The notes below the pieces were generated by a model. That model was not told where the DNA came from. It made no database searches and saw only the letters and a list, made by a program, of their open reading frames with translations. A stretch of 62,835 nt of DNA, filler included, from Globobulimina sp. (lineage: Eukaryota): NCBI GenBank assembly GCA_003354225.1. It is 33 parts of 33 records of this genome, joined end to end, with 100 filler letters (N's around TTAATTAATTAA, not from the genome) between each part and the next. Parts side by side here need not be neighbours in the genome. Positions count along the whole stretch, not along the records: positions 1 to 1,808 come from PIVH01011701.1; positions 1,909 to 3,716 come from PIVH01011702.1; positions 3,817 to 5,624 come from PIVH01011703.1; positions 5,725 to 7,532 come from PIVH01011704.1; positions 7,633 to 9,440 come from PIVH01011705.1; positions 9,541 to 11,348 come from PIVH01011706.1; positions 11,449 to 13,256 come from PIVH01011707.1; positions 13,357 to 15,164 come from PIVH01011708.1; 25 more parts are not named here. One strand, given 5' to 3'. Below, piece by piece: positions 1 to 62,835 of the stretch. Position numbers and translations under genes: made by a program. The stretch's first letter is position 1. Each line of letters starts with the position of its first letter.

Positions 1-248
1 TTTTGCTCCGACACCAATAAAAAACAGGAAACCAAAACAAATATGAGAAAAAAGTAAGAAGACGAGGGGAATAAAAATGTGAAAAATATATAAAAAAAGA
101 AGAAAACATCAAAAAAAAAAATGAATATGTAAAACAAAGAAGAATATATACTGAATTTTAGTGGTGATGCGTATAGAACATTTATAAAACTTTATACGAA
201 TCAACAGCTAAATCCGTGAAAACAAAATATAACCGAACTGAGATAAAC

Positions 249-1793
249 TCAGCAAACATTAAAACTTTTTGATTGTAAATTTTTAATTCCTTCTACAAAT
301 TTCCTCCAGTGATTGTGTGTTAACAATCTGCGGATTTCCATTTCGGCCTTTTGTGGTAATATAAAAAACTGATTTATGAATATGTTCAAACTAAACAACA
401 ACAAACAATCGTTTCGACAAAGTTTTTATTATTCAGATTCAAAACAGTCAGAAACATTACTAAAATAAACAAACCTCCGCAAAGAACTCCGCACTGATTT
501 CAAATGGTTGTTTTTTGACAAATCTCTCTTCCAATTCCGACTCAACATCTATTATCTGAATATTACATGCCATTCAATACATATTATTTTGTCTGATCGA
601 CTCTATTACTTAACATTTGTCCGGCTCTCATAAGAAATGTTGATAGCGAATGCAGCTTCCGGTCGAATAGACGTTTTTATAATATCTTTAGCCACAATAT
701 ATCTTTGCGTATTTGTCATTAAATTTTTAAATCTACGCAAAGACTGTAAAAATATCGCAATTTCATCGCACCTAAACACAAAAACAAAAATCTAATCCAC
801 AAAGCATACACTGTCCAGATACACATACCATGTTTGTGCTAAATATCTGTATAAATATTCTCTGCCTATTGCTGAATCCAAGCAAGTGGACAAATTCTTT
901 AAAAACGGCACCTCGCTGCCTTGAAACTGTTGTGTAATATCATTTAAATGTCCTTTGAGATTCTCTCCAGTGATTAATTGTGCCGCAAGCGAGAATATCT
1001 CATCCATCGCATACTTAACACCAAAATTATACTGCGACTTGAAATAATATGAAAAGGTTTGATGCATAGCTTGCAACATTGGGTCAAAATGGGTGATATT
1101 AATACCCATTCTTTGATGCACTGCGCCTAATGCTGATAATAAGGAATGTAAATCAATATTATCCGTAATTAAAAAGCGCATTAACCATCCCATCATTTCC
1201 AAATATCGCAAACTTACATTCTCAATCTTTTGCTCGTTGCTAAAATTAGATTTCATTACTTTTTTCATCTCATCGTTGGCTGATAACATTGTGAAGAAAA
1301 TAGAACATCCGATTTCCTGTACGTATCATGTCAGAATTCAGATTTTCAAATTGCAATATACAGAAATTACAGATCAGAAACGTTTAAGGGAAACACGGAA
1401 ACACTTAACCAATTGATCGGAAAGGCAGAGAGGATCGATATTTTCTTTCCAAAATGTCGCAGCGATTTTGCAAATACGACTTGAAATATATTTGCCGGTG
1501 ATGCCATTATTGACAAGTAAAAGTTTACTGTGTCTTTTCTGATTTGATGTAAGAGACGGGTTCAATTCTAATGATGGTAAGGGAGTTAAACATAGAAATT
1601 CTGATGCTTTTGTAGGCGATTTTGGCGGTGGTATTGGATGCATCACGTTATTCGAAGAAGATAATTCTGGTAAATTTGATGATCTTATTGCATGATGTTG
1701 AGGAGGTTGTAGTGATAACGAAGTATTATTCTCAGTGGTGTTAGGAGTGTCTGGTGCTTTGGCACGCTGTAAATTACAAGATTGGTTACCCAT
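249..1793 (-). CDS. N-acylated globin-RGS fusion protein, ~402 aa, 5 exons (1793-1410, 1316-829, 771-615, 555-475, 347-249)
   Basis: Four GT-AG introns give one continuous frame (1209 nt). N-terminus MGNQSC. Globin segment FWKENI..EIGCSIFFTML..LSALGAVHQRMGINITHFDPM. RGS segment CLDSAIGREYLYRYLAQTWCDEIAIFL..IRPEAAFAINIS..FFAEAEMEIRRLLTHNHWRKFV. Confidence 0.8.
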
Positions 1794-1808
1794 TTTAAAA
1801 TTAATTTT

Positions 1809-1908
1809 NNNNNNNNNNNNNNNNNNNNNNNNNNNNNNNNNNNNNNNNNNNNTTAATTAATTAANNNNNNNNNNNNNNNNNNNNNNNNNNNNNNNNNNNN
1901 NNNNNNNN
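1809..1908. other. Artificial contig linker (44 N + TTAATTAATTAA + 44 N), recurring every ~1.9 kb throughout the window
   Basis: Identical spacer with stops in all six frames separates ~1806-1808-bp contigs that decrease slightly in length along the window. Confidence 0.98.
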
Positions 1909-2829
1909 GTAATCGGAGTGATGCATTTGGATGCCAATGATTACCAAAACAGAATCGAAGAGAAGGAATGCACGGAACGCATATACACGAAAATCAGAGG
2001 AGATACGAAAAGAACATTTTTAACTTCACAAGAATATAATTCTCGAGTATCTGAGGAAAGATTGGTGCGTGTCTTGAATTCATTTGTTCATCGATATAAC
2101 AAAGTATATGTGCAGGGAATGGATGTTATTGCCGCTGGTTTGCTTTATGCAATGCCCGAATTAGATGCATTTGAGTCATTTGCAGTGCTCGTCAATACCC
2201 ACTTTCCTTTATATTTTCATAGCGACAAAACGGATAAGAATCATTTAATTGGAGCGTATGCGGGCTCATATTTAGCATGGGACATATTAAAAATATGTGA
2301 TTCCAAAATTTTTAATCACTTAAAACCATTACCGCCGCACGCCTATTTATTCCCTGTGGTTGCTTCATTCCAAGGCATCTCGCAGCCCTTTACAGAGCTG
2401 CAGAAGTTATGGGATTTTTTATTTTGTTTTGGCGTGCATTTAAATCCAATTTTAGCAGTGGCTCAACTTATTGTGAATTCGAAAGCAATTTTGAGTCAGA
2501 ACCCTGGCAAATTGTTGGCGGGGATGTTAGCACAAAGAAAGTGGATGAATCGGCAGTTAAATGCGAGTGCTGTTATTGAATGTGCCATGGATTTAATTAT
2601 TTTATTAAAAGACACTCGGCATAAACAATTATGGAAAGAAATCGCAAAACATGCAACGGATTTTGATACTGCGATTTCAATTAAAATTAAACATGATATG
2701 CTTTCAATGTCAACAGCAAAAATATCGTCATCGACAGCAACAAATCAAAATGTAAAAATACAAATTAATGATGCTGATCTTGAGGAAGTTGATATTTTTG
2801 AGGAGATTAATGAAGAAAAAATTCCTTGA
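1909..2829 (+). CDS. TBC/RabGAP-domain protein, Bub2/Cdc16-like, 5' truncated
   Basis: KIRGDTKRTF (IxxDxxRT) and YVQGMDVIAAGLLYAMPELDAF motifs, plus LWDFLFCFGVHL. Confidence 0.8.
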   Translation, partial: VIGVMHLDANDYQNRIEEKECTERIYTKIRGDTKRTFLTSQEYNSRVSEERLVRVLNSFVHRYNKVYVQGMDVIAAGLLYAMPELDAFESFAVLVNTHFPLYFHSDKTDKNHLIGAYAGSYLAWDILKICDSKIFNHLKPLPPHAYLFPVVASFQGISQPFTELQKLWDFLFCFGVHLNPILAVAQLIVNSKAILSQNPGKLLAGMLAQRKWMNRQLNASAVIECAMDLIILLKDTRHKQLWKEIAKHATDFDTAISIKIKHDMLSMSTAKISSSTATNQNVKIQINDADLEEVDIFEEINEEKIP

Positions 2830-2968
2830 TTTTAGCCATATTGTTTGCAAAATTAAATTGTCTCCTCGCACAAATGTAAAATTGTTTTTTTTTTGTTGAG
2901 AACGTGACATGCTAGAATTAGTAGTATATTATCACAAGGCAGCAGTGTGGATTTACGGATTTGTCCGT

Positions 2969-3661
2969 TTATTTCTTTTGTTTTGAATAATAAAATTCCA
3001 ATATTTTATCCCAATTCGTTTTTGTTCTATTCTGCACAGGAAACCCTGGATATTTCTCTTGATATTTGGTTAAATAATCCAACACATCATGTGTATAATC
3101 GGCGGCATAATCAAAACAAACAAAGTCCTGCCAATAATATTCAACAACTTTACTATAAAGCTCGTAATCCATTACATCATAAACATATAAACTATCCATT
3201 TTCATTAAATCCTCAATTGCCATATCATTGAATTCTGTTTTTAAACCAACCCATTCTCTGAATTGTTGATCAAATAAATATCCTTTATCTACACCATTAT
3301 TATTCATATTTATTTGTGCATTATCATTAAATTCAAAATGATCAGATTCATCAATGCAAAACTCATCATTTGGATCATTTAAAATATTCTGATATCCACT
3401 TTGTATAAACTCATATTTGAATATATGATTTATATCATTTTGAGACACTGATAATTGCCCAACTTGGGTCATTAATATATTCATCCATGGAAATAATGAT
3501 ACAAATGAATAATGGAATTTACGTAAATCATTTATAAATGCTTTCAAACGACCACGTAAATCACCAACAATCTTATAAAACGTAAATTGTTCAAATATAT
3601 CTGGAAAATGTTGCATTTCCTCAAACTTATTCCAGAGCAGTGCATTCACCGCATAATATCC
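2969..3661 (-). CDS. Last exon of a probable carbohydrate sulfotransferase-like protein
   Basis: C-terminal LYSKVVEYYWQDFVCFDY resembles the sulfotransferase family 2 terminal motif; AG acceptor near 3662. Confidence 0.4.
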   Translation of the reverse strand, partial: GYYAVNALLWNKFEEMQHFPDIFEQFTFYKIVGDLRGRLKAFINDLRKFHYSFVSLFPWMNILMTQVGQLSVSQNDINHIFKYEFIQSGYQNILNDPNDEFCIDESDHFEFNDNAQINMNNNGVDKGYLFDQQFREWVGLKTEFNDMAIEDLMKMDSLYVYDVMDYELYSKVVEYYWQDFVCFDYAADYTHDVLDYLTKYQEKYPGFPVQNRTKTNWDKILEFYYSKQKK

Positions 3662-3816
3662 TGTGCAAATTTATATAATTAAGCATAAAAAATAAAGGAT
3701 ATTATACATTAAAATANNNNNNNNNNNNNNNNNNNNNNNNNNNNNNNNNNNNNNNNNNNNTTAATTAATTAANNNNNNNNNNNNNNNNNNNNNNNNNNNN
3801 NNNNNNNNNNNNNNNN

Positions 3817-5624
3817 GTTGACAGTTTTCAGTTTCCAAGTTAATACATTTTTCGCAGTTGACGGCACAGCAAATCAGATATGGAACTAGTTTTCCATCCT
3901 CATCTTTCGCTGTTTCTGCATCAAAATAGACAACTGAAAATTTTAGTCTATATAATATCATGAATTGCATATTTATAATTACCATTAAATTTTTTGCTCC
4001 CTCCGAGTCTGGTTCCCTCTTTTGGTTCCTGTACTTGACAAAGATGTACAGACAGATCAACCTATAAATATATTGGATGATCAGGTAAAAGTAATATCAA
4101 AGTTATAGTTACCTCTTCATAGCAATGTGGACATGGTGATTTTATGTCGCAGTTATGTTGTTTGTCGTCTGTATACCTTACACAGAGGCAATTCTGACAT
4201 CTGTATCGTTTGGACACACACACCCTTTGAACATCATTTCCATGGGCCAAATAACAGCTGGGGTGCTTGAATGTGATATCGCACCTCTCACAAACACGAA
4301 TGATGACAGGATTTTCCATTGCCTCACAATTAGCTCTTTCACATTGAGGGCAGATGTCTATGCAGCGGTGGCGATTGGATTTTGAGTGTATGCTGTAGCA
4401 TCGGTGGCAAAAACTGTCATCTTTCCCAATGAAAGATTGCAGGTTCCATATCAAGTAGTAGTGTTTGCCGAACCACAGCAGAAACACTTGATCTTCTTGC
4501 CGAGGTCTCTCTGGTTCCCCGGTAAAAATGTGTTCATATTTTTCGTTCAAAACAACAATTTGTTTTTCATGACGTTCATTGAACAGATATTGAAAACTTT
4601 GTAGCTCATTTTCACCACATTCTTTTTCTGGGTCTACTCCAGCCTCTGCATACAAGCGACTGGTTATATTTTTTAGTTCGTGGCATTTCTGCGGTTCTTT
4701 GAAAAAGCTGGCTTTTTTAAGATCTTCTCCTTGATTCCTTAAACGGGTTATAAGTTCCCAAGCGGCAAGACACAGTCCGAGGCATCGATGGTCCAAGTTT
4801 CGGGGGTCAAAGATTCCTGTTCGTCTTTTTATGTATGAATCGAGATTTGCCGCATTTAATCTATAGCCAGAACCTTCGATGCTATCCACATGAATTACAT
4901 CAAAAGTGAGTGTTTGATCCAGGGCCAACTCATCTTTCGAAGACATTACACTGTCAATGTAGTTGAGAAGCACCAATGGTTCAAAGAGTTCAACTTTGAT
5001 AAGAGGCATGACAATAGGGGTGTCCAAAGAGTCACTCAGAACCTTGATTTGGATGAATCCCCCTTTTTCGACAGTTTTACGCATTAGTGATTCAATTACT
5101 TTGTTCAGAACTTCCAGGGCCAATCCAACTTCACACAGTCTCAGGGCTTTGGGAGTGAGCTTGAATGATTGTCGGGTCCTAATTGATTTGAACAGTTTTA
5201 GACCCGCTTTATCCACTATATCGCTTCCAATTTTTGTATAGAGCGACTTGGCGCTAGCTGTATCTAACAACAACTCAAGATCTTTCAAAATTTCTTCCTG
5301 ATTTCCTGAATTGTCATTGGGATCATGTTCATCCATCTTATGTATTTTTAATTCATTTTCATTGGGAAGCCATTCGTCACACTGACCACATTTAACAGCG
5401 TCTTCTTCTGGGGGGCTATGTGTTTCTTTATGGCTTGACAGTTCGGCTTTCTTGTCGAAACGAGTATCACATCCCGGGTGTGGGCAACTGAGGTATGCGA
5501 GGTCTCTGGTGGGACCTGGAATATCGTGGTCATCCATTTCATGTCGCCGCACTTCTTCTTTTGATTCGAACCATTCTCCGCAAATGTTACACATGGAGTT
5601 TTTCTGAACTTGATCTGAGGCTTT
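3817..5624 (-). mobile_element. Polinton/Maverick-like protein-primed DNA polymerase B, N-terminal part, with upstream C2H2 zinc fingers and two short introns (4112-4062, 3982-3934); truncated
   Basis: Three C2H2 fingers; DHRCLGLCLA, LLWFGKHYYLIWNLQSF..FCHRC..HRC and a Cys-rich tract typical of Polinton pPolB N-termini; spliced product reaches ExoI-like VVYFDAET..VPYLIC..CEKC. Confidence 0.7.
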
Positions 5625-5983
5625 NNNNNNNNNNNNNNNNNNNNNNNNNNNNNNNNNNNNNNNNNNNNTTAATTAATTAANNNNNNNNNNNNNNNNNNNN
5701 NNNNNNNNNNNNNNNNNNNNNNNNAGTTGCTTTGGCGAGCACATCTCTCCCCAGCGCTCTTCATTGCTAAGGGAAGATTTACCGAACGTTGTCACACTCG
5801 GTTTGTCGATCAGACTCTCCTTCGACTTGACGAGCAACTTGCCACCTATAGATTTGAGCTCTCCGTCAAGTAGGACCTCATGCGTGCGCTTCGCTGGTGA
5901 ATGCTCCAATTCCTTGGTTGCCAGGTGAAGTCTTCTGTCGCCCCCTTGGAAGAAGCCAAGCTTCAGCGTTCTATTGGCTTTGC

Positions 5984-6781
5984 TTAAGGAGCTCTCAAAG
6001 GCAGCAACATCAAAATCGCACAAAATAGCAATAAATATCCGCACTTGCAAAAACAGCCACTTTTCCTCCTCTTTTTGTCTCTAATCACCGCATTATGACT
6101 ACGCATTGATATATGTCCAGGAACAGAGGAAGGCGCAGTGTCGTAATGCATTGCTCCATTTGCAGGTTGTGTGTGCGTTGGCTGTCTGTCATAAAGTAAA
6201 GTTGTTTGCTGTGTTGGTCGAGTTATGTGTGGCATTGTAGGTGCCGACGGTTTTATGCTTGCATTTGGATTGTATGCGTAGACAGTATGTGGCGCATTGT
6301 ATTCCTGTGTGTTACTGTCATATTTTGGAGCATGGCTAACTGGCATTTGTGGCTCTTCATAGATGGCTTCTTCCTCACTGGAATCACTCGAATAGTCCTC
6401 ATTGTGATATATTTGAAGGGGTGGAACACTCTGAGTGCTATTACGTGTTTTTCTCATTTCAATTGCGTGTTTTTTTAATGATGCTGGTAATTCATTAATA
6501 TCTGATTCTGGCATTGTGAGTAATGTTTGTATTGTGTTATCGTATCGTTGTCGGGATGTTCGTCGCTGTATCAATTTAGTTGTAAGTAGATGGTGAAATG
6601 GATAAATTGGTTTTAACTCTTTTTGAAGCACGAGGATTAATGGCGTTGTTATTTTCATTGCTTGTTGATAATAAATCTTTCGATTTCCTTTTCTTTCCTC
6701 TTTTCTTTTTCTTACGCTTTGCCTTTTGGACGTAAGTTGGCGTTGTAAATTGTAATGGGCCGGAAAATAAAATACATACAT
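5984..6781 (-). CDS. Hypothetical Pro/Thr-rich protein ending in a Cys-rich hydrophobic segment; 3' end possibly chimeric
   Basis: Open frame; true start probably the internal MPESD; GC content rises downstream of ~6000. Confidence 0.35.
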   Translation of the reverse strand: MYVFYFPAHYNLQRQLTSKRQSVRKRKEERKGNRKIYYQQAMKITTPLILVLQKELKPIYPFHHLLTTKLIQRRTSRQRYDNTIQTLLTMPESDINELPASLKKHAIEMRKTRNSTQSVPPLQIYHNEDYSSDSSEEEAIYEEPQMPVSHAPKYDSNTQEYNAPHTVYAYNPNASIKPSAPTMPHITRPTQQTTLLYDRQPTHTQPANGAMHYDTAPSSVPGHISMRSHNAVIRDKKRRKSGCFCKCGYLLLFCAILMLLPLRAP

Positions 6782-6848
6782 TGTTTGACATTATGCAGGG
6801 AGTACTAGCGAGTTTTTAGAGTTTAATACAACTACAAAAAACATCTTA

Positions 6849-7532
6849 TCATATCTTTGCATTCAACTGCTTTACAGAATCATTATTTAGATTCCAATCA
6901 TATGGAACATATTCTATTTCATATTTTTCTTTCATTGCCAATCTTACATCATTCCTCAACTCACAATTTGAATAATTCCATATAAAATACAACAACTTAT
7001 TCGCCTCAAACCCATTACCATTATTTCCATCACTTTTGTTATCATAAAATAACTCAAAATCCTCTTTATACCATTCAAATATTTGCGATAACTTAATTTT
7101 CTGATTAATTTTATCAATATTTACATTCCTATCTTCATTGACAAACTCTACCGATAAATCATCCAAATCCTTCACATCGACAACAAACGATTTCAACTCT
7201 GGACATCCAATGCTTGCACAATTTATAGCACAATGAATCCGTGCATCTGCGAATTTGCCTCTTATGATATCGTGCTCCAAATGGTCCAAACTCACTGTAT
7301 TGCCATCTAAAGCATACAGTGGCGCCTTGGCGGAGTTACACATTGGTTTTGCTGCAATGATATATCAAAATATGCCAACTTATTTACTGCAGCGGCACTG
7401 TATGGCAACAGATATTGTTTTGATATATTATCGCTGTACAAGGGTCCAAGCAGTACCTTGAAAAAACCCCATCCACTGACAGGCTCTAAGCGTGATTGCA
7501 CATTTTTGACTGATGATATTAGAGAATGATTG
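6849..7532 (-). CDS. DUF547-family protein, 5' partial
   Basis: SLDHLEHDIIR..DARIHCAINCASIGCPEL..LSQIFEWYKEDF..YDWNLN motifs. Confidence 0.85.
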
Positions 7533-7632
7533 NNNNNNNNNNNNNNNNNNNNNNNNNNNNNNNNNNNNNNNNNNNNTTAATTAATTAANNNNNNNNNNNN
7601 NNNNNNNNNNNNNNNNNNNNNNNNNNNNNNNN

Positions 7633-9405
7633 ATCAATAGCTTCTTCAAATATATCCTCTTTAAGTATATGTTCTGGATTATCCAACGCACTGCGTGCCA
7701 CTTTGGCGATTCTTTCAAACATATCCGCATTCAAATTAATCTGTGCCGGCGATCGATCATCGCAATATTTGTTGTATAGCGCATTGAATTTTCGTTTTGC
7801 ATCGGCTCTCCATTCCTGTGCTTCCAATATAAACAATAAATTATTTATCGTCAGATTGCTGGTCATAAACATGCGTAAACAATACATCGTCATCGGATTA
7901 TCAATAATTGCTTGCAACGAACTTAATTCCTTAAAACTCTCCTCATCCACACTCGATTCGCGTGCTTCTGATTTGACAAAATCGGCAAACGACCGATGCA
8001 CTCTTCGCTCAATGACACTCGTTCGATGCTTCTCTTTCACATCGATTTCCCACACCCGATCACCGGAAGTTATCTGTGTGATTTTCCTGGACGCCATCAT
8101 TCCCAACGCTTTTCCCGATTTCTTATTACTGCCGTCATTATAACTCGCATTGCCACCGCCAAAAATGTCCATGATCCGCTCGCATAGCGCTTCCACGATG
8201 AATAGCTCGTCCTTATCCTCCATCAGATTCTCCACTGTCTGCGCCCCGCCCAATAAGCCAATGACGCCCGCCATCCGCATCAACAATTCCGTCAAACGCG
8301 CGATGGGCTGCACCACCAAACTCATCGTCGACGCCGTGACAAACAGCGTCGACGTGGCGAAGATCAATATGGCAAATAAGGTCAGACACATTCCCAACGC
8401 TGCTTCCTCCAAAACGTTGCTGCGAATATCGAACTGGATATAATCTGTACTGGTATCGGCGTCCATGTACAAGGTCCACATCTCGATATTCCTGCGATCC
8501 GCGATGGTGTGTTGATCGTTGTATAACTCGACACCTCCGATATTGATATATAATAAGGGCACTCCCACCGCCTGCAAGATATGGTACGAAGCCTGGAAAT
8601 CCAAACCGCCGTCGATGCAGTTTTTGAATAAATAGGCGCAGGTTGTGGCTGCGTCGGCGTATGAAGCACCGGAAGGGTCCATCCACGGCAACACCAACAC
8701 CAACACCAGGACCAAGACAATGACTTTCTTTGTCACTGCTTCCGACACAATCTGGCCCACTTTGGAAGAGCCCGCATCCACTACATTCTTCTCAGTGTCC
8801 TCCTCGTCTTCGACTTGAAAGAATTTGAAGACGCGCAACACCCGCAATAAGCGGCTAAACCGTATCATCCGAATGGCCTTTAATGCCACTGCAGAACGGC
8901 CGGATTTCCCTGCTTTGCTGGCTTGCGTATTGGCGATATTTATGTCGCCGTCGCCTGCTCCGAATAATGCTAATAATAAAGTCAAGTCCGGGATCATTGA
9001 GACCATCGCAATGAAATCTAACCAGAACCAAAAGGACAGGAAATAACCACGGCGTACTAACGAGGCTACTATCAATTCGATGAAAAAAAACCAAAATACT
9101 AGTAATAGGATAATATCTGTGCTAATGTCGATGCTTTGCGGCAGGAAAGCGATGGTGAAATCGTACGCTAATAAGGAAGTTATAGTGGCCACTATGGACG
9201 CGAACATCCAGAGTCCTCCATCCAGGAATTTCTCGCAACGGCGCGCCTTATCTGGCTTAATAACTCGATCTCGGAAACTCGATCTCTGACTGTCTGAATC
9301 TGAACTTGTCGGTGTCGCTTTTTGTTGGTTTTTGGGTGTGGCGATGTATGCTAATTTACGACCAAATTTGTTGTTGTTGAAGAACGTAAATAGAGATTTG
9401 GGCAT
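7633..9405 (-). CDS. Ion-transport/voltage-sensor-like membrane module + HAMP-like helix + RGS domain, 3' truncated, intronless
   Basis: S2 FFFIELIV, S3 FWFWLDFIAMVSMIPD, Arg/Lys-periodic S4 KAIRMIRFSRLLRVLRVFK, further TM helices, LVVQPIARLTELL, then RGS motifs LQAIIDNP..LRMFM..NNLLFILEAQEW..YNKYCDDRSPAQINL..IFEEA. Confidence 0.8.
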
Positions 9406-9817
9406 TTTTGCGTTTGATGAGGTTTAAAAGATATGTCTGTNNNNNNNNNNNNNNNNNNNNNNNNNNNNNNNNNNNNNNNNNNNNTTAATTAATTAANNNN
9501 NNNNNNNNNNNNNNNNNNNNNNNNNNNNNNNNNNNNNNNNTCGTGCATTATTAAATTGTTTTTTTTTGCGATTTTGACGTCAGTAATTCTTTTTTTTTTT
9601 TTTTTAATTAAATTTTTTGTCAACTGTTTTTCGGTTTAATTAGAAAATTAGAGATACACTACAAAAAAACACTAGCAAGTTACTTTCGATTGTGTGTAGA
9701 GCATCCTTGCCTAACACACAAGCCATATATCAGAAAATTGAAAACTAATATAAATCTAAATCTAATCGCGTCACAATTGCTCAACAATCAATAGAACTCG
9801 AATCATCATATATATCA

Positions 9818-10725
9818 ATGGCATCCGCAACAGAGGAGAAGAACAAGAGCAACACCACCACCACCACAAGGAATGGAGATGTGAACAACGCAGAGGACAA
9901 TAGCAGCTCATCCTCATTCGATGTGAGTAAAATAATTGAGAAATTATTGAATGTACGATCTAAACGACCCGGGACATTGGTAGAGTTAAACGAAAATGAC
10001 GTCGAGACCTTATGCCAGACGTCGCGAACCTTATTTATGTCGCAACCAATGTTTTTGGAGTTGGAGCCACCGATCAAAATAGTTGGCGATATCCATGGCC
10101 AATATTACGACTTATTGCGGTTGTTCGAGTATGGCGGCTATCCGCCCGATGCAAATTATTTATTTTTAGGCGATTATGTGGATAGAGGCAAACAATCGAT
10201 AGAATCCATCTGCTTATTGTTGGCATATAAGATCAAGTACACTGAGAATTTCTTCATATTGCGAGGCAATCACGAATGTGCCTCTATTAATAGAATTTAT
10301 GGCTTTTACGATGAATGCAAACGAAGGTACACTCCTCGTCTATGGAAGAGATTTACGGATTGTTTTAACTGTTTACCCGTTGCCGCCATTGTGGCCGATA
10401 AGATTTTCGCAATGCACGGCGGCTTATCACCCGAACTTAAATCATTTGACCAAATCAAAAAATTAGCGCGACCCACGGCGGTGCCGGATACAGGTAAGTT
10501 ACATAAATAATATATAATATAATTCCTCTCTTTCTGATTGCGATATTGCGCGCATTTCCGCACTCATTCTACATAGGTTTACTTTGCGATTTATTATGGG
10601 CAGACCCGGAGCAAATAGTGGGTTGGGGAGAGTCGGATCGCGGCGTGTCTTATATATTTGGCCCCGATGTCGTGGATTCGTTTTGTAAACGCTTTAGTAT
10701 TGACTTAATATGTCGAGCGCATCAG
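9818..10725 (+). CDS. PP1: Ser/Thr protein phosphatase 1 catalytic subunit (intron 10494-10576), truncated at a chimeric junction
   Basis: GDIHGQ, GDYVDRG and RGNHE motifs; exon 2 [22 protein letters not shown] stops before the expected VVEDGYEFF. Confidence 0.95.
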
Positions 10726-10922
10726 ACATATTAGCTGGTGAAATCTACATTAGTATCGAAAGGGTAAAATTTAATGCAAGATTGTTTAATGTGAAGATGC
10801 AAGATGAACTACATCGGGTTATGATACATGGCTTGCTGCACCTTGCTGCATATAATGATTCAACAAAATCCGAGAAAGAGATAATGAGGAGAAAGGAAGA
10901 TTATTACTTATCTTTGCGATAA
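10726..10922 (+). CDS. ybeY: Bacterial rRNA maturation RNase YbeY, C-terminal fragment
   Basis: [28 protein letters not shown] (HGLLHL metal-binding motif). Confidence 0.85.
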
Positions 10923-10941
10923 CATAAGCAGCTTGTTAAGT

Positions 10942-10957
10942 TGTTTCACGTGGAACA
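10942..10957. promoter_or_regulatory. Bacterial parS site
   Basis: TGTTTCACGTGGAACA; reverse complement TGTTCCACGTGAAACA matches the parS consensus; lies just upstream of mnmG. Confidence 0.85.
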
Positions 10958-10963
10958 TTATTT

Positions 10964-11348
10964 ATGTTTGAAGAATATGATATTATAGTTGCCGGAGCTG
11001 GACATGCTGGAAGCGAAGCTGCTGCCGCAGCAGCTAATATGGGCTCCAGGGTAATGTTGGTTACAATGAATATGGGTAATATTGCTCAGATGTCATGTAA
11101 TCCTGCTATGGGAGGTATTGCTAAAGGACAAATAGTAAGAGAAATTGATGCACTTGGTGGATATTCCGGAATAGTTACTGACAGAACTATGATACAATTC
11201 AGGATGCTTAATAAATCAAAAGGTCCTGCTATGTGGAGCCCGAGAGCACAAAGTGATCGAACGAGATTTTCTGAAGAATGGAGACTGGAGCTGGATAAAT
11301 TAGAAAATCTAGATTTTTGGCAAGACAAGGTAACAGAAGTAATTGTTG
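10964..11348 (+). CDS. mnmG: tRNA uridine-5-carboxymethylaminomethyl modification enzyme MnmG/GidA, Bacteroidota-like, 3' truncated
   Basis: [55 protein letters not shown]. Confidence 0.95.
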
Positions 11349-11448
11349 NNNNNNNNNNNNNNNNNNNNNNNNNNNNNNNNNNNNNNNNNNNNTTAATTAA
11401 TTAANNNNNNNNNNNNNNNNNNNNNNNNNNNNNNNNNNNNNNNNNNNN

Positions 11449-11899
11449 TGGCGAAGATATATCAAAAATTGCACCAACATTAGGATTTACGATTAAAACC
11501 TTAGAATATTTAGAATATAAATTAAACATTTGGGACGTTGGCGGTCAAGAAACAATTCGTTCATATTGGAAAAATTATTATGAATCAACAGATGGTGTAA
11601 TTTGGGTAATTGATAGTGCGGACAAACGAAGGTTGGAATTATGTAAAAAAGCACTACATTCGTTATTATCTGAAGAGAGATTGGCCGGGGCCACGTTATT
11701 AATCTTTGCAAACAAACAGGATTTAAAAGGTGCACTCACAAAAGACCAAATTGTTAATGTCTTAGAGTTAAAAAAAATGGATAAACAAAACAGGCATTAT
11801 TTTGTGAAAGATTGCTCTGCTGTCACTGGGCAAGGATTGGAAGGTGGCGTTGCTTGGTTGGTGAAAGACATTGCATCAAGAATGTTCTTATTGGATTAA
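11449..11899 (+). CDS. ARL2: ADP-ribosylation factor-like protein 2, 5' truncated
   Basis: [62 protein letters not shown]. Confidence 0.9.
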
Positions 11900-12041
11900 T
11901 CTATATTGACACGCGCAAGGATATATTTTTTGCCTTTTCGTTTGTTTAATTAATAAGTCTGTCACAACAACTAAACTCGAAGATGTTGTACACATAAAAG
12001 TAAAAAAACTTTGGCTCAGGTTCTTTCAGTGACAGTCAGAT

Positions 12042-13256
12042 AATGTCAAACAAAAAATCTAAACGAAAAAAAAAGACAACGTTCGCCAAAAAACGTGAAC
12101 AGGAAAAGTTCCAAAGCATGGTATATTCATTAGGTTTCTCTGATACTGGTACCGCAACAAATCCACCGTTACATACACACAGAGAGACAATATAGATCCA
12201 TTTGAAAAGAGGAGTCCCCGCATCACACACAAAAAACCCAAAAAATCACCTAGTAAAAAACGAAAAAAATCACCCAATAAAAAACGAAAACTAACAAACT
12301 ATCTCTCTATTAAATACAACCCCAATTGCAATATTAATCCAATCAAAACCATAAATCAACAACAACCTAAACGACGGAAAATGAATGAAACCCATTCAAA
12401 CCATACGCATTCATCCAAATCATCACTTTCCTCTGATCTCCAAATATTAAACACAAACCATCACAATCACCACAATCACAATCACACTCACAACCGTCCA
12501 TACACACAAAAATATAAACCCCAACGCAGTCCCAACGCAAAGCCCAAAACCGGATATAATTTGTATTCAAATGGACAAATTCCCGTCAATTCGTATGAAT
12601 CATCAATCCCATTTCGAGCGGAGAAGAATCGCTCAAAAGTACATAAACGTAACAACAATGTCTTCAATGATACCAACGACAACATGAGTTTGCGTACATT
12701 TCGATCGAGAATGTCGAGAAAATCCAGGTATGTTCTCGTGTATTTTTCCAGTGGGGTGCAAGGATAATAGTTTATATCCATAGAGATTCGCATTTATCGT
12801 CCAGAGTATCGCGGAGATCCAAGTCGCCAACATCACCGATACACAAATCCAACAGTCCCATATCATCAAAAATGACTGAAGCCCACGACCGGTTGGCATT
12901 GTTAAATGTAAATAGCAAACACTCACAGTCACAGTCCCATAACAACTCCCATTCAGACCGCATTTCACAGAGACACGTTTTTAAAGCTATTAACAAAAAA
13001 TATAGTTCATTGGGGGGGTTGTTTCCAAAAAATGGAAGTAAACGCACCCGCAATACAGGTGGTAGACACCGGAAGTGGCCAAGGAAAAAAAAACTGTATC
13101 ACCAGATGAAGAGGTCGACATTGGATGGGATTGGAAAGCATTTGAGTCGCGATGGACAGGTATTAGTTACCGATTTGAATAAGGAAAAGTATCAGAATTT
13201 GATGGAAGTGACTAATACAAAGAAAATAGACAAAATAAAGCAACATTTGGGAGGTA
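12042..13256 (+). CDS. Low-complexity Lys/His/Ser-rich hypothetical protein, probably spliced
   Basis: Consecutive + strand ORFs separated by candidate GT-AG introns (e.g. ~12729-12783); no domain recognised. Confidence 0.35.
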
Positions 13257-13356
13257 NNNNNNNNNNNNNNNNNNNNNNNNNNNNNNNNNNNNNNNNNNNN
13301 TTAATTAATTAANNNNNNNNNNNNNNNNNNNNNNNNNNNNNNNNNNNNNNNNNNNN

Positions 13357-13470
13357 CGATATTCTTCGGGGTTGCTAATAAGAGGGAGTACCGTGTGAGG
13401 CCGGAAACGGAGCAGCAAAAATCCCCTATCACCATTCAGCTTAAGTGCCGATTAAATCGCATTCTCATTC
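13357..13470 (+). ncRNA. Eukaryotic SRP (7SL) RNA, 3' part (S domain)
   Basis: GAGGCCGGAAACGGAGCAG matches the helix 8 SRP54-binding motif (human CAGGTCGGAAACGGAGCAG), preceded by GGTTGC..AAGAGGG; 3' end approximate. Confidence 0.8.
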
Positions 13471-13854
13471 CACATAATCAATATGTGCTTTGTTATTCAA
13501 TCTGCTATACACATATCTTCTTTTTTTTTTGGTTTTATTTTCTCATTTGCAATGTCAAATATTGAAAATACAAATAATTTCATTTGTTATTATCTCTGAC
13601 CATCCTTGATTTACCATTTAATTTTGTGTGCCATTACCATAATTTCAATAAACACACATGCAAGCAGTGTTTTCTATAATTTATTATACAGTAACGTACG
13701 AAATAATAAATGATTTTATAGTGATTTCCATGCACTGTGCTGTGATAATATTTATTAGTTTAGTGGTAGGACAAAATTCAATCAGAACGTAAGTCCGATT
13801 CCAGGCTCACAGTAGGATTTAATAAAGTTTTAATTTCTACAAATCGCAAAGATC

Positions 13855-14763
13855 ATGTCTTTGATCAAATTCAATTCCAATATTAATAATAAAACAAATG
13901 AATCATTGGCGGATTTTAAATCAAAAATGATGCTTAGCACAGAAAAAATAATTAAAGAATATTTACCGATTAAAATAGTTCAATTAAGTGAATTATACGA
14001 AGAGATATCATCAAAACAAACAGAAACAGAAAAGCAAAAATATAGCTATGAGCAAGATAAAGTTAAGGGAAAAGATACCAATCCAAATAACAATAATCAT
14101 AATAAAGCTAATAAAACGAATAAAACAAAGAAAACCAATAAAACTAAAACAAGCAAAACAAATAAAAAAAAACGAACATTTAATGAGCTATGTTTTGATG
14201 ACAAAGACAATGATAAAAATGGGAAAGAAATTGAATTAAAAAATAATATTTATTGCACAACAAATTCTGAAATAGAAAGATTAACAAAATTGATCAAAAT
14301 AGAAGTTGAAGAATTGATCGATTATTTAGATCCAATTGGAGTATTTATAAATTTACATGTTCCCAAAATTGAGGATGGCAATAATTTCGGTGTTCAGATC
14401 CAAGAACAAATGAAAGGAATGGTGAGTAGCGGACAATTGTCGGCTCAGGATTTTCTAAGAAACGTTCCAAAGTTTCATACTTTGCGAGCAAAACTTATAT
14501 CGAAAATCATGAAATATCCAAATTTAAAGGATTACAAAGCATCACTCATTGAATTGGATTATAAACAAATGTTAATGTTAAAGCATTGTCTACGCGATTT
14601 AAGAAATAGTTGAGGCTGCATTTTAATTTGTAAAATATCTTTTATATTTATATGTTTTTTATGATATTCAGATTATTGGATTTTATCGGATGTATTAACT
14701 AAAAATTGGGATAAAATAATTAAACCAAAAGGTGACAAAAGTATAACTTTTAATATGTACTGA
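13855..14763 (+). CDS. Proteasome activator PA28/11S (PSME3-like), intron 14609-14671
   Basis: Activation loop VPKIEDGNNFGVQIQE; spliced end RNNYWILSDVLTKNWDKIIKPKG..MY. Confidence 0.9.
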
Positions 14764-15393
14764 AATATATTAAATCAATTTTAACTTCACGTAATATACG
14801 TTATTTAATCGTAACATAATCAGATGACTTTTAACAGTGATTTAGTGACTTTTAACATAATCATCATAATAGTGCTACAAAATTCAGTATAAACAACCTG
14901 TTGTACTTTTCTTCAAATATTGTAACAGCTACTAGTACTAACTATATTTACTACAAATAGCTGTTTTTAAAAAACTGTTCTTTTGTAGATCTCGGAATTA
15001 TTTGCTGTTAGAAGTGTTTCAGATTTAGCAAACAATTAACATGTCAGAACTGCTTAAAACAATTTCAGAAACATTGTACATGATCTATAATCTATATAAT
15101 TAGCACAAAAAAAAAACGTATACATTTGATTACGTCTTACCTGCAAATAAGATATCAAATGTATNNNNNNNNNNNNNNNNNNNNNNNNNNNNNNNNNNNN
15201 NNNNNNNNTTAATTAATTAANNNNNNNNNNNNNNNNNNNNNNNNNNNNNNNNNNNNNNNNNNNNAAGTTGAAAACCACTCTAACTAACCCAAAAACCTTG
15301 CCAATCACAAAAGAAGTGTTTAGAAGTTTAAACCTAAAACGTCACATGTAAATTGTTAGTTTAGTTTGTGCACTTTTTTTAAAAAACAAACAA

Positions 15394-17072
15394 TTAACTC
15401 ACTACAAACACTTCATACTCTTTTAATTTGAAACGATGTGCAGTTATATTAGTTTTATCTGTATCTCCTCCGCATAATACATTCCCTTTACCTTCATATC
15501 GTGATTGATGTCCTAAATAACTGTAATGTGTTGAATTCTTTCCATTTTCTTGTAATACCAAATCATGTCCATTTCCAAATGTTGGACCATAAGTACTATT
15601 ATCATACACTGCATAATTATCTTTTTTCAATAAGTTATAAATTCTGGCTTTATGATTAAACACAGATCGAATTAAAAACAGGAACGCATTGTCATCTCTA
15701 TGCCAGCTATCATTACCATTCCATTTATGTGTAGTAAACGCACCAAATATATTATTATAATCTGAATGAATGACAATCAGCGTATTGCAATGTCCATTGC
15801 ATTTACTATGAAAGGCATTTGATGAATTTCCATCCGTTGAGTTTCTATAAATTAATTTTAATGCTAACTCTTCTTTCTTTAATATTGTTTGCAACTTTGG
15901 CTTTAATAAATTTTCAAATATTGATATTTCATTTGGATTTGTTAATATTTTCGAGTCAGAAATCCATGGCAATATTTTCTGTTTGGTTTCAAATATTTTA
16001 TAATTTGAATAATTTGTCCAAACATTCTTGGATATCTTTGCTTTACTTTTGAGGCAATATTTAGTGGAATATTTTAAATTTTTTATTAAATATTTACTAT
16101 CCACAAACTCAAAATATTGAGCAACATTCTCTCTCTTTTCGTCATCATCAGCTTCGATTTCATTGCATTGCAATCCATATAAAAATATATTATCTTCGCA
16201 TTTAAATTCAATATTAATTTCAGCCTCATTTCCTGAGACATTTCTCACTGAAACTTCCGGCACAATTTCATTGCCGTCAACTTTTCCAATATTACCAATT
16301 TGCTACGTATGCAAACATAAAAAACATCAAAAACAGAATTAAAATATTCTTAAATATTCCAACCTAACTTTATATATTTCATTTGAGTCAAACTTCACAT
16401 TAAATCTGTCATTCACACCGTGGATAACCTCATTTTTTAACACATTCATGCTTTTAGCCAATATGTGTTGAGATTGCGTGGTTATTTTCCTTTTCCTCTC
16501 ACTTTTATTCATATTCGGATCTAATAAAATATCGTTCCATTCCCGCTGTACTCCCAATAATTCTTCATTAATATCTGTAATTTTGGCCAAATTGTCTTTA
16601 TATATTTGCAATTTTCTCTCCTTTATCGCTTTTAACTGTTTTTGTAAATCAGTCTTTCTTTTGTGGATATTCTGTATAATTTCATTAAATTGCCGATTGA
16701 TGAAACTCTCACAATGTTTAGCATTGCTTTCTGTTTTTTCCATGCCTTCCTTGCTTTTATTAATCTCAATTTCAAGCTTATTTTGTCTTTTTTTAGCTTT
16801 ATCCATTGCATTTTCTTCCGCTTCGCTATATGTCACGCGATAAATCACTGCTTTTTCTTTGTTTCTATGCGGCTCTGTTTTAGATTGTAACTCTCTGATC
16901 GCAGTCTTAAATTTCCTTTTCTCCATAAATGTCATTTTTAACTCTTTATCCTCCACAAAATTGCTTGGAAAAAACAGCAGTTAATTTATTGCGATGATTA
17001 TGTATAAAATAATAAATTAATTAACTTCAAGTCATTTTCATCAAATTCCAAAAAGTCTTTGACCAACAACTC
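15394..17072 (-). CDS. Coiled-coil + FN3-like + TLDc domain protein, spliced, 5' truncated
   Basis: LIYRNSTDG..AFHSKCNG..IFGAFT..AFLF..GPTFGNGHDL..EYEVF TLDc motifs; short introns near 16302-16370 and 16967-17025. Confidence 0.8.
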
Positions 17073-17768
17073 NNNNNNNNNNNNNNNNNNNNNNNNNNNN
17101 NNNNNNNNNNNNNNNNTTAATTAATTAANNNNNNNNNNNNNNNNNNNNNNNNNNNNNNNNNNNNNNNNNNNNTTCTTTTTTTTGTTTTTTATTAATTTTT
17201 GTTTATTCTGCGTAACAATTATCTTCTCCCCTTAGCCAGTGTTTGTGGCGAGCACACCCAAATATTTTTGGTGCAATTTTTTGGAAATGATCATCCCATA
17301 AATGACCCAATTCTTTTGATTCCATCCATCCTTTTAATTTACCCATTAATATCTCCATTATATAAATGTAAACAACTTTTAAGCTAATACAGTTTTCGGT
17401 TTGGCGAGAAATGATGGTTCTTCTCGGAGATATGAGTTACAAAAAGTTATTGAAAATATTAATCACGTACCTCTTTGCACGGAATTGAACTCTAACCATC
17501 TTATGATCATATTGAAACTATAGCTATTAGAGGAGTTTAATTATGGCAAATGAATTTATCTGACATAAATATTAAATGTAATTTTATTTGGTTGTAAAGA
17601 GGAGTTTATCGGAATATATCATCAAAGTTGATGAAACAATGCAGCTGCAATATTAGCATTAGCAATTTCGCAAATGCTACTGACTCGGAGAATCATTTAA
17701 TTCGCCGCTCTCAATTGACATCCTACAGTACTTGAGACACAAAAGAAATAAACAAAATAAAGACCACA

Positions 17769-18980
17769 ATGAGAACAGTTTTCCGTTTTAGACCACCAAC
17801 ACAACAAATATCACCCAACAACGCGTTAGAAACATTAGATATTGACACAGATAGTAACACAGTAATAATTAACAAAGCGAATGGCCGACAAATAGAATTC
17901 ATCGCCGATTGTGTGTTTGATACAAATTCCACTCAAGAATCAATATTCAAAAATGTTGGAGAAACATTAATAAACAACACATTGGATGGCTACAATACTT
18001 GTGTATTCGCATACGGACAAACAGGATCTGGTAAAACCTTCACAATGTTTGGCGAAGGTAACAATGAAGGATTAGCATTTAAATCGTTAAGATATTTATT
18101 TGAATCATTAGCTGAAAATAAAGATTTAAATTTAGCAGCATCCACTGTTTCTGTCTCAGTGGTAGAGATTTATAACAATAAAATATATGACATATTATTA
18201 GCAAATAATTCCGATCAAGTATTAAAATTAAGAAATGACGAAATTGTAAATGTATCATCAGTTACGGTCGAATCATTCGCAAATACAAAAGAAAAACTAA
18301 AACACGCAATTTCCACCAGAATGACTGCAGCTACAAATATGAATAATACGTCGTCAAGATCGCATTTAGTAATTACAATCGATTTATGTCAACAATTAAA
18401 AGACGGTGCCACATTAACCAGCAAATTACATTTGATTGATTTAGCCGGCAGTGAAAGAATAAAAAAGACAAAAGCTGTCGGTGACAGATTAAACGAATCA
18501 AAAAGTATTAATTCTTCATTATTAGTATTGGGCAGAGTCGTTGATGCATTGATTGCAAATCAGAAACACAAATCAAATAAGTATGGCCATGTACCATACA
18601 GAGATTGCGTATTAACGCATTTACTAAAAACATCAATCGGTGGCAATTCAATGACATCCATAATTGGGTGTTGTTCTGTGGATGATGTACATTTGGACGA
18701 AACCATATCTACACTACATTTTATTGCACGATCAGCAAATATTAAAAACAAACCAGTCAGAAATCAACGATATTCAACAGGAAAAATAACTGAAATACAA
18801 CAAACATTTAAAACATACAAAATCGAAGCTGAAAATATTATTAATATTCAAAAGAATGAATATGAAGAAATAATATCCAAATTAAGTCAAGAAAATGAAA
18901 TGCTTAAACTGAAAGGTGGTGTTTGTAATGTTAATGAGAATCAGAATGAAATGAAACAAAGAATGCGACAAATTGAAAAT
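17769..18980 (+). CDS. Kinesin motor protein, 3' truncated
   Basis: AYGQTGSGKT, NNTSSRSH, DLAGSER and HVPYRD motifs. Confidence 0.95.
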
Positions 18981-19080
18981 NNNNNNNNNNNNNNNNNNNN
19001 NNNNNNNNNNNNNNNNNNNNNNNNTTAATTAATTAANNNNNNNNNNNNNNNNNNNNNNNNNNNNNNNNNNNNNNNNNNNN

Positions 19081-20888
19081 GTTTCACTTAGAAAGACAAT
19101 GCACACAGTACGGTACCTAGTTTTTTCTCCATAACCACATAGCCATCACTAGCGCTGATAAACTGTTGTTTCATCGCATTGGCGGCATTCACCGGTTGCG
19201 GTAACTCGCCGCTTTCCTCGCTTTCATCCTCATTCATGTTAAAATATTCGTCCTCGTCATCATCACCATCGCTGTCGGTGTCATCAATCATGGCACCAAA
19301 CTTGACACTGCCCGAATTATTGTCCATTCCATCATCTAATACGACGAAATTTGGGTCGTCTTCACTGTCATCACTGCCATCATCACTTTTGGCGGCATCA
19401 TATTCATTAAACACCATACCATCATCGTCCTCGCTATCAGTCACAGTCACACTTTGGTGACTTTTTGCTTTGTCGCTTTTAGCCCCTTCATCGTGAATGA
19501 CATATTCCTCCGCTTTGCGTGATTGACGCGACGCGTTGAATTTAGGTGTCTCGTTATTTGGGGAAGAGGACGATTTCCATGCTTTCTTATGACCGGATTT
19601 TTTGGCTTTGAAATTTGGCAAAGTACTGCTTTTACGATCACTACGGCCAAAGTTCGGGATGGATTGCGACTTTTGGGAGCCGGTTTTGTTATTTTTTGAA
19701 GCCGATGGAGTTTGTTTACTGTGTTTTGAACTTGATTCGGTTTCAGAGGCCGTGCTCTCTGAACCTACGCCGTCGACCAATTGCACCAACTCTTGAACCA
19801 ATGCTTTGCTTTTATCTGTTTACAATTCAATTTGAAATCGGTTTATATTTTATTCAGATAATCAGATTGATTCACTTCTTCAGGGAATCAGATTGCTTTG
19901 GTACAAGGGACAAAAAACATAACTAGGACTTGGACCATTCGTCATCACGTTGGTAACAGCGTTATTCTGTTGGATCTGTTTTATTTATATTTGCATTCAT
20001 AGCAGATATGAATTATAAGCATATCATACATGAATGGCAGGATTGGTCAATAAGAATGGAGTGGGCTGCGCAGTGTATTGTTGATGTGCATTGTTTGCAT
20101 ATATTTGTGGGTGCGGTGATATGAGTGATTGTGGGAATGGTATTGGTGCACCGGGTGCGGGTAATGGACCCGAGAGCGGTGTCGCATTAACATTCATGTT
20201 TGCGTTTGCATTGTACACTGCTGAGTAATAGGCGGACATTGGTATGGAAGAGGCGGCTCCGGCGGGCGTACCACGATAATACACCGGGGTCACAGGCACA
20301 TTGTTTCTCGATGTTGGATGATGGCAAGACATATAATGTACTGCTGCTGCAGATGGAGGTGATTGTTGTTGTTGGGGTGGTGCGTAACTTACATATCTCT
20401 GATTAGTTATTGTTTGTCCATAGGTTTGCGTTGGATATACTTGATTGATATTATTGTGTTGCGGATAGGGTTGAGGTGGTCGCTGTTGTTGTTGTTGTGG
20501 TGGTTGCTGTTGCTGTTGCTGATTATTGGCGTGATATAATGCTTGGTTTGGCGATGGATTGGTGTTATATTGGTGCGTATTGTTAATATTTCGATTTTGA
20601 TTGTATTGGTTCATTTGGTTGTTATTATTATTTCTATGGCCATGCACATTATTATTTGCATTGTTGTTCGCATTGTTATTGTTATATCGTACATTGTTGT
20701 TATTATTGCTGTTATTATTATTGTTGTTGTTATTGTTATTATTTTTATTTCTGTTGTATGAGGAATAACGACCACCGCGGTTCTAAAATATATATATATA
20801 TTATTAAAATTAATGGTTAATTTGTTGAAAACAATGGAAACATACACCAGTTTTTTCCATTTGCCGCGTGATAATATTCATAAGATAG
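19081..20888 (-). CDS. Low-complexity Gln/Asn/Pro-rich then acidic protein, multi-exon fragment
   Basis: Same-strand ORFs 20024-20647 and 19088-19801 with candidate short introns; no domain recognised. Confidence 0.45.
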
Positions 20889-20988
20889 NNNNNNNNNNNN
20901 NNNNNNNNNNNNNNNNNNNNNNNNNNNNNNNNTTAATTAATTAANNNNNNNNNNNNNNNNNNNNNNNNNNNNNNNNNNNNNNNNNNNN

Positions 20989-21786
20989 TTTATATTTATG
21001 AATGTTATTGCAGCAGGAGTCGGGATTTTGATTAGAAATACAACAATACACTCCACACACTACAACCATGCATATTAAAATCAGTACTGCTCCACTTGTA
21101 ATTATATATTGTCCTTTCGTATATTTTAATGGATTCAACCAATCCAATTCATCGTCTTCATTGTCCTCATTGTCCATATATTCGACACTTACAATGATAC
21201 CCAATACAACCATACCATCCTCACTTTCTTCTATTACATCTGTATCAAATTTGTAAACAATGTGCAAGGATATAATAATGATCATATATATATACATACT
21301 TTGTGTAACTTCCTTAAATGTATCACTCTGCACATAATCCAGAATCACATTCATATCATGTTCACTATCTGTATTAATGTATATTTCTAAAATAAGTTCA
21401 TCCGTTTCGGGTATTATTACTGTAATGATTAACAGGTATTTTTCATTGATCTCCAGAGCTGAAAATAAATCCGTCATATCCCGTTTGATGAGTTGAGAAT
21501 CAATATTTGTATTGCTAGTATTGCTAGTGTTTAATGAATAAGTTACTGAAATATCAATATTAATATCAAAACGATACTGCTTTGTAACAAAGATTGTAGT
21601 TTCAAATGTTGATGTAGTTGGCGTTGCAGTGTCGTTGTGTGACTCGTTGATCTGACCTTTAAATGATGAAATTAAACATGTGTGAAATAAGTAAAAGTAT
21701 ATTTGTATACGTTTCTTTGCATACCATTCCCATTTAGAAAATAAAATAAAATATGTATGAATATGATGCTCTGCGTCATTTTTCAA
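20989..21786 (-). CDS. Single-pass membrane protein, spliced, 3' truncated
   Basis: Thr-rich stretch and a TM segment YIITSGAVLILICMVVVCGVYCC. Confidence 0.45.
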
Positions 21787-21858
21787 TTATTAAAAAGTTT
21801 TTAGTGGAATAAATTCGTTAAAAAAACCACTCCACCTAACCCAATTTAAGCACATCAC

Positions 21859-22796
21859 ATGTCAACCAGAGCAGAGTCAGAAGACAGCAATATGTACAAA
21901 GGACAATACGAATGGATTATTAAAGGCAATAAATTAACACAAATGATTAAAGCGGATAATGGACAGAAATTTGCATCACAGACATTTGAAATGTGTTCAT
22001 TAGATTGGTGTATTGAAGCATGTCCCAATGGCAATAGAGATAATAATGTTGGTTCATTTAAAGTATTTTTAAAATTATTATCCTTACCACAACAAGGAAA
22101 TAAAATAATTATTTGCCGGAGAATTTATTGTAAAGAGTTGAAGTCAAGTTTTACGAATATCTCATCCTATAAAAAAGAGAAAAGCAATGGATGGCCATAT
22201 TATACATTGTCATTAAATGAAGTGAGAAATAATAATCTGAAACAAATAAGTTTTATAATTGAAATAAGAATATTACGAATTATGAATGAATCATCTTTTG
22301 GCACTACAATAATTTATGAGAATGACATATATTTTGATAAAGCATTTAATAAACAACTATTTAATTGGATCATTGATGCAAAATTAATTAAAAAAATGAA
22401 AAATTCGTTAAATGGAAAACGATTTGAATCACCAATTTATAATAAAATGTGGTGTCTAAAAATTGCACCAAATGGAGGTAAAACAGCACGAAAGGATTAT
22501 TTTGATGTTAGTCTTCAAATTTGTGCATTTCCACAAAATATCTCTAAAATAACGGTTCGATTTAAAATAAATTGGAAAGAAATGCAAATAAATACAGAGA
22601 GAACAAAAGATTTTGATATTAATGGCGGTCATTCCTGGCTTTGGTCAGATTCAACAGAGAATATATTCTCATTTTCAGATTTTCAGAATTATTATTTAAA
22701 TGGAATGGAATTTGAAGTAAATCTAAATATTTTAGCAATTTATGATAAAAATGGAGGGAAAATCAATAAAAATGAATGGAATAAATACATAAAAAA
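21859..22796 (+). CDS. Tandem MATH-like domain protein
   Basis: Two repeats of W-I-I..F-S..WC(I/L)..PNG..(V/F)xL. Confidence 0.65.
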
Positions 22797-22896
22797 NNNN
22801 NNNNNNNNNNNNNNNNNNNNNNNNNNNNNNNNNNNNNNNNTTAATTAATTAANNNNNNNNNNNNNNNNNNNNNNNNNNNNNNNNNNNNNNNNNNNN

Positions 22897-24704
22897 GCAT
22901 GTAGAGGTATTGTGATTGTTATTGTGTCTGTTTTTGTTGAAAATATAAATATAAAGAGTTTGTTAACGTTCTTCACGTTTGCGGGTAATGTCGGTAGGAT
23001 CCAAACCAAAGACTAAGATATAAATTATCAAAAGTTTATAATTACCTATTATTAATTTAACTAAACTTAGGATAAAAAATATCAAAGTCTTCGACCACCG
23101 AAAATGTTGGATCCTAACGGCATTTCCTTAACGGGATCTAACGTTTACCCCAACGTGTCTTAGACGGTTAACAAAATAAAGTTTTTCTGTGTCTTTTTTA
23201 TTTTTTAATTAAATACGTTTTTTATCGCATTATTCTATTTATTTTGACTGAAGCTTTTAAGTAACGTAGTATCTCACTGATTGTAGTGGTAGATATTTAG
23301 GATAAACGGTTTGAATAAACGCATAATTTAGATATTTATGAATGTATAGTATGTTATTATATTTATGAATGATCTAGATATTTATCAACGCATTATGTAT
23401 ATTTGTAAATATTTATTTGTATATATTTTGTAATGTATTACTGTTTCTAAACGTGATACATGAAACTATATAATATTGTATACATTAATAAATGCAAGTT
23501 ATTATTTCGATCGCAAATTTTCTTAATTGATTTGCTAAATTCAATATTCATTTTATTTAATATTATTTATTATTATTTAAGTAAGTAAGTAAGTAGGTTA
23601 TTTTATTTGATTTAATTTATTGCTATATTTATTTGAATCATTCTATTTGCTTCTGTTATTATTCTATTTGCTTCAAAAATATTTAATTATGTTTGACATA
23701 CTATTTATGTGTTTAAATATCTGATAATATATAATAATTAATATACTTGTACTTATTTCATACTGTTTTGCAAATAGATTTAAATAGATTTTGAGTGTTA
23801 AACTCACAAAATAATTAATAATTTATTTGCTTTAATGTGTGTTTACAAAATGAATGTGTTTAGAAAATGATGCTGCGTTTATTTTACTGCTAAAAATGAT
23901 TATTTGTTTCTGTCCATTCGTATTTGCTTCAGTCACACAATACTCTATATTAATATTGGTTGATCCCTAACGCTCAAACAAAAGTAAAGAGACCAATTAA
24001 AGTTGTTAAATGTTGTTACTAAAAACATCGTTTCATTTGCAAACTAGTTATTGGATGCATACGCATCAATTGTTGCTAACTTAGTACTGTATATACATAG
24101 TCGCAGTTGGGTTATTACAAATTCGAATCCAATTTGCAATGCTCCATCAAGTGTTGTTGTTAGGATAGGATAGTGTTGTTGTTATAATCAAGAACGATAT
24201 CTGAAAATCATAGCAAATTCTCTATGTAGTATATTGAAATATCAGCATTGTTTCAAGACATTTAATTTTATTAATTCAATTATTTTAACTCAAAAATATC
24301 ACAAAATATCATATGTCTCACATTACATTTTTACAATAATATTGTATTAATTGTTTGTTAGTATAGTTTGTATCAACAATCCAATGGAAATAATGGATAA
24401 TAATATGTGTTTAAATAAATTTTCGATAAAAATAAAAGAAATTTCGCAATATGTATTAGAAAATTTTATGGTTTTCTTCAAATCATGTTGAATATTACTC
24501 TGTTTAAAAATGCAAACTCCAATGCAAATTGCTATGGGTTATATTTCAGATTTATTTAATTATAAATCTTAATTGAGGTTTGAGGGCATGTAGAGGTATT
24601 GTGATTGTTATTGTGTCTGTTTTTGTTGAAAATATAAATATAAAGAGTTTGTTAACGTTCTTCACGTTTGCGGGTAATGTCGGTAGGATCCAAACCAAAG
24701 ACTA
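22897..24704. repeat. ORF-less AT-rich contig with a 119-bp terminal direct repeat (22897-23015 = 24586-24704): circular or tandem unit of 1689 bp
   Basis: Both contig ends carry GCATGTAGAGGTATTGTG...GGATCCAAACCAAAGACTA; no ORF of 60 aa or more in the track. Confidence 0.85.
22959..23175 (+). ncRNA. Putative structured RNA or DNA fold-back element of unknown class
   Basis: Nested complementary blocks TTTGTTAAC/GTTAACAAA, CACGTT/AACGTG, GGGTAA/TTACCC, AATGTCG/CGGCATT, TAGGATCCAA/TTGGATCCTA and AAGACT/AGTCTT, followed by T-runs. Confidence 0.5.
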
Positions 24705-24804
24705 NNNNNNNNNNNNNNNNNNNNNNNNNNNNNNNNNNNNNNNNNNNNTTAATTAATTAANNNNNNNNNNNNNNNNNNNNNNNNNNNNNNNNNNNNNNNN
24801 NNNN

Positions 24805-26612
24805 TCAATGATAAGATATAGAGTTTCGACATCAATAAAAGGATCTTTTTATCTCTATCTTCCTTAATATCAATGTTTAATTTCTCAATTTCTTTGTCAA
24901 TCTTCGTATTATGTTTGAATTTAATATTTATCCTTTCGTGGTGTATGCCATTACGCAGCAAAGTAATGACTTTCCCGTAGCCGCTCTTCTTATTTATAAA
25001 TGTTTGATAGTTCTTAACTTTGACCGTTGCATTTGCTTCATTGTCATCATAAAACTTATACGTTTCTTGCAATAATATTATGTCCGGCTTTTTTGTAACA
25101 ATTATGAAATGTAAATGCGTTCTAACATTAATTGAGAAGCCATCCACGTTCCATTGACATACTAATAGCCCCTTCTTGCGACTTAGAAGCATATCATTTC
25201 TTAAATCATAATCGTCTTCAATCTCATCTAAAATATTGTCACTGTCTTCAAAAACATTCGTTTCTTCCGTAGAAACGTTCGTTTCTGCAATAAAATCAAT
25301 TTTTATCTCATTACATTTGTCGTTTTCGTTACTTTGTTTGTTTGAGCTTTCGCCCAAATTCTCGTTATAAAATTGTGTGCAATCAAACAAATCATCGTCG
25401 TCATGCATAATATGCGTATTATTACAATTCTTCTCATTTAAAACAATATCCTCATCGCGGGAGAAGTCACCGCAATGATTCTTAAAATGACTGTGTGTTT
25501 TCTTGGGGTCATTCATCATAGATTAGAATGTAAAATTTGATGATTCGGCCCCGTTTTTATTCATATTATATTGAGAAATGTTATAGTTCTCAATCCCAGA
25601 CAGTTTAACTCCATCTGGGTGTTTCTTATAAATGCTGCCACTGTCAATTAACTTGTATGCGATGCCTTCATTCCATCCGCAATAAGTCAGGATTTTATTT
25701 GCCTCTTCAAAGGTGACTATGGCGCCATTTTTCTGATTCATTCTCAATATCAAATTCTCAATTTTCTCTTTTTGGCGTTTCTTCTCAAAGACGGCATTGC
25801 TAAATAAGGGGTTTTGCTTATTTCCATTGTTGTTGTTATTAGTAACCCCTTTATCAATTTCGTCTATCTTTTCTTCGCTCTGCTTGTTTGACTGTGCGTT
25901 TTCTGCCATATTTGTGTCTGCGTCATGTTGAGACAAATATGGTGTTTCTAGATTTAATTCGTGCATTAAATCGTCAATAATGTGCTGTTTAAAAGTCTCT
26001 AAATCATCATTCCATTTCGCGACGATCGCCTTCCAATCTGTCAATAATATTTCTCCGTTTTTATCGTTTTTGTATCTTTTTTTTAATTCTATTTTTATAT
26101 TCTTGTTATAATTACAGGTATTTATATGCCATACAATCGGTTTGTTAATGCCTGTGACTATTTCTTTGTTCTTAAATTCATCCAATTTACGTTTATTTGA
26201 CCATACAATTCTTTTGTTTCTTGGTGCATTTGTTTCAAATGCCGACCAATAGACTTTCTGCCCTGCAACTTTTCTAATTTTCTGATGCATCCATTCTAAA
26301 TCAATAATTCCCGACGACGTTAATAACAGAGATTGACTTATTTTCTTCGATAAATCTCCAAAACGTTCGCACGTTATTTTAAATCCTTGATATTGTTGAT
26401 TCACAGCAACTAATATCTCTTTTGCAGCGCGATCGTCTTCAAACGCTCTGCTTACATTAAATTTGGGTGTAATGAAGGCATTGTTGCACACATATTTGTA
26501 TAAACGCGGTGCTTCATATCGTCTTCGACTAATACTTATATTGAATTCCGTGCCCAATGCACGTCCAAATGCAAAATCCCTTCGACTTCGTAGGTCTTTC
26601 AATCGGCACATA
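24805..26612 (-). mobile_element. Non-LTR retrotransposon fragment: ORF1 (26612-25523) and ORF2 start (25519-24805) with APE endonuclease
   Basis: LVCQWNVDGF..KKPDIILLQETY APE motifs; ORF2 ATG 3 nt after the ORF1 stop; intronless. Confidence 0.7.
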
Positions 26613-27134
26613 NNNNNNNNNNNNNNNNNNNNNNNNNNNNNNNNNNNNNNNNNNNNTTAATTAATTAANNNNNNNNNNNNNNNNNNNNNNNNNNNNNNNN
26701 NNNNNNNNNNNNTTCATCCAATCACAGAGATGGCCATCGGATATGACAATGATAACTGTTTTGTAAATTCGAATCGATATATATTAAGAGATAATTTGTT
26801 GAAGCGGAAATTTGAAAATATTACTCATGATAATGCTAATGCTAATCCTAACAAAATAAAAGTCATTATATTCTGAGATTGATCATGAATTGTTTGTAAT
26901 AATTTATGTTTGTGGTTATAAGCCGATCAGTTTCCAAAAAAATTACGATAATATTTTTTTCACTTGTTCTGCACCATAATATTTGATAAAACAAATAAAC
27001 CAAATGTGAAGAATTAAACATAAAAAATTGAACGAGAAAAAAAAAACACAATTATGCATGCAATAAATAATTCTGACAAAAACAAAAACGTTAACGAATT
27101 TCAATAATCATCATAATTAAAATAAACCATATTG

Positions 27135-28508
27135 TCATAAATGAAGAGCTGTCAATCCATAATATTCATTACTTGAATTATTTGGATAAAAGGAGGAATA
27201 CAACAAACCAAAATGTTTTTTTCTTGCTTTCGTACACGACGCATAAAACAGAGATTTGCTATGAATTAAAATATTATTATTATGCTTTTGTGACTGTCGA
27301 ATGTCCATAGACTCCAAATACACATTATACTGCAAATCAATCCCAACCAAAAACAGAATATTTGGGTTACTTTGTGAAACCCATAGATTTTGTAACCGAT
27401 TATACGGTGAATTCAAATCCATTTTTAACATATACCATTGATCCACATTGATATCATAACATTCAATGCCATCCTTAATATCCTCTCCGCCAATGATGAT
27501 TTTATGATATTTATCATGGTACACACAACAACTATTTTGCCGTGCGGATTGCATACATTTTAGCCATATCGATCTATCACAATTCAATGCATACAACTCA
27601 CCATAATTCACCTTCTTTCCTTGCCGATGTCCGCCTAAAATGGCTATAAATTTATCCTCCACCATAGTCGCACAGGTATTGAAGCGCATTCTTTTCAAAT
27701 TCCGGCTGTGAACATTCCATTTCCATTCATTGCAATCCGTGTCTGAGTCGGATAAATTCAATGAATACAATAAGTTATAGTTACATTCATCATATTCATG
27801 TCCGTTGTGTTGCGCTGTTAAGCCATTCATAGCATATAAGATTTGGTTATTTGTGTTGTAGACAATGGAGGGATTGGAGGTAGGCTGTGGGAATTGTGGC
27901 AATTCAAAGTTATACGCATGCGAATAGCGATGGATGTCATCGTAGACACAGCAGCGATTAAATGCAGTTAAATGACACTCATTGGATTGCTTATAGTTAT
28001 TATAACCGCCAATGGAGATTATTAAGGACCAATTGGAGGAGGATAGATTTTGTTGATAATCATCATATTTCTCAAGCAAATAATTGTTTTTCTGTAAGTG
28101 GAAAGGTAATGAGACATGATTTATGATGCATTGTCCGGGGTTTTTGCGATTCCATTGTTGGATTATATCTTTTTTGTCCAATTTCTTTTGTTTAAAGTTA
28201 TTGAAATTCGGATCTGCAAAAATGATCCGTTGTTTGTACAGTTTTTGTTTGGAGATGTTAAATAGTTTCATAATCTCATATTGCGATGAATTGGTTTCGA
28301 TGGAGACTAGAAAAGTGTGGCTGTCTAAACCATAAAATGTATAATAAATTATTATTAAGTTGATAATGTCAGCTGGGATACACAATACGTTCGACGAATT
28401 TCTTTCTGATGAGGAGATCCATGAAATATAATCGCTGTTAGAACATGATAGACTGACAAATCCATGGATTAGTAATTCTAAATTAAACCGCCGTGGGTGC
28501 GCATTCAT
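27135..28508 (-). CDS. Kelch-repeat protein with an N-terminal LLIHGF..IPADIINLIIIYY motif
   Basis: IGGY, LGGH and IIGG..ECYDINVDQW kelch repeats. Confidence 0.7.
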   Translation of the reverse strand: MNAHPRRFNLELLIHGFVSLSCSNSDYISWISSSERNSSNVLCIPADIINLIIIYYTFYGLDSHTFLVSIETNSSQYEIMKLFNISKQKLYKQRIIFADPNFNNFKQKKLDKKDIIQQWNRKNPGQCIINHVSLPFHLQKNNYLLEKYDDYQQNLSSSNWSLIISIGGYNNYKQSNECHLTAFNRCCVYDDIHRYSHAYNFELPQFPQPTSNPSIVYNTNNQILYAMNGLTAQHNGHEYDECNYNLLYSLNLSDSDTDCNEWKWNVHSRNLKRMRFNTCATMVEDKFIAILGGHRQGKKVNYGELYALNCDRSIWLKCMQSARQNSCCVYHDKYHKIIIGGEDIKDGIECYDINVDQWYMLKMDLNSPYNRLQNLWVSQSNPNILFLVGIDLQYNVYLESMDIRQSQKHNNNILIHSKSLFYASCTKARKKHFGLLYSSFYPNNSSNEYYGLTALHL

Positions 28509-28619
28509 AGAGTGATCTANNNNNNNNNNNNNNNNNNNNNNNNNNNNNNNNNNNNNNNNNNNNTTAATTAATTAANNNNNNNNNNNNNNNNNNNNNNNNN
28601 NNNNNNNNNNNNNNNNNNN

Positions 28620-28840
28620 TCCTTGTAATACTCCATTTATTAAATCGTATGCAGAATCAATGAAAGATTTATTTTTGATTGCACTCTTTGAATTATCATA
28701 TATTGCACATAAAATTTTGCAGAGGTTAGGGGAAATATTTTTATTTTTTAATAATTTAAAAACCAGACCTTTTCTCTATACAGTATCAAAAGCTTTACTT
28801 ATATCTAAAAAAGCGCAGTACAGTGGTTTTTTATTTTTAA
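28620..28840 (-). pseudogene. LINE reverse transcriptase remnant
   Basis: Manual translation KPLYCAFLDISKAFDTV*RKGL..NGVLQG, with an in-frame TAG at the usual Trp position. Confidence 0.75.
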
Positions 28841-29241
28841 TTATCAATGAGCGAATGTACAACATCTAAACAACCATCGTAGTATTCGTGGTTGCCTGTA
28901 ATTAGTATGACATGCTTGAATTTGCGCGAACAATCTTTAATAAATTCTTTGTATTCTTCAGATGCTGGGCGTCCAATATCACCCAGTAATGCTAAAATAG
29001 GCGCTTTAACCTCAATTTTGGGCATTTTATTGAATGCATTTGGAAATTCCAAGTGAATATCTGATGCAATTTGTATTGCATTTTGAATGATTGTAATTCG
29101 TTCTTGTTTTTCTTCATTTGATATTTTAGATTCTGATTCCGTTTCAACTCCTTGTTTTTTGTCCTTTCTTTCTTTGAAATAAGATCTCAATAAGTCTTTT
29201 TTGAAAAGATCTCTCTGTGCCATGCATGCAGTCAAAATCAA
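28837..29241 (-). CDS. Calcineurin-like metallophosphoesterase, N-terminal fragment
   Basis: IASDIHLEF, LLGDIG and TGNHEYY motifs; ends abruptly at the RT remnant. Confidence 0.75.
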   Translation of the reverse strand: MILTACMAQRDLFKKDLLRSYFKERKDKKQGVETESESKISNEEKQERITIIQNAIQIASDIHLEFPNAFNKMPKIEVKAPILALLGDIGRPASEEYKEFIKDCSRKFKHVILITGNHEYYDGCLDVVHSLIDN

Positions 29242-29629
29242 AAATGTGTTGTAAATGCCAAAAACAGATTGTTGTTTTTAAGTACATATAAAAGTACAAT
29301 TGACTACTGCCAATTAAGTTCGGAGCTTAAACAATCAAAAGCATGTCACCTTTACAGTCACTTCTAGCCGAGATTGGATTTTTAAACTACGATAGCGGTT
29401 TACATACGAAACATCTATGCAATATAAGCATATGCTATCTTTGTTTAAAAGCAGTCTCAAAAACAACAGGCGATTTTGCAATAAAAATAAAAAAAAAAAC
29501 AAAAAATAAAATAGTATATATAGTTATTACACGTCGTGTGGAGCATATTGGGATGGATTTAAATCATTATTACCAAACCATATTTTATTATTTTATTATT
29601 GGAGTTATTTGGGACTTGGAGAGGTCAGC

Positions 29630-30040
29630 ATATTGTCATTGAGGCCTCCTTGATCCAGGCGAGCTTAATGGATTGGGACGACAATCAACCGATGGATTCT
29701 AAAAACGAGTCCGATGTGGATGACAACCAAGAATATAATGACCCGGCAGATGGAAAAGGCGCATTTTTCATCATTGATGTTGGCGGTCAAAAATCTGAAC
29801 GCAAGAAATGGATCAACTGTTTCAACCAAGTGACTGCCGTAATTTTCGTGGCCAGTTTAAGTTGTTACGATGAAGTGTTATATGAAGATTACAGCACAAA
29901 CAGTATGACGGATCAATTGGAATTATTTGATAAAATCTGTAACACCGACGCGTTGAGCGAGACGTCAATGATATTATTCCTAAACAAAAGTGATTTATTT
30001 GCGGATAAAATCGTAAATGTCCCTTTAACAATTTATGGCG
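29630..30040 (+). CDS. Heterotrimeric G-protein alpha subunit, internal fragment
   Basis: [47 protein letters not shown]-loop and normal C-terminus absent. Confidence 0.9.
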
Positions 30041-31054
30041 ACGGCAAATTAAAACATGTAAACAAATGGAATGCGAAAATAATATCGTTATTGGCAGATT
30101 CTTTTTTTCTTGGAATTTGTCAGAAAATTATTTTAATTTTATCCTGTGATGATAACCAATTTTTGCGTACGATCCGAACAGAAAATTCTGGGATGCTGAC
30201 CACAAATTATATGCCTGCGTTGCTTTGATTTTATTGGATTTTATATCCCTATTTGTGCCAAAAGGAGGAAGAAGAAGAAGAATTCGAAGGAGAGCCATGC
30301 GCATTTTCCATCGCTTATGTCGCTCCATATATGTCTGCCTTCACTGTGATGCAATGTTTTATGTTGATTTCATCAGAGTTTGTGTCGTCTAATGTACGGC
30401 GTCTAATTTATTGTGATGATAGCTTANNNNNNNNNNNNNNNNNNNNNNNNNNNNNNNNNNNNNNNNNNNNTTAATTAATTAANNNNNNNNNNNNNNNNNN
30501 NNNNNNNNNNNNNNNNNNNNNNNNNNTATTTTCTAGGCTTTCTTCTTGTTTTAAAGGCGGATTTCTTTGTTCGACTGTTGTCATGATGCTAATTGATTGT
30601 TGTTAGATTTCTCTTTATTTCTACGAAAGAAAGTAAAAGATGTGACAACTGACGGATTAAATTGACAAAATGGAGAGCTAAGTAAACTTAAAGTTTTTTT
30701 TAATTATTTATTTGTTAATGCATTTGTCAAACGAAACCAGAGAAAAAAATCAAAAAACCACCAAGAGTGTGATGCTGCAAAATCAAAACCAGAATATTTA
30801 ATCAAATACGTTTTTCGTTCTTTTGTTTTTAGTTAACGGACAATTGTAAGAACGTACAGTCTTGCGATATTCAGATCGAACATCGTTTATCAGATCAAAA
30901 AGAAAACTATATCAAAAGGAGTGTTTTTGTACGTTGAATATATTCATAATTTCAGATCGAACAATACGAAAATCACTAATAACTACACACATATCATACA
31001 CACACGAATAATGTATTATTAATAAATGAAACTGTTCCACCATCATCCATACAA

Positions 31055-32333
31055 TCACAGTGTCATTTCGCTATGACTCAACGTACTCTGTGCCATTTCA
31101 GTTGATCTGTGTGTTGTTACTTTTGTATGATAACGATTAAAAGTCTCAGTTGTTTGAAATCTATAGCTCGCATCATGCAAAGTCCATAAAATGTCAAGTG
31201 CCACATCATCAAAAACATGCAATAATTCCTGATTAGAACTTGTATATTCTTTCTCAAAAACAGAGTACAATTTATTGCGCATTTCACCAGATATATTAAT
31301 CGGATACATTGCTGCAACCATCACATACTTATTATATAACCCTTTCATTGCATTATAGATTGGCTGCTCTCTAAATTGCCCCTCCGATGATGTCAATATG
31401 TCGGTCATTACAACTCCAAATGGCAAACGTATATTAATTTCATTATTAAACTGCGTAGCGCACGCTTTGGAAAACAATGAATGTATTGACTCTTTTCGAT
31501 TTAATATACCGTTATATACATATTTACATTGCACCAATTCAGTAATAAATAGTAGCGATTCTGTGGCAAACTCAGTGATTAAATAGTTCATAAACAAACG
31601 AAATCCCATTTTATCGCTAATGATCTCAACTAATGGCGTATTAGTGTTAATATTTGTGTTTTGTGAGCTTTCTGTGAAGACCACATCGAAAGCGGTATTT
31701 CCCACCGGCGAATAATTATAATTTCGGGGTGGTTTCTTGGGAAAATGCATGAAATTTGCGCTCAGTTTTGATTTGATTGGAATCGATCGACTGATCCAAA
31801 AATTTCAAATTTCAGACATGTCCACATAATCATACCTGTTTTTTGTTGTTTTGTGAACAAATAAATAACGGATATAATGTGGAGGTTAATGCTAACAAAC
31901 TGTTGATAAAAACAGCATTAATGCTATAGGTTAAATATTCAATTCGGACAAAGTTTGTATTATTTTGGCCTTTAAAATAAAAAATAATTTCTTCAAATAA
32001 ATAAATGGTGAGAACTATCCATAAAACAATGTTTTGGAATTTAAATTCATTGCGAATACCAAATCGGTCAATGACTTTATTAGATTTACAAAATATAAGC
32101 AAGGCAATAAACAGCGGTATTGATACAAATGAAAAGTGAAAAATATGAATATATAAATTGTTATTCGCATTAATGAAAATTTGTAAGATTGGTCCAATGC
32201 ATATAAATAGTAAATACATTGGAAATAAAAGTTTGAATAAACGATAATTATTTGCATATTTGTGCTGATTTAAAATAAACCAATTTTCAGCATTTTTGCG
32301 ATTTATCCTTGTTTGCCATAATTTGGATGCGAA
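31055..32333 (-). CDS. Multi-pass membrane (7TM-type) RGS protein, 5' truncated
   Basis: TM helices with IDRFGIRNEFK, followed by RGS LVEIISDKMGFRLFMNYLITEFATESLLF..YPINISG..DASYRF. Confidence 0.8.
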
Positions 32334-32769
32334 NNNNNNNNNNNNNNNNNNNNNNNNNNNNNNNNNNNNNNNNNNNNTTAATTAATTAANNNNNNNNNNN
32401 NNNNNNNNNNNNNNNNNNNNNNNNNNNNNNNNNGGAAAAACTGATTTTTTCTGCTTAAAAACAGATTTTCCCGATAAAGCAAAAATGCCTAAAGGGCGTA
32501 CAGTATAACATATTAATAAAAAATAACAAACAAAAAAAATTATAAAAAAAAAAAAAACCAAACCCCTTAATATTCCAACAATACAATGTCTTTTCAATGC
32601 ATAATTATCAGCAAATCAGCTTTTAATGTTTCTTTGTTGAATTTGCACAATTTTAAAAAAACATTGATCATAAATATAGTACAATAATTTGAATATTCTT
32701 TATTAGTTTTAACGGCGAAATAAGTGTTAAATGATACAGTACAAAAAACATGTTCATAATAAACTTGTT

Positions 32770-34240
32770 TTAAAATGAATTTTTCCTTCGTTTTTTGGAA
32801 GGTGGTTCTCTTTGATTTTGCATCGCATTAAATTTTGAATGTTGAGCCATGGCATAAAACGGCCGTTTCTTATTACTCTCATATCCATTGCCGACATATG
32901 GATTGTTTTGATTACATCCATTCGGATTCATTTTGTTCATCTGCGAAAATCCATTATTTGCGTTGTTATAATTCCCGTTATAATTATTGCGATTTTTATG
33001 TCCCTGGTTCTTAAAATTTACATAACCATTATAATAATCATCATCGTCGTACATTTTATGCTGATATCCATTGTTCTGATGATTATAACTCCTGTTCCTG
33101 TTTCTATTTATCTTCCTATATCGCAAATTGTTCATATTCGCAGAATTGTACACAATTAACGGCGACCCGTTGGATCCCTGATGCATCGCCAAACATTTTA
33201 TAGACTTCAAAAACGACACAATGTTCAAATAGCCATATTCCTCGATGTTCAATTCGTGCGCAAACGTGTCGAAATACAGCTGTTTCAACTCGGTTTTGTA
33301 CACTTTCCGTTTGGTTTTCACCATTCGCGCCACATTCACTTTCAATACCTGTAACTCGCGCGTTTGGTCGCTGCACGTCGACGAGATGGAGGACACAGAG
33401 TCATGCGACGCCATGGAAACGCCCCGCATTCTCTTCACATTGTCCCTGTCCCTCTCCCTCTCCTTGCCATCGTAGCACACTTTGGACGATTTGTGCTCTT
33501 TTTGGCCTTTCCTGGTCGGCGTCGACGCCGCTTTGTCTTTCTTGGAGGCACTCGATTTGTGCGTATGCTCTTTTTTAGTTTTCTTGTCTTTTTTGCTGTG
33601 AGTGTCCTTATGATGGCTGTGGCTGTTGTCTTTTATGCAGGTTTGGATCCAAATGGATCGATGGTGGAAATCGTTACATTTTCCATTCTCTTTTTCGGGG
33701 CATTTGCCGTATTCGACCCACGTATCGCATTCCACGCCGTCGTGGAAATGCGGACAGCTACGAAATGAATCGCAAACTTGCTTGTTTATCCAATCCGGAC
33801 ATTCGGAGATCTGCTCTTCATTGTCTTTGGCGGCGGGCTTATTTTGGGCCTTTGGCGGAGGTGGTGGTGGGATTAGATTTGCGGACTCTTTTTCCTTTTT
33901 GACGGTGCTTTTTTTGCTTTTTGTTTTGGATTTCTTTTTTGTTTTCGTTTTGGATTTACTTTTTTTGCTGTTATTGGTGCTCGAATCGGTGCTTTTTTTG
34001 TGCGATTTTTCGTGTTTTATTTTGTCGTGTTTTGCTTTGGAAAGTTTGCTTTTCTTCGATTTTTTGGGGGTGGATGTGGTGCTTTTTGTGGTTGCTTTGT
34101 TATCCTTAGATTTGGAGTCCTCTTTTTTTTGTTCATTGCCTTTGGGTTTAGGTTTAGATGCAGTCGCTGTATGGCCTGGTGTTGAGGTGGCGGATGTTGT
34201 GTTTTTTAATGCGTCCAACACAAAATCTTCCTGAATTTCA
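32770..34240 (-). CDS. Lys-rich protein with CCCH-like zinc fingers and a LOTUS/OST-HTH-like domain
   Basis: CDSFRSCPHFH and CDTWVEYGKC..CNDFH; ELKQLYFDTFAHELNIEEYGYLNIVSFLKSI. Confidence 0.6.
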
Positions 34241-34574
34241 NNNNNNNNNNNNNNNNNNNNNNNNNNNNNNNNNNNNNNNNNNNNTTAATTAATTAANNNN
34301 NNNNNNNNNNNNNNNNNNNNNNNNNNNNNNNNNNNNNNNNCTCCATTCTTTCACTGATTTATTCTTATTATTATAATATTTTAACGCAAATGCTAATCGT
34401 TGTAAATGTTGACAGTTATCGATAATATCAGTTGTTGTATGATGGCAATTCATCTCTGTTTGTTTGAATAACTTTTTATTAATTTCATTTGGTGTTTCTT
34501 GAAATGTCTCATTGACGCAAGCCATGTTCTTCTTCTTCCGACGTACTACTTATCACAAACAAAATCTGTCTACA

Positions 34575-35894
34575 ATGTCGGCTTTACGTAGAAACTGTAG
34601 AATTTTCCATAAACTTCCAATCGATAATAACTTTATACATTCATACGGTGTAAATATTATATTCCAAACATCCGAACGAAATATGGTGGACAAAGTATTT
34701 AGAAAACACCAACAAATCAAAAAGAAAACACACGCACAACTGGCACTGGACAAATTTATAAATGATATCAACAAAACAAATAAAAAAATGGAGCAACAAC
34801 AATATAAAAAAGCAGTGAAACAAAACCAACTGAAAAAAATCAACAAATTCCAGGACACAATCGAAGGAATCGCATCCTATTTATGTACAAATTGGTTTGT
34901 TGTCGAACCTGACTCATCCTCGCTTGCATTGGATGCAAATATAGACCGAAACCTCAATGATATCACCAAATTATTTGGCGTTTATGATTTATTAGCGGAC
35001 AGAATATACAATATTTGGTTTGAGAAACCCGAGGTTGACGATCCAATCTATGGTTTAGATCCAGACTGCGAATCGCCATTTTTATTTGTCAGTACGTCGC
35101 CTAATTACAATAAAGGCAGATATTCACTGTTGAAACTGTATCGATTTTGGGGATATTTGAGTCAACGCGAAATCCGGCATAGATGTGCTATGTTCAGCTA
35201 TATGAAAGCACAAAGACGTTGCGCACTGCCTCAGTTTTGGGAGATATTCGATTTGGAGGATAATTTTTTGGTGGAATTGCAAATATTGGCTGTGCATTTA
35301 TGGATAATTAAGACGCGAATGAATGACTTTGTGGCACCAATCCGCAATGAATTAAGTTATGAAACATTCCGGATTATGTTCAATGAATTCGGCGTTCGAT
35401 TTGAAAAACACATTTCAGGCTCGCGGATTCGATGGGAATCAGATTGTCAGCACGCATGCGTGTATTTGGCGGTGGCTTTGGACGAAATATGGGATAATTA
35501 TCAAATGAATAATAGTGAGTATCTTCATTACAATCCATACATTTTTGCGAGGGTTATTTGGACGGAAATATATTTATTGAATGAAAATGTATCATTGGAT
35601 GTGCTGTATTTATGGTCCAAATATATATTTGATGAAATGGATAATTTGCGGAAAGTTTCTGATTTTGATTTTTTGAATGGATGGTGGAGGTTTGGCGGAT
35701 TGCCTACGTTTGAGGATAGGGAGGAGATTGAAAAGGATATTAAACATTTTATGAAAATGAGTGATGAGAAGCGGAGTTTGAATGACAAATATGACATTGA
35801 GCGGGAACAAATTGATCAAGTATTTGATGAGACGTTAGCGGAATTAATCCATTCGCAAAGAATGGACCACGACGAAATGCAAACTGTTGTTTAA
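34575..35894 (+). CDS. Ubiquinol-cytochrome c chaperone (UQCC1/Cbp3-like), probably mitochondrial
   Basis: FDLEDNFLVELQILAVHLWIIKTRM..LAVALDE..ARVIW; basic N-terminus MSALRRNCRIF. Confidence 0.65.
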   Translation: MSALRRNCRIFHKLPIDNNFIHSYGVNIIFQTSERNMVDKVFRKHQQIKKKTHAQLALDKFINDINKTNKKMEQQQYKKAVKQNQLKKINKFQDTIEGIASYLCTNWFVVEPDSSSLALDANIDRNLNDITKLFGVYDLLADRIYNIWFEKPEVDDPIYGLDPDCESPFLFVSTSPNYNKGRYSLLKLYRFWGYLSQREIRHRCAMFSYMKAQRRCALPQFWEIFDLEDNFLVELQILAVHLWIIKTRMNDFVAPIRNELSYETFRIMFNEFGVRFEKHISGSRIRWESDCQHACVYLAVALDEIWDNYQMNNSEYLHYNPYIFARVIWTEIYLLNENVSLDVLYLWSKYIFDEMDNLRKVSDFDFLNGWWRFGGLPTFEDREEIEKDIKHFMKMSDEKRSLNDKYDIEREQIDQVFDETLAELIHSQRMDHDEMQTVV

Positions 35895-36247
35895 TGACAT
35901 TGGATATCCTATATTCTGTACATAGCGAAAATAGCAAACTAAATTATAAAGTTTTGAAGAACGTTTTTGAGTTTAACTAGAAAATTGTAAAACCTATCAC
36001 CAAAATGGTTGCGCATATGAAAGGATTAAAAAATATGTCACATGAATTGAGTAATAAGAGAGCGTTGTTTTATTTTATTGGATTGATGTATCCAGTATGT
36101 ATTGGATCGTCTCTATGGCAAGCTTTTAAAAACAAAGAACCTGCGCANNNNNNNNNNNNNNNNNNNNNNNNNNNNNNNNNNNNNNNNNNNNTTAATTAAT
36201 TAANNNNNNNNNNNNNNNNNNNNNNNNNNNNNNNNNNNNNNNNNNNN

Positions 36248-37369
36248 CATTAATTTGTCATTTCCGCTATTTTCAAAAACATTTGTTTTCAATTTCTCCA
36301 ATGAATTAGAAATATTTTCCTTAAATAAGTCCCTTTGTACTGTCTGTATTTTATTTAAATTCTTATCGTTTATATTTAATTCATTGCCGATACTTTGTAT
36401 AATATTAATTGGTATGTTTTGCCTCAAATTAATATCTTTTTTAATCGTTTCATCCAAACAATTATTTACCATTAATTTTATAAATTCGCCATACGAATTA
36501 TTTTGATTGGTCGATATCGTTAAATGTAAACAATAATTATTTTCATTTTCTTTCTCATCCACACATTCTGCAAAATGTACAGCTCCGCGTGGAAAATATA
36601 ACAAATCGCCCGGCGATAAGATACAGTCCATGATCAACGAATATTTTTTTTTATTTTCCATATTTAAATTTTTATAACTTTGCTTGATTGGATATTTCTC
36701 ATTTTCTTGATTTAATTTGTATACTTTCCAATGTTTTCGACCAACAATTTGCAAAACAAATGCTTCGATATCGTCCCAATGTGGTTTCAAACCTTGTGTA
36801 TTATTCGGTGTTACGTAAATATTTGAACTCACAAAATTACCAAAATATGACTCCAAATTAAATATTAAATGCCCGATCTCGTAATGATAGAAATGTGAGT
36901 GTAACAATTGTATGGTAGCGCCGTTTTTCTTGTCGTTAAATAAGTTTTTAATTTGATTTAGTTTTACAATTTCACCTCGTGACACTGCATTTGTTTGAAT
37001 TCCATTTTGTTTGTTATAGTATTTACAAATTACATTCTCGCCAAATGTGAACGTACCATCATGTTTTTCAATTATTTTATAAACTGTATTCAAATCAATA
37101 TCGATTCCTTTGCATTTATAATAGTTTGCATTGTTTCTTTTCAATAAATACGGTTTTTTACACCAATAATTTGTCAGAAAGTCGGTCAAATTATTATTGC
37201 TGTTATCATTATTTGCTAATAGCCATAAAAAACATGATTCTGGATTTAACCATAAATTATAATTATCATTTGATGAACCATCGAAACTGTGTTTTTTTTT
37301 CTTTTGAGGTATTGATTTGTTTTTTCTCCATCCAACTCTCTTCCTTTTTTTTTTATTCCGGCTGCTCAT
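36248..37369 (-). CDS. JmjC ribosomal oxygenase (NO66/RIOX-like), 3' truncated
   Basis: NIYVTPNNTQGLKPHWDDIEAFVLQIVGRKHW..GDLLYFPRGAVH. Confidence 0.9.
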
Positions 37370-37449
37370 TCTACTGAGTAAAAACCGTCAAACTGGATTT
37401 CAGATGAATTTAATAAAGATTTTTTTGCACAGTGCTCAACCAACAAACA

Positions 37450-37884
37450 ATGCCTTTAAAAAATCCATTTCAGCCTAAAGCATATTTGAATAAAGGTGTT
37501 TTAATATCAATTGGTGGATCATATTTGGTGGCTATGTTATATTTTGGGCCATTGGGTAAGACACATTTAAGAGAGAGTGGAATAGATGAATCTGAAGCAA
37601 ATAATTTAGATAAAAATGCATTTGCACAGGAAGTATTAACATGGACTACACAGTCTGTGGCAATGTATTATTTGGTAAATCAAATGAGTCTGAAAGATCC
37701 TATTAAAGCATCACTTATTGTTGGCGGTGTGGTTGGTGTTTTTTTTAATGCATTGCCCCATTATATGAGATGGCGATGGGTCGCCAAAAAATCAAATAAA
37801 TCAATCAAAGCAATTATGATCGATTGTGGTGGTCATATTCTATTTACTATGGTTCAGGCATTTTGTGTCACGAAATATGGATAA
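37450..37884 (+). CDS. Small four-TM protein, DUF1761-like
   Basis: Hydrophobic pattern ..AMLYFGPL.. and ..IMIDCGGHILF..; divergent from the JmjC gene across ~80 bp. Confidence 0.5.
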   Translation: MPLKNPFQPKAYLNKGVLISIGGSYLVAMLYFGPLGKTHLRESGIDESEANNLDKNAFAQEVLTWTTQSVAMYYLVNQMSLKDPIKASLIVGGVVGVFFNALPHYMRWRWVAKKSNKSIKAIMIDCGGHILFTMVQAFCVTKYG

Positions 37885-38303
37885 ATAAATATTTGATCGC
37901 AATTACTTGTAACATAGTTTGTAAATCCTTGCACTGTGGGGTCCTTACTGGCTTTTTTGGCCCTAAAATAAAGCGACATCTTTCTGGAAAATATTACGTA
38001 TAAATTGTAGACTCGAAATACTTTTGAATGGAGTTTCGATAGTTGTCAAACAGANNNNNNNNNNNNNNNNNNNNNNNNNNNNNNNNNNNNNNNNNNNNTT
38101 AATTAATTAANNNNNNNNNNNNNNNNNNNNNNNNNNNNNNNNNNNNNNNNNNNNTGTAATATTTGCAGTACAAATGCACGAAACACATCGGATTTATAAC
38201 TGTCCAATTCATGGCGAACTACCTGGTCCGAATTGTCCACAGTGTAATCTTTAAACAATTAATATTTCATTCAGCAATCTTTTGTTTTTTTGGTGGAGGT
38301 TTT

Positions 38304-39280
38304 TTAAGTTTCTTTTTTCTTTTCTTTGAAACAAAACAATGTTTGGGTAACTCGCACAATTAACAATCTCTCCGCTCTTTCTTGCAATGTTCCGCCACAT
38401 TTCAATCCATAAAATTCCAACTCATTTTTTAATTTCTCCATTCCAAAACTTTTCAATTCATTCACATCCTCAATTCCATCCAATTCAATATCTCCTTTCA
38501 CTCCTTTCTTATTCATAAACATCTCATTCTTATCCGTCCCATTTACTTTTACACTTTTTACAGTCTCCAAACCCAACAAATTTAATTTCTTCTCTTTCCG
38601 TTTGCGTTTCCCATCCATACTCGACGAAAAGGACTTAATTTGCATTGAATTTTGATCCATTTGCTGTATCTGTTTCATTTCATTGCTTTCCGCATATGAC
38701 AGCAAATGAATATCCATTGGAATATTCAGACATTTATCAATGTCAATAAATACGCAGTCATCACACAAATCAAAATCGCAATTATTACAACAATGCCATG
38801 AGGCGCGTTGGTATTGTTTCATACAAAAATCACAAATCACAAAATCAGCGATTTTTGCAGTTTTATCCATTCTCGTAATTCATTCTCTTGCTCCTCAAAT
38901 CTATGACGCAGACCACTTAAATCTCGCATGGCCGATTTGTTGGTGGTTTTGTTTAGTTTCCCGCGGCACGAAGCATGGAACCAAAACCTCCTTTGCCGCC
39001 ACACAAAGAAAACGATACTGATATTTCATGGTAGCAACACGCACTGCGAATTGTTTGTTATTCGTTTCCCGTCTATGTGTTGCGTTAATTGTATATTATT
39101 TGTGACCTTGCGGTGTTTATGAAGTATAATGGAAACGTAACTGTGCCATAATTGTTGATGCAGGATAGGAATAGCACATTTTTCTTGAATGTCATGTTTG
39201 ATGGAATCAAGTGATGCTTCGTCTATGTCTAATTTGTGGAGTTGATTGCATAGATCACGAAGGTAAAAGTTTGACGCCAT
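38304..39280 (-). pseudogene. SDE2: SDE2-like gene (ubiquitin-like N-terminus, zinc-finger-like insert, SAP-like C-terminus) with a stop and frameshifts
   Basis: Manual translation LCGGKGGFGSMLRAAGN*NKTTNKSAMRDLSG; C-terminal FGMEKLKNELEFYGLKCGGTLQERAERL; spread over three frames. Confidence 0.75.
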
Positions 39281-39300
39281 GACAAAGGAAAAAGGTTTTT

Positions 39301-39961
39301 TTAATAATCAACAGACTCTTCCAAATCTTGTGTACTGAGCACATCCAAATAATCTTTCTCTAAAAAGCCCAAATCCTCTCTAGCTTCCGCTAATTCTCCT
39401 TCTTCCATACCCTCACCGACCAAGAAATGAACAAAAGCTCTTTGTGAATATAATAAGTCATATTTCTTTGTAGTTCTCTCCGATAGCACTCTCGAAAAAG
39501 CAGTATTATTTCCAACCATTGCCACCATTTTATCGCCAGTCATAATATCAGCACTTTTCAATGATATCAATGAACATTCAATGAATATTAGTCTCACTAC
39601 AGCCAGCAAACTTAAATTTAACATTGTTTCTCATAAAACGCATACTTTGTTTCTCATAAAACGCATATCTTTATAAAACAATGCCCTTGACATAAATTTA
39701 TCCTCTTCAGCATCATAGCAATCATGGACAGCGCCAAATCGTTGAAAAAAATGATTATAATTTAAACACTGATCAGTTAGAGCTTGGATATTATTTTTGA
39801 AATCGACATTTCTTTTATTTCTTTTATTGACAAATCTGAGACAATGACGAAGATAAAAAATGTACTCGAGGAAAAGGAACCATGTCTCTTGCAAAAATAT
39901 TCATATCTTCGCCCAAAGCAAATCTGTATTTTGCAGTAATGATTGATATCAATGTGCTGCA
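39301..39961 (-). pseudogene. Degenerate alpha-tubulin, retarian/foraminiferal type
   Basis: [58 protein letters not shown]; upstream broken frames (DAEEDKFM). Confidence 0.8.
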
Positions 39962-40277
39962 NNNNNNNNNNNNNNNNNNNNNNNNNNNNNNNNNNNNNNN
40001 NNNNNTTAATTAATTAANNNNNNNNNNNNNNNNNNNNNNNNNNNNNNNNNNNNNNNNNNNNCAAAGCATAAACTTCTGAACCTCTCAACTTCTGAACATC
40101 TGACTTAAATGCATTCCTTCCATTGATTGACTTAATCGAAACGTTTTGTATCAAACGTTCGTTGAAAAACGTTTCAAATCTTCCAATGGCAAACGTTTGA
40201 TGGAAATCCATTATATATTGATCTCTACTTTAACACTTTGTTACTTTCTCCAAAACTAGGCTAACTAGCGCAATTTT

Positions 40278-41732
40278 ATGTCGCAGTCCACATGTCAAAT
40301 TACAGAAACCAAATACAATGAGCAGAAAGTAAACAACTTCACATTTGTTGAGGAAAACGAAGATGAAAGCACTGACACTCATTGTTGTAATTATATAATC
40401 AAACTGTGGCTGATTCTATCTGTGTCAGCATTATTAATGATATTCTCAGTGTTTTATAGCGATACCGAGATAATAGCTAAAATGCAAGATATATCACTGA
40501 TGTCTAGATCTGGCGAAGAGCATGTATACAATAGCAATGATTCCACCATGCAAAGCCATGATGAATCACAGAGAAAGAGTGCAATTCAAATATGCCCCAC
40601 ATTAACTTTGTTTCCTTCAGATAATATTACATCGATTTTTAGTGCTATTCAAGATATTCAATTTTCAATGTATTTCGATATTGTAAATGCGAGTACGAAT
40701 ACTAAAAAGAATGAAGCATTTATTACCGGATTTTCTCCTCATTTCTATGATGGCAACTTTTCAACAAACAAAACCTGCCCATATTTAAAATTTAGATATA
40801 ACTGCTATGCAAATATTAATAAAATTCAACATTTTGACAGGTGGACATTACAAATACCTTCAAACAAATTACAAGCAAAAACATTGGATATCATCAACGT
40901 TTTACAAGAAAAATTAAATTATTACCAATCAAATGTATATACAAAGCACTTTCTTTCTAATTTACAAAAATATCATTCTCCATTCAACAAACCACTCAAA
41001 TTATTCTTTTATGGAAACTCTTGGATGCGACAAATTGTTGAATCATTGTTATGTTTAATACATTCAACCAACAAAAAAATAATACAATTATATGAGCCAA
41101 CCATTGCAAAATGCAGACGAAAGGAATCTGTTTACTTTGATCAGCAAAATACATTTTGTCCCGGATATAATTTGGAAGGCACAAAATGGGCAAACCAAAG
41201 AGAACATGGTTTGAATGAAGATGATGCGGTCATTGACTCATTTTGGGAAACAAATTTGATGCAAAATAATATTTGTAAATGTCACGATGATATTTTAAAG
41301 GTAAAACTTATGGATGGCACGCAAATATTTTATCACTTTTCTGGCCATGAAGTAAACAAAAGCATGAAAACAGAAATATTGAATTTGAAGTTGAAAGAAG
41401 AAGAAACAGAATTTGATTTTATTATATTTAATACTGGCAATCCTCCTCAGTATGAAATAAATAAACAGTTAGATGTTGATTTGCTATTTTTAGATCACGT
41501 AAATAAACCAATTATTTATTTTGAAGGTCAAAAAGAGATTACACGAAATATGACACAATTCTTAAAGCAGTTTAAATTTTTAATTGCCTTCTCAGAAATA
41601 CAGAGAATGAAAAAAAATATAAAAATTAGTCACATGATTAGTGGAGACCATTATTGTATGCCAGGACCAGTATCGCACCACATTTTGGATATCATACACT
41701 TAATCAACGTAATTTCCACTGTTCGATGTTGA
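40278..41732 (+). CDS. Type II membrane SGNH/PC-esterase (TBL-like) putative O-acetyltransferase
   Basis: N-terminal TM; FFYGNSWMRQIVESLLC and DHYCMPGP motifs. Confidence 0.65.
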   Translation: MSQSTCQITETKYNEQKVNNFTFVEENEDESTDTHCCNYIIKLWLILSVSALLMIFSVFYSDTEIIAKMQDISLMSRSGEEHVYNSNDSTMQSHDESQRKSAIQICPTLTLFPSDNITSIFSAIQDIQFSMYFDIVNASTNTKKNEAFITGFSPHFYDGNFSTNKTCPYLKFRYNCYANINKIQHFDRWTLQIPSNKLQAKTLDIINVLQEKLNYYQSNVYTKHFLSNLQKYHSPFNKPLKLFFYGNSWMRQIVESLLCLIHSTNKKIIQLYEPTIAKCRRKESVYFDQQNTFCPGYNLEGTKWANQREHGLNEDDAVIDSFWETNLMQNNICKCHDDILKVKLMDGTQIFYHFSGHEVNKSMKTEILNLKLKEEETEFDFIIFNTGNPPQYEINKQLDVDLLFLDHVNKPIIYFEGQKEITRNMTQFLKQFKFLIAFSEIQRMKKNIKISHMISGDHYCMPGPVSHHILDIIHLINVISTVRC

Positions 41733-41968
41733 AAACTTTTGTTTGTTTAGGACTTCTGAATTGATGCTGCTAAAAGTGTATTCTTTTCTTTTTTGAGTGA
41801 GTATATTTCTTAGTGAACTTTGTGTTTTTTCTAATTAGTTTACAAAACTCCAATTTACATGTTTACAANNNNNNNNNNNNNNNNNNNNNNNNNNNNNNNN
41901 NNNNNNNNNNNNTTAATTAATTAANNNNNNNNNNNNNNNNNNNNNNNNNNNNNNNNNNNNNNNNNNNN

Positions 41969-43775
41969 ATGGAATCACAGCAAAGGTGCTAAAACAGGCT
42001 GTTCCTGCGATTGCTCAGCCATTAACTGATCTCATAAACGACTCCCTTCGAACTAAAACTTTCCCCGCAGCATGGAAAAAAGCAATTATTACCCCAATTT
42101 ACAAAGCTAAAGGGGCAAAAGATGATCCCGCGAGTTACCGCCCAATCTCTTTACTAAGTGTCGTAGGAAAGTTGGCTGAACGGGTTGTCACTGATCAGCT
42201 GTCTAAATATTTCGAAGACAACAAAATCCTTCCAAAATAGCAGTCGTTATTTCGGAAGGGCCACAGCACAAAAACGGCTCTTCTGGATCTAACTGACTCT
42301 TTCTATCTTGCCATGAGCAAAAAGCAACTAACTGCGTTGATTTTGCTCGATTATTCCAAAGCGTTTGACACCATAAATTACGACATCCTAATAGATAAAT
42401 TGCAGAAATATGGAGTGCTAGAAAAAGAGTGGTTCTTATCATACCTAACTGGTCGTGCCCAGCAGACGAAAGTCAATGATTCTCTATCCGATTCTGAGAC
42501 TGCGTTAGCCGGGTGCCCTCAGGGATCAGTCCTCTCACCTCTACTTTTTATAATATACATGGCAGATCCTAATACAGTAACATCTCATGTTCAATCAAGA
42601 CAATATGCTGATGACACACAGCTCTTCCTTAGCTTTTCCCCTAACAAGGGAGAAAGTTGGGATTCTGCGGCTCTTCGGGTTTCTCAGTTGATAGGAGATG
42701 ACCTGAAGGCCATACAAGAATGGGCGAAAGCAAATTGTCTAAAATTAAATCCATCAAAGACAGAGTTTTTGTTAATCGGTAGTGAGCCACTTCGAAAAAA
42801 GGCAAACATGGTGCTTGAATTCGGAGGGGCGCCACTAATACCTGTTGACAAAGCCAAATCTCTTGGAGTAATTATTGATTCCAATATGACTTTCAATGAG
42901 CATATTGATCTGGTCTGTAAGCGTATGGCTTCTAAACTGGGTCAGCTCTATGGGGTCAAAGGCTGTTTGTCCTTCCGTTTTAAAAAAACGCTTGTTCAAT
43001 CACTAGTATTGAGTCATTTGAACTATTGCGAACTGCTCTATCTGTGTACCACCAAACAGAACAGAGATCGTTTCCAACGGATTCAAAACTGGGCTGCTCG
43101 TTTTGTCTGTAACGCGGACAGAATGACAACAGCCCTTCCTCTCATCCGGCGATTGAAATGGCAAACAGTAAATGAACTGTATATGTTACGTTTGAGCAAG
43201 ATGACCTGGCAGTGTGCAAACAAGCCGGGTCAACTGCCGTCATACATAACTGAAAAATTCGAGTTTAGAGATGACATAAAGCGTACAACGAGATACAGTA
43301 CACATGCAATAGTGGCGGAGCCAGATATAGGTAGAACCAACTCCTATGGTCAAAGAATGTTCAGATGGCGCATGGCTCGCTTGGCGAACACAATTGGTCA
43401 TGAAGGATTGTTGAACCAGCCTCTGGCTACATTCCAACAAACTGCCCTCAGCAAATGGAATCAAATAAACCCTGACAAATTTTCCTTATATTGACGAAAC
43501 ACCGATTTTGGACTTCCTACTACCGATTTTGACATCTCACATGAATTTGACTCACTACCCAATTATGACCGTAAAATGATATCATTAATATTTAAATTTC
43601 TAAAATCCAGATACTATGTCTATAATATGTATAACTAGTCATTTTGTGTAGTTTTAATCATTATCGATGTTCTTCCTGTTTGTTTGTCATGTAAATATTC
43701 CTCGTTCAAAATACCTTCATACTTTGAAGAATAAAAGGATTTGTTGTAGCCTTTGGCGTGATACATTGTAGCCCA
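41969..43775 (+). mobile_element. LINE retrotransposon 3' part: RT (to 43494) with one in-frame TAG at 42238-42240, plus 3' UTR
   Basis: YRPISLLS, LDYSKAFD, GCPQGSVLSPLLF, YADDT and LNPSKTE motifs. Confidence 0.92.
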
Positions 43776-43875
43776 NNNNNNNNNNNNNNNNNNNNNNNNN
43801 NNNNNNNNNNNNNNNNNNNTTAATTAATTAANNNNNNNNNNNNNNNNNNNNNNNNNNNNNNNNNNNNNNNNNNNN

Positions 43876-44483
43876 GTCATTAATATCAGCCATAACCAGA
43901 TAAGAAACTGTATAAAATACCGATGATTATTTATACCGACACAATTATTTAAAAACCAACAATGATGATCCAGTCTACACACACAATCATCGCAGGTTGA
44001 ACAGTGATGTGCTCTCAATGGGCGATATAATTGACATTTTTTACAAAATAATTTCTGTTTGTCATTGATATTTATGGTAAATCCAGATTCGACGATTTTT
44101 GATTGTAATATTTGTGCATATAAAGGGACATTCGGCTTTGATTCAATGGCACCGTTCCATGATTTATATTCTATTGGAACTCTGCCTGGATGGCTATAGG
44201 CAGCACAATAAAATGTTAGATAGGTCATAAAGAGTACGATAGTGATTGGGATGAATAGTAAGGTTTTATATATTGGTGGTATTGGTAAATAAGGCACTGT
44301 GTATAAGTAGCCAAGGTAATGATAAATGACTATTATGAAAGGTGTTCGCAATTTTAATACATCCGTTTTATATTTTTCATGAAAGCTTTGTTGTGGAGGA
44401 ATATTTTGGAGTTTGTCTTGTGCAGTGTTTATAAATGGTTGTTTTTCATCATTTTGTAGCAACTCCACTGGTGTGGTTTCCAT
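43876..44483 (-). CDS. DHHC palmitoyltransferase, 3' truncated
   Basis: CKKC..RPLRAHHCSTCDDCVCRLDHHCWFLNNCVGINNHRYF. Confidence 0.93.
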
Positions 44484-44917
44484 GCTGATTGTTTTGTAGT
44501 TTGTTATTTTTACTAGTATCGGTCCATCAATAATGTCGATATCAAATGTGGCGAGTCGTTGGTTCAGACATTCTGGTCGTTATAAGGTGCAATAATCACT
44601 GTGAAATCGCAAAACTTTACAATATTCAACCAAATGATTTTCCATACAATTTTGAACAAAATATTAAACATTTTTTAATATGGAGCACTTTTGAATTGAA
44701 TAATACAGAAATTGAGAAGATTTGCATTAATGAAATATTACCAACACAAAATCTATCATATATATATTGGACAAATCATCCATGTTTACAATCTATAGCA
44801 AGTGATGTATTGTATCACGTTCATTTTGTATATAAATTATAAAGCCGTGGAATAACTGAAAAATGTTTTTCGTTGCCCGATTACAGTTTTACTTCCAAAA
44901 ACTAGTTCTAATATATA

Positions 44918-45681
44918 TGGCTGCCAAAACTAACAATGAACATGAAGATAAAACAAATTATCCAGATGTGGATTGGGACAGTATACTCCCAAAATTACCC
45001 ATCGATAATGATGGTTATGTTCAATCATTTGATATCATCGATGCTGATGAAAAAGCAACACAACAAAACAAACAAGAAATTCAAGATTTTTTTAATAAAT
45101 ATGGCGTAGTTGTAATCCGTGACATAATCGACGAAAAAGAAGCAGAATTATCATGTACCGAATTATTCGATTATGTGGAGAAAAATTTCAAAGGCTATGA
45201 CAGAAACGACCCAAATACATGGGATAAAATCCAAGGTTTATCTGCTAAATTAGGGCTAATTACAGATTGGCCTGTTATGTCGCCACAAATTGTTAGAAAT
45301 CGTATTAATGCAAAACTATATACTGCATATTCATATATATTGGATACAGAAATAAATAATATTTACACAAACATTGGAAGAGTCGGATGGATGCGACCTA
45401 CTAAAAATATAAAATTTTCACAGAATAAAATTGAAGATAAACCGCAATGGAAAACGCATGATGGCAGAAAATGGTTACATTTGGATTATGATCCATTGAC
45501 AAACCATTGTACTACTTTTGGTTTGATGCCAAGAGATGATGTTAAATATGCAAAATTTGATACATTTGCACATGTTCGAACACAGGGCATATTAGCTTTG
45601 GATGATTGTAAGTTATGTGATGGTGGTTTTCAATGTATCCCAGGCTTTCATACTACGATGAAAGGTGTTTGGATGGAGGTA
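44918..45681 (+). CDS. PhyH-like Fe(II)/2-oxoglutarate dioxygenase, 3' truncated
   Basis: FFNKYGVVVIRD, WLHLDYDP and QGILAL..GGFQCIPGFH motifs. Confidence 0.75.
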
Positions 45682-45781
45682 NNNNNNNNNNNNNNNNNNN
45701 NNNNNNNNNNNNNNNNNNNNNNNNNTTAATTAATTAANNNNNNNNNNNNNNNNNNNNNNNNNNNNNNNNNNNNNNNNNNNN

Positions 45782-45841
45782 GCGGTGACCCCAAGTATCA
45801 CTGTTCTATTGAACACGTGGGTTCGAATCCCACTCCATGCA
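45782..45841 (+). tRNA. tRNA-Leu(CAA)-like, 5' truncated, possibly pseudo-tRNA
   Basis: Anticodon arm GTGAC-CCCAAGT-ATCAC, long variable arm TGTTC-TATT-GAACA, T arm GTGGG-TTCGAAT-CCCAC, downstream T-runs; C33 and a C-A mismatch are atypical. Confidence 0.65.
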
Positions 45842-47687
45842 GGTTTTTGTTTTTTAGTCAAATACATATAACAAAATACACTATTTTTCGCGACTAAAAC
45901 GTATTTGCGGTGACCCGTTATGTTAATGTTTCAAAATTAGCAATCGAATACAAAAATGATCACTTAAACAAAATAGTTATGGGATGTCATCTCCAAAATT
46001 TTCGGCGCTAAGCCACCCTTAAGTGCGTTAGATAATGGCGTACAATGACATCCCAATTTTCGGTCTTTATAAGACCACATGTCTGTATATAATAGAATGG
46101 CTGTATATAATAGCATTCTTTTTATTCATATTTACAGCGATCCTTGGGACCAAACACGCATATTATAAGTACATGGTTATTTTTGTTTGCAATTCTCAAT
46201 CCTAACACTTGCTCAAAAGTGACATGGTGCTCAAGAAATGAGTTATTCCACCAGCAAGTAGCTTCCCTATTTGCCGGCCGGTTAATAATTATGTTAGCAT
46301 CAGCAAGATAATTTTTGAAGTACGATTCCTGCATACTGACAGAGATGGCATGTGCTCCAAAATCCGGTCCCGATTGAAAGGTTACTTCCACATCCACATC
46401 ATGATCACAGTTAAAGAACGCTCTGACTACGGGTACCAGGCGATTGAACAGATCGATACCCTCAACTTCTCTGAATAGTAATTCAATTTCTTTTGGCAGA
46501 TCGGTGGTAGGAAACAGCAGTTCGAGGTCCTCAAACTTTGCATGAAATTGTTGTGGTGACAGAAAAGGAGGCCTGACGACGGGTGAATGAGCCTGATTAT
46601 GGGAACCTAGCGAATGAATGGCCCATGAACATATGTATTTCTCAAATCCTTGTCATCGAACAAATGAGGGTGTTTGCAGTGAACACCTAAACATACAACA
46701 TTATATTTTCAAGCACAATAAAATCTACTCACCAAGCTCGGGTAATCCAAACAAACCAGCAAACAATTTCCAACGTTTGGTAAAGTCGAAATCCCACACT
46801 GCCTGTCAACCAATCTCTGTAGGGTCATCCAATATAGCAACCGAATGAGCCTAGTCTGAATGTATGACCATCGCCGGTTGTTATCTTCACAAAAAAGCCA
46901 TAGTCGAAGCGTACATGCATAGTTGCTCCATTCAAGAGCCTGAAAAGGTACCTTTCAAAAGTGAGAACCAAAGAGTCAAGTTACTTACACCCTGATCACC
47001 AAATCATACACCATCCATTTCAGGTTCTTGGACACCAATCGCAAAGATTTTGCAGATTCCAAATCAATATAGGAACACAGGGTAGTCAAAACCCCATATG
47101 GTAATATATCAAACATGACGACATTGATTCAGTGACTCCTAGGACCCAATATAAATATGTTCAGCCTTGAGATGCAGGCATTGGAAATTCTTGATGCCTG
47201 AATAAGGGCCGGGCACACATAACTAGAGCAAGTTCATGTCAGTCTATATGCAGGCATTGCACATTCTTGATGCCTCATTAACAAAAGTGTACTAAATGTG
47301 ATGCTTGAGATGCAGGCAATGAAGAACCATGATGCCTATAGGTATATAATACTAGGACGCAGTGATGATATCTGTATTAGTGGTGATTGTTGTTAAAATA
47401 TGGCTGATAATATAATAAAAGATACTGATTTGGCTCTCGAAGTGTTGGTAGTACAAGTAATTGATGCAGGTGTTCAATTAAACTGTTCCATTTCTAACCC
47501 CGTATTGGATAAAATGCTCGAGGAAATTAAGCTGATGCTGCAAGAGCACGAGGAGTTCTATCATTCGGCTGTAGAAAATCTTACCGGNNNNNNNNNNNNN
47601 NNNNNNNNNNNNNNNNNNNNNNNNNNNNNNNTTAATTAATTAANNNNNNNNNNNNNNNNNNNNNNNNNNNNNNNNNNNNNNNNNNNN

Positions 47688-48082
47688 CTATAAATCATTT
47701 TGTTGATGATGTTATAAAAGATACGGCCTTCGAAATTACAAAAGACGCACAAACAAATACAAAAATTATAAGCAAACAGCAAGAAATGTCGGATGTCATT
47801 CATTTATACGTAAATGTTGGAGAAAGCAAACAAAAAATTGGTCCGTTAAACTTAACAAAATATCATCATATCAAAGACATAAATGAAGTGATTAGAAATT
47901 ACTATCTTACACAAACAGATGAGGCCAAAAATAGTAGTATGCAAAATGCAACGATTGAGCTTACATTTAATGGCAAAAAACTATCAGACGAATGTTTGGG
48001 AAATTTACAACTTGAAAACGGAATCATTGAAATGCAAATTATACCACAGCAAGAAGCAGAAAGTGAGCAAGAAAATGAATAA
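47688..48082 (+). CDS. 3' end of a gene with a C-terminal ubiquitin-like domain
   Basis: Frame open from the contig start; IELTFNGKKLSDECLGNLQLENG. Confidence 0.45.
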
Positions 48083-48091
48083 ATAACATAC

Positions 48092-49493
48092 CGGCGGGGC
48101 CATACGGATTGCCTCCATATCCGAGATGCATTCCTTGTGTTAATACCAAATAACATTTATCCGTTAACGGAGTGTGTACTAATTTTGTCGCATTTCCTTG
48201 ATATTCAAATGAATATAAAAACTCTGCATTCACCATTGTTAATGATACCGTTTGAGAAGATTTATTTAGATAAAATCTTAGCTGTTTTAACCATAACCAA
48301 TCCGTGATTGAATGCACACGATTTTCAATCAATAATTCAGTCACTTTGATCTGATGAATAATCTCCAGAATTAATGATTTTATTTTCAATTCACTCAAAA
48401 CATCATTGGTGGTATTTATACGTGTATATTTTTCTAGTTTTGACTGTAATTCTTGACGGTATTTAGATAAAAATGGTGCGTTCGTCGTCAGATAACGTTC
48501 AATATTATGTGTAAAGTGTATCGATTGACATAAACATAAAATCTGTGATGGATATTGCTGAATATCAAATTGTTTGACACATTCAAATAATTGCTGTTTC
48601 AATGTCGATTTCATTTCTTTGGTTAGATTATTTAGCCAGACTTCCACGTCGGAGGTCACACAAACTGGTTTTGCTAATGTAACCTGTTCATTTTTGGAAC
48701 TCTGTATGGCAATGATTGTCTTGCCATCATTGGAGAATGTGACCCGATATATGCCCTGATATAGTTTCTTTAAATGTGTTTGAATTACTTTTGGATTCAT
48801 CGATTGTCCCAATATTTGCAACATATCATCGTCGCCCAAAAAATAAAAGCGTGGGAACTTACTTCGTTTGTCTTCCAAGTAATCACTCAGAGCTTTCTGA
48901 CACCGCTCCAATTGATCCACCAGCATTGCTAAAGTTTGGTGTATGTTATGAATGGATAGCAAATTGATTACATTTTGATTTGCTTGGACACATTTCATAA
49001 TCGTAACAAAATTCTCATCGATTCGCGCAAATCGGGACTGTTCTTTTGGTAAAGCCCCGCGAGAGAATATTGGTTGTAAATATACCCATTTCCTTTGTAT
49101 TTCATTCAAAAATCGCAATGACTCGTCCAATTTTATAAATTTGTCTTCGAGGCTGGCCACGCGGTCACTAAACGACTCGAAGAATGCCGATTCTTTCAAA
49201 GAGCTTAGTAATGACAATTGATCACCAACTTTAATCCACAAATCCTTCCATCCTTTGATTAAACAAATATCAATGTTGCTGTTGTTGTTTCTATTCTTAT
49301 TCTCCATTTTGATGAGCTCAAACTCTGCATTTTCAATCCAAACATGTAACTCTTGAATGGCTTCACGAATAGTTACCTCTCCGAGAGCTCTATTTGCTAA
49401 ATGTTTTAAGGCGTCTTGGTTTTTCAAAATATTATCTTTTGCTCTTAACAAATGGCCAAAGCTTAGGTTTCTGAGATTTATATTTTTGGAGAA
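48092..49493 (-). CDS. DYNC2H1: Cytoplasmic dynein-2 (IFT) heavy chain, internal exon
   Basis: IQRKWVYLQPIF, KRSKFPRFYFLGDDD, EYQGNATKLVHTPLTDKCY..GGNPYGPAG, then a GTATGT donor. Confidence 0.85.
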
Positions 49494-50277
49494 NNNNNNN
49501 NNNNNNNNNNNNNNNNNNNNNNNNNNNNNNNNNNNNNTTAATTAATTAANNNNNNNNNNNNNNNNNNNNNNNNNNNNNNNNNNNNNNNNNNNNAAAAAGT
49601 AAATTTATTTATTTCTCTCTCTCTCTCTCTTTTTTCTTTTTTTTAAAATATGTGGTCTCTTTTGTTTGCGACATTGCGTAATATCTCAAAACATACAATA
49701 AATATATATACCGACATCGATATGGCATTCAATTCATTTTTGTGGTTTCCTTTTGTTTTCTTAATTGTTATTTTGTGATTTTTTTAAATTAAAACTGATT
49801 TTATTTGATAGAAAATGTGACACCTTGTTTTTTGTGGGAGTGCCTACGAAATGATATTTTTTATTTTATTTTTTTCTGTGGATGTTTTTTTTTTGCTGTG
49901 TTTTATCCATTCATTGTTTGCTTGCACAAAATTGACACCTTGGCGCCTATTTATATCACTGTTTCTTTTTTATGTTTTATTTTGATTTGAAATGTTATTT
50001 ATGTCTTGCATGATACGTGATATTTATTGTTTTTTTTTGGTGCATATTGACCTTTTGCCTTTTTTAAAATAAATTTCGTTTCCCGAAAGTTTAAAAATTA
50101 AATGATTGTCCTTTGTTATAATATTTTGTTTCATTTTTTTTTTCTTTCAATTTTTGCAAATCTTGTATCATGATCATTGTTTTTTTGTGGTGCTTTGTTT
50201 TTGTCATTTTATTCGTACATTTCATCCATCAATTTATACTTTGATATTCCGCTAATTAAAACTAAAAAAACTGAGAC

Positions 50278-51399
50278 ATGGCAACTAAAACAAGACGTAA
50301 AAGCAAGTCTATATTTCCAAACATTGATTATGACCGCATGTTACCCAAATTACCAATGGATAATACTGGATACGTCCAATCATTTGATATCATAATAAAT
50401 GACAGTGATGAAAAAATATGCCAACAAAACAAAGAAGAAATTCAAGAATTTTTCCAAAAATATGGCATAGTGGTAATTAGAAACATTTTAAATGAAAACG
50501 AGTTAAAATTATCACAAAATGAAACCTTTGATTTTATCGAATCAACATTCAATGGATTTGACCGTAACAATCCAAATACATGGCATACAATATCTGGTTT
50601 ATCAGCGCAAGTTGGCGTAATATCTGATTATCCGATAATGTCTAAACAAATATGTTTAAACCGAATAAATCCGAAATTATATGAAAGCTATAAATATATA
50701 TTAAATGATTCCGATTTATTTACAAATATTGGTCGAATTGGCTGGATGCGACCTACCAAAAATATCCATTTTTCCGACGCAAGAATTGAGGACAGAACAA
50801 AATGGAAAACGGTTGATGGTAAACGATGGTTACATTTTGATTGGGATCCAATAACAAATCATTCACAAACATACGGTATGATGCCAACTAAATATCATTT
50901 GCAAAGTGATATTGATACATATAATAAGTTGCGAGTACAAGGAATATTGGCATTGGATGATTGTAATATAAATGATGGAGGCTTTGAATGTGTGGCGGGA
51001 TTTCATAATATTTTACCTTTCTGGTTGCATAAATTTGGAAAACATAAATTGCAGTCAAAGATTATGAATCATAGATTTACTTTCAATGTTAATGATAAAA
51101 TTACTGATTACATTACAAAATGTCCATTGAGAGCTGGTTCATTGTTAATATTTAATTCAAAGCTCCAACACGCAAATTATTCAAATAATTCCAATCATGG
51201 CCGAATGGTACAATATATAAAATATGCGGGATATGGTGACCCTGCGGTTAAACCCATTAAATATGGAATTAAGCAGAAAGGTCCATGGGATTTGATTCAA
51301 TTAAACTTGAAATTACCATTTGAATGCAATTTGTTGAGTAATGTACAGAAACGAATTTATGGAATTGGTGTTGACTGCAATGAAAAAGAAGTTGCTCAT
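50278..51399 (+). CDS. PhyH-like dioxygenase, paralog of 44918-45681
   Basis: WLHFDWDP (HxD) and distal LQHAN His; clear similarity to the other copy (LPKLP.DN.GYVQSFDII, NIGR.GWMRPTKNI). Confidence 0.78.
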
Positions 51400-51499
51400 N
51401 NNNNNNNNNNNNNNNNNNNNNNNNNNNNNNNNNNNNNNNNNNNTTAATTAATTAANNNNNNNNNNNNNNNNNNNNNNNNNNNNNNNNNNNNNNNNNNNN

Positions 51500-53305
51500 A
51501 AATTCATCATTAATATCATAAAAGATTTGTGCTAATTCTAATGGATCTGATTTTATAGTGCCTGTACTACATTGTGATACGATGCAATACGCTGTCATTG
51601 ATAATGCTTCATTCCATATCCATTTTTCGATTCCATTTGAATTTATACCATTTGTATATTGTCCATTGGCTGCATTTATTCGTATACCATTTGCTGTATT
51701 TAATATAGTTTTGATTTGTGACACCGTTAATGATGGATTTGTTGGTGATGGTGTTGGTGAAAATGTTGGAGTTACTCCATCTGTACACATTAATGGAATT
51801 TCATTCATTGCACAGCCTTCATTGCCAAATATTTGATGATTAAATGTTGGATTTGTACTACATTTATAATAATTATTATGCATACATCCATGACATAAAT
51901 TTGATTTTGTATCACATTTATTCCGCTCTGTATCATGGCATTGCGAACAAATATCAATATCAGAGATACTAAAATCAAATGGTTGCATCCAATTATTTGT
52001 ATTTGGATTTGATAAATCAGCACTCCAATAATAATGACATATAAATATTATATTATTATCAGCGTTGCAAATATTTATATTGCATCCAATATATCTTGTT
52101 TTGGACCAAATTAATTGTAAACAGTTTGCACATTGTGTAAAATCATTGAACTTTCCATTACATGACACTCCATATTCAAAATCATTAACACATTCATTAG
52201 TCCATGCCTGCAATGCATTATTTATTATATCATTTACTGTGTTCCATTGAATTTCATTTTGTTTTACAGTATATTTTGTTGTACCAATTTTTATATTGTT
52301 TGCGTTATGACTTAATTCAACTGTTGATATACCTTCATTTTGTTGATATAAAACAGCTAATTGTTTATTAGTTAAATACACATTTTTCTTACAAATATTG
52401 TCAATATAATGTCTTGCAATTAATGATAATGCTTTATCCCATACTAATTGTTCCATATTTTTGGCATAAATTGGAATGTTTTTATTTGTTCCAAAGAATA
52501 ATCGCTTGCCATTAGTAACATGACTGCGTATTTTGTTTATTTCATTCAATATATATTGTTGATCCATATTTTTATGTAAATCATAAATTGGAGACCATGT
52601 TGGAACGTGTGAAGGCTCAGTGGTTGGTTGAACAGTATAAATACCATCCTCATCAATATCACATTCATCATCGTCACCACTATTAGCAATCATATAATTT
52701 GTACAATTAATATCCTTGTTGTGGTTGTTTGAATATTTACAAACATCAAAATTCAATGAAGGACATCCATAACAAAGTCCAGCATTAATATCACATAACT
52801 TTCTATCCGTATATTGACATCCATTACAAATTCCATTTAATCCACCATCAAAATACGGCACAAATGCACCATTTTGCATTAAATTAACAGTTGTTGTGCC
52901 ATAATAATAATTACAAACAACCAATATGTATCTATCATTATTATTATTATTACATTGAGATATTCCACATCCAATATATCTACTTCTTTCTGCTAAAAAT
53001 TGTAAACAATTCTTACATTTGTCCTCATATCCAATATCACATATCATTGAGAAATATTGCCATCGAATACAACCATTAATCCATGAAAATATGGCTGAAT
53101 CGAAAATATTACCAATAGCAATATTATTTATATCGATATCTGTGTTTGCTAAAATATCATATTTAAATATAGTTTCACCAACACTCTCAGTGTCATTTAT
53201 ATTAATTATCGGTGTTCTATCCTTTGAATATTGTTGAGAATATAAATCAAAACGCAATGTATTGTTCGAGTATTTATAGTTGCATTTACTTGCATGACTA
53301 AATGA
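51500..53305 (-). CDS. Multi-CAP (SCP/PR-1) domain protein with PT-rich linkers, internal fragment
   Basis: Repeated ILNEINKIRS..LVWDKALS, QLIWSKTRYIGC..ICHY; PTFSPTPSPT spacers. Confidence 0.8.
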
Positions 53306-53716
53306 NNNNNNNNNNNNNNNNNNNNNNNNNNNNNNNNNNNNNNNNNNNNTTAATTAATTAANNNNNNNNNNNNNNNNNNNNNNNNNNNNNNNNNNNNNNN
53401 NNNNNATATTATCAATGCCACCCAATATGGAGATTAATTCTTTTTCATCTTCTTCGTTATCTCTTCCATTCTTCTATGCCTTATTGCAGGCACTTTGGTT
53501 ATAAAATGATGCCATACTACAAACTAGAACTAAAGTGTGAGATTGATCGATGCTATCATATACAAAAAGAAAAAGAGAGCGCGAGTTTTTTTTAAGTGAA
53601 AAACCAAAAATGAACGCTTAATTCTTAAATTATGAAAGAATTTGGCATTGACAGATCATAACACTGACATTGGCATTGCAGATTTGCAGTACTAGTGGTT
53701 TCCTAGTCAAAATACA

Positions 53717-54148
53717 TTATATTTTTTTACAATTTAAGCGCAATTCATCATACAATAGATTTGAAACATAAGCTGTGATTCCATAAAATATGAACCCACC
53801 AAACAGTAAAATCCAACTAAATGGAACAGTTACATTTGAGGTTGATATTGACTGAATACAAGCAATTGTGCTAAATACAAATAGATATCCTGAGAAAAAT
53901 ACGATTCTTTGAGTTGATTCGATGTTATATTTGTTATTATTATGTATTGAATGCCACATTGTGATTATTATGCCAATGGTAAAGATTCCAATCAAAAAAT
54001 GTCCACCGATAAAGCTAACCACTGTGATCAGAATCAAAATTATTAACAAATAATAAATTAAGTGTCCAAATCGTTTCGCTTTTGATGATGGTTTAAAGAA
54101 TGCATCCTTTGATGTTTTATGCAATGAAAAGCTGAATGTTTTATGCAA
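53717..54148 (-). CDS. Small four-TM hypothetical protein
   Basis: ORF with four hydrophobic segments. Confidence 0.4.
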   Translation of the reverse strand: MHKTFSFSLHKTSKDAFFKPSSKAKRFGHLIYYLLIILILITVVSFIGGHFLIGIFTIGIIITMWHSIHNNNKYNIESTQRIVFFSGYLFVFSTIACIQSISTSNVTVPFSWILLFGGFIFYGITAYVSNLLYDELRLNCKKI

Positions 54149-57100
54149 TACTGATATCCATATTTATTATTAATAGTTATAATGGAATACGTACCACATA
54201 TTACTAATGGAAGACTTTGTATTAGAGTGAGTTCAAGCATTAGATAACCCCCCTCCCCATGGCGATAAGTTGTATACATTTTATTCAATATACTTTTATT
54301 GTGACCGCCAATAAGTGACTGTCAATAGTTAAAAAAAAATTCTTTATTATATTTTGAAGTCAGATTGAAGTCAGATGAGATGGCATCGATTTTTATTGGT
54401 TATGCACAAATGTTTTCGATGCTAACATTTCATGCATTTGTGATAATTTTAATAATATTACCTCGCTTTCTAATATTTTATAGTTATCCAAATCAATATC
54501 GACAATTTCATCATTATATCCTACTTTATATGCAGTTGTTTGATGGATATATTCTTTAAATTTATTTACATACATATTACAATTTAAAATATCTCTCAAC
54601 TTCAAGTAATTATTCTTATTTTTATCCACCCGAATTTTCAATGCCAATCCAACAAAAATTTTATAATTCATATTAGTATATTTTTGACGATAAATAAGAG
54701 TCTGTGTATTTATATGAGGTTTAATAAAACGTATTGTAATTAAAAATGTATTACTATTCCAATCATCTGGCATCATTATCATAAATAAATCAACATTAAT
54801 CATTGACGGATCACCACGACTTTCACATTTATATTCATCCATTATGTTATAATATGAATTATTTTGTTTTTCATATTCGAATTCATTATTATCAGGAATA
54901 TTTAATATAAAATCTAAATTATTTTTATTTTTATTATTTGCAATAAGTTAATGCATTATATCGATATCCATGTATTTGACGATATACGTATACACACACA
55001 ATAAATACAGAAATTTATAATCAACCCAACCAAAATAAATAATGAAAAAGTAAATGGAATTGATTTTATGGATCATCCCTCTCTTTATGGAAAAGATTAG
55101 TGATTCCCATAATATGATATGTAACTGACTGCCTTTTTTAATAGAATACTGTGCCAATTTTGCATTATCATTCCCCAAAACTTTGTTGTACAAGCATTGG
55201 ATGCTTTTCTTNNNNNNNNNNNNNNNNNNNNNNNNNNNNNNNNNNNNNNNNNNNNTTAATTAATTAANNNNNNNNNNNNNNNNNNNNNNNNNNNNNNNNN
55301 NNNNNNNNNNNTAAAATGGGTCGGGAAATTCAATTACTAATGTGCTAAAAGCACGGAGTGACCCCGACCTGTTGACTCTCAGTGGTTGCCGCAAATAATA
55401 GAATTTCTTAATCTTAATTTCTTAAAGAATTCTTTCAAAAAGACAAAACCACAACAATGATACTAACTTTCTAAAACGGAAATACAAAATATGTACAATG
55501 CTATTTTTTAGAACTATTTTAATTGGGAAAAAGCACAATGGAAGGAAATCAAATGTTCCTGTTAATAGCCAGTGAACCTCCTTCTGAGAATGAAGCATAT
55601 TATAATGATTACTACTGTACTACTACTGTATGCCACAAGGGCCTGTTGCGTTGGTGCGTCACTAATATTTCATATGTATCTTTAATCACGCACTGATGGA
55701 ATATGAGCTAAACATATCACTTTCAACCATGAATTTGTAAATAAATTTATTATTAGAAGAACCCATAATTAAAGAGCATTTATACCAAACATTTATTTTG
55801 GAAGGAGGACAACATCCTTTATTACAACACTCCAGTCTACTATCGCATCTAAAACAAAATACGATAAAGGACACATTTCGGAAAATAAAATATGTACTAT
55901 ACTGAAATGAATATTTGTAAAAAAATCCATTATATTGTTGTTGCGTGTAACACCATTTATACAGATCATGAACAATTATACCAGAATCATTGTTAATTTT
56001 GAAATGGTGATACATTTTGTATTTGTACCTGCAATATTTACAGTAGTTTAGAAAGGGGCAAAAAGGAACAAGCCGATCATAGTAAGTGATATATCGGTTC
56101 TAATGGTTTTCGTTAACCATATTTTCACCGCGGTCAAATCCATCCAGTTAAAACGATCCGATACGGCTACATTTAGCCAAGTCACTATCTATCTGGAATG
56201 GAAATGGCCAAGCCAAAATACAGTAATCCTACGGGCCTATTATACGGTGACATTTTGACAACAAATTGCAAAATTTTATCCCTAAATAATTTCCTATTGT
56301 CTTCAAACTAGCAACAATAACATGTTTAGTAGGTACTGTATACTAACAGCATAGGACATTTAAAAAAAATTAAAATCAGCCTAAAACATTACAAGTCGGA
56401 AGAACGGGCTGAGTTAAAAAAAGTTGTACTAAACATCAACGAGTACAGCTAGTATGCTGGTCAGCCTTAAGGATTCTGCTCTCTACTTGACAGAATACAC
56501 TGTTACAGTAACTATAAATCAAAATGCAGACCAATACGCGTATCGCACATTTTATCTAAAAATGTACAAACAGTAAATCAAATGTGACCCTGGGCGATGT
56601 TACGGACACAAAATTTATGCCCTACTAACACGACAGTACGATATTAACTGCCTCGCATAAAAAGACAAATCGCGGTGGTTATTTTTAAGATGCTCAATGA
56701 TAAGAGTATACCGTTTCAGTTATGAGACGAAAGAAGGGGACGTAAATCTTAGAGCAATATGCAAAATGCGTAAATATGACTTATTGCTGTGGTTATTACA
56801 GAACTAAAATTTTGACCATTTTGTTCCTTGACTCATTTTGACTTAAAACAATCGCTATCCACCATTCTTGTGCGCGAGTAAAAGTGCACAATACGCACCA
56901 CAATGGTGTGGGAATAAAACCGAAACACAGTACAACAACTACCATATTAGCGCGCGTTACAACATTTCAATTCAGTTCTATGTACATAGTTAATCAGAAA
57001 TCCCCACCAATTCACTTACTTATTTTTCGTATCTCTATGACATCGAGGATTAGAAGCCAACAACCTCACAATATCAGCAAATACCAATTTGGTTCCAATC

Positions 57101-57217
57101 ACTTCATCTGTACAGCCNNNNNNNNNNNNNNNNNNNNNNNNNNNNNNNNNNNNNNNNNNNNTTAATTAATTAANNNNNNNNNNNNNNNNNNNNNNNNNNN
57201 NNNNNNNNNNNNNNNNN

Positions 57218-58840
57218 GAAATCGAGATGAAACATCAAATGTTAATGCAATTAATTGAAAAATCGATGGTAACTAACGACGATATTATCGACTTTAATAA
57301 AATCAGAGTCCGACGGTTCTGCAGAGCCACATTATACCATTTATCGAATGAAACTGGCAGCGACCTACCAATCCCAAACTGGCTGACATCGGAAAGTTGG
57401 TTTAAAATGACCAGATTGATTGCGTCTGACCAATGTGTCCAAAGTGTATCGCGTGCTGCTAAAACTGATTTAGAATTTGAAAATAGCAATGTATATATAA
57501 CTCCGATTATAATCAATGGAATCAATCCGAAATTAATTGTGGGCGACGACTCGCTCAATTTCCCGATGATGCAGTTCAAAATCGGCACATTAACAAAATA
57601 TGTGCTATTATTACGTGCCGACTTCTATAATCAATATATTGCAACCGCCGGAAGCTGTGCCTGCGGGAAAAAGTTCTCAAATCATAGTAAATGCCCAGAG
57701 CAGGCGGCGTATTTAGCAAAATGTATCAATGCAATCCGACAAAAATACAGAAACGGAAAATGTACCAAGAAGCAAATGGAGGAGAATATTAAGAAAATCG
57801 TATCAATCAAATGTCTCAGATGTGGCTATTGGGGACATTTTATGAATCAATGTCGATGTGGTAAGGCGCGGTGTGTATGTTGCTTTAGATCGGGACATAT
57901 CCGATCATATAATCCCATTATTTGCGATGATGCATATTGTTTGCGGCAATTATTCAAGAATTTATTTGATATTATAACCAATTTTGACGTCGTTGCATTG
58001 GCCAATATTGACCATTATAAATTGATTAAATGTAAAGTGAATGAAACATTTGCATTGAAAGACATATATAAATCGTCACCACCGAGCGCCCCCAATCAAA
58101 AAAGTACGATATTGGCAACCAATTTAAATAATAAAAACAAGAATAATAATAATAACAATTTGATTAACTATTCCGAGGCGGCGACCAATAACAATGACAA
58201 CGTCCAAAACAACAACAGAATCAATGCAGTCCCCGGCACTCCAAACTTAGACCTCTTGTATATCTCCGATGAAATCTTAGATAGCAATGGATTGAATGAT
58301 GCGGACTTTGAGGAAGAGAATTCAGTCGAAATCATTGAAAACAAAGAAGAAATATTGCAAAATGATCAATATACACCGCAAGGATCGAATATCGATATCA
58401 ATATGGCGCCATTTACAAACTCATCTCCATCGGATCCAAGCCCAACCCCTACGATCCCGATAAAACATAATAATAATAACAGAAAGATCCCAACAACTCT
58501 GCCAACAATTTCCCTCTCAAATAACTCGAATTCGGCACAAGAATATCAATTTGATGACCCACCGGAGTTGATTGCCGCCATTAAACCGCGCAAACCACAG
58601 CCAAAGAATTTGCTGACAGTGCAGCCAAAATTACCCCGCTATTCGCAAACCAGAGTGACGAATGCGGAGAAGTTCCATAACCAAATCATCAATGACAGAT
58701 TAACGACAGTAAGCTCCAAAAGAAAGAAATCAAATAAATTGCCATTCCCAAATATTAGAGGTTCCGGCGTAAGACAACGAGTATCAAAGAGGAAAGCCAC
58801 CAAATCCACCAATAACATTAATGATAAACAAGAAATTTAA
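57218..58840 (+). mobile_element. Gag-like/ORF1 protein with zinc knuckles, probably from a non-LTR element
   Basis: CLRCGYWGHFMNQC and CVCCFRSGH..C knuckles, intronless, disordered tail, overlapping downstream ORF at 58821. Confidence 0.55.
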
Positions 58841-59229
58841 CAGCAAACCAAAGAGACGATGCATCCAATCAATAATTTATAATACGTGTAAAATATTAAT
58901 AATTTTAATTTTTTGCTTTTTCTATCTTACATTCTTTGATTTTGTGATTGAATTTATTGAAGACAGAGAAGATTTTATATTTACGGATTTGTATATTGAG
59001 TTTTTAACTCATTACGATCCGTGNNNNNNNNNNNNNNNNNNNNNNNNNNNNNNNNNNNNNNNNNNNNTTAATTAATTAANNNNNNNNNNNNNNNNNNNNN
59101 NNNNNNNNNNNNNNNNNNNNNNNTCGGATATCATTGAGTTTGAAGAACAAGACAATTGAGAGTTTATTTCGAAAGACAAGAAATGGGAGATAAAGTAAAT
59201 GGGATTGATTCAAGGAATTGCTTTTAGCA

Positions 59230-59625
59230 TTAACTTAATGTCAAATTTGTAACGTTAACCTTTGCGTTTGAATGATTTGGTTCAATTATAGGTTGGAGAC
59301 CAGGTTCCACAGAACTGATAGAAACAGAAACAGTAACATCATCCTTAATAATTGAAACAGCAGAAACCATATCAGTAATATCATGATCACCAACAGTTTG
59401 ACGTTTAGATTCTGCAGTTTTATCCAAATTGGTCAAATATAAAATGCCACAAATAATAATCAGACATCCAATAACAAACAGAACCTGATTTCTTGTGTTG
59501 AGAAAATCATCAAATTCTTGATACACAAACAAACCGCCCAATATTCCAACCAATGTCCAAAATGATTGAAATATCGGTATTATTTGCATTGGACTGAAAT
59601 ATCTGAGTCCATAATTTAAATGGAT
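59230..59625 (-). CDS. NIPA-family Mg2+ transporter, C-terminal fragment
   Basis: HLNYGLRYFSPMQIIPIFQSFWTLVGILGGLFVYQEF..GCLIIICGILYL. Confidence 0.7.
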   Translation of the reverse strand: MHLNYGLRYFSPMQIIPIFQSFWTLVGILGGLFVYQEFDDFLNTRNQVLFVIGCLIIICGILYLTNLDKTAESKRQTVGDHDITDMVSAVSIIKDDVTVSVSISSVEPGLQPIIEPNHSNAKVNVTNLTLS

Positions 59626-60732
59626 TATATTTGTTGTGTCTGTGGTTGTGTGTGCAAAGATGCGGTGGAATTAACATGTAAAGTGGAACATGAATATGAT
59701 CAAATTCAGTTATATTGTGAGCAATGTTTATTGTCAGCAATATCGGCAAATAATACAAATTGTCATATCAATAATCATGAAAATCCTGAATATTCTGCAT
59801 CTCGAAGAATGCGTGGAAAAATACTGAAAGCAAATGTATTATGCCCAAATTCTTTGCTTTATCAACAACAAAAAAGAAAAGCTAAGATAGCGCATGGAAA
59901 TGATGCGCATGTAATGGATACTAATGATCACAAAGAAGGAATAGATAATAATCGTAATGTCGGATGTTCATTTAAAGGTTTTTTATCTGATTTGATAAAT
60001 CATGTTACAAAATGTAGCGAATCCAATTTAAATTCACCAGAAATGCAGTCCGAATTCATAAAATTGTTGAAAACGGATGTGAATGATTTGAAAAAACAAA
60101 TTAAAGAAATACAAAATGTGGTTGTAGTACAAAGCAATATGATAAAGGAATTACAGAAACAAAATGTGCGACAGAATGAAAGAATAAATCAATTGGAAGA
60201 GGAAGAAAAACAAAGGTTTAATGATTCGGATAAATGGGATGTAAATAATGTAAGTAAACAAATTGTAGTGAATGGAAACAGCATTAAACATACAAGTGAT
60301 GGCGATAAAACTGCTAATTTATCGAATGTGGTGTCGCAAGGAATACATATTTGGAAATTCAAAGTTATTCAATGTGGTGTTCATTCCAATTTGGTGGGAA
60401 TTTGGAAAACAACATCCGGTGCTCCCATAAAAGAATCTTATTTTACTAACAAAAACACAAATGGTTATGGATATTGGTTCAGTCAGGGATTATTAACAAA
60501 TGCTTCGGGCAATGATATTGGTCATCCATTCGCAGGGAAATATGGTATAAAATGTAAAGGAAATGATGTCATAGAAATGAAGCTAGATTTTGATGCATTA
60601 TGTCTATCATTCAAAGTGAATGAGAAATGTTTTGGCAAAGCATTTGACATTGAAAGAACGTCTTATAGAGCCGCTGTTAATTTCCGTTGGAAAGGTGATG
60701 CATTAACATTGATATCATATAATGTATTGTGA
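59620..60732 (+). CDS. RING/TRAF-like zinc finger + coiled coil + SPRY-like protein
   Basis: CCVC..KDAVEL..YCEQC, GCSFKG..H..KC; GIHIWKFK..VGIWK..DVIEMKLD..LSFKVN..YRAAV. Confidence 0.7.
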   Translation: MDYICCVCGCVCKDAVELTCKVEHEYDQIQLYCEQCLLSAISANNTNCHINNHENPEYSASRRMRGKILKANVLCPNSLLYQQQKRKAKIAHGNDAHVMDTNDHKEGIDNNRNVGCSFKGFLSDLINHVTKCSESNLNSPEMQSEFIKLLKTDVNDLKKQIKEIQNVVVVQSNMIKELQKQNVRQNERINQLEEEEKQRFNDSDKWDVNNVSKQIVVNGNSIKHTSDGDKTANLSNVVSQGIHIWKFKVIQCGVHSNLVGIWKTTSGAPIKESYFTNKNTNGYGYWFSQGLLTNASGNDIGHPFAGKYGIKCKGNDVIEMKLDFDALCLSFKVNEKCFGKAFDIERTSYRAAVNFRWKGDALTLISYNVL

Positions 60733-60739
60733 TATAATA

Positions 60740-60929
60740 AGCCGTTGAAGAAAAATTTCAGTAAAAACATTGAATTTATCGAATAATTCTCAAACATTGT
60801 TTGCACCGCTTTCTCTCGCTCACTCTTTTCGTGTTCGCCTACGCCTTCGGTCAATAATATGTTAATATTGGACATATTCCTGTGGATACCCAATTTGTTA
60901 AAGAATGTATAGTCCCAGAGTTTTTCCAA
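60740..60929 (-). CDS. Actin/ARP-like fragment
   Basis: EKLWDYTF..ILLTE..EREKAVQTMFE. Confidence 0.6.
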
Positions 60930-61817
60930 NNNNNNNNNNNNNNNNNNNNNNNNNNNNNNNNNNNNNNNNNNNNTTAATTAATTAANNNNNNNNNNNNNNN
61001 NNNNNNNNNNNNNNNNNNNNNNNNNNNNNTAATGCAATATAATTTTGATTTGACTTTACAATTATTGACTGTTGCAATGTCGTATGACATTTCTTGCCAT
61101 TTATCAGAATCTTTCATTGAATTTAAGATTATAAAATCTGTATTTAAATTGGTTCATCATTACAATAAAGATGGCGAAAAATATCGCAAACAATTTCTCG
61201 AAGCTCAACTTATCTTTGTACAAGTTAATGAGTTATAAATATATAAATATTTATTGTATTTTAATATGTTGTTTAATAGAATTATAGTCCCGATAAGTTT
61301 GATCCTGTTCCCAGTGAATATGAGATTGAGCAGTTATTTATTGATTTGTTGGAAATAAATGATAAAAGTTATAGATCATGGTTGGATATCATTGTATGTT
61401 ATCAATCGATGAAAAACCGGTTCAATGTAAAGCCATCCCAAAAAATACAAAAATATTTCCTTAATTCTTCAATAAAATTCTGGCAACACGCTGTGCATCA
61501 AAAACATCTGCATTCGTGGGTATGTAATGTATGTATGTATTGAAAATATGTCCAATATCAATCGTGTGATTTTTAGATTGCTGTGATTAGCCAGGAAATA
61601 GATTCTTGGGACACATCTCAATTTATGCCTGATCAGTTGAAGAAGATTCAGATTTTGAAAGCATTTGCAAACGGAGTTCAAAATAAACAGAAATGACAAC
61701 CAGAAAATATGTATTTAATATACTGTATACTAAAAAAGTGTTATTAACTTAATTATCCCCTTGTTTACAATCGACAAATAAACGTTTTTCAAAAACAATC
61801 GAAAATTAAATGTAAGT

Positions 61818-62835
61818 ATGAGCACCACTCATTTAATTCATGAGGAAACATCCAGAATAGGATGCGCACATATTGGCGATCATCATGACCTATGGTTTCA
61901 ATGCACTGTGCGAAGTTGTTATGTTTGGCATTGTGTATATGATATTGTCAATCGGTTTGGATTAATTGGTGATGATGATCCCGAAATTGAAGAATTACGT
62001 GTATCAGATACTAAATTCAAATGTATCGCGCATGGATTTGAAAGAATGGCAATTGGAGATAAAAAAGTTTCTGATAATGCAGCATCAAACAGAAGAAAGA
62101 ATAAATACAATAATGATAGTAAACCAAGGTTGCGTTGGACGGCGAAAGAAAAATCATTATTTATTGAGGGATTGGAATTACATGGCAGGGATTGGGAGGC
62201 ATTAACAAAACATATAGGTACTCGCAGGAAAGCATTAGTTACAAGTCATGCACAGCGATATTTTTTATGCTTATTGAAAAATAAACAAAAATTACCGTTA
62301 AAAGTGTTAGAAAGCGGAAGTGGATACACATTATCTGGTAACCTTTAAATAAATATTCCGCATCGGCAATTCAGCGCTTTGGCTCTGCTAAAAATGTTCC
62401 TGACTGCGACGGGGTTATATCTGATGAAGAAGCTGCTGAAAAGAATAAAAAAAATAAAAACAAAAATTATTCCAATATACACAATTATTCCAATCTACAG
62501 AATGGTTACAACCACATTACAGCCATTGATTTCCATTCATTATATTTATCAAAACAAAGTATTTTATCATTGCACGTATCGCATTTAATTGATCATAAAG
62601 GAATGGATGGTAAATGGTGTGGAGCAAAGATTAAAATGGTAAATAAAGATTATATTATTGTTGAATATTTACAATCAAAACACATACAAACTATAGAGGT
62701 AAATGATGGCAATTTACAAGAGAAATTTGCTGCATTTAAAGCAGTTTCAACTCGGCCAAATATGAAACATAAATATCAAGCATTTCCAGTGGGCTATCAA
62801 GGGATTGCTGTGAATGGGAAACAATGTAAAGTTAT
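61818..62835 (+). CDS. SHAQKYF-type Myb/SANT protein with a frameshift near 62341, continuing into a Tudor/Agenet-like region
   Basis: RWTAKEKSLFIEGLELHGRDW..IGTR..SHAQRYF..GYTLSG; another frame continues PLNKYSASA..IDHKGMDGKWCGAKI. Confidence 0.7.

What the first reader, a model, noticed from the sequence alone, without database searches (positions are those of the whole stretch)
249..1793. Complete membrane-targeted globin-RGS fusion gene: candidate O2/NO-sensing GAP for G-alpha
Seen: the ORF track splits this locus, but four canonical introns (1409-1317, 828-772, 614-556, 474-348) give a 402-aa frame. It runs MGNQSC, a disordered linker, a globin-like block with a proximal-His-like LGAVHQRMGI, then a full RGS box. 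Known: globin-coupled sensors normally drive MCP, GGDEF or kinase outputs; RGS domains are G-alpha GAPs; Gly2 plus a nearby Cys indicates myristoylation/palmitoylation. Inference: haem ligation state could tune G-protein inactivation at the membrane, which would suit a sediment protist tracking oxygen gradients. By eye, CD1 appears to be Met and E7 Val rather than Phe and His, so ligand chemistry may be unusual. I do not know this architecture as a characterised system.
Basis: partly seen in the sequence, partly recalled or inferred. Interest (0 to 1): 0.9.

Follow-up and report, generated by a model that had tools for sequence, protein, structure and literature searches.

The report
Lipid-anchored globin–RGS fusion gene, foraminifer
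A five-exon gene encodes a probably membrane-anchored protein that joins a haemoglobin-like sensor domain to a G-protein "off-switch" (RGS) domain; it belongs to a large, so far undescribed family of sediment-dwelling foraminifera and could link oxygen, nitric oxide or redox state directly to G-protein signalling.

Summary
On the minus strand, exons 1793-1410, 1316-829, 771-615, 555-475 and 347-249 give a 402-aa frame with four GT..AG introns. Contigs of four public runs from three studies skip these introns. The spliced protein is colinear with transcript-derived homologues.

The middle block is a true globin homologue. A family profile hits Hell's Gate globin I at 6e-17 and the HGbRL globin at 6e-14. 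A homologue's AlphaFold model matches HGbI with TM 0.85. The proximal His is kept in 24 of 24 close relatives. The C-terminal half is an RGS box: Pfam RGS in 21 of 24, RGS2 at 3e-13, and the RGS4 Asn128 equivalent kept.

Ninety-seven of 140 sequences examined carry both domains, always globin first. All 17 that carry a species name are foraminifera.

Haem binding, GAP activity, acylation and coupling between the domains are inferred, not shown. My literature searches found no description of this architecture. I rate it a new variant of the globin-coupled-sensor idea, with a eukaryotic G-protein output.

The parts
1794..1808 (-). Visible part of the 5' UTR. The piece ends at 1808.
   Evidence: Contigs of X1, X3 and X4 run only about 10-11 nt beyond 1808 (table 8). 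There is no in-frame stop in the 15 visible nt.
1410..1793 (-). Exon 1 (aa 1-128): start codon, MGNQSC acylation motif, S/L/P/N-rich disordered tail, basic KRHS motif, globin helix A and the start of helix B.
1776..1793 (-). Codons for M-G-N-Q-S-C, a candidate N-myristoylation site (Gly2) with Cys6.
   Evidence: Fits a PROSITE-like pattern (the pattern itself is recalled). 22 of 24 close homologues start with MG; 60 of 97 two-domain members do.
1317..1409 (-). Intron 1 (93 nt, GT..AG, phase 0).
   Evidence: Joint 1315>1409 in all 4 runs.
829..1316 (-). Exon 2 (aa 129-291): globin helices B-H, the conserved inter-domain segment and the first RGS helices.
960..1481 (-). Globin domain (aa 105-247), interrupted by intron 1.
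   Evidence: Family HMM built without the window: 256.8 bits, positions 1-149 of 149. Profile hits to HGbI and HGbRL. Fold match of the homologue model.
1116..1118 (-). Codon of His195, the proximal (F8) histidine candidate.
   Evidence: Aligned to the F8 His of HGbI. His in 24 of 24 close relatives and in 113 of 122 wider relatives with a residue there.
772..828 (-). Intron 2 (57 nt, GT..AG, phase 2).
   Evidence: Joint 769>827 in X3 and X6; matching loose ends in X1 and X4.
615..771 (-). Exon 3 (aa 291-343): middle of the RGS box.
639..641 (-). Codon of Asn335, the equivalent of RGS4 Asn128 (contacts the G-alpha switch II Gln).
   Evidence: Alignment to RGS2. Asn in 20 of the 21 close relatives that have a residue there. 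Role of Asn128: PMC8252600, passage.
556..614 (-). Intron 3 (59 nt, GT..AG, phase 0).
   Evidence: Joint 555>615 in all 4 runs.
475..555 (-). Exon 4 (aa 344-370): RGS box.
348..474 (-). Intron 4 (127 nt, GT..AG, phase 0).
   Evidence: Joint 346>474 (cut +1) in all 4 runs.
249..347 (-). Exon 5 (aa 371-402 plus the TGA stop at 249-251): last RGS helices.
273..857 (-). RGS domain (aa 282-395), interrupted by introns 2-4.
   Evidence: Family HMM built without the window: 203.6 bits, positions 2-140 of 141. Pfam RGS in 21 of 24 homologues. PDB RGS2 at 3e-13. RGS8 and RGS4 fold matches with TM 0.83-0.89.
1..248 (-). 3' UTR (T-rich); it reaches at least to the edge of the piece.
   Evidence: Contigs cover 1-317 (X4 record 13; X3 records 7 and 8).

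Best explanation
WHAT IT IS. The locus is an intact, transcribed five-exon gene of a foraminifer-like rhizarian. It encodes a 402-aa signalling protein with four parts:
1. An N-terminal Met-Gly acylation motif that probably tethers it to the membrane.
2. A disordered tail of about 90 aa, ending in a conserved basic-Ser motif.
3. A 3-on-3 globin domain without a D helix. It is most like the bacterial HGbI/HGbRL group and most likely binds haem b through His195 (F8). Its distal pocket is apolar: Phe B10, Met CD1, Val E7, Tyr E11.
4. An R4/RGS2-like RGS box, joined to the globin through a conserved 35-aa connector.

PROPOSED MECHANISM. A diatomic gas (O2, NO or CO) binds the haem iron, or the iron changes oxidation or coordination state. 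This moves helix E and the CE loop, as in the open and closed forms of HGbRL. The movement passes through helix H and the connector to the RGS box. That changes how well the RGS box accelerates GTP hydrolysis on a membrane-bound G-alpha. The gas or redox state would thus set the lifetime of G-protein signals.

SHOWN: the gene model and its splicing; both domain homologies; conservation of the key residues; the size and taxonomic range of the family.
INFERRED: haem binding, myristoylation, GAP activity, and allosteric coupling with its direction.
For: GENE.
- Canonical introns.
- Intron-skipping contigs in 4 runs from 3 studies.
- Colinearity with homologues.
- Of the 29 CDS differences listed between the runs and the window, 17 are synonymous and 4 are not in aa 88-402, against 4 and 4 in the tail. 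This fits purifying selection on the folded part.

GLOBIN.
- phmmer with exon 2 alone finds 118 cluster representatives. Pfam calls Globin in 37 of them and RGS in 54.
- Profile against PDB: HGbI 6.4e-17, HGbRL globin 5.8e-14, neuroglobin about 1e-7.
- The model of homologue P0007 has 7 helices (A, B, C, E-H) and matches HGbI with TM 0.85 and rmsd 2.2.
- F8 His is kept in 24 of 24 and in 113 of 122. Known non-haem globins lack it (PMC8717448, passages).
- Met at CD1 and Val at E7 lie within the ranges accepted for haem globins (PMC1457004).
- The family keeps Lys or Arg at E10 (K 71, R 24) and Trp at E17 (92 of 122). In HGbRL these positions hold the haem-ligating Lys52 and the pivot Trp59 (PMC4476040).

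RGS.
- Pfam RGS in 21 of 24.
- RGS2 at 3e-13 and RGS4 at 5.5e-10.
- Fold TM 0.82-0.89.
- The Asn128 equivalent is kept, and the Glu aligned to the second Glu of RGS2's C-E-E-N motif is kept (23 of 23).

COUPLING.
- The inter-domain segment is nearly as conserved as the globin: 0.63 against 0.70 mean top-residue frequency.
- Domain order is fixed in 97 of 97.
- pTM is 0.69 even though about 100 residues are disordered.

SETTING.
- All 17 members with a species name are foraminifera: Bolivina, Nonionella, Ammonia, Elphidium, Reticulomyxa.
- Rhizarians have most GPCR and G-protein components (PMC3971589, PMC5784254, passages).
Against: - The window's own sequence, taken exon by exon, passes no Pfam threshold. 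Exon 2 alone reaches only E = 0.014 against HGbI. The domain calls therefore rest on profiles and on homologues.
- Pfam Globin is found in only 3 of the 24 closest relatives.
- CD1 is Met, Leu or Ile rather than Phe in all 24 close relatives. B10 is Phe, not Tyr. The window has Arg, not Lys, at E10. The pocket offers no obvious hydrogen-bond donor for O2, and Lys-His hexacoordination is not available to this protein.
- The RGS4 Asn88 equivalent is Ile, Leu or Met in the family. The Asp163 equivalent is Asn. Some RGS-homology domains have no GAP activity (PMC3971589, passage).
- No G-alpha of this organism was examined.
- Foldseek E-values are only about 1e-3 for the two-domain query.
- The structural model is of a homologue that is 50% identical overall, not of the window's protein.
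- The runs that show splicing are not on record as RNA.
Confidence: 0.5

Rival explanations
1. The globin binds haem but does not control the RGS allosterically. The two domains would act side by side on G-alpha or at the membrane. For example, the globin might itself bind G-alpha-GDP in a redox-dependent way, as neuroglobin does. Or it might work as a membrane-tethered NO dioxygenase or redox enzyme that the RGS box merely brings to G-protein sites.
For: - Oxidised neuroglobin acts as a GDI for G-alpha-i/o (PMC4842972, abstract in the listing; PMC7475203, passage).
- Neuroglobin is among the fold and profile hits.
- Acylated membrane globins with signalling roles exist: globin X (PMC3176823) and C. 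elegans GLB-26 (PMC3520999), both seen only as titles and abstract starts in the listing.
Against: - The fixed domain order in 97 of 97 and the strongly conserved connector suggest mechanical coupling rather than simple co-localisation.
- The nearest structural relative, HGbRL, is itself proposed to relay a haem-driven movement to a C-terminal domain (PMC4476040).
Confidence: 0.17
2. The globin-like domain has lost haem. It would bind another ligand (a lipid or fatty acid, as in RsbR) or serve only as a dimerisation or regulatory module for a constitutive RGS.
For: - CD1 Phe is replaced in all 24 close relatives.
- There is no polar distal residue.
- Pfam Globin is weak or absent in most close relatives.
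- Non-haem globin families exist (PMC8717448).
- HGbI itself interacts with lipids (PMC11203436, abstract).
Against: - The known non-haem globins have lost the proximal His (PMC8717448). Here it is kept in 24 of 24 and in 113 of 122.
- Met, Leu or Ile at CD1 and Val or Thr at E7 occur in bona fide haem globins (PMC1457004).
Confidence: 0.15
3. The RGS box is an RGS-homology scaffold without GAP activity, as in axin, the GRKs or the sorting nexins. The protein would then couple a haem signal to some partner other than G-alpha-GTP.
For: - The Asn88 equivalent is hydrophobic in all members with a residue there.
- The Asp163 equivalent is Asn.
- Axin is among the profile hits, at 3e-6.
- Some RGS domains have lost GAP activity (PMC3971589, passage).
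Against: - The best matches are catalytic R4-type RGS proteins (RGS2, 18, 1, 4, 8, 16), with lower E-values than axin.
- The Asn128 equivalent, the residue that contacts the catalytic Gln of G-alpha, is conserved (PMC8252600).
- RGS2, an active GAP, also has Asn at the Asp163 position and Cys at the position of Cys292. The alignment is; the RGS2 residue roles are recalled.
Confidence: 0.15
4. The fusion is an artefact: a chimeric assembly, or two adjacent genes wrongly joined by the reader's splice model.
For: The window is a patchwork of 1.8-kb pieces, and the ORF list splits the locus.
Against: - The end of the globin and the start of the RGS lie in one uninterrupted exon, 829-1316.
- Single contigs in independent runs span exons 3, 2 and 1.
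- 96 database proteins from several genera share the same two-domain order.
Confidence: 0.01

Closest known systems
Globin-coupled sensors (GCS: HemAT, globin-diguanylate cyclases, globin-kinases)
   Same: An N-terminal globin comes first, followed by a C-terminal signalling output domain in one polypeptide. The presumed logic is that the haem ligand state controls the output.
   Different: - The outputs listed for GCS are MCP, kinase, diguanylate cyclase and adenylate cyclase domains (PMC7475203, passage). 'RGS' occurs 0 times in that review.
- The review passage I read (PMC7475203) does not say in which organisms chimeric GCS occur; that they are mainly prokaryotic is recalled. This protein is eukaryotic.
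- Classical GCS globins belong to the sensor/protoglobin lineage. This globin matches PF00042 (37 of 118) far more often than Protoglobin (3 of 118).
HGbRL of Methylacidiphilum infernorum (globin fused to a Roadblock/LC7 domain), and its relative HGbI
   Same: - These are the closest solved globins by sequence profile (5.8e-14 and 6.4e-17) and by fold.
- There is no D helix.
- Lys or Arg at E10 and Trp at E17 are shared with the family.
- In HGbRL the partner domain belongs to a family that includes a GTPase-activating protein (MglB). So that protein too is a globin joined to a putative GTPase regulator (PMC4476040, passages).
   Different: - HGbRL is bacterial.
- Its output is Roadblock/LC7 and its target is a small Ras-like GTPase. 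Here they are an RGS box and a heterotrimeric G-alpha.
- HGbRL has Tyr B10, Phe CD1, Gln E7 and Lys E10. The window has Phe, Met, Val and Arg.
- Whether the site-swapped dimer of HGbRL is shared is not known.
Neuroglobin as a G-alpha-i/o guanine-nucleotide dissociation inhibitor
   Same: It is a globin whose redox state feeds into heterotrimeric G-protein signalling at membranes (PMC4842972, abstract; PMC7475203, passage).
   Different: - Neuroglobin acts in trans, as a GDI on G-alpha-GDP, and has no RGS domain.
- Its haem is His-His hexacoordinate, with His at E7.
N-acylated membrane globins (vertebrate globin X, C. elegans GLB-26)
   Same: A globin with an N-terminal extension carrying a myristoylation motif, bound to the membrane and with a proposed sensing or redox role (PMC3176823 and PMC3520999, titles and abstract starts only).
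   Different: These are single-domain globins with no fused output domain, and they are found in animals.
R4-subfamily RGS proteins, especially RGS2
   Same: - They are the best RGS matches (RGS2 3e-13; RGS18, RGS1, RGS4, RGS8, RGS16) and match in fold (TM 0.82-0.89).
- Asn128 equivalent is kept.
- The family has Cys and Asn where RGS2 has them (positions of Cys292 and Asn382).
   Different: - The Asn88 equivalent is Ile, Leu or Met.
- R4 RGS proteins have short amphipathic N-termini, not a globin.
- That the RGS2 residues set G-alpha-q selectivity is recalled, not checked here.

Membership tests
Globin superfamily, haem-binding 3-on-3 globins (Pfam PF00042) | 3-on-3 alpha-helical globin fold | tested here: met
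   Tested on homologue P0007 (65% identical over exon 2), not on the window's own protein. The model has helices A, B, C, E, F, G and H. It matches HGbI 3s1i_A with TM 0.85 and rmsd 2.2 over 140 columns, and neuroglobin with TM 0.69-0.74.
Globin superfamily, haem-binding 3-on-3 globins (Pfam PF00042) | Proximal His at F8 | tested here: met
   His195 aligns to the F8 His of HGbI. It is kept in 24 of 24 close relatives and in 113 of 122 wider ones.
Globin superfamily, haem-binding 3-on-3 globins (Pfam PF00042) | Hydrophobic CD1 (classically Phe) and an acceptable E7 residue | tested here: inconclusive
   CD1 is Met149 (M 19, L 4, I 1 in close relatives). E7 is Val162 (T 14 of 24). The classical Phe is not met. 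The residues do lie within the ranges accepted by Vinogradov et al. 2006 (PMC1457004).
Globin superfamily, haem-binding 3-on-3 globins (Pfam PF00042) | Score above Pfam's gathering threshold | tested here: inconclusive
   The window's exons, scanned singly, give no Globin hit. The spliced protein could not be handed to the tool. Among relatives, 3 of 24 and 37 of 118 pass at the E-values used. P0048, P0015, P0020 and P0063 pass the curated cut-offs of both Globin and RGS.
Globin superfamily, haem-binding 3-on-3 globins (Pfam PF00042) | Binds haem b | not testable with these tools
   Needs spectroscopy of recombinant or native protein.
Globin-coupled sensors (S-family GCS) | N-terminal globin followed by a C-terminal output or transmitter domain | tested here: met
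   The globin precedes the RGS in 97 of 97 two-domain sequences.
Globin-coupled sensors (S-family GCS) | Globin of the sensor/protoglobin lineage (Pfam Protoglobin PF11563) | tested here: not met
   Protoglobin is matched by 3 of 118 relatives, against 37 for PF00042. The best solved relatives are HGbI and HGbRL, then animal and plant globins. I therefore do not file it as a member of the classical GCS lineage. It works like one by architecture.
RGS domain (Pfam PF00615) | RGS-box helical fold and profile match | tested here: met
   Pfam RGS in 21 of 24 close relatives, best 8.4e-10. Profile against PDB gives RGS2 at 3.1e-13. The model matches RGS8, RGS16, RGS4 and RGS1 with TM 0.82-0.89. The window's spliced RGS part scores 203.6 bits against the family HMM built without it. 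Its single exons pass nothing in Pfam.
RGS domain (Pfam PF00615) | Asn equivalent to RGS4 Asn128 (contacts G-alpha switch II Gln) | tested here: met
   Asn335. Asn in 20 of the 21 close relatives, and 66 of the 83 wider ones, that have a residue there. Mapped through the RGS2 alignment. The RGS2-to-RGS4 equivalence of the motif is recalled.
RGS domain (Pfam PF00615) | Asn88 and Asp163 equivalents (contacts to G-alpha switch I Thr) | tested here: not met
   The Asn88 equivalent is Ile295 (I 45, L 19, M 17 in the family). The Asp163 equivalent is Asn382 (N 52), as in RGS2. Roles are from PMC8252600, passage.
RGS domain (Pfam PF00615) | GAP activity on a G-alpha subunit | not testable with these tools
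   No G-alpha of this organism was at hand, and no genome is held.
N-myristoylated proteins | Met-Gly start with a permissive following sequence | tested here: met
   MGNQSC fits the PROSITE-like pattern (pattern recalled). 38 of the 60 MG-starting members fit it; 31 of 60 have Ser or Thr at position 6. The modification itself cannot be tested here.

The most novel reading that the evidence does not exclude
Foraminifera have built a eukaryotic one-protein route from gas or redox state to G protein. In this reading, a multigene family of membrane-anchored haem sensors directly sets the lifetime of G-alpha-GTP. Different paralogues, with Tyr or Phe at B10, Phe, Met or Leu at CD1, and Gln, Thr, Leu or Val at E7, would be tuned to O2, NO or redox state. 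This would give these sediment protists a way to steer pseudopodial or migratory behaviour along oxygen and nitrogen-oxide gradients.
Probability: 0.35. Interest if true: 0.85.

Novelty: new variant of a known kind. Interest (0 to 1): 0.72.

Why it matters
Haem-based gas sensing is well understood in bacteria (globin-coupled sensors, FixL, DosP) and in animals (soluble guanylate cyclase). How free-living protists sense oxygen or NO is largely unknown.

The named hosts of this family are benthic foraminifera. From recall only, such forms are known for living in oxygen-poor sediments, and some denitrify.

A globin wired to an RGS box would be a direct link between gas or redox state and heterotrimeric G-protein signalling. 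It would add RGS to the list of globin-sensor outputs. It would also give a simple, testable in-vitro system: one soluble protein, one G-alpha, and a spectroscopic read-out.

The family's natural variation in the distal pocket offers a ready-made series for studying ligand tuning. The sequences are already public but are named only as RGS-domain or hypothetical proteins. The finding is therefore one of recognition rather than of new sequence.

Tried and rejected
- PFAM ON SINGLE EXONS. No Globin or RGS hit. The pieces are too short or too divergent, and the spliced protein cannot be handed to the outside tools. I worked through database homologues and through in-box HMMs instead.
No whole genome is held for the window, so I made no search for G-alpha, paralogues or neighbours. 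tblastn of the spliced protein against the window found only the locus itself.
- SEQUENCING RUNS. No RNA holder is listed.
- A joint 314>666 in one X4 contig, with a 22-nt side and non-canonical ends, I disregarded as a probable misjoin.
- FOLDSEEK gave no hit at E <= 0.001 for the two-domain model. I relied on target-normalised TM-scores and on the sequence profiles.
- PREDICT_COMPLEX, globin domain against RGS domain of A1: the queue was full. It never ran, so there is no verdict on an inter-domain interface.
- hhalign of the window's other RGS-bearing ORF (7633-9423) against A1 gave no meaningful match, so that gene is not a relative of this family.
- LITERATURE. Anantharaman et al. 2011 (Gene 475:63), which catalogues RGS architectures, is not held. 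Supplementary fig. S6 of PMC3971589 (RGS architectures) could not be seen. Vinogradov et al. 2013, 'Microbial eukaryote globins', was not searched for or opened here. Any of these three might mention the architecture. A search for the RGS2 selectivity residues found nothing, so that point stays recalled.
- THE TREE is the quick search only, with midpoint root and 17 of 54 inner branches under 80% support. I use it only to say that paralogues of one species are scattered across it.
Full report
1. WHAT THE WINDOW IS. The 62,835-base window is not one stretch of genome. It holds 64 runs of exactly 44 N. They lie in pairs around the 12-mer TTAATTAATTAA and recur every ~1908 bases. It is therefore 33 pieces of about 1808 nt joined by artificial spacers. 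The finding lies wholly in piece 1 (1-1808).

The other pieces carry unrelated eukaryotic genes: TBC RabGAP, kinesin, dynein heavy chain, JmjC, TLDc, a reverse transcriptase and others. The TBC frame of piece 2 starts in mid-domain at the very edge of that piece. From this I infer that the pieces are not neighbours, so genomic context beyond 1-1808 is not available. No whole genome is held.

2. THE GENE MODEL. They add up to 1209 nt, which is 402 codons plus TGA. The four introns (93, 57, 59 and 127 nt) all begin GT and end AG, and two begin GTTAAGT. Introns are slightly poorer in G+C than exons (0.24-0.33 against 0.32-0.38).

3. INDEPENDENT SUPPORT FROM PUBLIC RUNS. Ten runs were listed for the locus. 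Six hold it, and none is on record as RNA. I laid four of them, from three studies.
- Their contigs carry joints 1315>1409, 555>615 and 346>474 in all four runs.
- The joint 769>827 appears in X3 and X6. In X1 and X4 the contigs end at 772 and 827 with 13-14 loose letters. I checked these by eye against the window, and they match the far exon.
- The skipped ends read CT..AC on the plus strand, which is GT..AG on the gene's strand.
- The two depth bins that lie wholly inside introns (367-427 and 1343-1403) have zero cover in every run.
- X6 record 20 (945 nt) runs 712-769, 827-1315 and 1409-1803 in one contig.
I read these contigs as spliced transcripts. That is an inference, because the library type is not recorded.

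Contigs of X1, X3 and X4 extend only about 10-11 nt beyond position 1808. This fits a short 5' UTR, with the ATG at 1793 as the start. Contigs cannot prove a transcript end.

4. HOMOLOGUES AND COLINEARITY. A word-indexed search with the exon 2 translation (162 aa), restricted to longer proteins, returned 24 proteins. They are 289-492 aa long, with E-values of 4e-67 to 1.6e-45 and 50-75% identity. Several come from the MMETSP Ammonia transcriptome. RGS was precomputed in 18 of them and Globin in 2.

Their alignment (A1) shows these features:
- an MG start in 22 of 24;
- a variable tail;
- a conserved basic-Ser motif;
- two well-conserved blocks.

The window's spliced protein aligns to all 24 at 40-57% identity. 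In the 7 rows I printed there is no gap at any exon junction, and the same C-terminal end is reached. HMMs built from the 24 homologues without the window score the spliced protein at 256.8 bits for the globin part (model positions 1-149 of 149). The RGS part scores 203.6 bits (positions 2-140 of 141).

The last globin helix and the first RGS helices are both encoded in exon 2. The fusion therefore exists in uninterrupted genomic DNA.

5. IS THE MIDDLE BLOCK A GLOBIN? On its own sequence the case is marginal.
- Pfam finds nothing in the single exons.
- phmmer of exon 2 against PDB sequences gives Hell's Gate globin I (3s1i) as best hit, at only E = 0.014. The alignment does run from helix E to helix H and matches the proximal His.

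With relatives the case becomes strong.
- An exhaustive phmmer of exon 2 against 1.84 billion cluster representatives finds 118 proteins at E <= 1e-3, and 70 at <= 1e-10.
- Pfam calls Globin in 37 of the 118, RGS in 54, Protoglobin in 3 and Bac_globin in 2.
- The profile of the 118 hits HGbI at 6.4e-17, the globin domain of HGbRL (3wfw) at 5.8e-14, haemoglobin alpha at about 5e-10 and neuroglobin at about 2e-7.
- Four individual members (P0048, P0015, P0020, P0063) pass the curated cut-offs of both Globin and RGS.

An AlphaFold2 model of homologue P0007 was built with the A1 alignment. Mean pLDDT is 74.8 and pTM is 0.69. Residues 1-103 fall below pLDDT 50, and 170 residues are at or above 90. 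It shows seven globin helices with no D helix, a short connector and an RGS bundle. Foldseek against the PDB returns only RGS domains and globins at the top:
- RGS8 2ode_B, target-normalised TM 0.86;
- HGbI 3s1i_A, TM 0.85 and rmsd 2.2 over 140 columns;
- neuroglobin, TM 0.69-0.74.
The E-values are about 1e-3 and none is below 0.001.

6. THE HAEM POCKET. I used the alignments to HGbI and HGbRL. Their B10, E7, E10, CD1 and E17 residues are given in PMC11203436 (passages) and PMC4476040 (passages). The sequence indices in the alignments agree with those numbers. The window's positions and the family counts are:
- B10 = Phe135. Phe in 20 of 24 close relatives; F 52 and Y 26 in the wider set.
- CD1 = Met149. 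M 19, L 4, I 1 in close relatives; M 42, L 25, F 20 in the wider set.
- E7 = Val162. Thr in 14 of 24.
- E10 = Arg165. Lys in 18 of 24; K 71 and R 24 in the wider set.
- E11 = Tyr166. Tyr in 21 of 24.
- E17 = Trp172. Trp in 24 of 24, and in 92 of 122.
- F8 = His195. His in 24 of 24, and in 113 of the 122 with a residue there (8 have Tyr, 1 has Glu).

The loss of the classical CD1 Phe counts against haem binding. However, Vinogradov et al. accept Leu, Met, Ile or Val at CD1, and Leu, Thr, Ala or Val at E7, provided F8 is His (PMC1457004, passage). The known non-haem globins (RsbR, phycocyanin, photoglobin) have lost the proximal His (PMC8717448, passages). I therefore consider haem binding likely but unproven.

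The pocket of this protein is apolar. That would favour NO or CO, or weak O2 binding, over a strongly stabilised O2 complex. This last point is inference from general globin chemistry.

7. THE PARALLEL WITH HGbRL. HGbRL is a bacterial putative globin-coupled sensor. In its closed form Lys52 (E10) ligates the haem. Ligand binding displaces that lysine and moves helix E, with Trp59 (E17) as a pivot. The authors expect this movement to reach the C-terminal Roadblock/LC7 domain. That domain's family includes MglB, the GAP of the small GTPase MglA (PMC4476040).

The foraminiferal family shares Lys or Arg at E10, Trp at E17 and the missing D helix. It too joins the globin to a GTPase-regulating domain. 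This is the closest mechanistic precedent I found. The window's own protein has Arg at E10, so the Lys-His hexacoordination seen in HGbRL is not available to it. It might be available to the Lys-bearing paralogues.

8. THE RGS BOX. The evidence for homology is:
- Pfam RGS is found in 21 of the 24 close relatives.
- The wider profile hits RGS2 (3.1e-13), RGS18, RGS1, RGS4 (1agr_E, 5.5e-10), RGS8 and RGS16. Axin scores only 3e-6.

In the RGS2 alignment the family's Asn335 sits on the Asn of the E-I-N-I-D motif. That Asn is the RGS4 Asn128 equivalent, which hydrogen-bonds the catalytic Gln of G-alpha (PMC8252600, passage; PMC7572916, passage). It is Asn in 20 of the 21 close relatives, and 66 of the 83 wider ones, that have a residue there.

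Other key positions:
- The Glu294 position, aligned to the second Glu of RGS2's C-E-E-N motif, is kept in 23 of 23.
- The Asn88 equivalent is Ile295: I 45, L 19, M 17 in the family.
- The Asp163 equivalent is Asn382, as in RGS2.
- Cys292 matches the Cys of RGS2 in the same motif, in 23 of 23.

Two points here are recalled and were not checked: the equivalence of the RGS2 and RGS4 motifs, and the role of the RGS2 Cys and Asn in G-alpha-q selectivity (the search found nothing). I conclude that GAP activity is plausible, that docking on switch I probably differs from RGS4, and that loss of GAP function cannot be excluded.

9. TAIL, ANCHOR AND CONNECTOR. MGNQSC fits the myristoylation pattern (pattern recalled).
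- Among the 97 sequences with both domains, 60 start with MG. Many of the rest are N-terminally truncated fragments.
- Of those 60, 38 fit the pattern, 31 have Ser or Thr at position 6, and only 12 have a Cys in residues 3-10. Myristoylation is a plausible family trait. Palmitoylation is not.

Conservation by region, as mean top-residue frequency across the 24 homologues, is:
- tail, aa 1-87: 0.29;
- pre-globin motif, aa 88-104: 0.68;
- globin: 0.70;
- inter-domain connector, aa 248-281: 0.63;
- RGS: 0.57.

The well-conserved connector, the fixed domain order and the fairly high pTM are indirect signs that the two domains are mechanically coupled. The direct test, a complex prediction of the two domains, never ran because the queue was full.

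One search lists 29 differences between the run contigs and the window's CDS. In aa 88-402, 17 are synonymous and 4 are not. Three of those 4 come from minor, divergent contigs over 827-963. In the tail the counts are 4 and 4. This fits purifying selection on the folded part.

10. SIZE AND RANGE OF THE FAMILY. I examined 140 sequences: 139 database proteins plus the window's. Of these, 136 match the family's globin HMM, 98 match its RGS HMM and 97 match both. The globin comes first in all 97. Those HMMs included the window's sequence. Most globin-only hits are short fragments.

I looked up 30 proteins by exact sequence. Seventeen listed proteins (representatives or cluster members) carry a species name, and all are foraminifera: Bolivina argentea, Nonionella stella, Elphidium margaritaceum, Ammonia sp. 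and Reticulomyxa filosa. The remainder come from unnamed metagenome or transcriptome sources. The two R. filosa entries are named 'hypothetical protein' or 'RGS domain-containing protein'. One JGI entry is named 'hemoglobin-like flavoprotein'.

In a quick maximum-likelihood tree of 58 two-domain sequences, the Bolivina and Nonionella paralogues are scattered over several clades. This suggests an old multigene family. The tree is a short search with many weak branches. The window's protein sits in the crown group with Bolivina P0001 and P0003, at 61% identity at best, so its own species is not among the named ones.

11. WHAT IS IN PRINT. The searches were:
- 'globin' + 'RGS domain' + 'chimeric';
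- 'globin domain' + 'RGS';
- 'foraminifera' + 'globin';
- 'globins' + 'chimeric' + 'unicellular eukaryotes' + 'sensor'.
None brought up a paper describing a globin-RGS protein.

The 2020 globin review PMC7475203 contains 'RGS' 0 times. It lists MCP, kinase, diguanylate cyclase and adenylate cyclase outputs for globin-coupled sensors (passages). The survey of GPCR-system evolution PMC3971589 contains 'globin' 0 times in its main text. It does report an independent radiation of RGS proteins in rhizarians, with lineage-specific RGS architectures shown in a supplement I could not open (passages). Anantharaman et al. 2011 is not held. The claim 'not described' therefore rests on these searches only.

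12. VERDICT. The best explanation is a membrane-anchored haem sensor that controls an RGS GAP. I put the full mechanism at about 0.5 and the reality of the expressed two-domain gene at above 0.95.

It is not a member of the classical sensor-globin lineage. By architecture it is a new variant of the globin-coupled-sensor principle, with a eukaryotic G-protein output, and it forms a sizeable family specific to foraminifera as far as sampled. The decisive experiments are simple: spectra, and GTPase assays in defined haem states.

Noticed in passing
window 1-62835 (N runs at 1809-1852, 1865-1908 and every ~1908 nt after): The window is a concatenation of 33 pieces of about 1808 nt, joined by N44 + TTAATTAATTAA + N44 spacers. 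Genes in different pieces are not genomic neighbours (inferred from the TBC frame starting in mid-domain at 1909).
   Followed up: partly
window 7633-9423 (-): A 597-aa open frame combines Pfam Ion_trans (residues 72-202, 7.5e-9) with a C-terminal RGS domain (residues 502-594, 9.8e-8), cut by the end of the piece. It is a second unusual RGS fusion in the same organism. It is not related to the globin-RGS family by hhalign.
   Followed up: partly
window 96-135 (3' UTR of the gene): Contigs of X1, X3 and X4 lack 40 nt that the window has. The joint is 95>136, with non-canonical AA..AC ends and 9 shared letters. It is probably a repeat-mediated indel between strains in a T-rich UTR, not an intron.
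   Followed up: no
window 915 and 1613: All four laid runs read A instead of G at 915 (synonymous, Ser262) and G instead of T at 1613 (Thr61Pro, in the disordered tail). The window's source therefore differs from all of them, or carries base errors.
   Followed up: partly
window 827-963: X1 and X3 each hold a minor contig with 12-13 differences over this stretch, mostly synonymous. It is probably a second allele or a very close paralogue of the gene.
   Followed up: no
window 1527-1538 (-), aa 86-89 K-R-H-S: A basic-x-Ser motif lies just before the globin. The consensus in close homologues is RRxSS, with the Ser at least 90% conserved in A1. A loose form of the motif is found in 40 of 97 two-domain members. 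It could be a kinase site or part of a myristoyl-electrostatic switch; this is speculation.
   Followed up: partly
database proteins P0076, P0094, P0119, P0042, P0143: Some relatives have other layouts. In P0076 and P0094 a Pfam RGS lies N-terminal of a C-terminal globin-like block. P0119 is a 780-aa protein with a globin and no RGS. P0042 (974 aa) and P0143 (993 aa) carry long extra regions without a Pfam match.
   Followed up: partly
window 1317-1409 relative to the globin: The only intron inside the globin domain falls at about B3/B4, in phase 0. It is not at the classical B12.2 or G7.0 positions of animal and plant globin genes (classical positions recalled).
   Followed up: no
window 42241-43494 (+): An open frame with a reverse-transcriptase domain (RVT_1, 1.2e-23), presumably a retroelement.
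   Followed up: no

Follow-up and report, generated by a model that had tools for sequence, protein, structure and literature searches.

Three genes that join an RGS domain to a globin, to a voltage sensor and to a 7TM-type module lie in the window analysed here, a stretch of 62,835 nucleotides from a Globobulimina sp. assembly. They raise the question of whether this foraminiferan, a marine amoeba of one cell, controls its G proteins through sensor-RGS fusions, and whether it does so in place of GPCRs. All three fusions reported by the first-pass annotation are real. The window consists of 33 separate contigs without physical linkage, and the N-linkers confirm that the fusions and a G-alpha sit each on a contig of its own. 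We favor, with moderate confidence, the reading that the sensor-RGS genes form separate expanded families, each coupling one input to the GTP-hydrolysis step, beside GPCRs and not instead of them. Each family would act on the G-alpha off-step, alongside ordinary GPCR-like genes; for the fusion proteins we infer sensing, coupling and GAP activity.

The globin-RGS gene (249..1793, minus strand) was modelled with five exons (1793-1410, 1316-829, 771-615, 555-475 and 347-249) encoding 402 amino acids, with a low-complexity N-terminus, a 3/3 globin and an RGS domain; exon 2 (829..1316, minus strand) encodes, in a single open frame, the bulk of the globin together with the beginning of the RGS domain. 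Exact splice joints were found for all four introns (93, 57, 59 and 127 nt) in runs X1 and X6, which come from two studies and of which X1 is presumed to be an RNA run; run X2 covered a poly-A stretch only. Pfam gave no match on four exon pieces of the window gene. The family profile searched against the PDB recovered a globin (E 5.6e-16) and an RGS domain (E 9.6e-16), and both domains of the window gene were also assigned via paralogs. Gene model, spliced introns and family profile together confirm the fusion. At least 28 contigs match the globin exon. A protein search with one divergent member returned nothing, and an alignment query returned four sequences. On contig C7623 a G-alpha and a globin-RGS were considered as a fusion and rejected, as stops separate them and they are neighbours only.

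The proximal His F8 is kept in 16 of 16 globins, the window gene included. The window globin has Val at distal E7 and Met at CD1, and lacks the Tyr-B10/Gln-E7 pocket that only 6 of the 16 possess. The family profile's best PDB match is 3s1i, of the single-domain flavohemoglobin type; its best hits are of this type, and the Protoglobin model matches below cut-off only. Like globin-coupled sensors, these proteins join an N-terminal 3/3 globin with His F8 to a signaling output, but the flavohemoglobin-type match, the RGS output and the expansion set them apart. Neuroglobin, a G-alpha GDI according to the excerpt of PMC4842972, likewise is a globin acting on G-alpha, as is predicted here. In globin-RGS, a predicted soluble heme protein, the adjacent RGS domain would be tuned by the state of the ligand (O2, NO or redox).

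The 7TM-RGS member (31055..32333, minus strand) is 5' truncated and has one intron, the acceptor of which is not fixed. Its RGS domain stands (Pfam, E 1e-8), whereas the seven segments do not lie within the window: only the last four are present (32333-31836, minus strand), and the number seven rests on 17 aligned family members. Family models found no match on the 7TM part. Among the 7TM rows, equivalents of RGS4 E83, E87 and R167 each occur in 10 of 11, N128 in 11/11, N88 in 5/11 and D163 in 3/11. AtRGS1 and Trichomonas TvRGS, as described in PMC3718340 and PMC3865004, similarly have seven hydrophobic segments and a C-terminal RGS domain with the E83, E87, N128 and R167 equivalents. The likeness is one of segment count and RGS residues, and the AtRGS1 system differs in having one RGS1 against dozens of paralogs here, where the assembly also holds more than 100 G-alpha loci and GPCR-like genes. 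7TM-RGS would act like plant RGS1, as a GAP controlled by ligand or trafficking.

How far do these families extend beyond the window? In the assembly RGS-family contigs number at least 162, and RGS is joined to 7TM, globin, VSD, ammonium transporter, cNMP and PH/FHA inputs, so that the proposal of diverse inputs in one lineage holds for more inputs than were originally noted. The "very large family" foreseen from the window is correct in kind and wrong in scale: three genes per 60 kb would imply ∼3,500 genes, and this extrapolation was rejected against the 162 contigs found. At the density given by these 162 contigs the probability of at least three RGS genes per window is ∼4e-4, which equals 0.46 windows expected genome-wide, or 2.7 such windows if there were 300 RGS genes. 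The three fusions in one window are a chance cluster. The largest class is 7TM-RGS, with 22 of the 80 contigs whose module is visible and 22 more that score best on the RGS model of the clade. In the RGS tree clades follow the input for globin (10/10; 97/84), ammonium transporter (Amt; 5/5; 100/100) and 7TM (10/11; 95/91), and the RGS domains of VSD-RGS require three changes. E87 and N128 equivalents are kept in all ten globin and all five Amt rows; N88, D163 and R167 are absent from most of these.

Metagenome scans for the Amt-RGS family found no relative, and the family is therefore shown in this assembly only; an Atlas search with the Amt RGS domain returned nothing beyond generic RGS clusters, under 0.9. 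By inspection the transport-site residues are kept. The top PDB hits of the Amt domain are 6eu6 (E 1e-22) and 8qj3 (E 2e-20), which we take to be kinase and cyclase fusions of Amt. These bacterial proteins likewise join Amt to a C-terminal signaling domain, whereas Amt-RGS is eukaryotic and its output is RGS.

The VSD-RGS gene (7633..9405, minus strand) is a single ORF of 591 amino acids. Pfam matches to Ion_trans (E 7.4e-9) and RGS (E 9.7e-8), together with 22 homologs at 52-81% identity, the best from Bolivina argentea, bear out the annotated gene in 3'-truncated form, the contig end removing the last RGS helices. Voltage-sensor helices S1-S4 (aa 49-198; 8812..9261, minus strand) carry Asp140 in S3 and K176, R179, R182, R185, R188, R191 and K194 in S4; of 52 RGS-type rows in the module alignment, 48-50 have Arg or Lys at each of five S4 positions. 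In the model (pLDDT 80.8; a first model was poor, with pLDDT 56) TM5, a beta-rich domain and TM6 follow (8248..8811, minus strand, by model secondary structure). The small beta-rich domain (strands at aa 284-326) is presumed to be extracellular, and TM6 is continuous with a long helix that reaches aa 386. No pore loop is recognisable between TM5 and TM6, and in the whole-chain search the Ion_trans match ends at profile position 109 of 241. The closest structure to the sensor is that of Ci-VSP (VIA Z 10.1, rmsd 3.6, 130 residues), with Nav1.7 tied (Z 9.9); Foldseek returned no match at E<=0.001 for either VSD-RGS model.

This six-helix module is common to VSD-RGS and VSD-cyclases: its profile hits proteins that carry cyclase domains with E values of 1e-33 or lower. 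Among 116 module relatives scanned, 31 had RGS and 26 a cyclase, a ratio biased by a profile derived from RGS-type sequences of foraminifera. The class III cyclase domain is missing from the window protein and from full-length homologs, which carry RGS in its place. In the module tree 21 of 22 cyclase rows lie apart from 34/34 RGS rows (SH-aLRT 96). VSD-6TM-RGS is a sister family to the protist voltage-sensor cyclases, with its S4 charges intact. Such VSD-nucleotide cyclases are described from ciliates, Plasmodium and oomycetes (PMC10651576, PMC12223298; reportedly also Weber 2004). In our alignments they share with VSD-RGS homologous S1-S4 and TM5/TM6, the S3 Asp and the S4 arginines; they differ in their output domain and in the side of the tree on which their modules fall. 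The excerpt of PMC10651576 also states that voltage control itself was not demonstrated for a recombinant VSD-cyclase. Ci-VSP and SLC9C1, like the apparently poreless VSD-RGS, join a sensor to a non-channel output, but VSD-RGS adds two membrane helices and a loop domain before the output, and that output is a G-protein regulator.

The RGS domain of the window protein (aa 496-591; 7633..7920, minus strand) is truncated and lacks the alpha4-alpha5 loop, which is absent in 23/23 aligned VSD-RGS domains; E87-to-N128 spacing is 36-39 in all 23, versus at least 40 in 33/33 other RGS domains. In the VSD-RGS model, residues 520-548 form a single helix. A homodimer model of the Bolivina homolog scored 0.56 versus 0.00 for the best of three controls. 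At least 68% of contacts were shared between runs, and pLDDT was ∼60; the model was built without alignment input, and the cytoplasmic part alone is confidently placed. The mark used was reached by 21/30 solved homodimers and 0/23 monomers and, among eukaryotes, by 17/29 homodimers and 0/30 monomers, although eukaryotic dimers without an older relative pass in 1/7 only. The best contacts between chains pair alpha4 with alpha5/alpha7 and alpha3 with the C-terminal helix. The model supports a fold that may be completed by domain swap with a second chain. A literature match on swaps concerns engineered G-alpha swaps.

Within the apparently poreless module S4 movement would pass through TM5/TM6 and the long helix to the RGS domain. 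If that domain folds only as a domain-swapped dimer and S4 drives it, membrane potential would set G-alpha binding or GAP activity. In the window clade Asn replaces E83 and E87, N88 and N128 are kept, and the homolog has Asn at D163 and Gln at R167; judging from these replacements at the GAP interface, the window VSD-RGS may be a poor GAP. A second foraminiferal clade has lost N128. Such losses fit the idea that the RGS domain of VSD-RGS, and perhaps of Amt- and globin-RGS, is an effector or scaffold through which activated G-alpha regulates the attached module, as some RGS domains elsewhere without GAP activity are now scaffolds (PMC3971589); the retained transport site means that Amt could be the regulated part. 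We nevertheless think this unlikely: N128 is found in 17/21 and E87 in 18/21 database VSD-RGS, the VSD module offers no recognisable pore or enzyme for G-alpha to regulate, and the sister proteins place it upstream of an output enzyme.

Do the three fusions share a host? The assembly is mixed: nematode Srsx models also match its best three 7tm_1 hits, and one window contig carries PP1 joined to a GidA ORF. Moreover, GC3 is 0.55 in VSD-RGS versus 0.25-0.33 in the other two fusion genes, as would suit a grouping of genes from different organisms. Yet VSD-RGS is 81% identical to its Bolivina argentea homolog, the globin-RGS family also has Bolivina homologs, the 7TM gene nests within the assembly's own 7TM-RGS clade in the RGS tree, and each of the control genes ARL2, PSME3 and CBP3 is present in a single close copy. 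On these grounds an artefact of mixing is very improbable and a common host likely. Inflation of the counts by a second close species was considered and rejected.

The G-alpha of the window is genuine by its profile match (E 2e-39, positions 184-275 of 333) but not an intact gene. The scrambled fragment (29563..30381, plus strand; switch II to NKxD at ∼29738-30033) lacks P-loop and switch I and lies between frameshifted multi-TM pieces with 94% DNA identity to L078 and 80-86% to L137, and it is therefore a chimera or pseudogene. We rejected it as partner of the fusions. Elsewhere in the assembly there are ∼112 G-alpha contigs, and the best 30 loci retain the switch I Arg in 23, the RGS-contact Gly in 29 and the catalytic Gln in 22.

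In plants control is exerted by 7TM-RGS, and the first-pass annotation had tentatively extended that logic to this organism, with RGS rather than GPCRs in control. Host G-alphas would then self-activate and sensor-RGS would be the main receptors, GPCR-like genes being minor or signaling otherwise. The 162 RGS contigs do outnumber the ∼35 host-like GPCR loci found, the 7TM class is the largest, and exchange is fast in the bikont G-alphas tested (PMC3865004). However, Pfam, which would overlook divergent GPCRs, gave 23 class C matches above the cut-off, some of them bearing an ANF_receptor or another long ectodomain, and 9 cAMP-receptor-like matches; G-beta and G-gamma genes are present, as is a Ric8 fragment, from the host or from another organism. 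B. natans furthermore provides a case against canonical GPCR signaling being amorphean-only (PMC3971589). A purely plant-like, GPCR-free logic is thus unsupported, and we judge the self-activation scheme rather improbable.

Lineage-specific RGS radiations are already published, with 229 genes in Naegleria and 47 in Ectocarpus (de Mendoza 2014, PMC3971589), and 34 (table) or 39 (text) in B. natans. The general idea of RGS with diverse inputs is also in print (PMC3971589, PMC3865004), and PMC3971589 lists cNMP//RGS, RGS//FHA, HAMP//RGS and RGS//Globin; its supplementary figure text holds no Ion_trans//RGS, Ammonium_transp//RGS or Globin//RGS order. Those radiations resemble ours in combining many RGS, input domains and G-alphas with class C and cAMP-type GPCRs (35 G-alpha, 12 7tm_3 and 8 cAMP in B. 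natans), and differ in that no foraminiferan was sampled. Our literature searches found no VSD-6TM-RGS, ammonium-transporter-RGS or expanded N-terminal globin-RGS family; Anantharaman 2011, Bradford 2013, Weber 2004 or supplementary file 1 of PMC3971589 could mention them.

Known voltage sensors outside channels are few, namely phosphatase, exchanger and cyclase in the excerpt of PMC10651576, and VSD-RGS looks like an undescribed direct wiring of membrane voltage to G proteins. Tentatively, and with some doubt, we extend the favored reading of separate sensor-RGS families to VSD-RGS as an old, widespread protist family in which S4 would drive an obligate swapped RGS dimer, with foraminifera adding heme-gas and ammonium inputs that read sediment O2/NO and nitrogen. 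If true, a voltage sensor tied to RGS would give G proteins a direct input from membrane voltage and might serve as an engineering part, and swapped dimers occurring naturally would extend the well-studied RGS fold to a new form. Globin- and Amt-RGS are candidates for the sensing of oxygen and nitrogen gradients by benthic foraminifera, a presumed ecological link.

We favor a reading in which each sensor-RGS family lets its input set the rate at which G-alpha is switched off, in parallel to GPCR input, and in which, we infer, the fused proteins both sense and act as GAPs. The fusion of a voltage-sensor domain (VSD) to RGS proposed in the first-pass annotation (window 7633-9405, minus strand) was borne out by one open reading frame, cut off at its 3' end, and by 22 homologs of 52-81% identity among 8,000 candidates scored. 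S4 has a basic residue at each third position, conserved in both RGS-type and cyclase-type relatives, and the modelled sensor aligns with that of Ci-VSP over 130 residues (Z 10.1, rmsd 3.6). A profile of the six-helix membrane module, built from six assembly pieces, matches 3,213 representatives; among 116 relatives scanned from the best 150, 31 carried RGS, 26 cyclase and 5 phosphodiesterase domains, and in the remainder no output domain passed the thresholds applied. A quick tree built on 62 modules, after removal of 19 rows that were close or short, split them in two (SH-aLRT 96): 21 of 22 cyclase rows fell together, opposite every one of the 34 RGS rows, a single cyclase on a long branch and six rows with no label. 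A module with one in-frame TAG and no output domain also occurs elsewhere in the assembly (L138:3461-5209), with output-less relatives in the database (P0027, P0028, P0033, P0034).

The RGS domain of this family has a shortened loop: 36-39 residues separate the alpha4 Glu from the alpha5-6 Asn in all 23 aligned VSD-RGS domains (exactly 36 in 17), against at least 40 in 33 of 33 other RGS domains. Since alpha4 and alpha5 also merge into one helix in the structure model, a swapped RGS dimer is predicted, and modelling supports it. The two-copy model of the Bolivina homolog (240-668) scored 0.56, whereas the highest of three controls scored 0.00; at least 68% of contacts agreed between runs, and pLDDT was about 60. 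In calibration, 21 of 30 solved dimers reached the mark but 0 of 23 monomers did; for eukaryotes the counts were 17 of 29 dimers and 0 of 30 monomers, and 1 of 7 among eukaryotic dimers lacking an older relative. The best contacts of the model link alpha4 in one chain with alpha5 and alpha7 in its partner; in ordinary RGS domains such contacts form within a single chain.

The position equivalent to RGS4 E87 is Asn in the clade of the window gene, which would count against GAP activity there; Glu is kept in 18 of 21 database rows. We regard reversed or scaffold roles of the RGS fusions as rather unlikely. In a second VSD-RGS clade of the assembly (L084, L083, L043; two copies, DNA identity 78-86%), Ser replaces N128.

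The globin-RGS fusion (249-1793, minus strand) likewise holds. Its five exons encode 402 amino acids, all four predicted introns are present as exact joints in two sequencing runs from two studies, a single contig joins the globin exon to that of the RGS, and in intronless paralogs one frame encodes both domains. The family profile fits a single-domain globin of the flavohemoglobin type about as well as RGS2, and one clade of the RGS tree unites ten globin-family RGS domains. His F8 is retained in 16 of 16 globin rows (one misaligned RGS-only piece excluded) and Tyr-B10/Gln-E7 in 6 of 16; E7 of the window protein is Val. On another contig (L139:3-2128), a globin-RGS gene is preceded on its own strand, at a distance of about 160 bases, by a G-alpha gene, which makes the two candidate partners.

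Outside the window, an ammonium transporter (Amt) is fused to RGS, with a phase-0 GT-AG intron between the two in three contigs and an intronless junction in three others. Amt sequence adjoins RGS in 7 of the 15 contigs matching the RGS part (L033:1-2400, L107, L110, L164, L166, L167:347-1962 and L168), and by inspection the residues of the transport site (His, Trp, Phe and Asp) seem to be preserved. Metagenome scans found no relatives outside the assembly.

Two further window features were only partly as first described. The 7TM-type gene (31055-32333, minus strand) has an RGS domain and the last four of the seven hydrophobic segments typical of its large family, and its intron acceptor position is not fixed. 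The stretch within 29563-30381 (plus strand) is G-alpha sequence, but it is limited to profile positions 184-275 and lies between frameshifted parts of an unrelated membrane domain, which rules it out as a usable gene. Elsewhere, a multi-pass membrane domain without annotation, matched by 11 contigs, is fused to GTPases: G-alpha in two (that of L137:3-4085 without switch motifs) and Ras-like domains in two others (L137, L201, L203 and L207 in all). In L055:1-3192, G-alpha sits in an open frame of more than 1,000 residues, preceded by a GRDP-like region and a hydrophobic stretch.

Genome-wide, scoring 150 of 166 candidates gave at least 83 Pfam RGS matches, which fell on 80 contigs. Inputs among these were the 7TM module (22), globin (11), the VSD module (2), the Amt clade (4), upstream cNMP domains (one) and PH/FHA (one); 22 more scored best on the 7TM-clade RGS model with no input visible. 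The cNMP-binding domains precede the most canonical RGS seen (L133:1424-4767), and the PH-RGS-FHA protein is at L116:157-2214. The globin exon query matched 28 contigs, RGS not being visible in some, and the 7TM-type RGS query at least 65 (150 of 181 scored). The union reached at least 162 contigs, some of them fragments of one gene. At such densities the three RGS genes of the window, earlier taken as a measure of family scale, are a chance cluster.

An RGS-versus-GPCR census confirms many RGS inputs, but class C and Dicty_CAR matches are also present. We counted 26 matches to 7tm_3 (23 over cut-off), 9 to Dicty_CAR, 2 to 7tm_2 and 20 to 7tm_1 (10 over cut-off, partly foreign), beside at least 130 G-alpha matches, spread by hand count over about 112 contigs (121 of the 282 candidates were scored), one Ric8 fragment, a piece of G-beta and a tandem pair of G-gamma genes ending in CaaX (L214:863-1683). 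The class C GPCR-like genes L153, L154 and L156 differ in ectodomain (PMP repeats, ANF_receptor, and an unassigned region with a Cys-rich end). A plant-like logic with self-activating G-alphas (PMC3865004; also in the accessible part of PMC3718340) is partly compatible with input-set switch-off; as a full account we give it a low probability.

The window joins 33 contigs of about 1.8 kb by linkers, from an assembly of 48,370 contigs (70.2 Mb). We take the host to be a foraminiferan because the named homologs come from the foraminiferan Bolivina argentea. Foreign DNA is present, the best three 7tm_1 matches also fitting nematode Srsx models; three control genes each have one close copy, and we consider it very improbable that the genes come from different organisms. 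At 9541-11348 a PP1 gene is joined to a GidA/MnmG frame on one contig, possibly a chimera with bacterial DNA. A LINE-type reverse transcriptase (42241-43494; RVT_1 E 1e-23) and a zinc-finger frame (4062-5624), without match to family models and presumably resembling transposon DNA polymerase B, may both be foreign. Two paralogous frames on separate contigs (44860-45681 and 50275-51399) are, we assume, dioxygenase-like.

Radiations of RGS whose architectures are specific to lineages, RGS//Globin among them, have already been described in the available part of PMC3971589, so the general idea of RGS control extended to diverse inputs was known; the sensor-RGS genes of the window are real, but the inference drawn from them was over-read. 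The architecture list in that part contains no Ion_trans-RGS or Amt-RGS fusion, and since Pfam often misses the sensor module, VSD-RGS may hide among its TM-RGS counts. VSD-cyclases are described in PMC10651576 and PMC12223298, whose accessible text makes no mention of RGS. VSD-RGS, Amt-RGS, N-terminal globin-RGS and swapped RGS were absent from the literature searched, which included few subscription papers. The specific architectures, VSD-RGS foremost, thus appear undescribed so far, and they are open to direct testing.

Follow-up and report, generated by a model that had tools for sequence, protein, structure and literature searches.

An open reading frame (ORF) in a genome assembly of the foraminifer Globobulimina sp. 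encodes a protein (P0001) in which a six-helix membrane module with an S4-type voltage sensor is followed by an RGS domain. Such a voltage-sensor-RGS protein would join membrane potential and heterotrimeric G proteins, both major signaling systems of eukaryotes, in one polypeptide. From this architecture we infer both voltage dependence and GTPase-activating (GAP) activity, and we give about an even chance to the protein being a voltage-regulated GAP for G-alpha. Under this model, a change in membrane potential would move S4, and this motion would be relayed from the S4-S5 linker through S5/S6 to the helices that follow S6. At the inner membrane face, the RGS domain would then be repositioned or become more or less accessible, and the lifetime of membrane-bound G-alpha-GTP would thereby become voltage-dependent.

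The window, that is, the whole stretch of DNA that was analyzed (62,835 nucleotides, filler included), consists of 33 contigs of 1806-1808 nt each, with linkers of the form N44-TTAATTAATTAA-N44 between them. The contig that carries the ORF (7633-9440, ~1.8 kb) is an outlier in GC content at 0.458, while the remaining 32 contigs lie between 0.25 and 0.41. An Rfam scan of the whole window gave no matches. One other contig, 9541-11348, is mixed: a eukaryotic PP1 gene adjoins truncated bacterial-type YbeY and MnmG. The ORF lies on the minus strand; its ATG at 9405 is preceded by an in-frame stop six codons earlier, and its reading frame stays open until the contig ends at 7633. A first-pass annotation of this DNA had described a single intronless ORF with a cut-off C-terminus, and both points hold: the product has 591 residues, ends at the contig edge and is ~70 residues short when aligned with a full-length homologue (P0002). 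The strings quoted in that annotation were all located, KAIRMIRFSRLLRVLRVFK at residues 176-194, SKVGQIVSEAVTKKVIVLVLVLVLVLPW at 214-241 and LVVQPIARLTELL at 362-374. The ORF is a genuine eukaryotic gene, and its source is probably a foraminifer or a near relative. Its features are as follows.

7633..9405, minus strand: the ORF, intronless, 591 codons, with a complete N-terminus and a C-terminus lost at the contig edge
9226..9405, minus strand: N-terminal cytosolic region, residues 1-60, median identity 38%
8818..9210, minus strand: voltage-sensor domain S1-S4, residues 66-196, Pfam Ion_trans
8824..8880, minus strand: S4 helix core, residues 176-194, close-family median identity 96%
8680..8769, minus strand: S4-S5 linker SSKVGQIVSEAVTKK and S5 helix VIVLVLVLVLVLPW, residues 213-242, median identity 93%
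8401..8679, minus strand: S5-S6 loop, residues 243-335, variable, median identity 49%
8326..8400, minus strand: S6 helix, residues 336-360, placed by hydropathy and conservation
8146..8325, minus strand: post-S6 cytosolic coupler LVVQPIARLTELLMRMAGVIGLLGG ... DELFIVEALCERIMDIFG, residues 361-420
7966..8091, minus strand: conserved middle block ...ITSGDRVWEIDVKEKHRTSVIE..., residues 439-480, median identity 83%
7633..7920, minus strand: RGS domain, residues 496-591, Pfam RGS, truncated by the contig edge after profile position 91 of 117

Within the N-terminal region, the first ~20 residues (MPKSLFTFF..GRKLA) are kept in the close family and the remainder is variable. The voltage-sensor domain that follows was recognized by Pfam Ion_trans (E 7.4e-9, 35.6 bits against a cut-off of 25), a profile check that the first-pass annotation had proposed. 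The match is confined to S1-S4, covering residues 66-196 and profile positions 4-109 of 241. Hydropathy places S1 at residues 65-88, S2 at 98-116 and S3 at 120-149, and sequence searches of the PDB matched the Shaker voltage sensor. The S4 helix, KAIRMIRFSRLLRVLRVFK, has seven basic residues, one at every third position (K176, R179, R182, R185, R188, R191 and K194), just as had been read from the sequence at first sight. To describe conservation we used an alignment of 96 rows, comprising 18 close, 22 distant RGS-type and 56 cyclase/PDE-type sequences. At the seven S4 positions, basic residues stand in almost every row. E110 in S2 is E or D and D130 in S3 is D in 96 of 96 rows; D140 in S3 is also conserved, and F107 in S2 is F in 87 of 96. 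Aligned with Shaker, F107 and E110 match the F..E of S2 and D130 matches the Asp of S3. We take these three residues to be the charge-transfer center, a role known from Kv channels. As far as sequence can tell, no gating charge or counter-charge is missing from this sensor domain.

Two further membrane helices flank a variable and presumably extracellular loop after S4, in agreement with the loop and additional helix first noted there. Conservation across this half of the module is uneven. In the close family, median identity is 96% for S4, 93% for the S4-S5 linker with S5 (where K215 and G217 are conserved among relatives) and 83-84% for S6 and the post-S6 coupler, but only 49% for the outer loop, the lowest value within the membrane module. 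This pattern bears on whether the protein is an ion channel first, a tetramer whose S5-S6 helices line a pore, with the RGS tail as an input or docking site. In such a channel, binding of G-alpha-GTP would gate or localize the channel, and the channel might end the G-protein signal locally. The six-helix topology with its S4 would suit a channel, as would the homology of the module to channel-type cyclases, and the K+-channel-type cyclases of Paramecium are reported, in the parts of the articles available to us, to have an intrinsic K+ conductance (PMC12414865, PMC12223298, PMC10587447). The pore itself is where this reading falters. The Ion_trans match ends at position 109 of 241 here and at positions 110-119 in 17/17 other relatives among the matches listed, and no PDB match among those listed covers S5-S6. 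We found no TVGYG-like selectivity-filter motif in 113 rows, and a G[YFL]G within the S5-S6 loop occurs in 0/18 close-family rows and in one of the 22 distant RGS-type rows. A cytosolic G[YFL]G, present in 39/56 cyclase/PDE-type rows, was found in only 1/40 RGS-type rows. True channels conserve their P-loop more strictly than most other parts, whereas here no part of the membrane module is less conserved than this loop. The protein thus shows neither the pore part of the profile nor the filter signature of a voltage-gated cation channel, and we consider a channel-first function unlikely.

S6 is followed by a strongly conserved, helical cytosolic coupler, and the spacing from S6 to the RGS domain is ~135 residues. 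Within the coupler, P367 is invariant in 96/96 relatives, and two conserved blocks (residues 363-382 and 403-413) are common to distant RGS-type relatives. The coupler had been labeled HAMP-like in the first-pass annotation, a label that we do not retain. Residues 345-425 matched 0 Pfam families at E<=5, phmmer against the PDB gave nothing significant, and a search of the PDB with a broad-family profile had no HAMP chain among the 60 rows listed. A HAMP identity of the coupler is therefore rejected at the level of these searches. The middle block that comes next (residues 439-480) is confined to the close family and belongs to no known family.

The same conservation data speak to the possibility that S1-S4 no longer senses voltage and serves instead as an anchor, or as the sensor part for a stimulus such as a ligand on the outer loop, lipid, pH or mechanical stress, making the protein a receptor-like membrane RGS comparable to the 7TM-RGS proteins. 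In favor of this reading, an outer loop of 90-108 residues is present in 18/18 close-family rows. Membrane-anchored and receptor-like RGS proteins are known, the 7TM-RGS proteins among them (PMC9283941, in the portion available), and Paramecium AC1/AC2 are discussed in connection with mechanical stimulation in the accessible parts of the literature (PMC12414865, PMC12223298, PMC10587447). A plain anchor, however, needs neither seven S4 charges nor counter-charges in S2 and S3, which have been kept across ~100 diverged relatives, and the most conserved segments are S4 and the S4-S5 linker while few segments are less conserved than the outer loop. We hold a sensor that has lost its voltage dependence to be unlikely too, and slightly less likely than a channel.

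On the voltage-regulated GAP model, the output is the RGS domain, which had been placed from ~7925 to the contig end; the Pfam RGS match starts at 7920. Even in its truncated form, the domain passes the profile test with 32.8 bits against a cut-off of 23.9 (E 9.7e-8, residues 496-588, profile positions 1-91 of 117). The homologues have the whole RGS box, and all ten distant relatives that were checked also score above the RGS cut-off. A family profile run against the PDB matched chains of RGS1, RGS10, RGS4 and RGS2 at E ~1e-7 over the entire RGS box. The best structure matches overall are R4/RZ proteins (RGS1, RGS4, RGS10, RGS2 and GAIP; PDB 2bv1, 1agr, 2ihb, 2af0 and 1cmz) at E 8e-8 to 5e-6. 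These proteins are small and soluble or lipid-anchored, whereas here the RGS domain ends a six-helix sensor protein. The equivalent of RGS4 N88 is Asn in 23/23 close rows and 20/27 distant rows, and that of N128 in 23/23 and 22/27. We take N88 and N128 to be the G-alpha-contacting asparagines of RGS4, with reference to the RGS4-Gi-alpha1 structure (1agr). By sequence, the domain is R4-like and keeps both of these asparagines.

Other contact positions have changed. The close family differs from RGS4 and the other R4/RZ proteins in having N, N and Q at the equivalents of E87, D163 and R167, so that G-alpha specificity, and even GAP competence, is uncertain. These substitutions, together with the existence of RGS domains that bind small GTPases (AKAP10, as portrayed in the source material available to us), lend something to the idea that the domain is a non-GAP scaffold, as in GRKs, AKAP10 and sorting nexins, which binds G-alpha or another partner and provides voltage-dependent recruitment. 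The best PDB matches are nevertheless canonical R4/RZ GAPs and not the RGS-homology domains of GRK, SNX or AKAP proteins, both asparagines are retained throughout the close rows, and the distant RGS-type relatives hold the canonical E-N pair (E in 27/27, N in 20/27). A scaffold without GAP activity therefore seems improbable to us. A fragment of G-alpha (Pfam E 2e-39) lies on another contig within the window and is a possible substrate for the putative GAP. That contig has one recognizable G-alpha exon only, and switch I was not found. As it is a separate contig of a mixed assembly, and the ORF contig is a GC outlier, a shared organism is not implied.

The fusion is found well beyond this contig. 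Twenty-two homologues from several sources, with 52-81% identity, share the collinear architecture, with a Pfam RGS match in 22/22 and an Ion_trans match in 18/22. The closest is from the foraminifer Bolivina argentea, and this close family is probably foraminiferal; for two of 28 proteins that were looked up, an organism was named, Bolivina argentea and Rhodelphis marinus. Three complete ORFs of 685-708 aa on independent contigs, from two sample series and with GC ranging from 34 to 55%, are uninterrupted and stop soon after the RGS domain, with no cyclase. In the Globobulimina protein itself, Pfam found no cyclase between membrane module and RGS domain, nor did a cyclase HMM run over the whole window, which bears out the earlier remark that none lies between coupler and RGS. 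The first-pass annotation had named a chimera inside the ORF as a danger. Short contig pieces of low depth, derived from four sequencing runs of one sample, have no joints or loose ends where they cover the ORF, but they miss 8747-8791 and 7922-7996, and as the sample is probably the assembly's own source they are not independent evidence of continuity. One piece extends 120 nt beyond base 7633. That a channel gene and an RGS gene were joined in assembly or amplification is effectively refuted: although the assembly has at least one mixed contig (9541-11348) and no source-run piece covers the ORF from end to end, the same order recurs in the 22 homologues, in the three complete ORFs and in 28 distant relatives with mutual identity below 50%, and the 52-81% identities and differing GC exclude a single mis-assembly as the origin of all homologues.

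The membrane module has relatives with other outputs. Among 140 distant module relatives, Pfam assigned RGS to 28, Guanylate_cyc to 31 and PDEase_I to seven. In BLASTP, the Globobulimina protein aligned collinearly with an Ion_trans+Guanylate_cyc+TPR protein (P0184) in two segments, one with 33% identity across 154 aa (E 3e-22) and one with 23% across 176 aa (E 2e-6). Sequence comparison accordingly shows homology between the module, from S1 through S6 and on to the post-S6 'PIxR' helix, and Ion_trans+cyclase(+TPR) proteins, and the likeness to a channel-cyclase N-terminus that was proposed at the outset stands. Ion-channel/adenylyl-cyclase fusions of Paramecium, Tetrahymena and Plasmodium were reportedly described by Weber et al. 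2004. We take the architecture of P0184 to match these fusions, a likeness of architecture alone. Shared with the channel-cyclases are S1-S4 with its S4 charges, the SKVG...TKKVI motif of S4-S5/S5, S6 and a post-S6 'LVxxPIxR' helix. The differences, beyond the cytosolic G[YFL]G described above, are an RGS output in place of the class III cyclase and the absence of a TPR tail. As to the suggested phylogeny of the module, three trees each contain a branch that sets the RGS-bearing modules apart, and the split between RGS-type and cyclase-type modules is weakly supported (53/52). Of the Paramecium channel-cyclases, the available parts of the literature relate that they respond to hyperpolarization (PMC10651576, PMC12414865, PMC12223298, PMC10587447) and that knock-down of AC1/AC2 lowers a hyperpolarization-activated conductance (PMC12414865, PMC12223298, PMC10587447).

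The presence of cyclase and phosphodiesterase outputs on the same module suggests that protists have a voltage-input cassette which is general and exchangeable. We tentatively propose, at somewhat less than an even chance, a protist family of modular voltage-to-messenger transducers in which one S1-S6 plus coupler module is combined with cyclase, PDE or RGS outputs, the RGS branch, with the Globobulimina gene as a member, setting the lifetime of G-alpha-GTP directly by voltage. If this is true, the RGS branch would act as a brake on heterotrimeric G-protein signaling under the control of voltage, with no known animal counterpart, and might serve as a natural template for voltage-controlled G-protein tools. 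The module family also offers natural domain-swap controls for signal transmission in the poorly understood channel-cyclases. For foraminifera, the protein is a candidate for connecting electrical events to behavior that G proteins control.

Voltage-sensor-coupled enzymes are, to our knowledge, few. Our literature search found no paper describing a voltage-sensor-RGS fusion, though an earlier mention is possible. A review of voltage-sensor domains names voltage-sensing phosphatases (VSPs), protozoan channel-cyclases and the sperm Na+/H+ exchanger, with RGS absent from the portion available to us (PMC10651576). According to the same portion, VSPs (Ci-VSP/TPTE) likewise couple an S4-type sensor to a cytosolic enzyme for a membrane-bound signaling molecule, but consist only of S1-S4, a short linker and a PTEN-like phosphatase (PMC10651576). 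The protein described here adds two transmembrane helices and a long conserved coupler and has an RGS domain, and no specific sequence kinship with VSPs was found beyond the generic voltage-sensor domain. Other proteins in which a covalently linked sensor of an external or physical signal has an RGS domain as its output are the 7TM-RGS proteins of plants and Naegleria (PMC9283941) and the LOV-RGS photoreceptors helmchrome and BcLOV4 (PMC8017926), as the accessible parts of both sources describe them. The Globobulimina protein is not a 7TM-RGS protein, having six helices that include a charged S4 and match the Ion_trans profile; its sensor is an S4-type voltage-sensor module in place of a 7TM receptor or a LOV domain.

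The window is made up of 33 unlinked contigs, each 1806-1808 nt long and joined by artificial N44-TTAATTAATTAA-N44 linkers, so adjacent genes give no synteny information. On one contig (window 7633-9440), an ORF begins six codons downstream of an in-frame stop and runs off the contig end, and alignment indicates that its product, P0001, is about 70 residues short at the C-terminus relative to full-length homologues. The first-pass annotation had described an Ion_trans-type sensor and an RGS domain in this single ORF. The strings it quoted are all located in P0001 where it placed them, and both Pfam profiles match above their curated cut-offs.

Features of P0001
9405 (ATG) to 7633 (contig end), minus strand: voltage-sensor-RGS ORF, open for 591 codons, 3' end cut by the contig
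Residues 66-196, minus strand: Ion_trans, Pfam E 7.4e-9, profile positions 4-109 of 241, S1-S4 only
Residues 224-242, minus strand: S5, by hydropathy
Residues 338-356, minus strand: S6, by hydropathy
Residues 496-588, minus strand: RGS, Pfam E 9.7e-8, covering positions 1-91 of the 117 in the profile, where the contig stops

Hydropathy places a loop of ~93 residues between S5 and S6.

That such an ORF might be chimeric was a fair concern, since the assembly holds a mixed contig (window 9541-11348) in which a eukaryotic PP1 gene sits beside truncated bacterial-type YbeY and MnmG genes.

9818-10510, second exon to ~10734: PP1-type phosphatase, eukaryotic, breaking off where YbeY starts
10710-10922: YbeY, C-terminal half, bacterial-type, after PP1
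10964-11347: MnmG/GidA, start only, after YbeY

This contig has the look of a chimera from assembly or amplification, or of a join between host and bacterium. For P0001, the same collinear architecture in other proteins argues for a fusion within one gene. At the sequence level, this architecture is conserved along the whole length of 22 close homologues (52-81% identity) from five source collections, with RGS in 22/22 and Ion_trans in 18/22 by precomputed Pfam annotation. In full-length members, which span 657-708 aa, the C-terminus lies ~70 residues past the P0001 cut point, enough only to complete the RGS box and add a short conserved tail. A metagenome scan gave four loci, and in three of them a complete contig of ~2.2 kb holds an unbroken ORF (708, 695 and 685 aa) that has a start and a stop of its own; GC in these three spans 34-55%, which indicates different organisms of origin. 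Among contigs of four sequencing runs, no joints or loose ends were seen over the P0001 contig, a comparison that involves short pieces, two gaps and one sample; that sample is probably the source of the assembly itself, and the comparison adds little on the continuity of the fusion. An N-terminal motif, M-[PT]-K-S-[LI]-[FY]-x-F ... GRKLA, is kept across the close family, as is a tail, ..DP-x-TLNQLQLS.., which follows the RGS domain beyond the end of P0001.

An exhaustive HMMER search of 1.84 billion representative proteins, with the membrane module (residues 55-480) as query, returned 1559 relatives at E<=1e-3, of which 497 reached E<=1e-10. The best 150 of the 1559 comprised three close family members and 147 others, of which 140 were scanned with Pfam and 7 were left out for size. 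The scanned relatives carry Ion_trans (88/140), Guanylate_cyc (31/140), RGS (28/140), PDEase_I (7/140) and GAF (2/140). Our own iterated HMM, in which drift is possible, found a cyclase-like domain in 64/147 relatives (E down to 1e-92), our own RGS HMM recovered the same 28 proteins as Pfam, and distant RGS-type proteins checked singly had Pfam RGS above cut-off in 10/10 cases. Further relatives, 980-985 aa long, combine Ion_trans, cyclase and C-terminal TPR, the architecture described for the Paramecium/Plasmodium channel-cyclases. The likeness to channel-type adenylyl cyclases proposed at first pass proves to be homology: P0184, a protein with these three domains, is collinear with the P0001 module over the VSD (E 3e-22) and over the stretch that runs from the S4-S5 linker through the post-S6 helix (E 2e-6).

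In a FastTree tree of 113 module rows, 40/40 RGS rows fell inside one group of 48 (support 92). A 60-row set, from which rows covering the module poorly, rows lacking a recognised output and six very long branches were excluded, gave one split between RGS-type and the rest in both a quick IQ-TREE run (support 0) and a careful one (support 53/52); in the latter, 56% of 200 bootstrap trees had one output change (5-95% range 1-2). On these weakly supported, unrooted trees, the RGS output probably stems from one or two acquisitions, followed by diversification.

Other arrangements also occur among the relatives. Cyclase-type relatives bear PF26726 (precomputed Pfam), and a phosphodiesterase signature lies N-terminal to the voltage-sensor module in P0081, P0091, P0129, P0133 and P0165. 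In P0091 and P0129 a cyclase-like domain follows the module as well, placing PDE, sensor and cyclase in one polypeptide. P0033 is a module-plus-cyclase protein of Rhodelphis marinus (EukProt), which falls outside Stramenopiles and Alveolates; VSD-cyclases were tentatively confined to these two groups in a 2025 paper (PMC12223298).

The S4 of P0001 has seven basic residues, one at every third position, and its S2 Phe and Glu and S3 Asp align to their Shaker counterparts, which we take from the Kv literature to be sensor residues. Across 96 rows (18 close, 22 distant RGS-type and 56 cyclase/PDE-type), position 110 in S2 is E/D in 96/96, position 130 in S3 is D in 96/96, position 107 in S2 is F in 87/96, and the S4 charge positions are basic in nearly all. 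By sequence, then, S1-S4 bears every hallmark of a working voltage sensor. In the close family, segments differ in how well they are conserved.

Median identity in the close family
S4: 96%
S4-S5 linker and S5: 93%
S6: 84%
Post-S6 coupler (residues 361-420): 83%
Middle block (residues 439-480): 83%
RGS: 61.5%
Outer (S5-S6) loop: 49%

Such a pattern would be predicted if the movement of S4, and the way it is passed on, were important; a pore loop would be expected to show the opposite.

Evidence for a pore was also sought. The Ion_trans match ends at profile positions 109-119 in P0001 and 17/17 relatives, and no solved structure covers S5-S6, in both cases among the matches listed (Pfam and PDB, respectively). 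A TVGYG-like motif is found in 0/113 module rows, and the S5-S6 loop contains G[YFL]G in 0/18 close and 1/22 distant RGS-type rows. Downstream of S6, on the cytosolic side, 39/56 cyclase/PDE-type rows have a G[YFL]G, versus 1/40 RGS-type rows. Weber et al. reportedly took this GFG-type stretch of channel-cyclases to be a K+ pore loop that has been displaced. The stretch aligns (broad-family profile positions 449-480) with the residues that immediately precede the catalytic domain in photoactivated adenylyl cyclases, and may be a cyclase-coupling element rather than a pore loop. P0001 thus has no apparent sequence sign of a pore, and a missing filter signature is no proof against conduction. 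That P0001 is a G-protein-linked channel seems unlikely given the lack of a filter motif, the restriction of Ion_trans to S1-S4 and the variable outer loop, even though its Paramecium relatives are reported to conduct K+.

Conservation is strong in the post-S6 stretch, LVVQPIARLTELLMRMAGVIGLLGG...DELFIVEALCERIMDIFG: 96/96 rows keep P367, and blocks 363-382 and 403-413 are common to distant RGS-type relatives. By eye it looks helix-connector-helix. The label HAMP-like given at first pass finds no support at the sequence level, with no Pfam family at E<=5 and no HAMP chain among the PDB matches listed; we name this stretch the post-S6 coupler. We infer, with about even confidence, that P0001 is a voltage-regulated GAP. 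Membrane potential would shift S4, the movement would be passed on via the S4-S5 linker, S5/S6 and the post-S6 coupler, and the access of the RGS domain to membrane-bound G-alpha-GTP would be altered as a result. A sensor that has lost voltage sensing is, we judge, quite unlikely. Precedents include the Paramecium cyclase relatives, stimulated by hyperpolarisation, and the voltage-sensing phosphatases, in which a voltage sensor is coupled to an enzyme (PMC10651576); in 7TM-RGS (PMC9283941) and LOV-RGS (PMC8017926) proteins, RGS is likewise the output of an attached sensor. P0001 adds to a known kind, the voltage-sensor-coupled enzymes, an output apparently undescribed there. Among the full-text literature searched, no description of a voltage-sensor-RGS protein was found, and a 2023 review of VSD-containing proteins (PMC10651576) mentions RGS 0 times. 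At least one distant member is filed in NCBI as 'hypothetical protein', so as far as could be seen the architecture is in databases yet undescribed.

The best solved relatives of the RGS domain are the canonical GAP-type RGS1, RGS10, RGS4, RGS2 and GAIP, matched over the whole box (E 8e-8 to 5e-6, family profile against PDB). Contact residues were counted along the RGS4 (1agr_E) alignment in 23 close and 27 distant rows, with the roles of N88, N128, E87, D163 and R167 presumed to be those known from the 1agr structure. The signature residues are intact, with Asn at the N88 equivalent in 23/23 close and 20/27 distant rows and at the N128 equivalent in 23/23 and 22/27. The close family departs from RGS4 at E87 (N), D163 (N) and R167 (Q), and the canonical E at the E87 equivalent is kept in 27/27 distant RGS-type rows. 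A non-GAP scaffold role for this domain is very unlikely.

The nearest homologue of P0001, at 81% identity, is from the foraminifer Bolivina argentea (EukProt EP01084). Elsewhere in the window the contigs are clearly eukaryotic, encoding TBC RabGAP, kinesin, dynein heavy chain, JmjC, CAP and reverse transcriptase domains. Among the 33, the P0001 contig is the richest in GC (0.458; the rest 0.25-0.41; ORF GC3 0.55), and on that account a shared organism of origin is rated as likely, no firmer. The following features accompany it in the window.

29599-30228, plus strand: G-alpha fragment, on another contig, Pfam G-alpha E 2e-39, with catalytic GGQ (DVGGQ) and NKxD (NKSD) motifs
31055-31750, minus strand: second, plain RGS protein of 231 aa without membrane module, on a third contig, Pfam RGS E 8e-9
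42313-43494, plus strand: reverse-transcriptase ORF, Pfam RVT_1 E 1e-20
28776-28865, minus strand: reverse-transcriptase ORF or fragment

A single exon is recognisable on the G-alpha contig and switch I was not found there; the 231-aa RGS protein was missed by the family-specific RGS HMM. The G-alpha fragment and second RGS protein suggest that heterotrimeric G-protein signalling is probably present in the source organism, and the reverse-transcriptase ORFs or fragments indicate retroelements in its genome.
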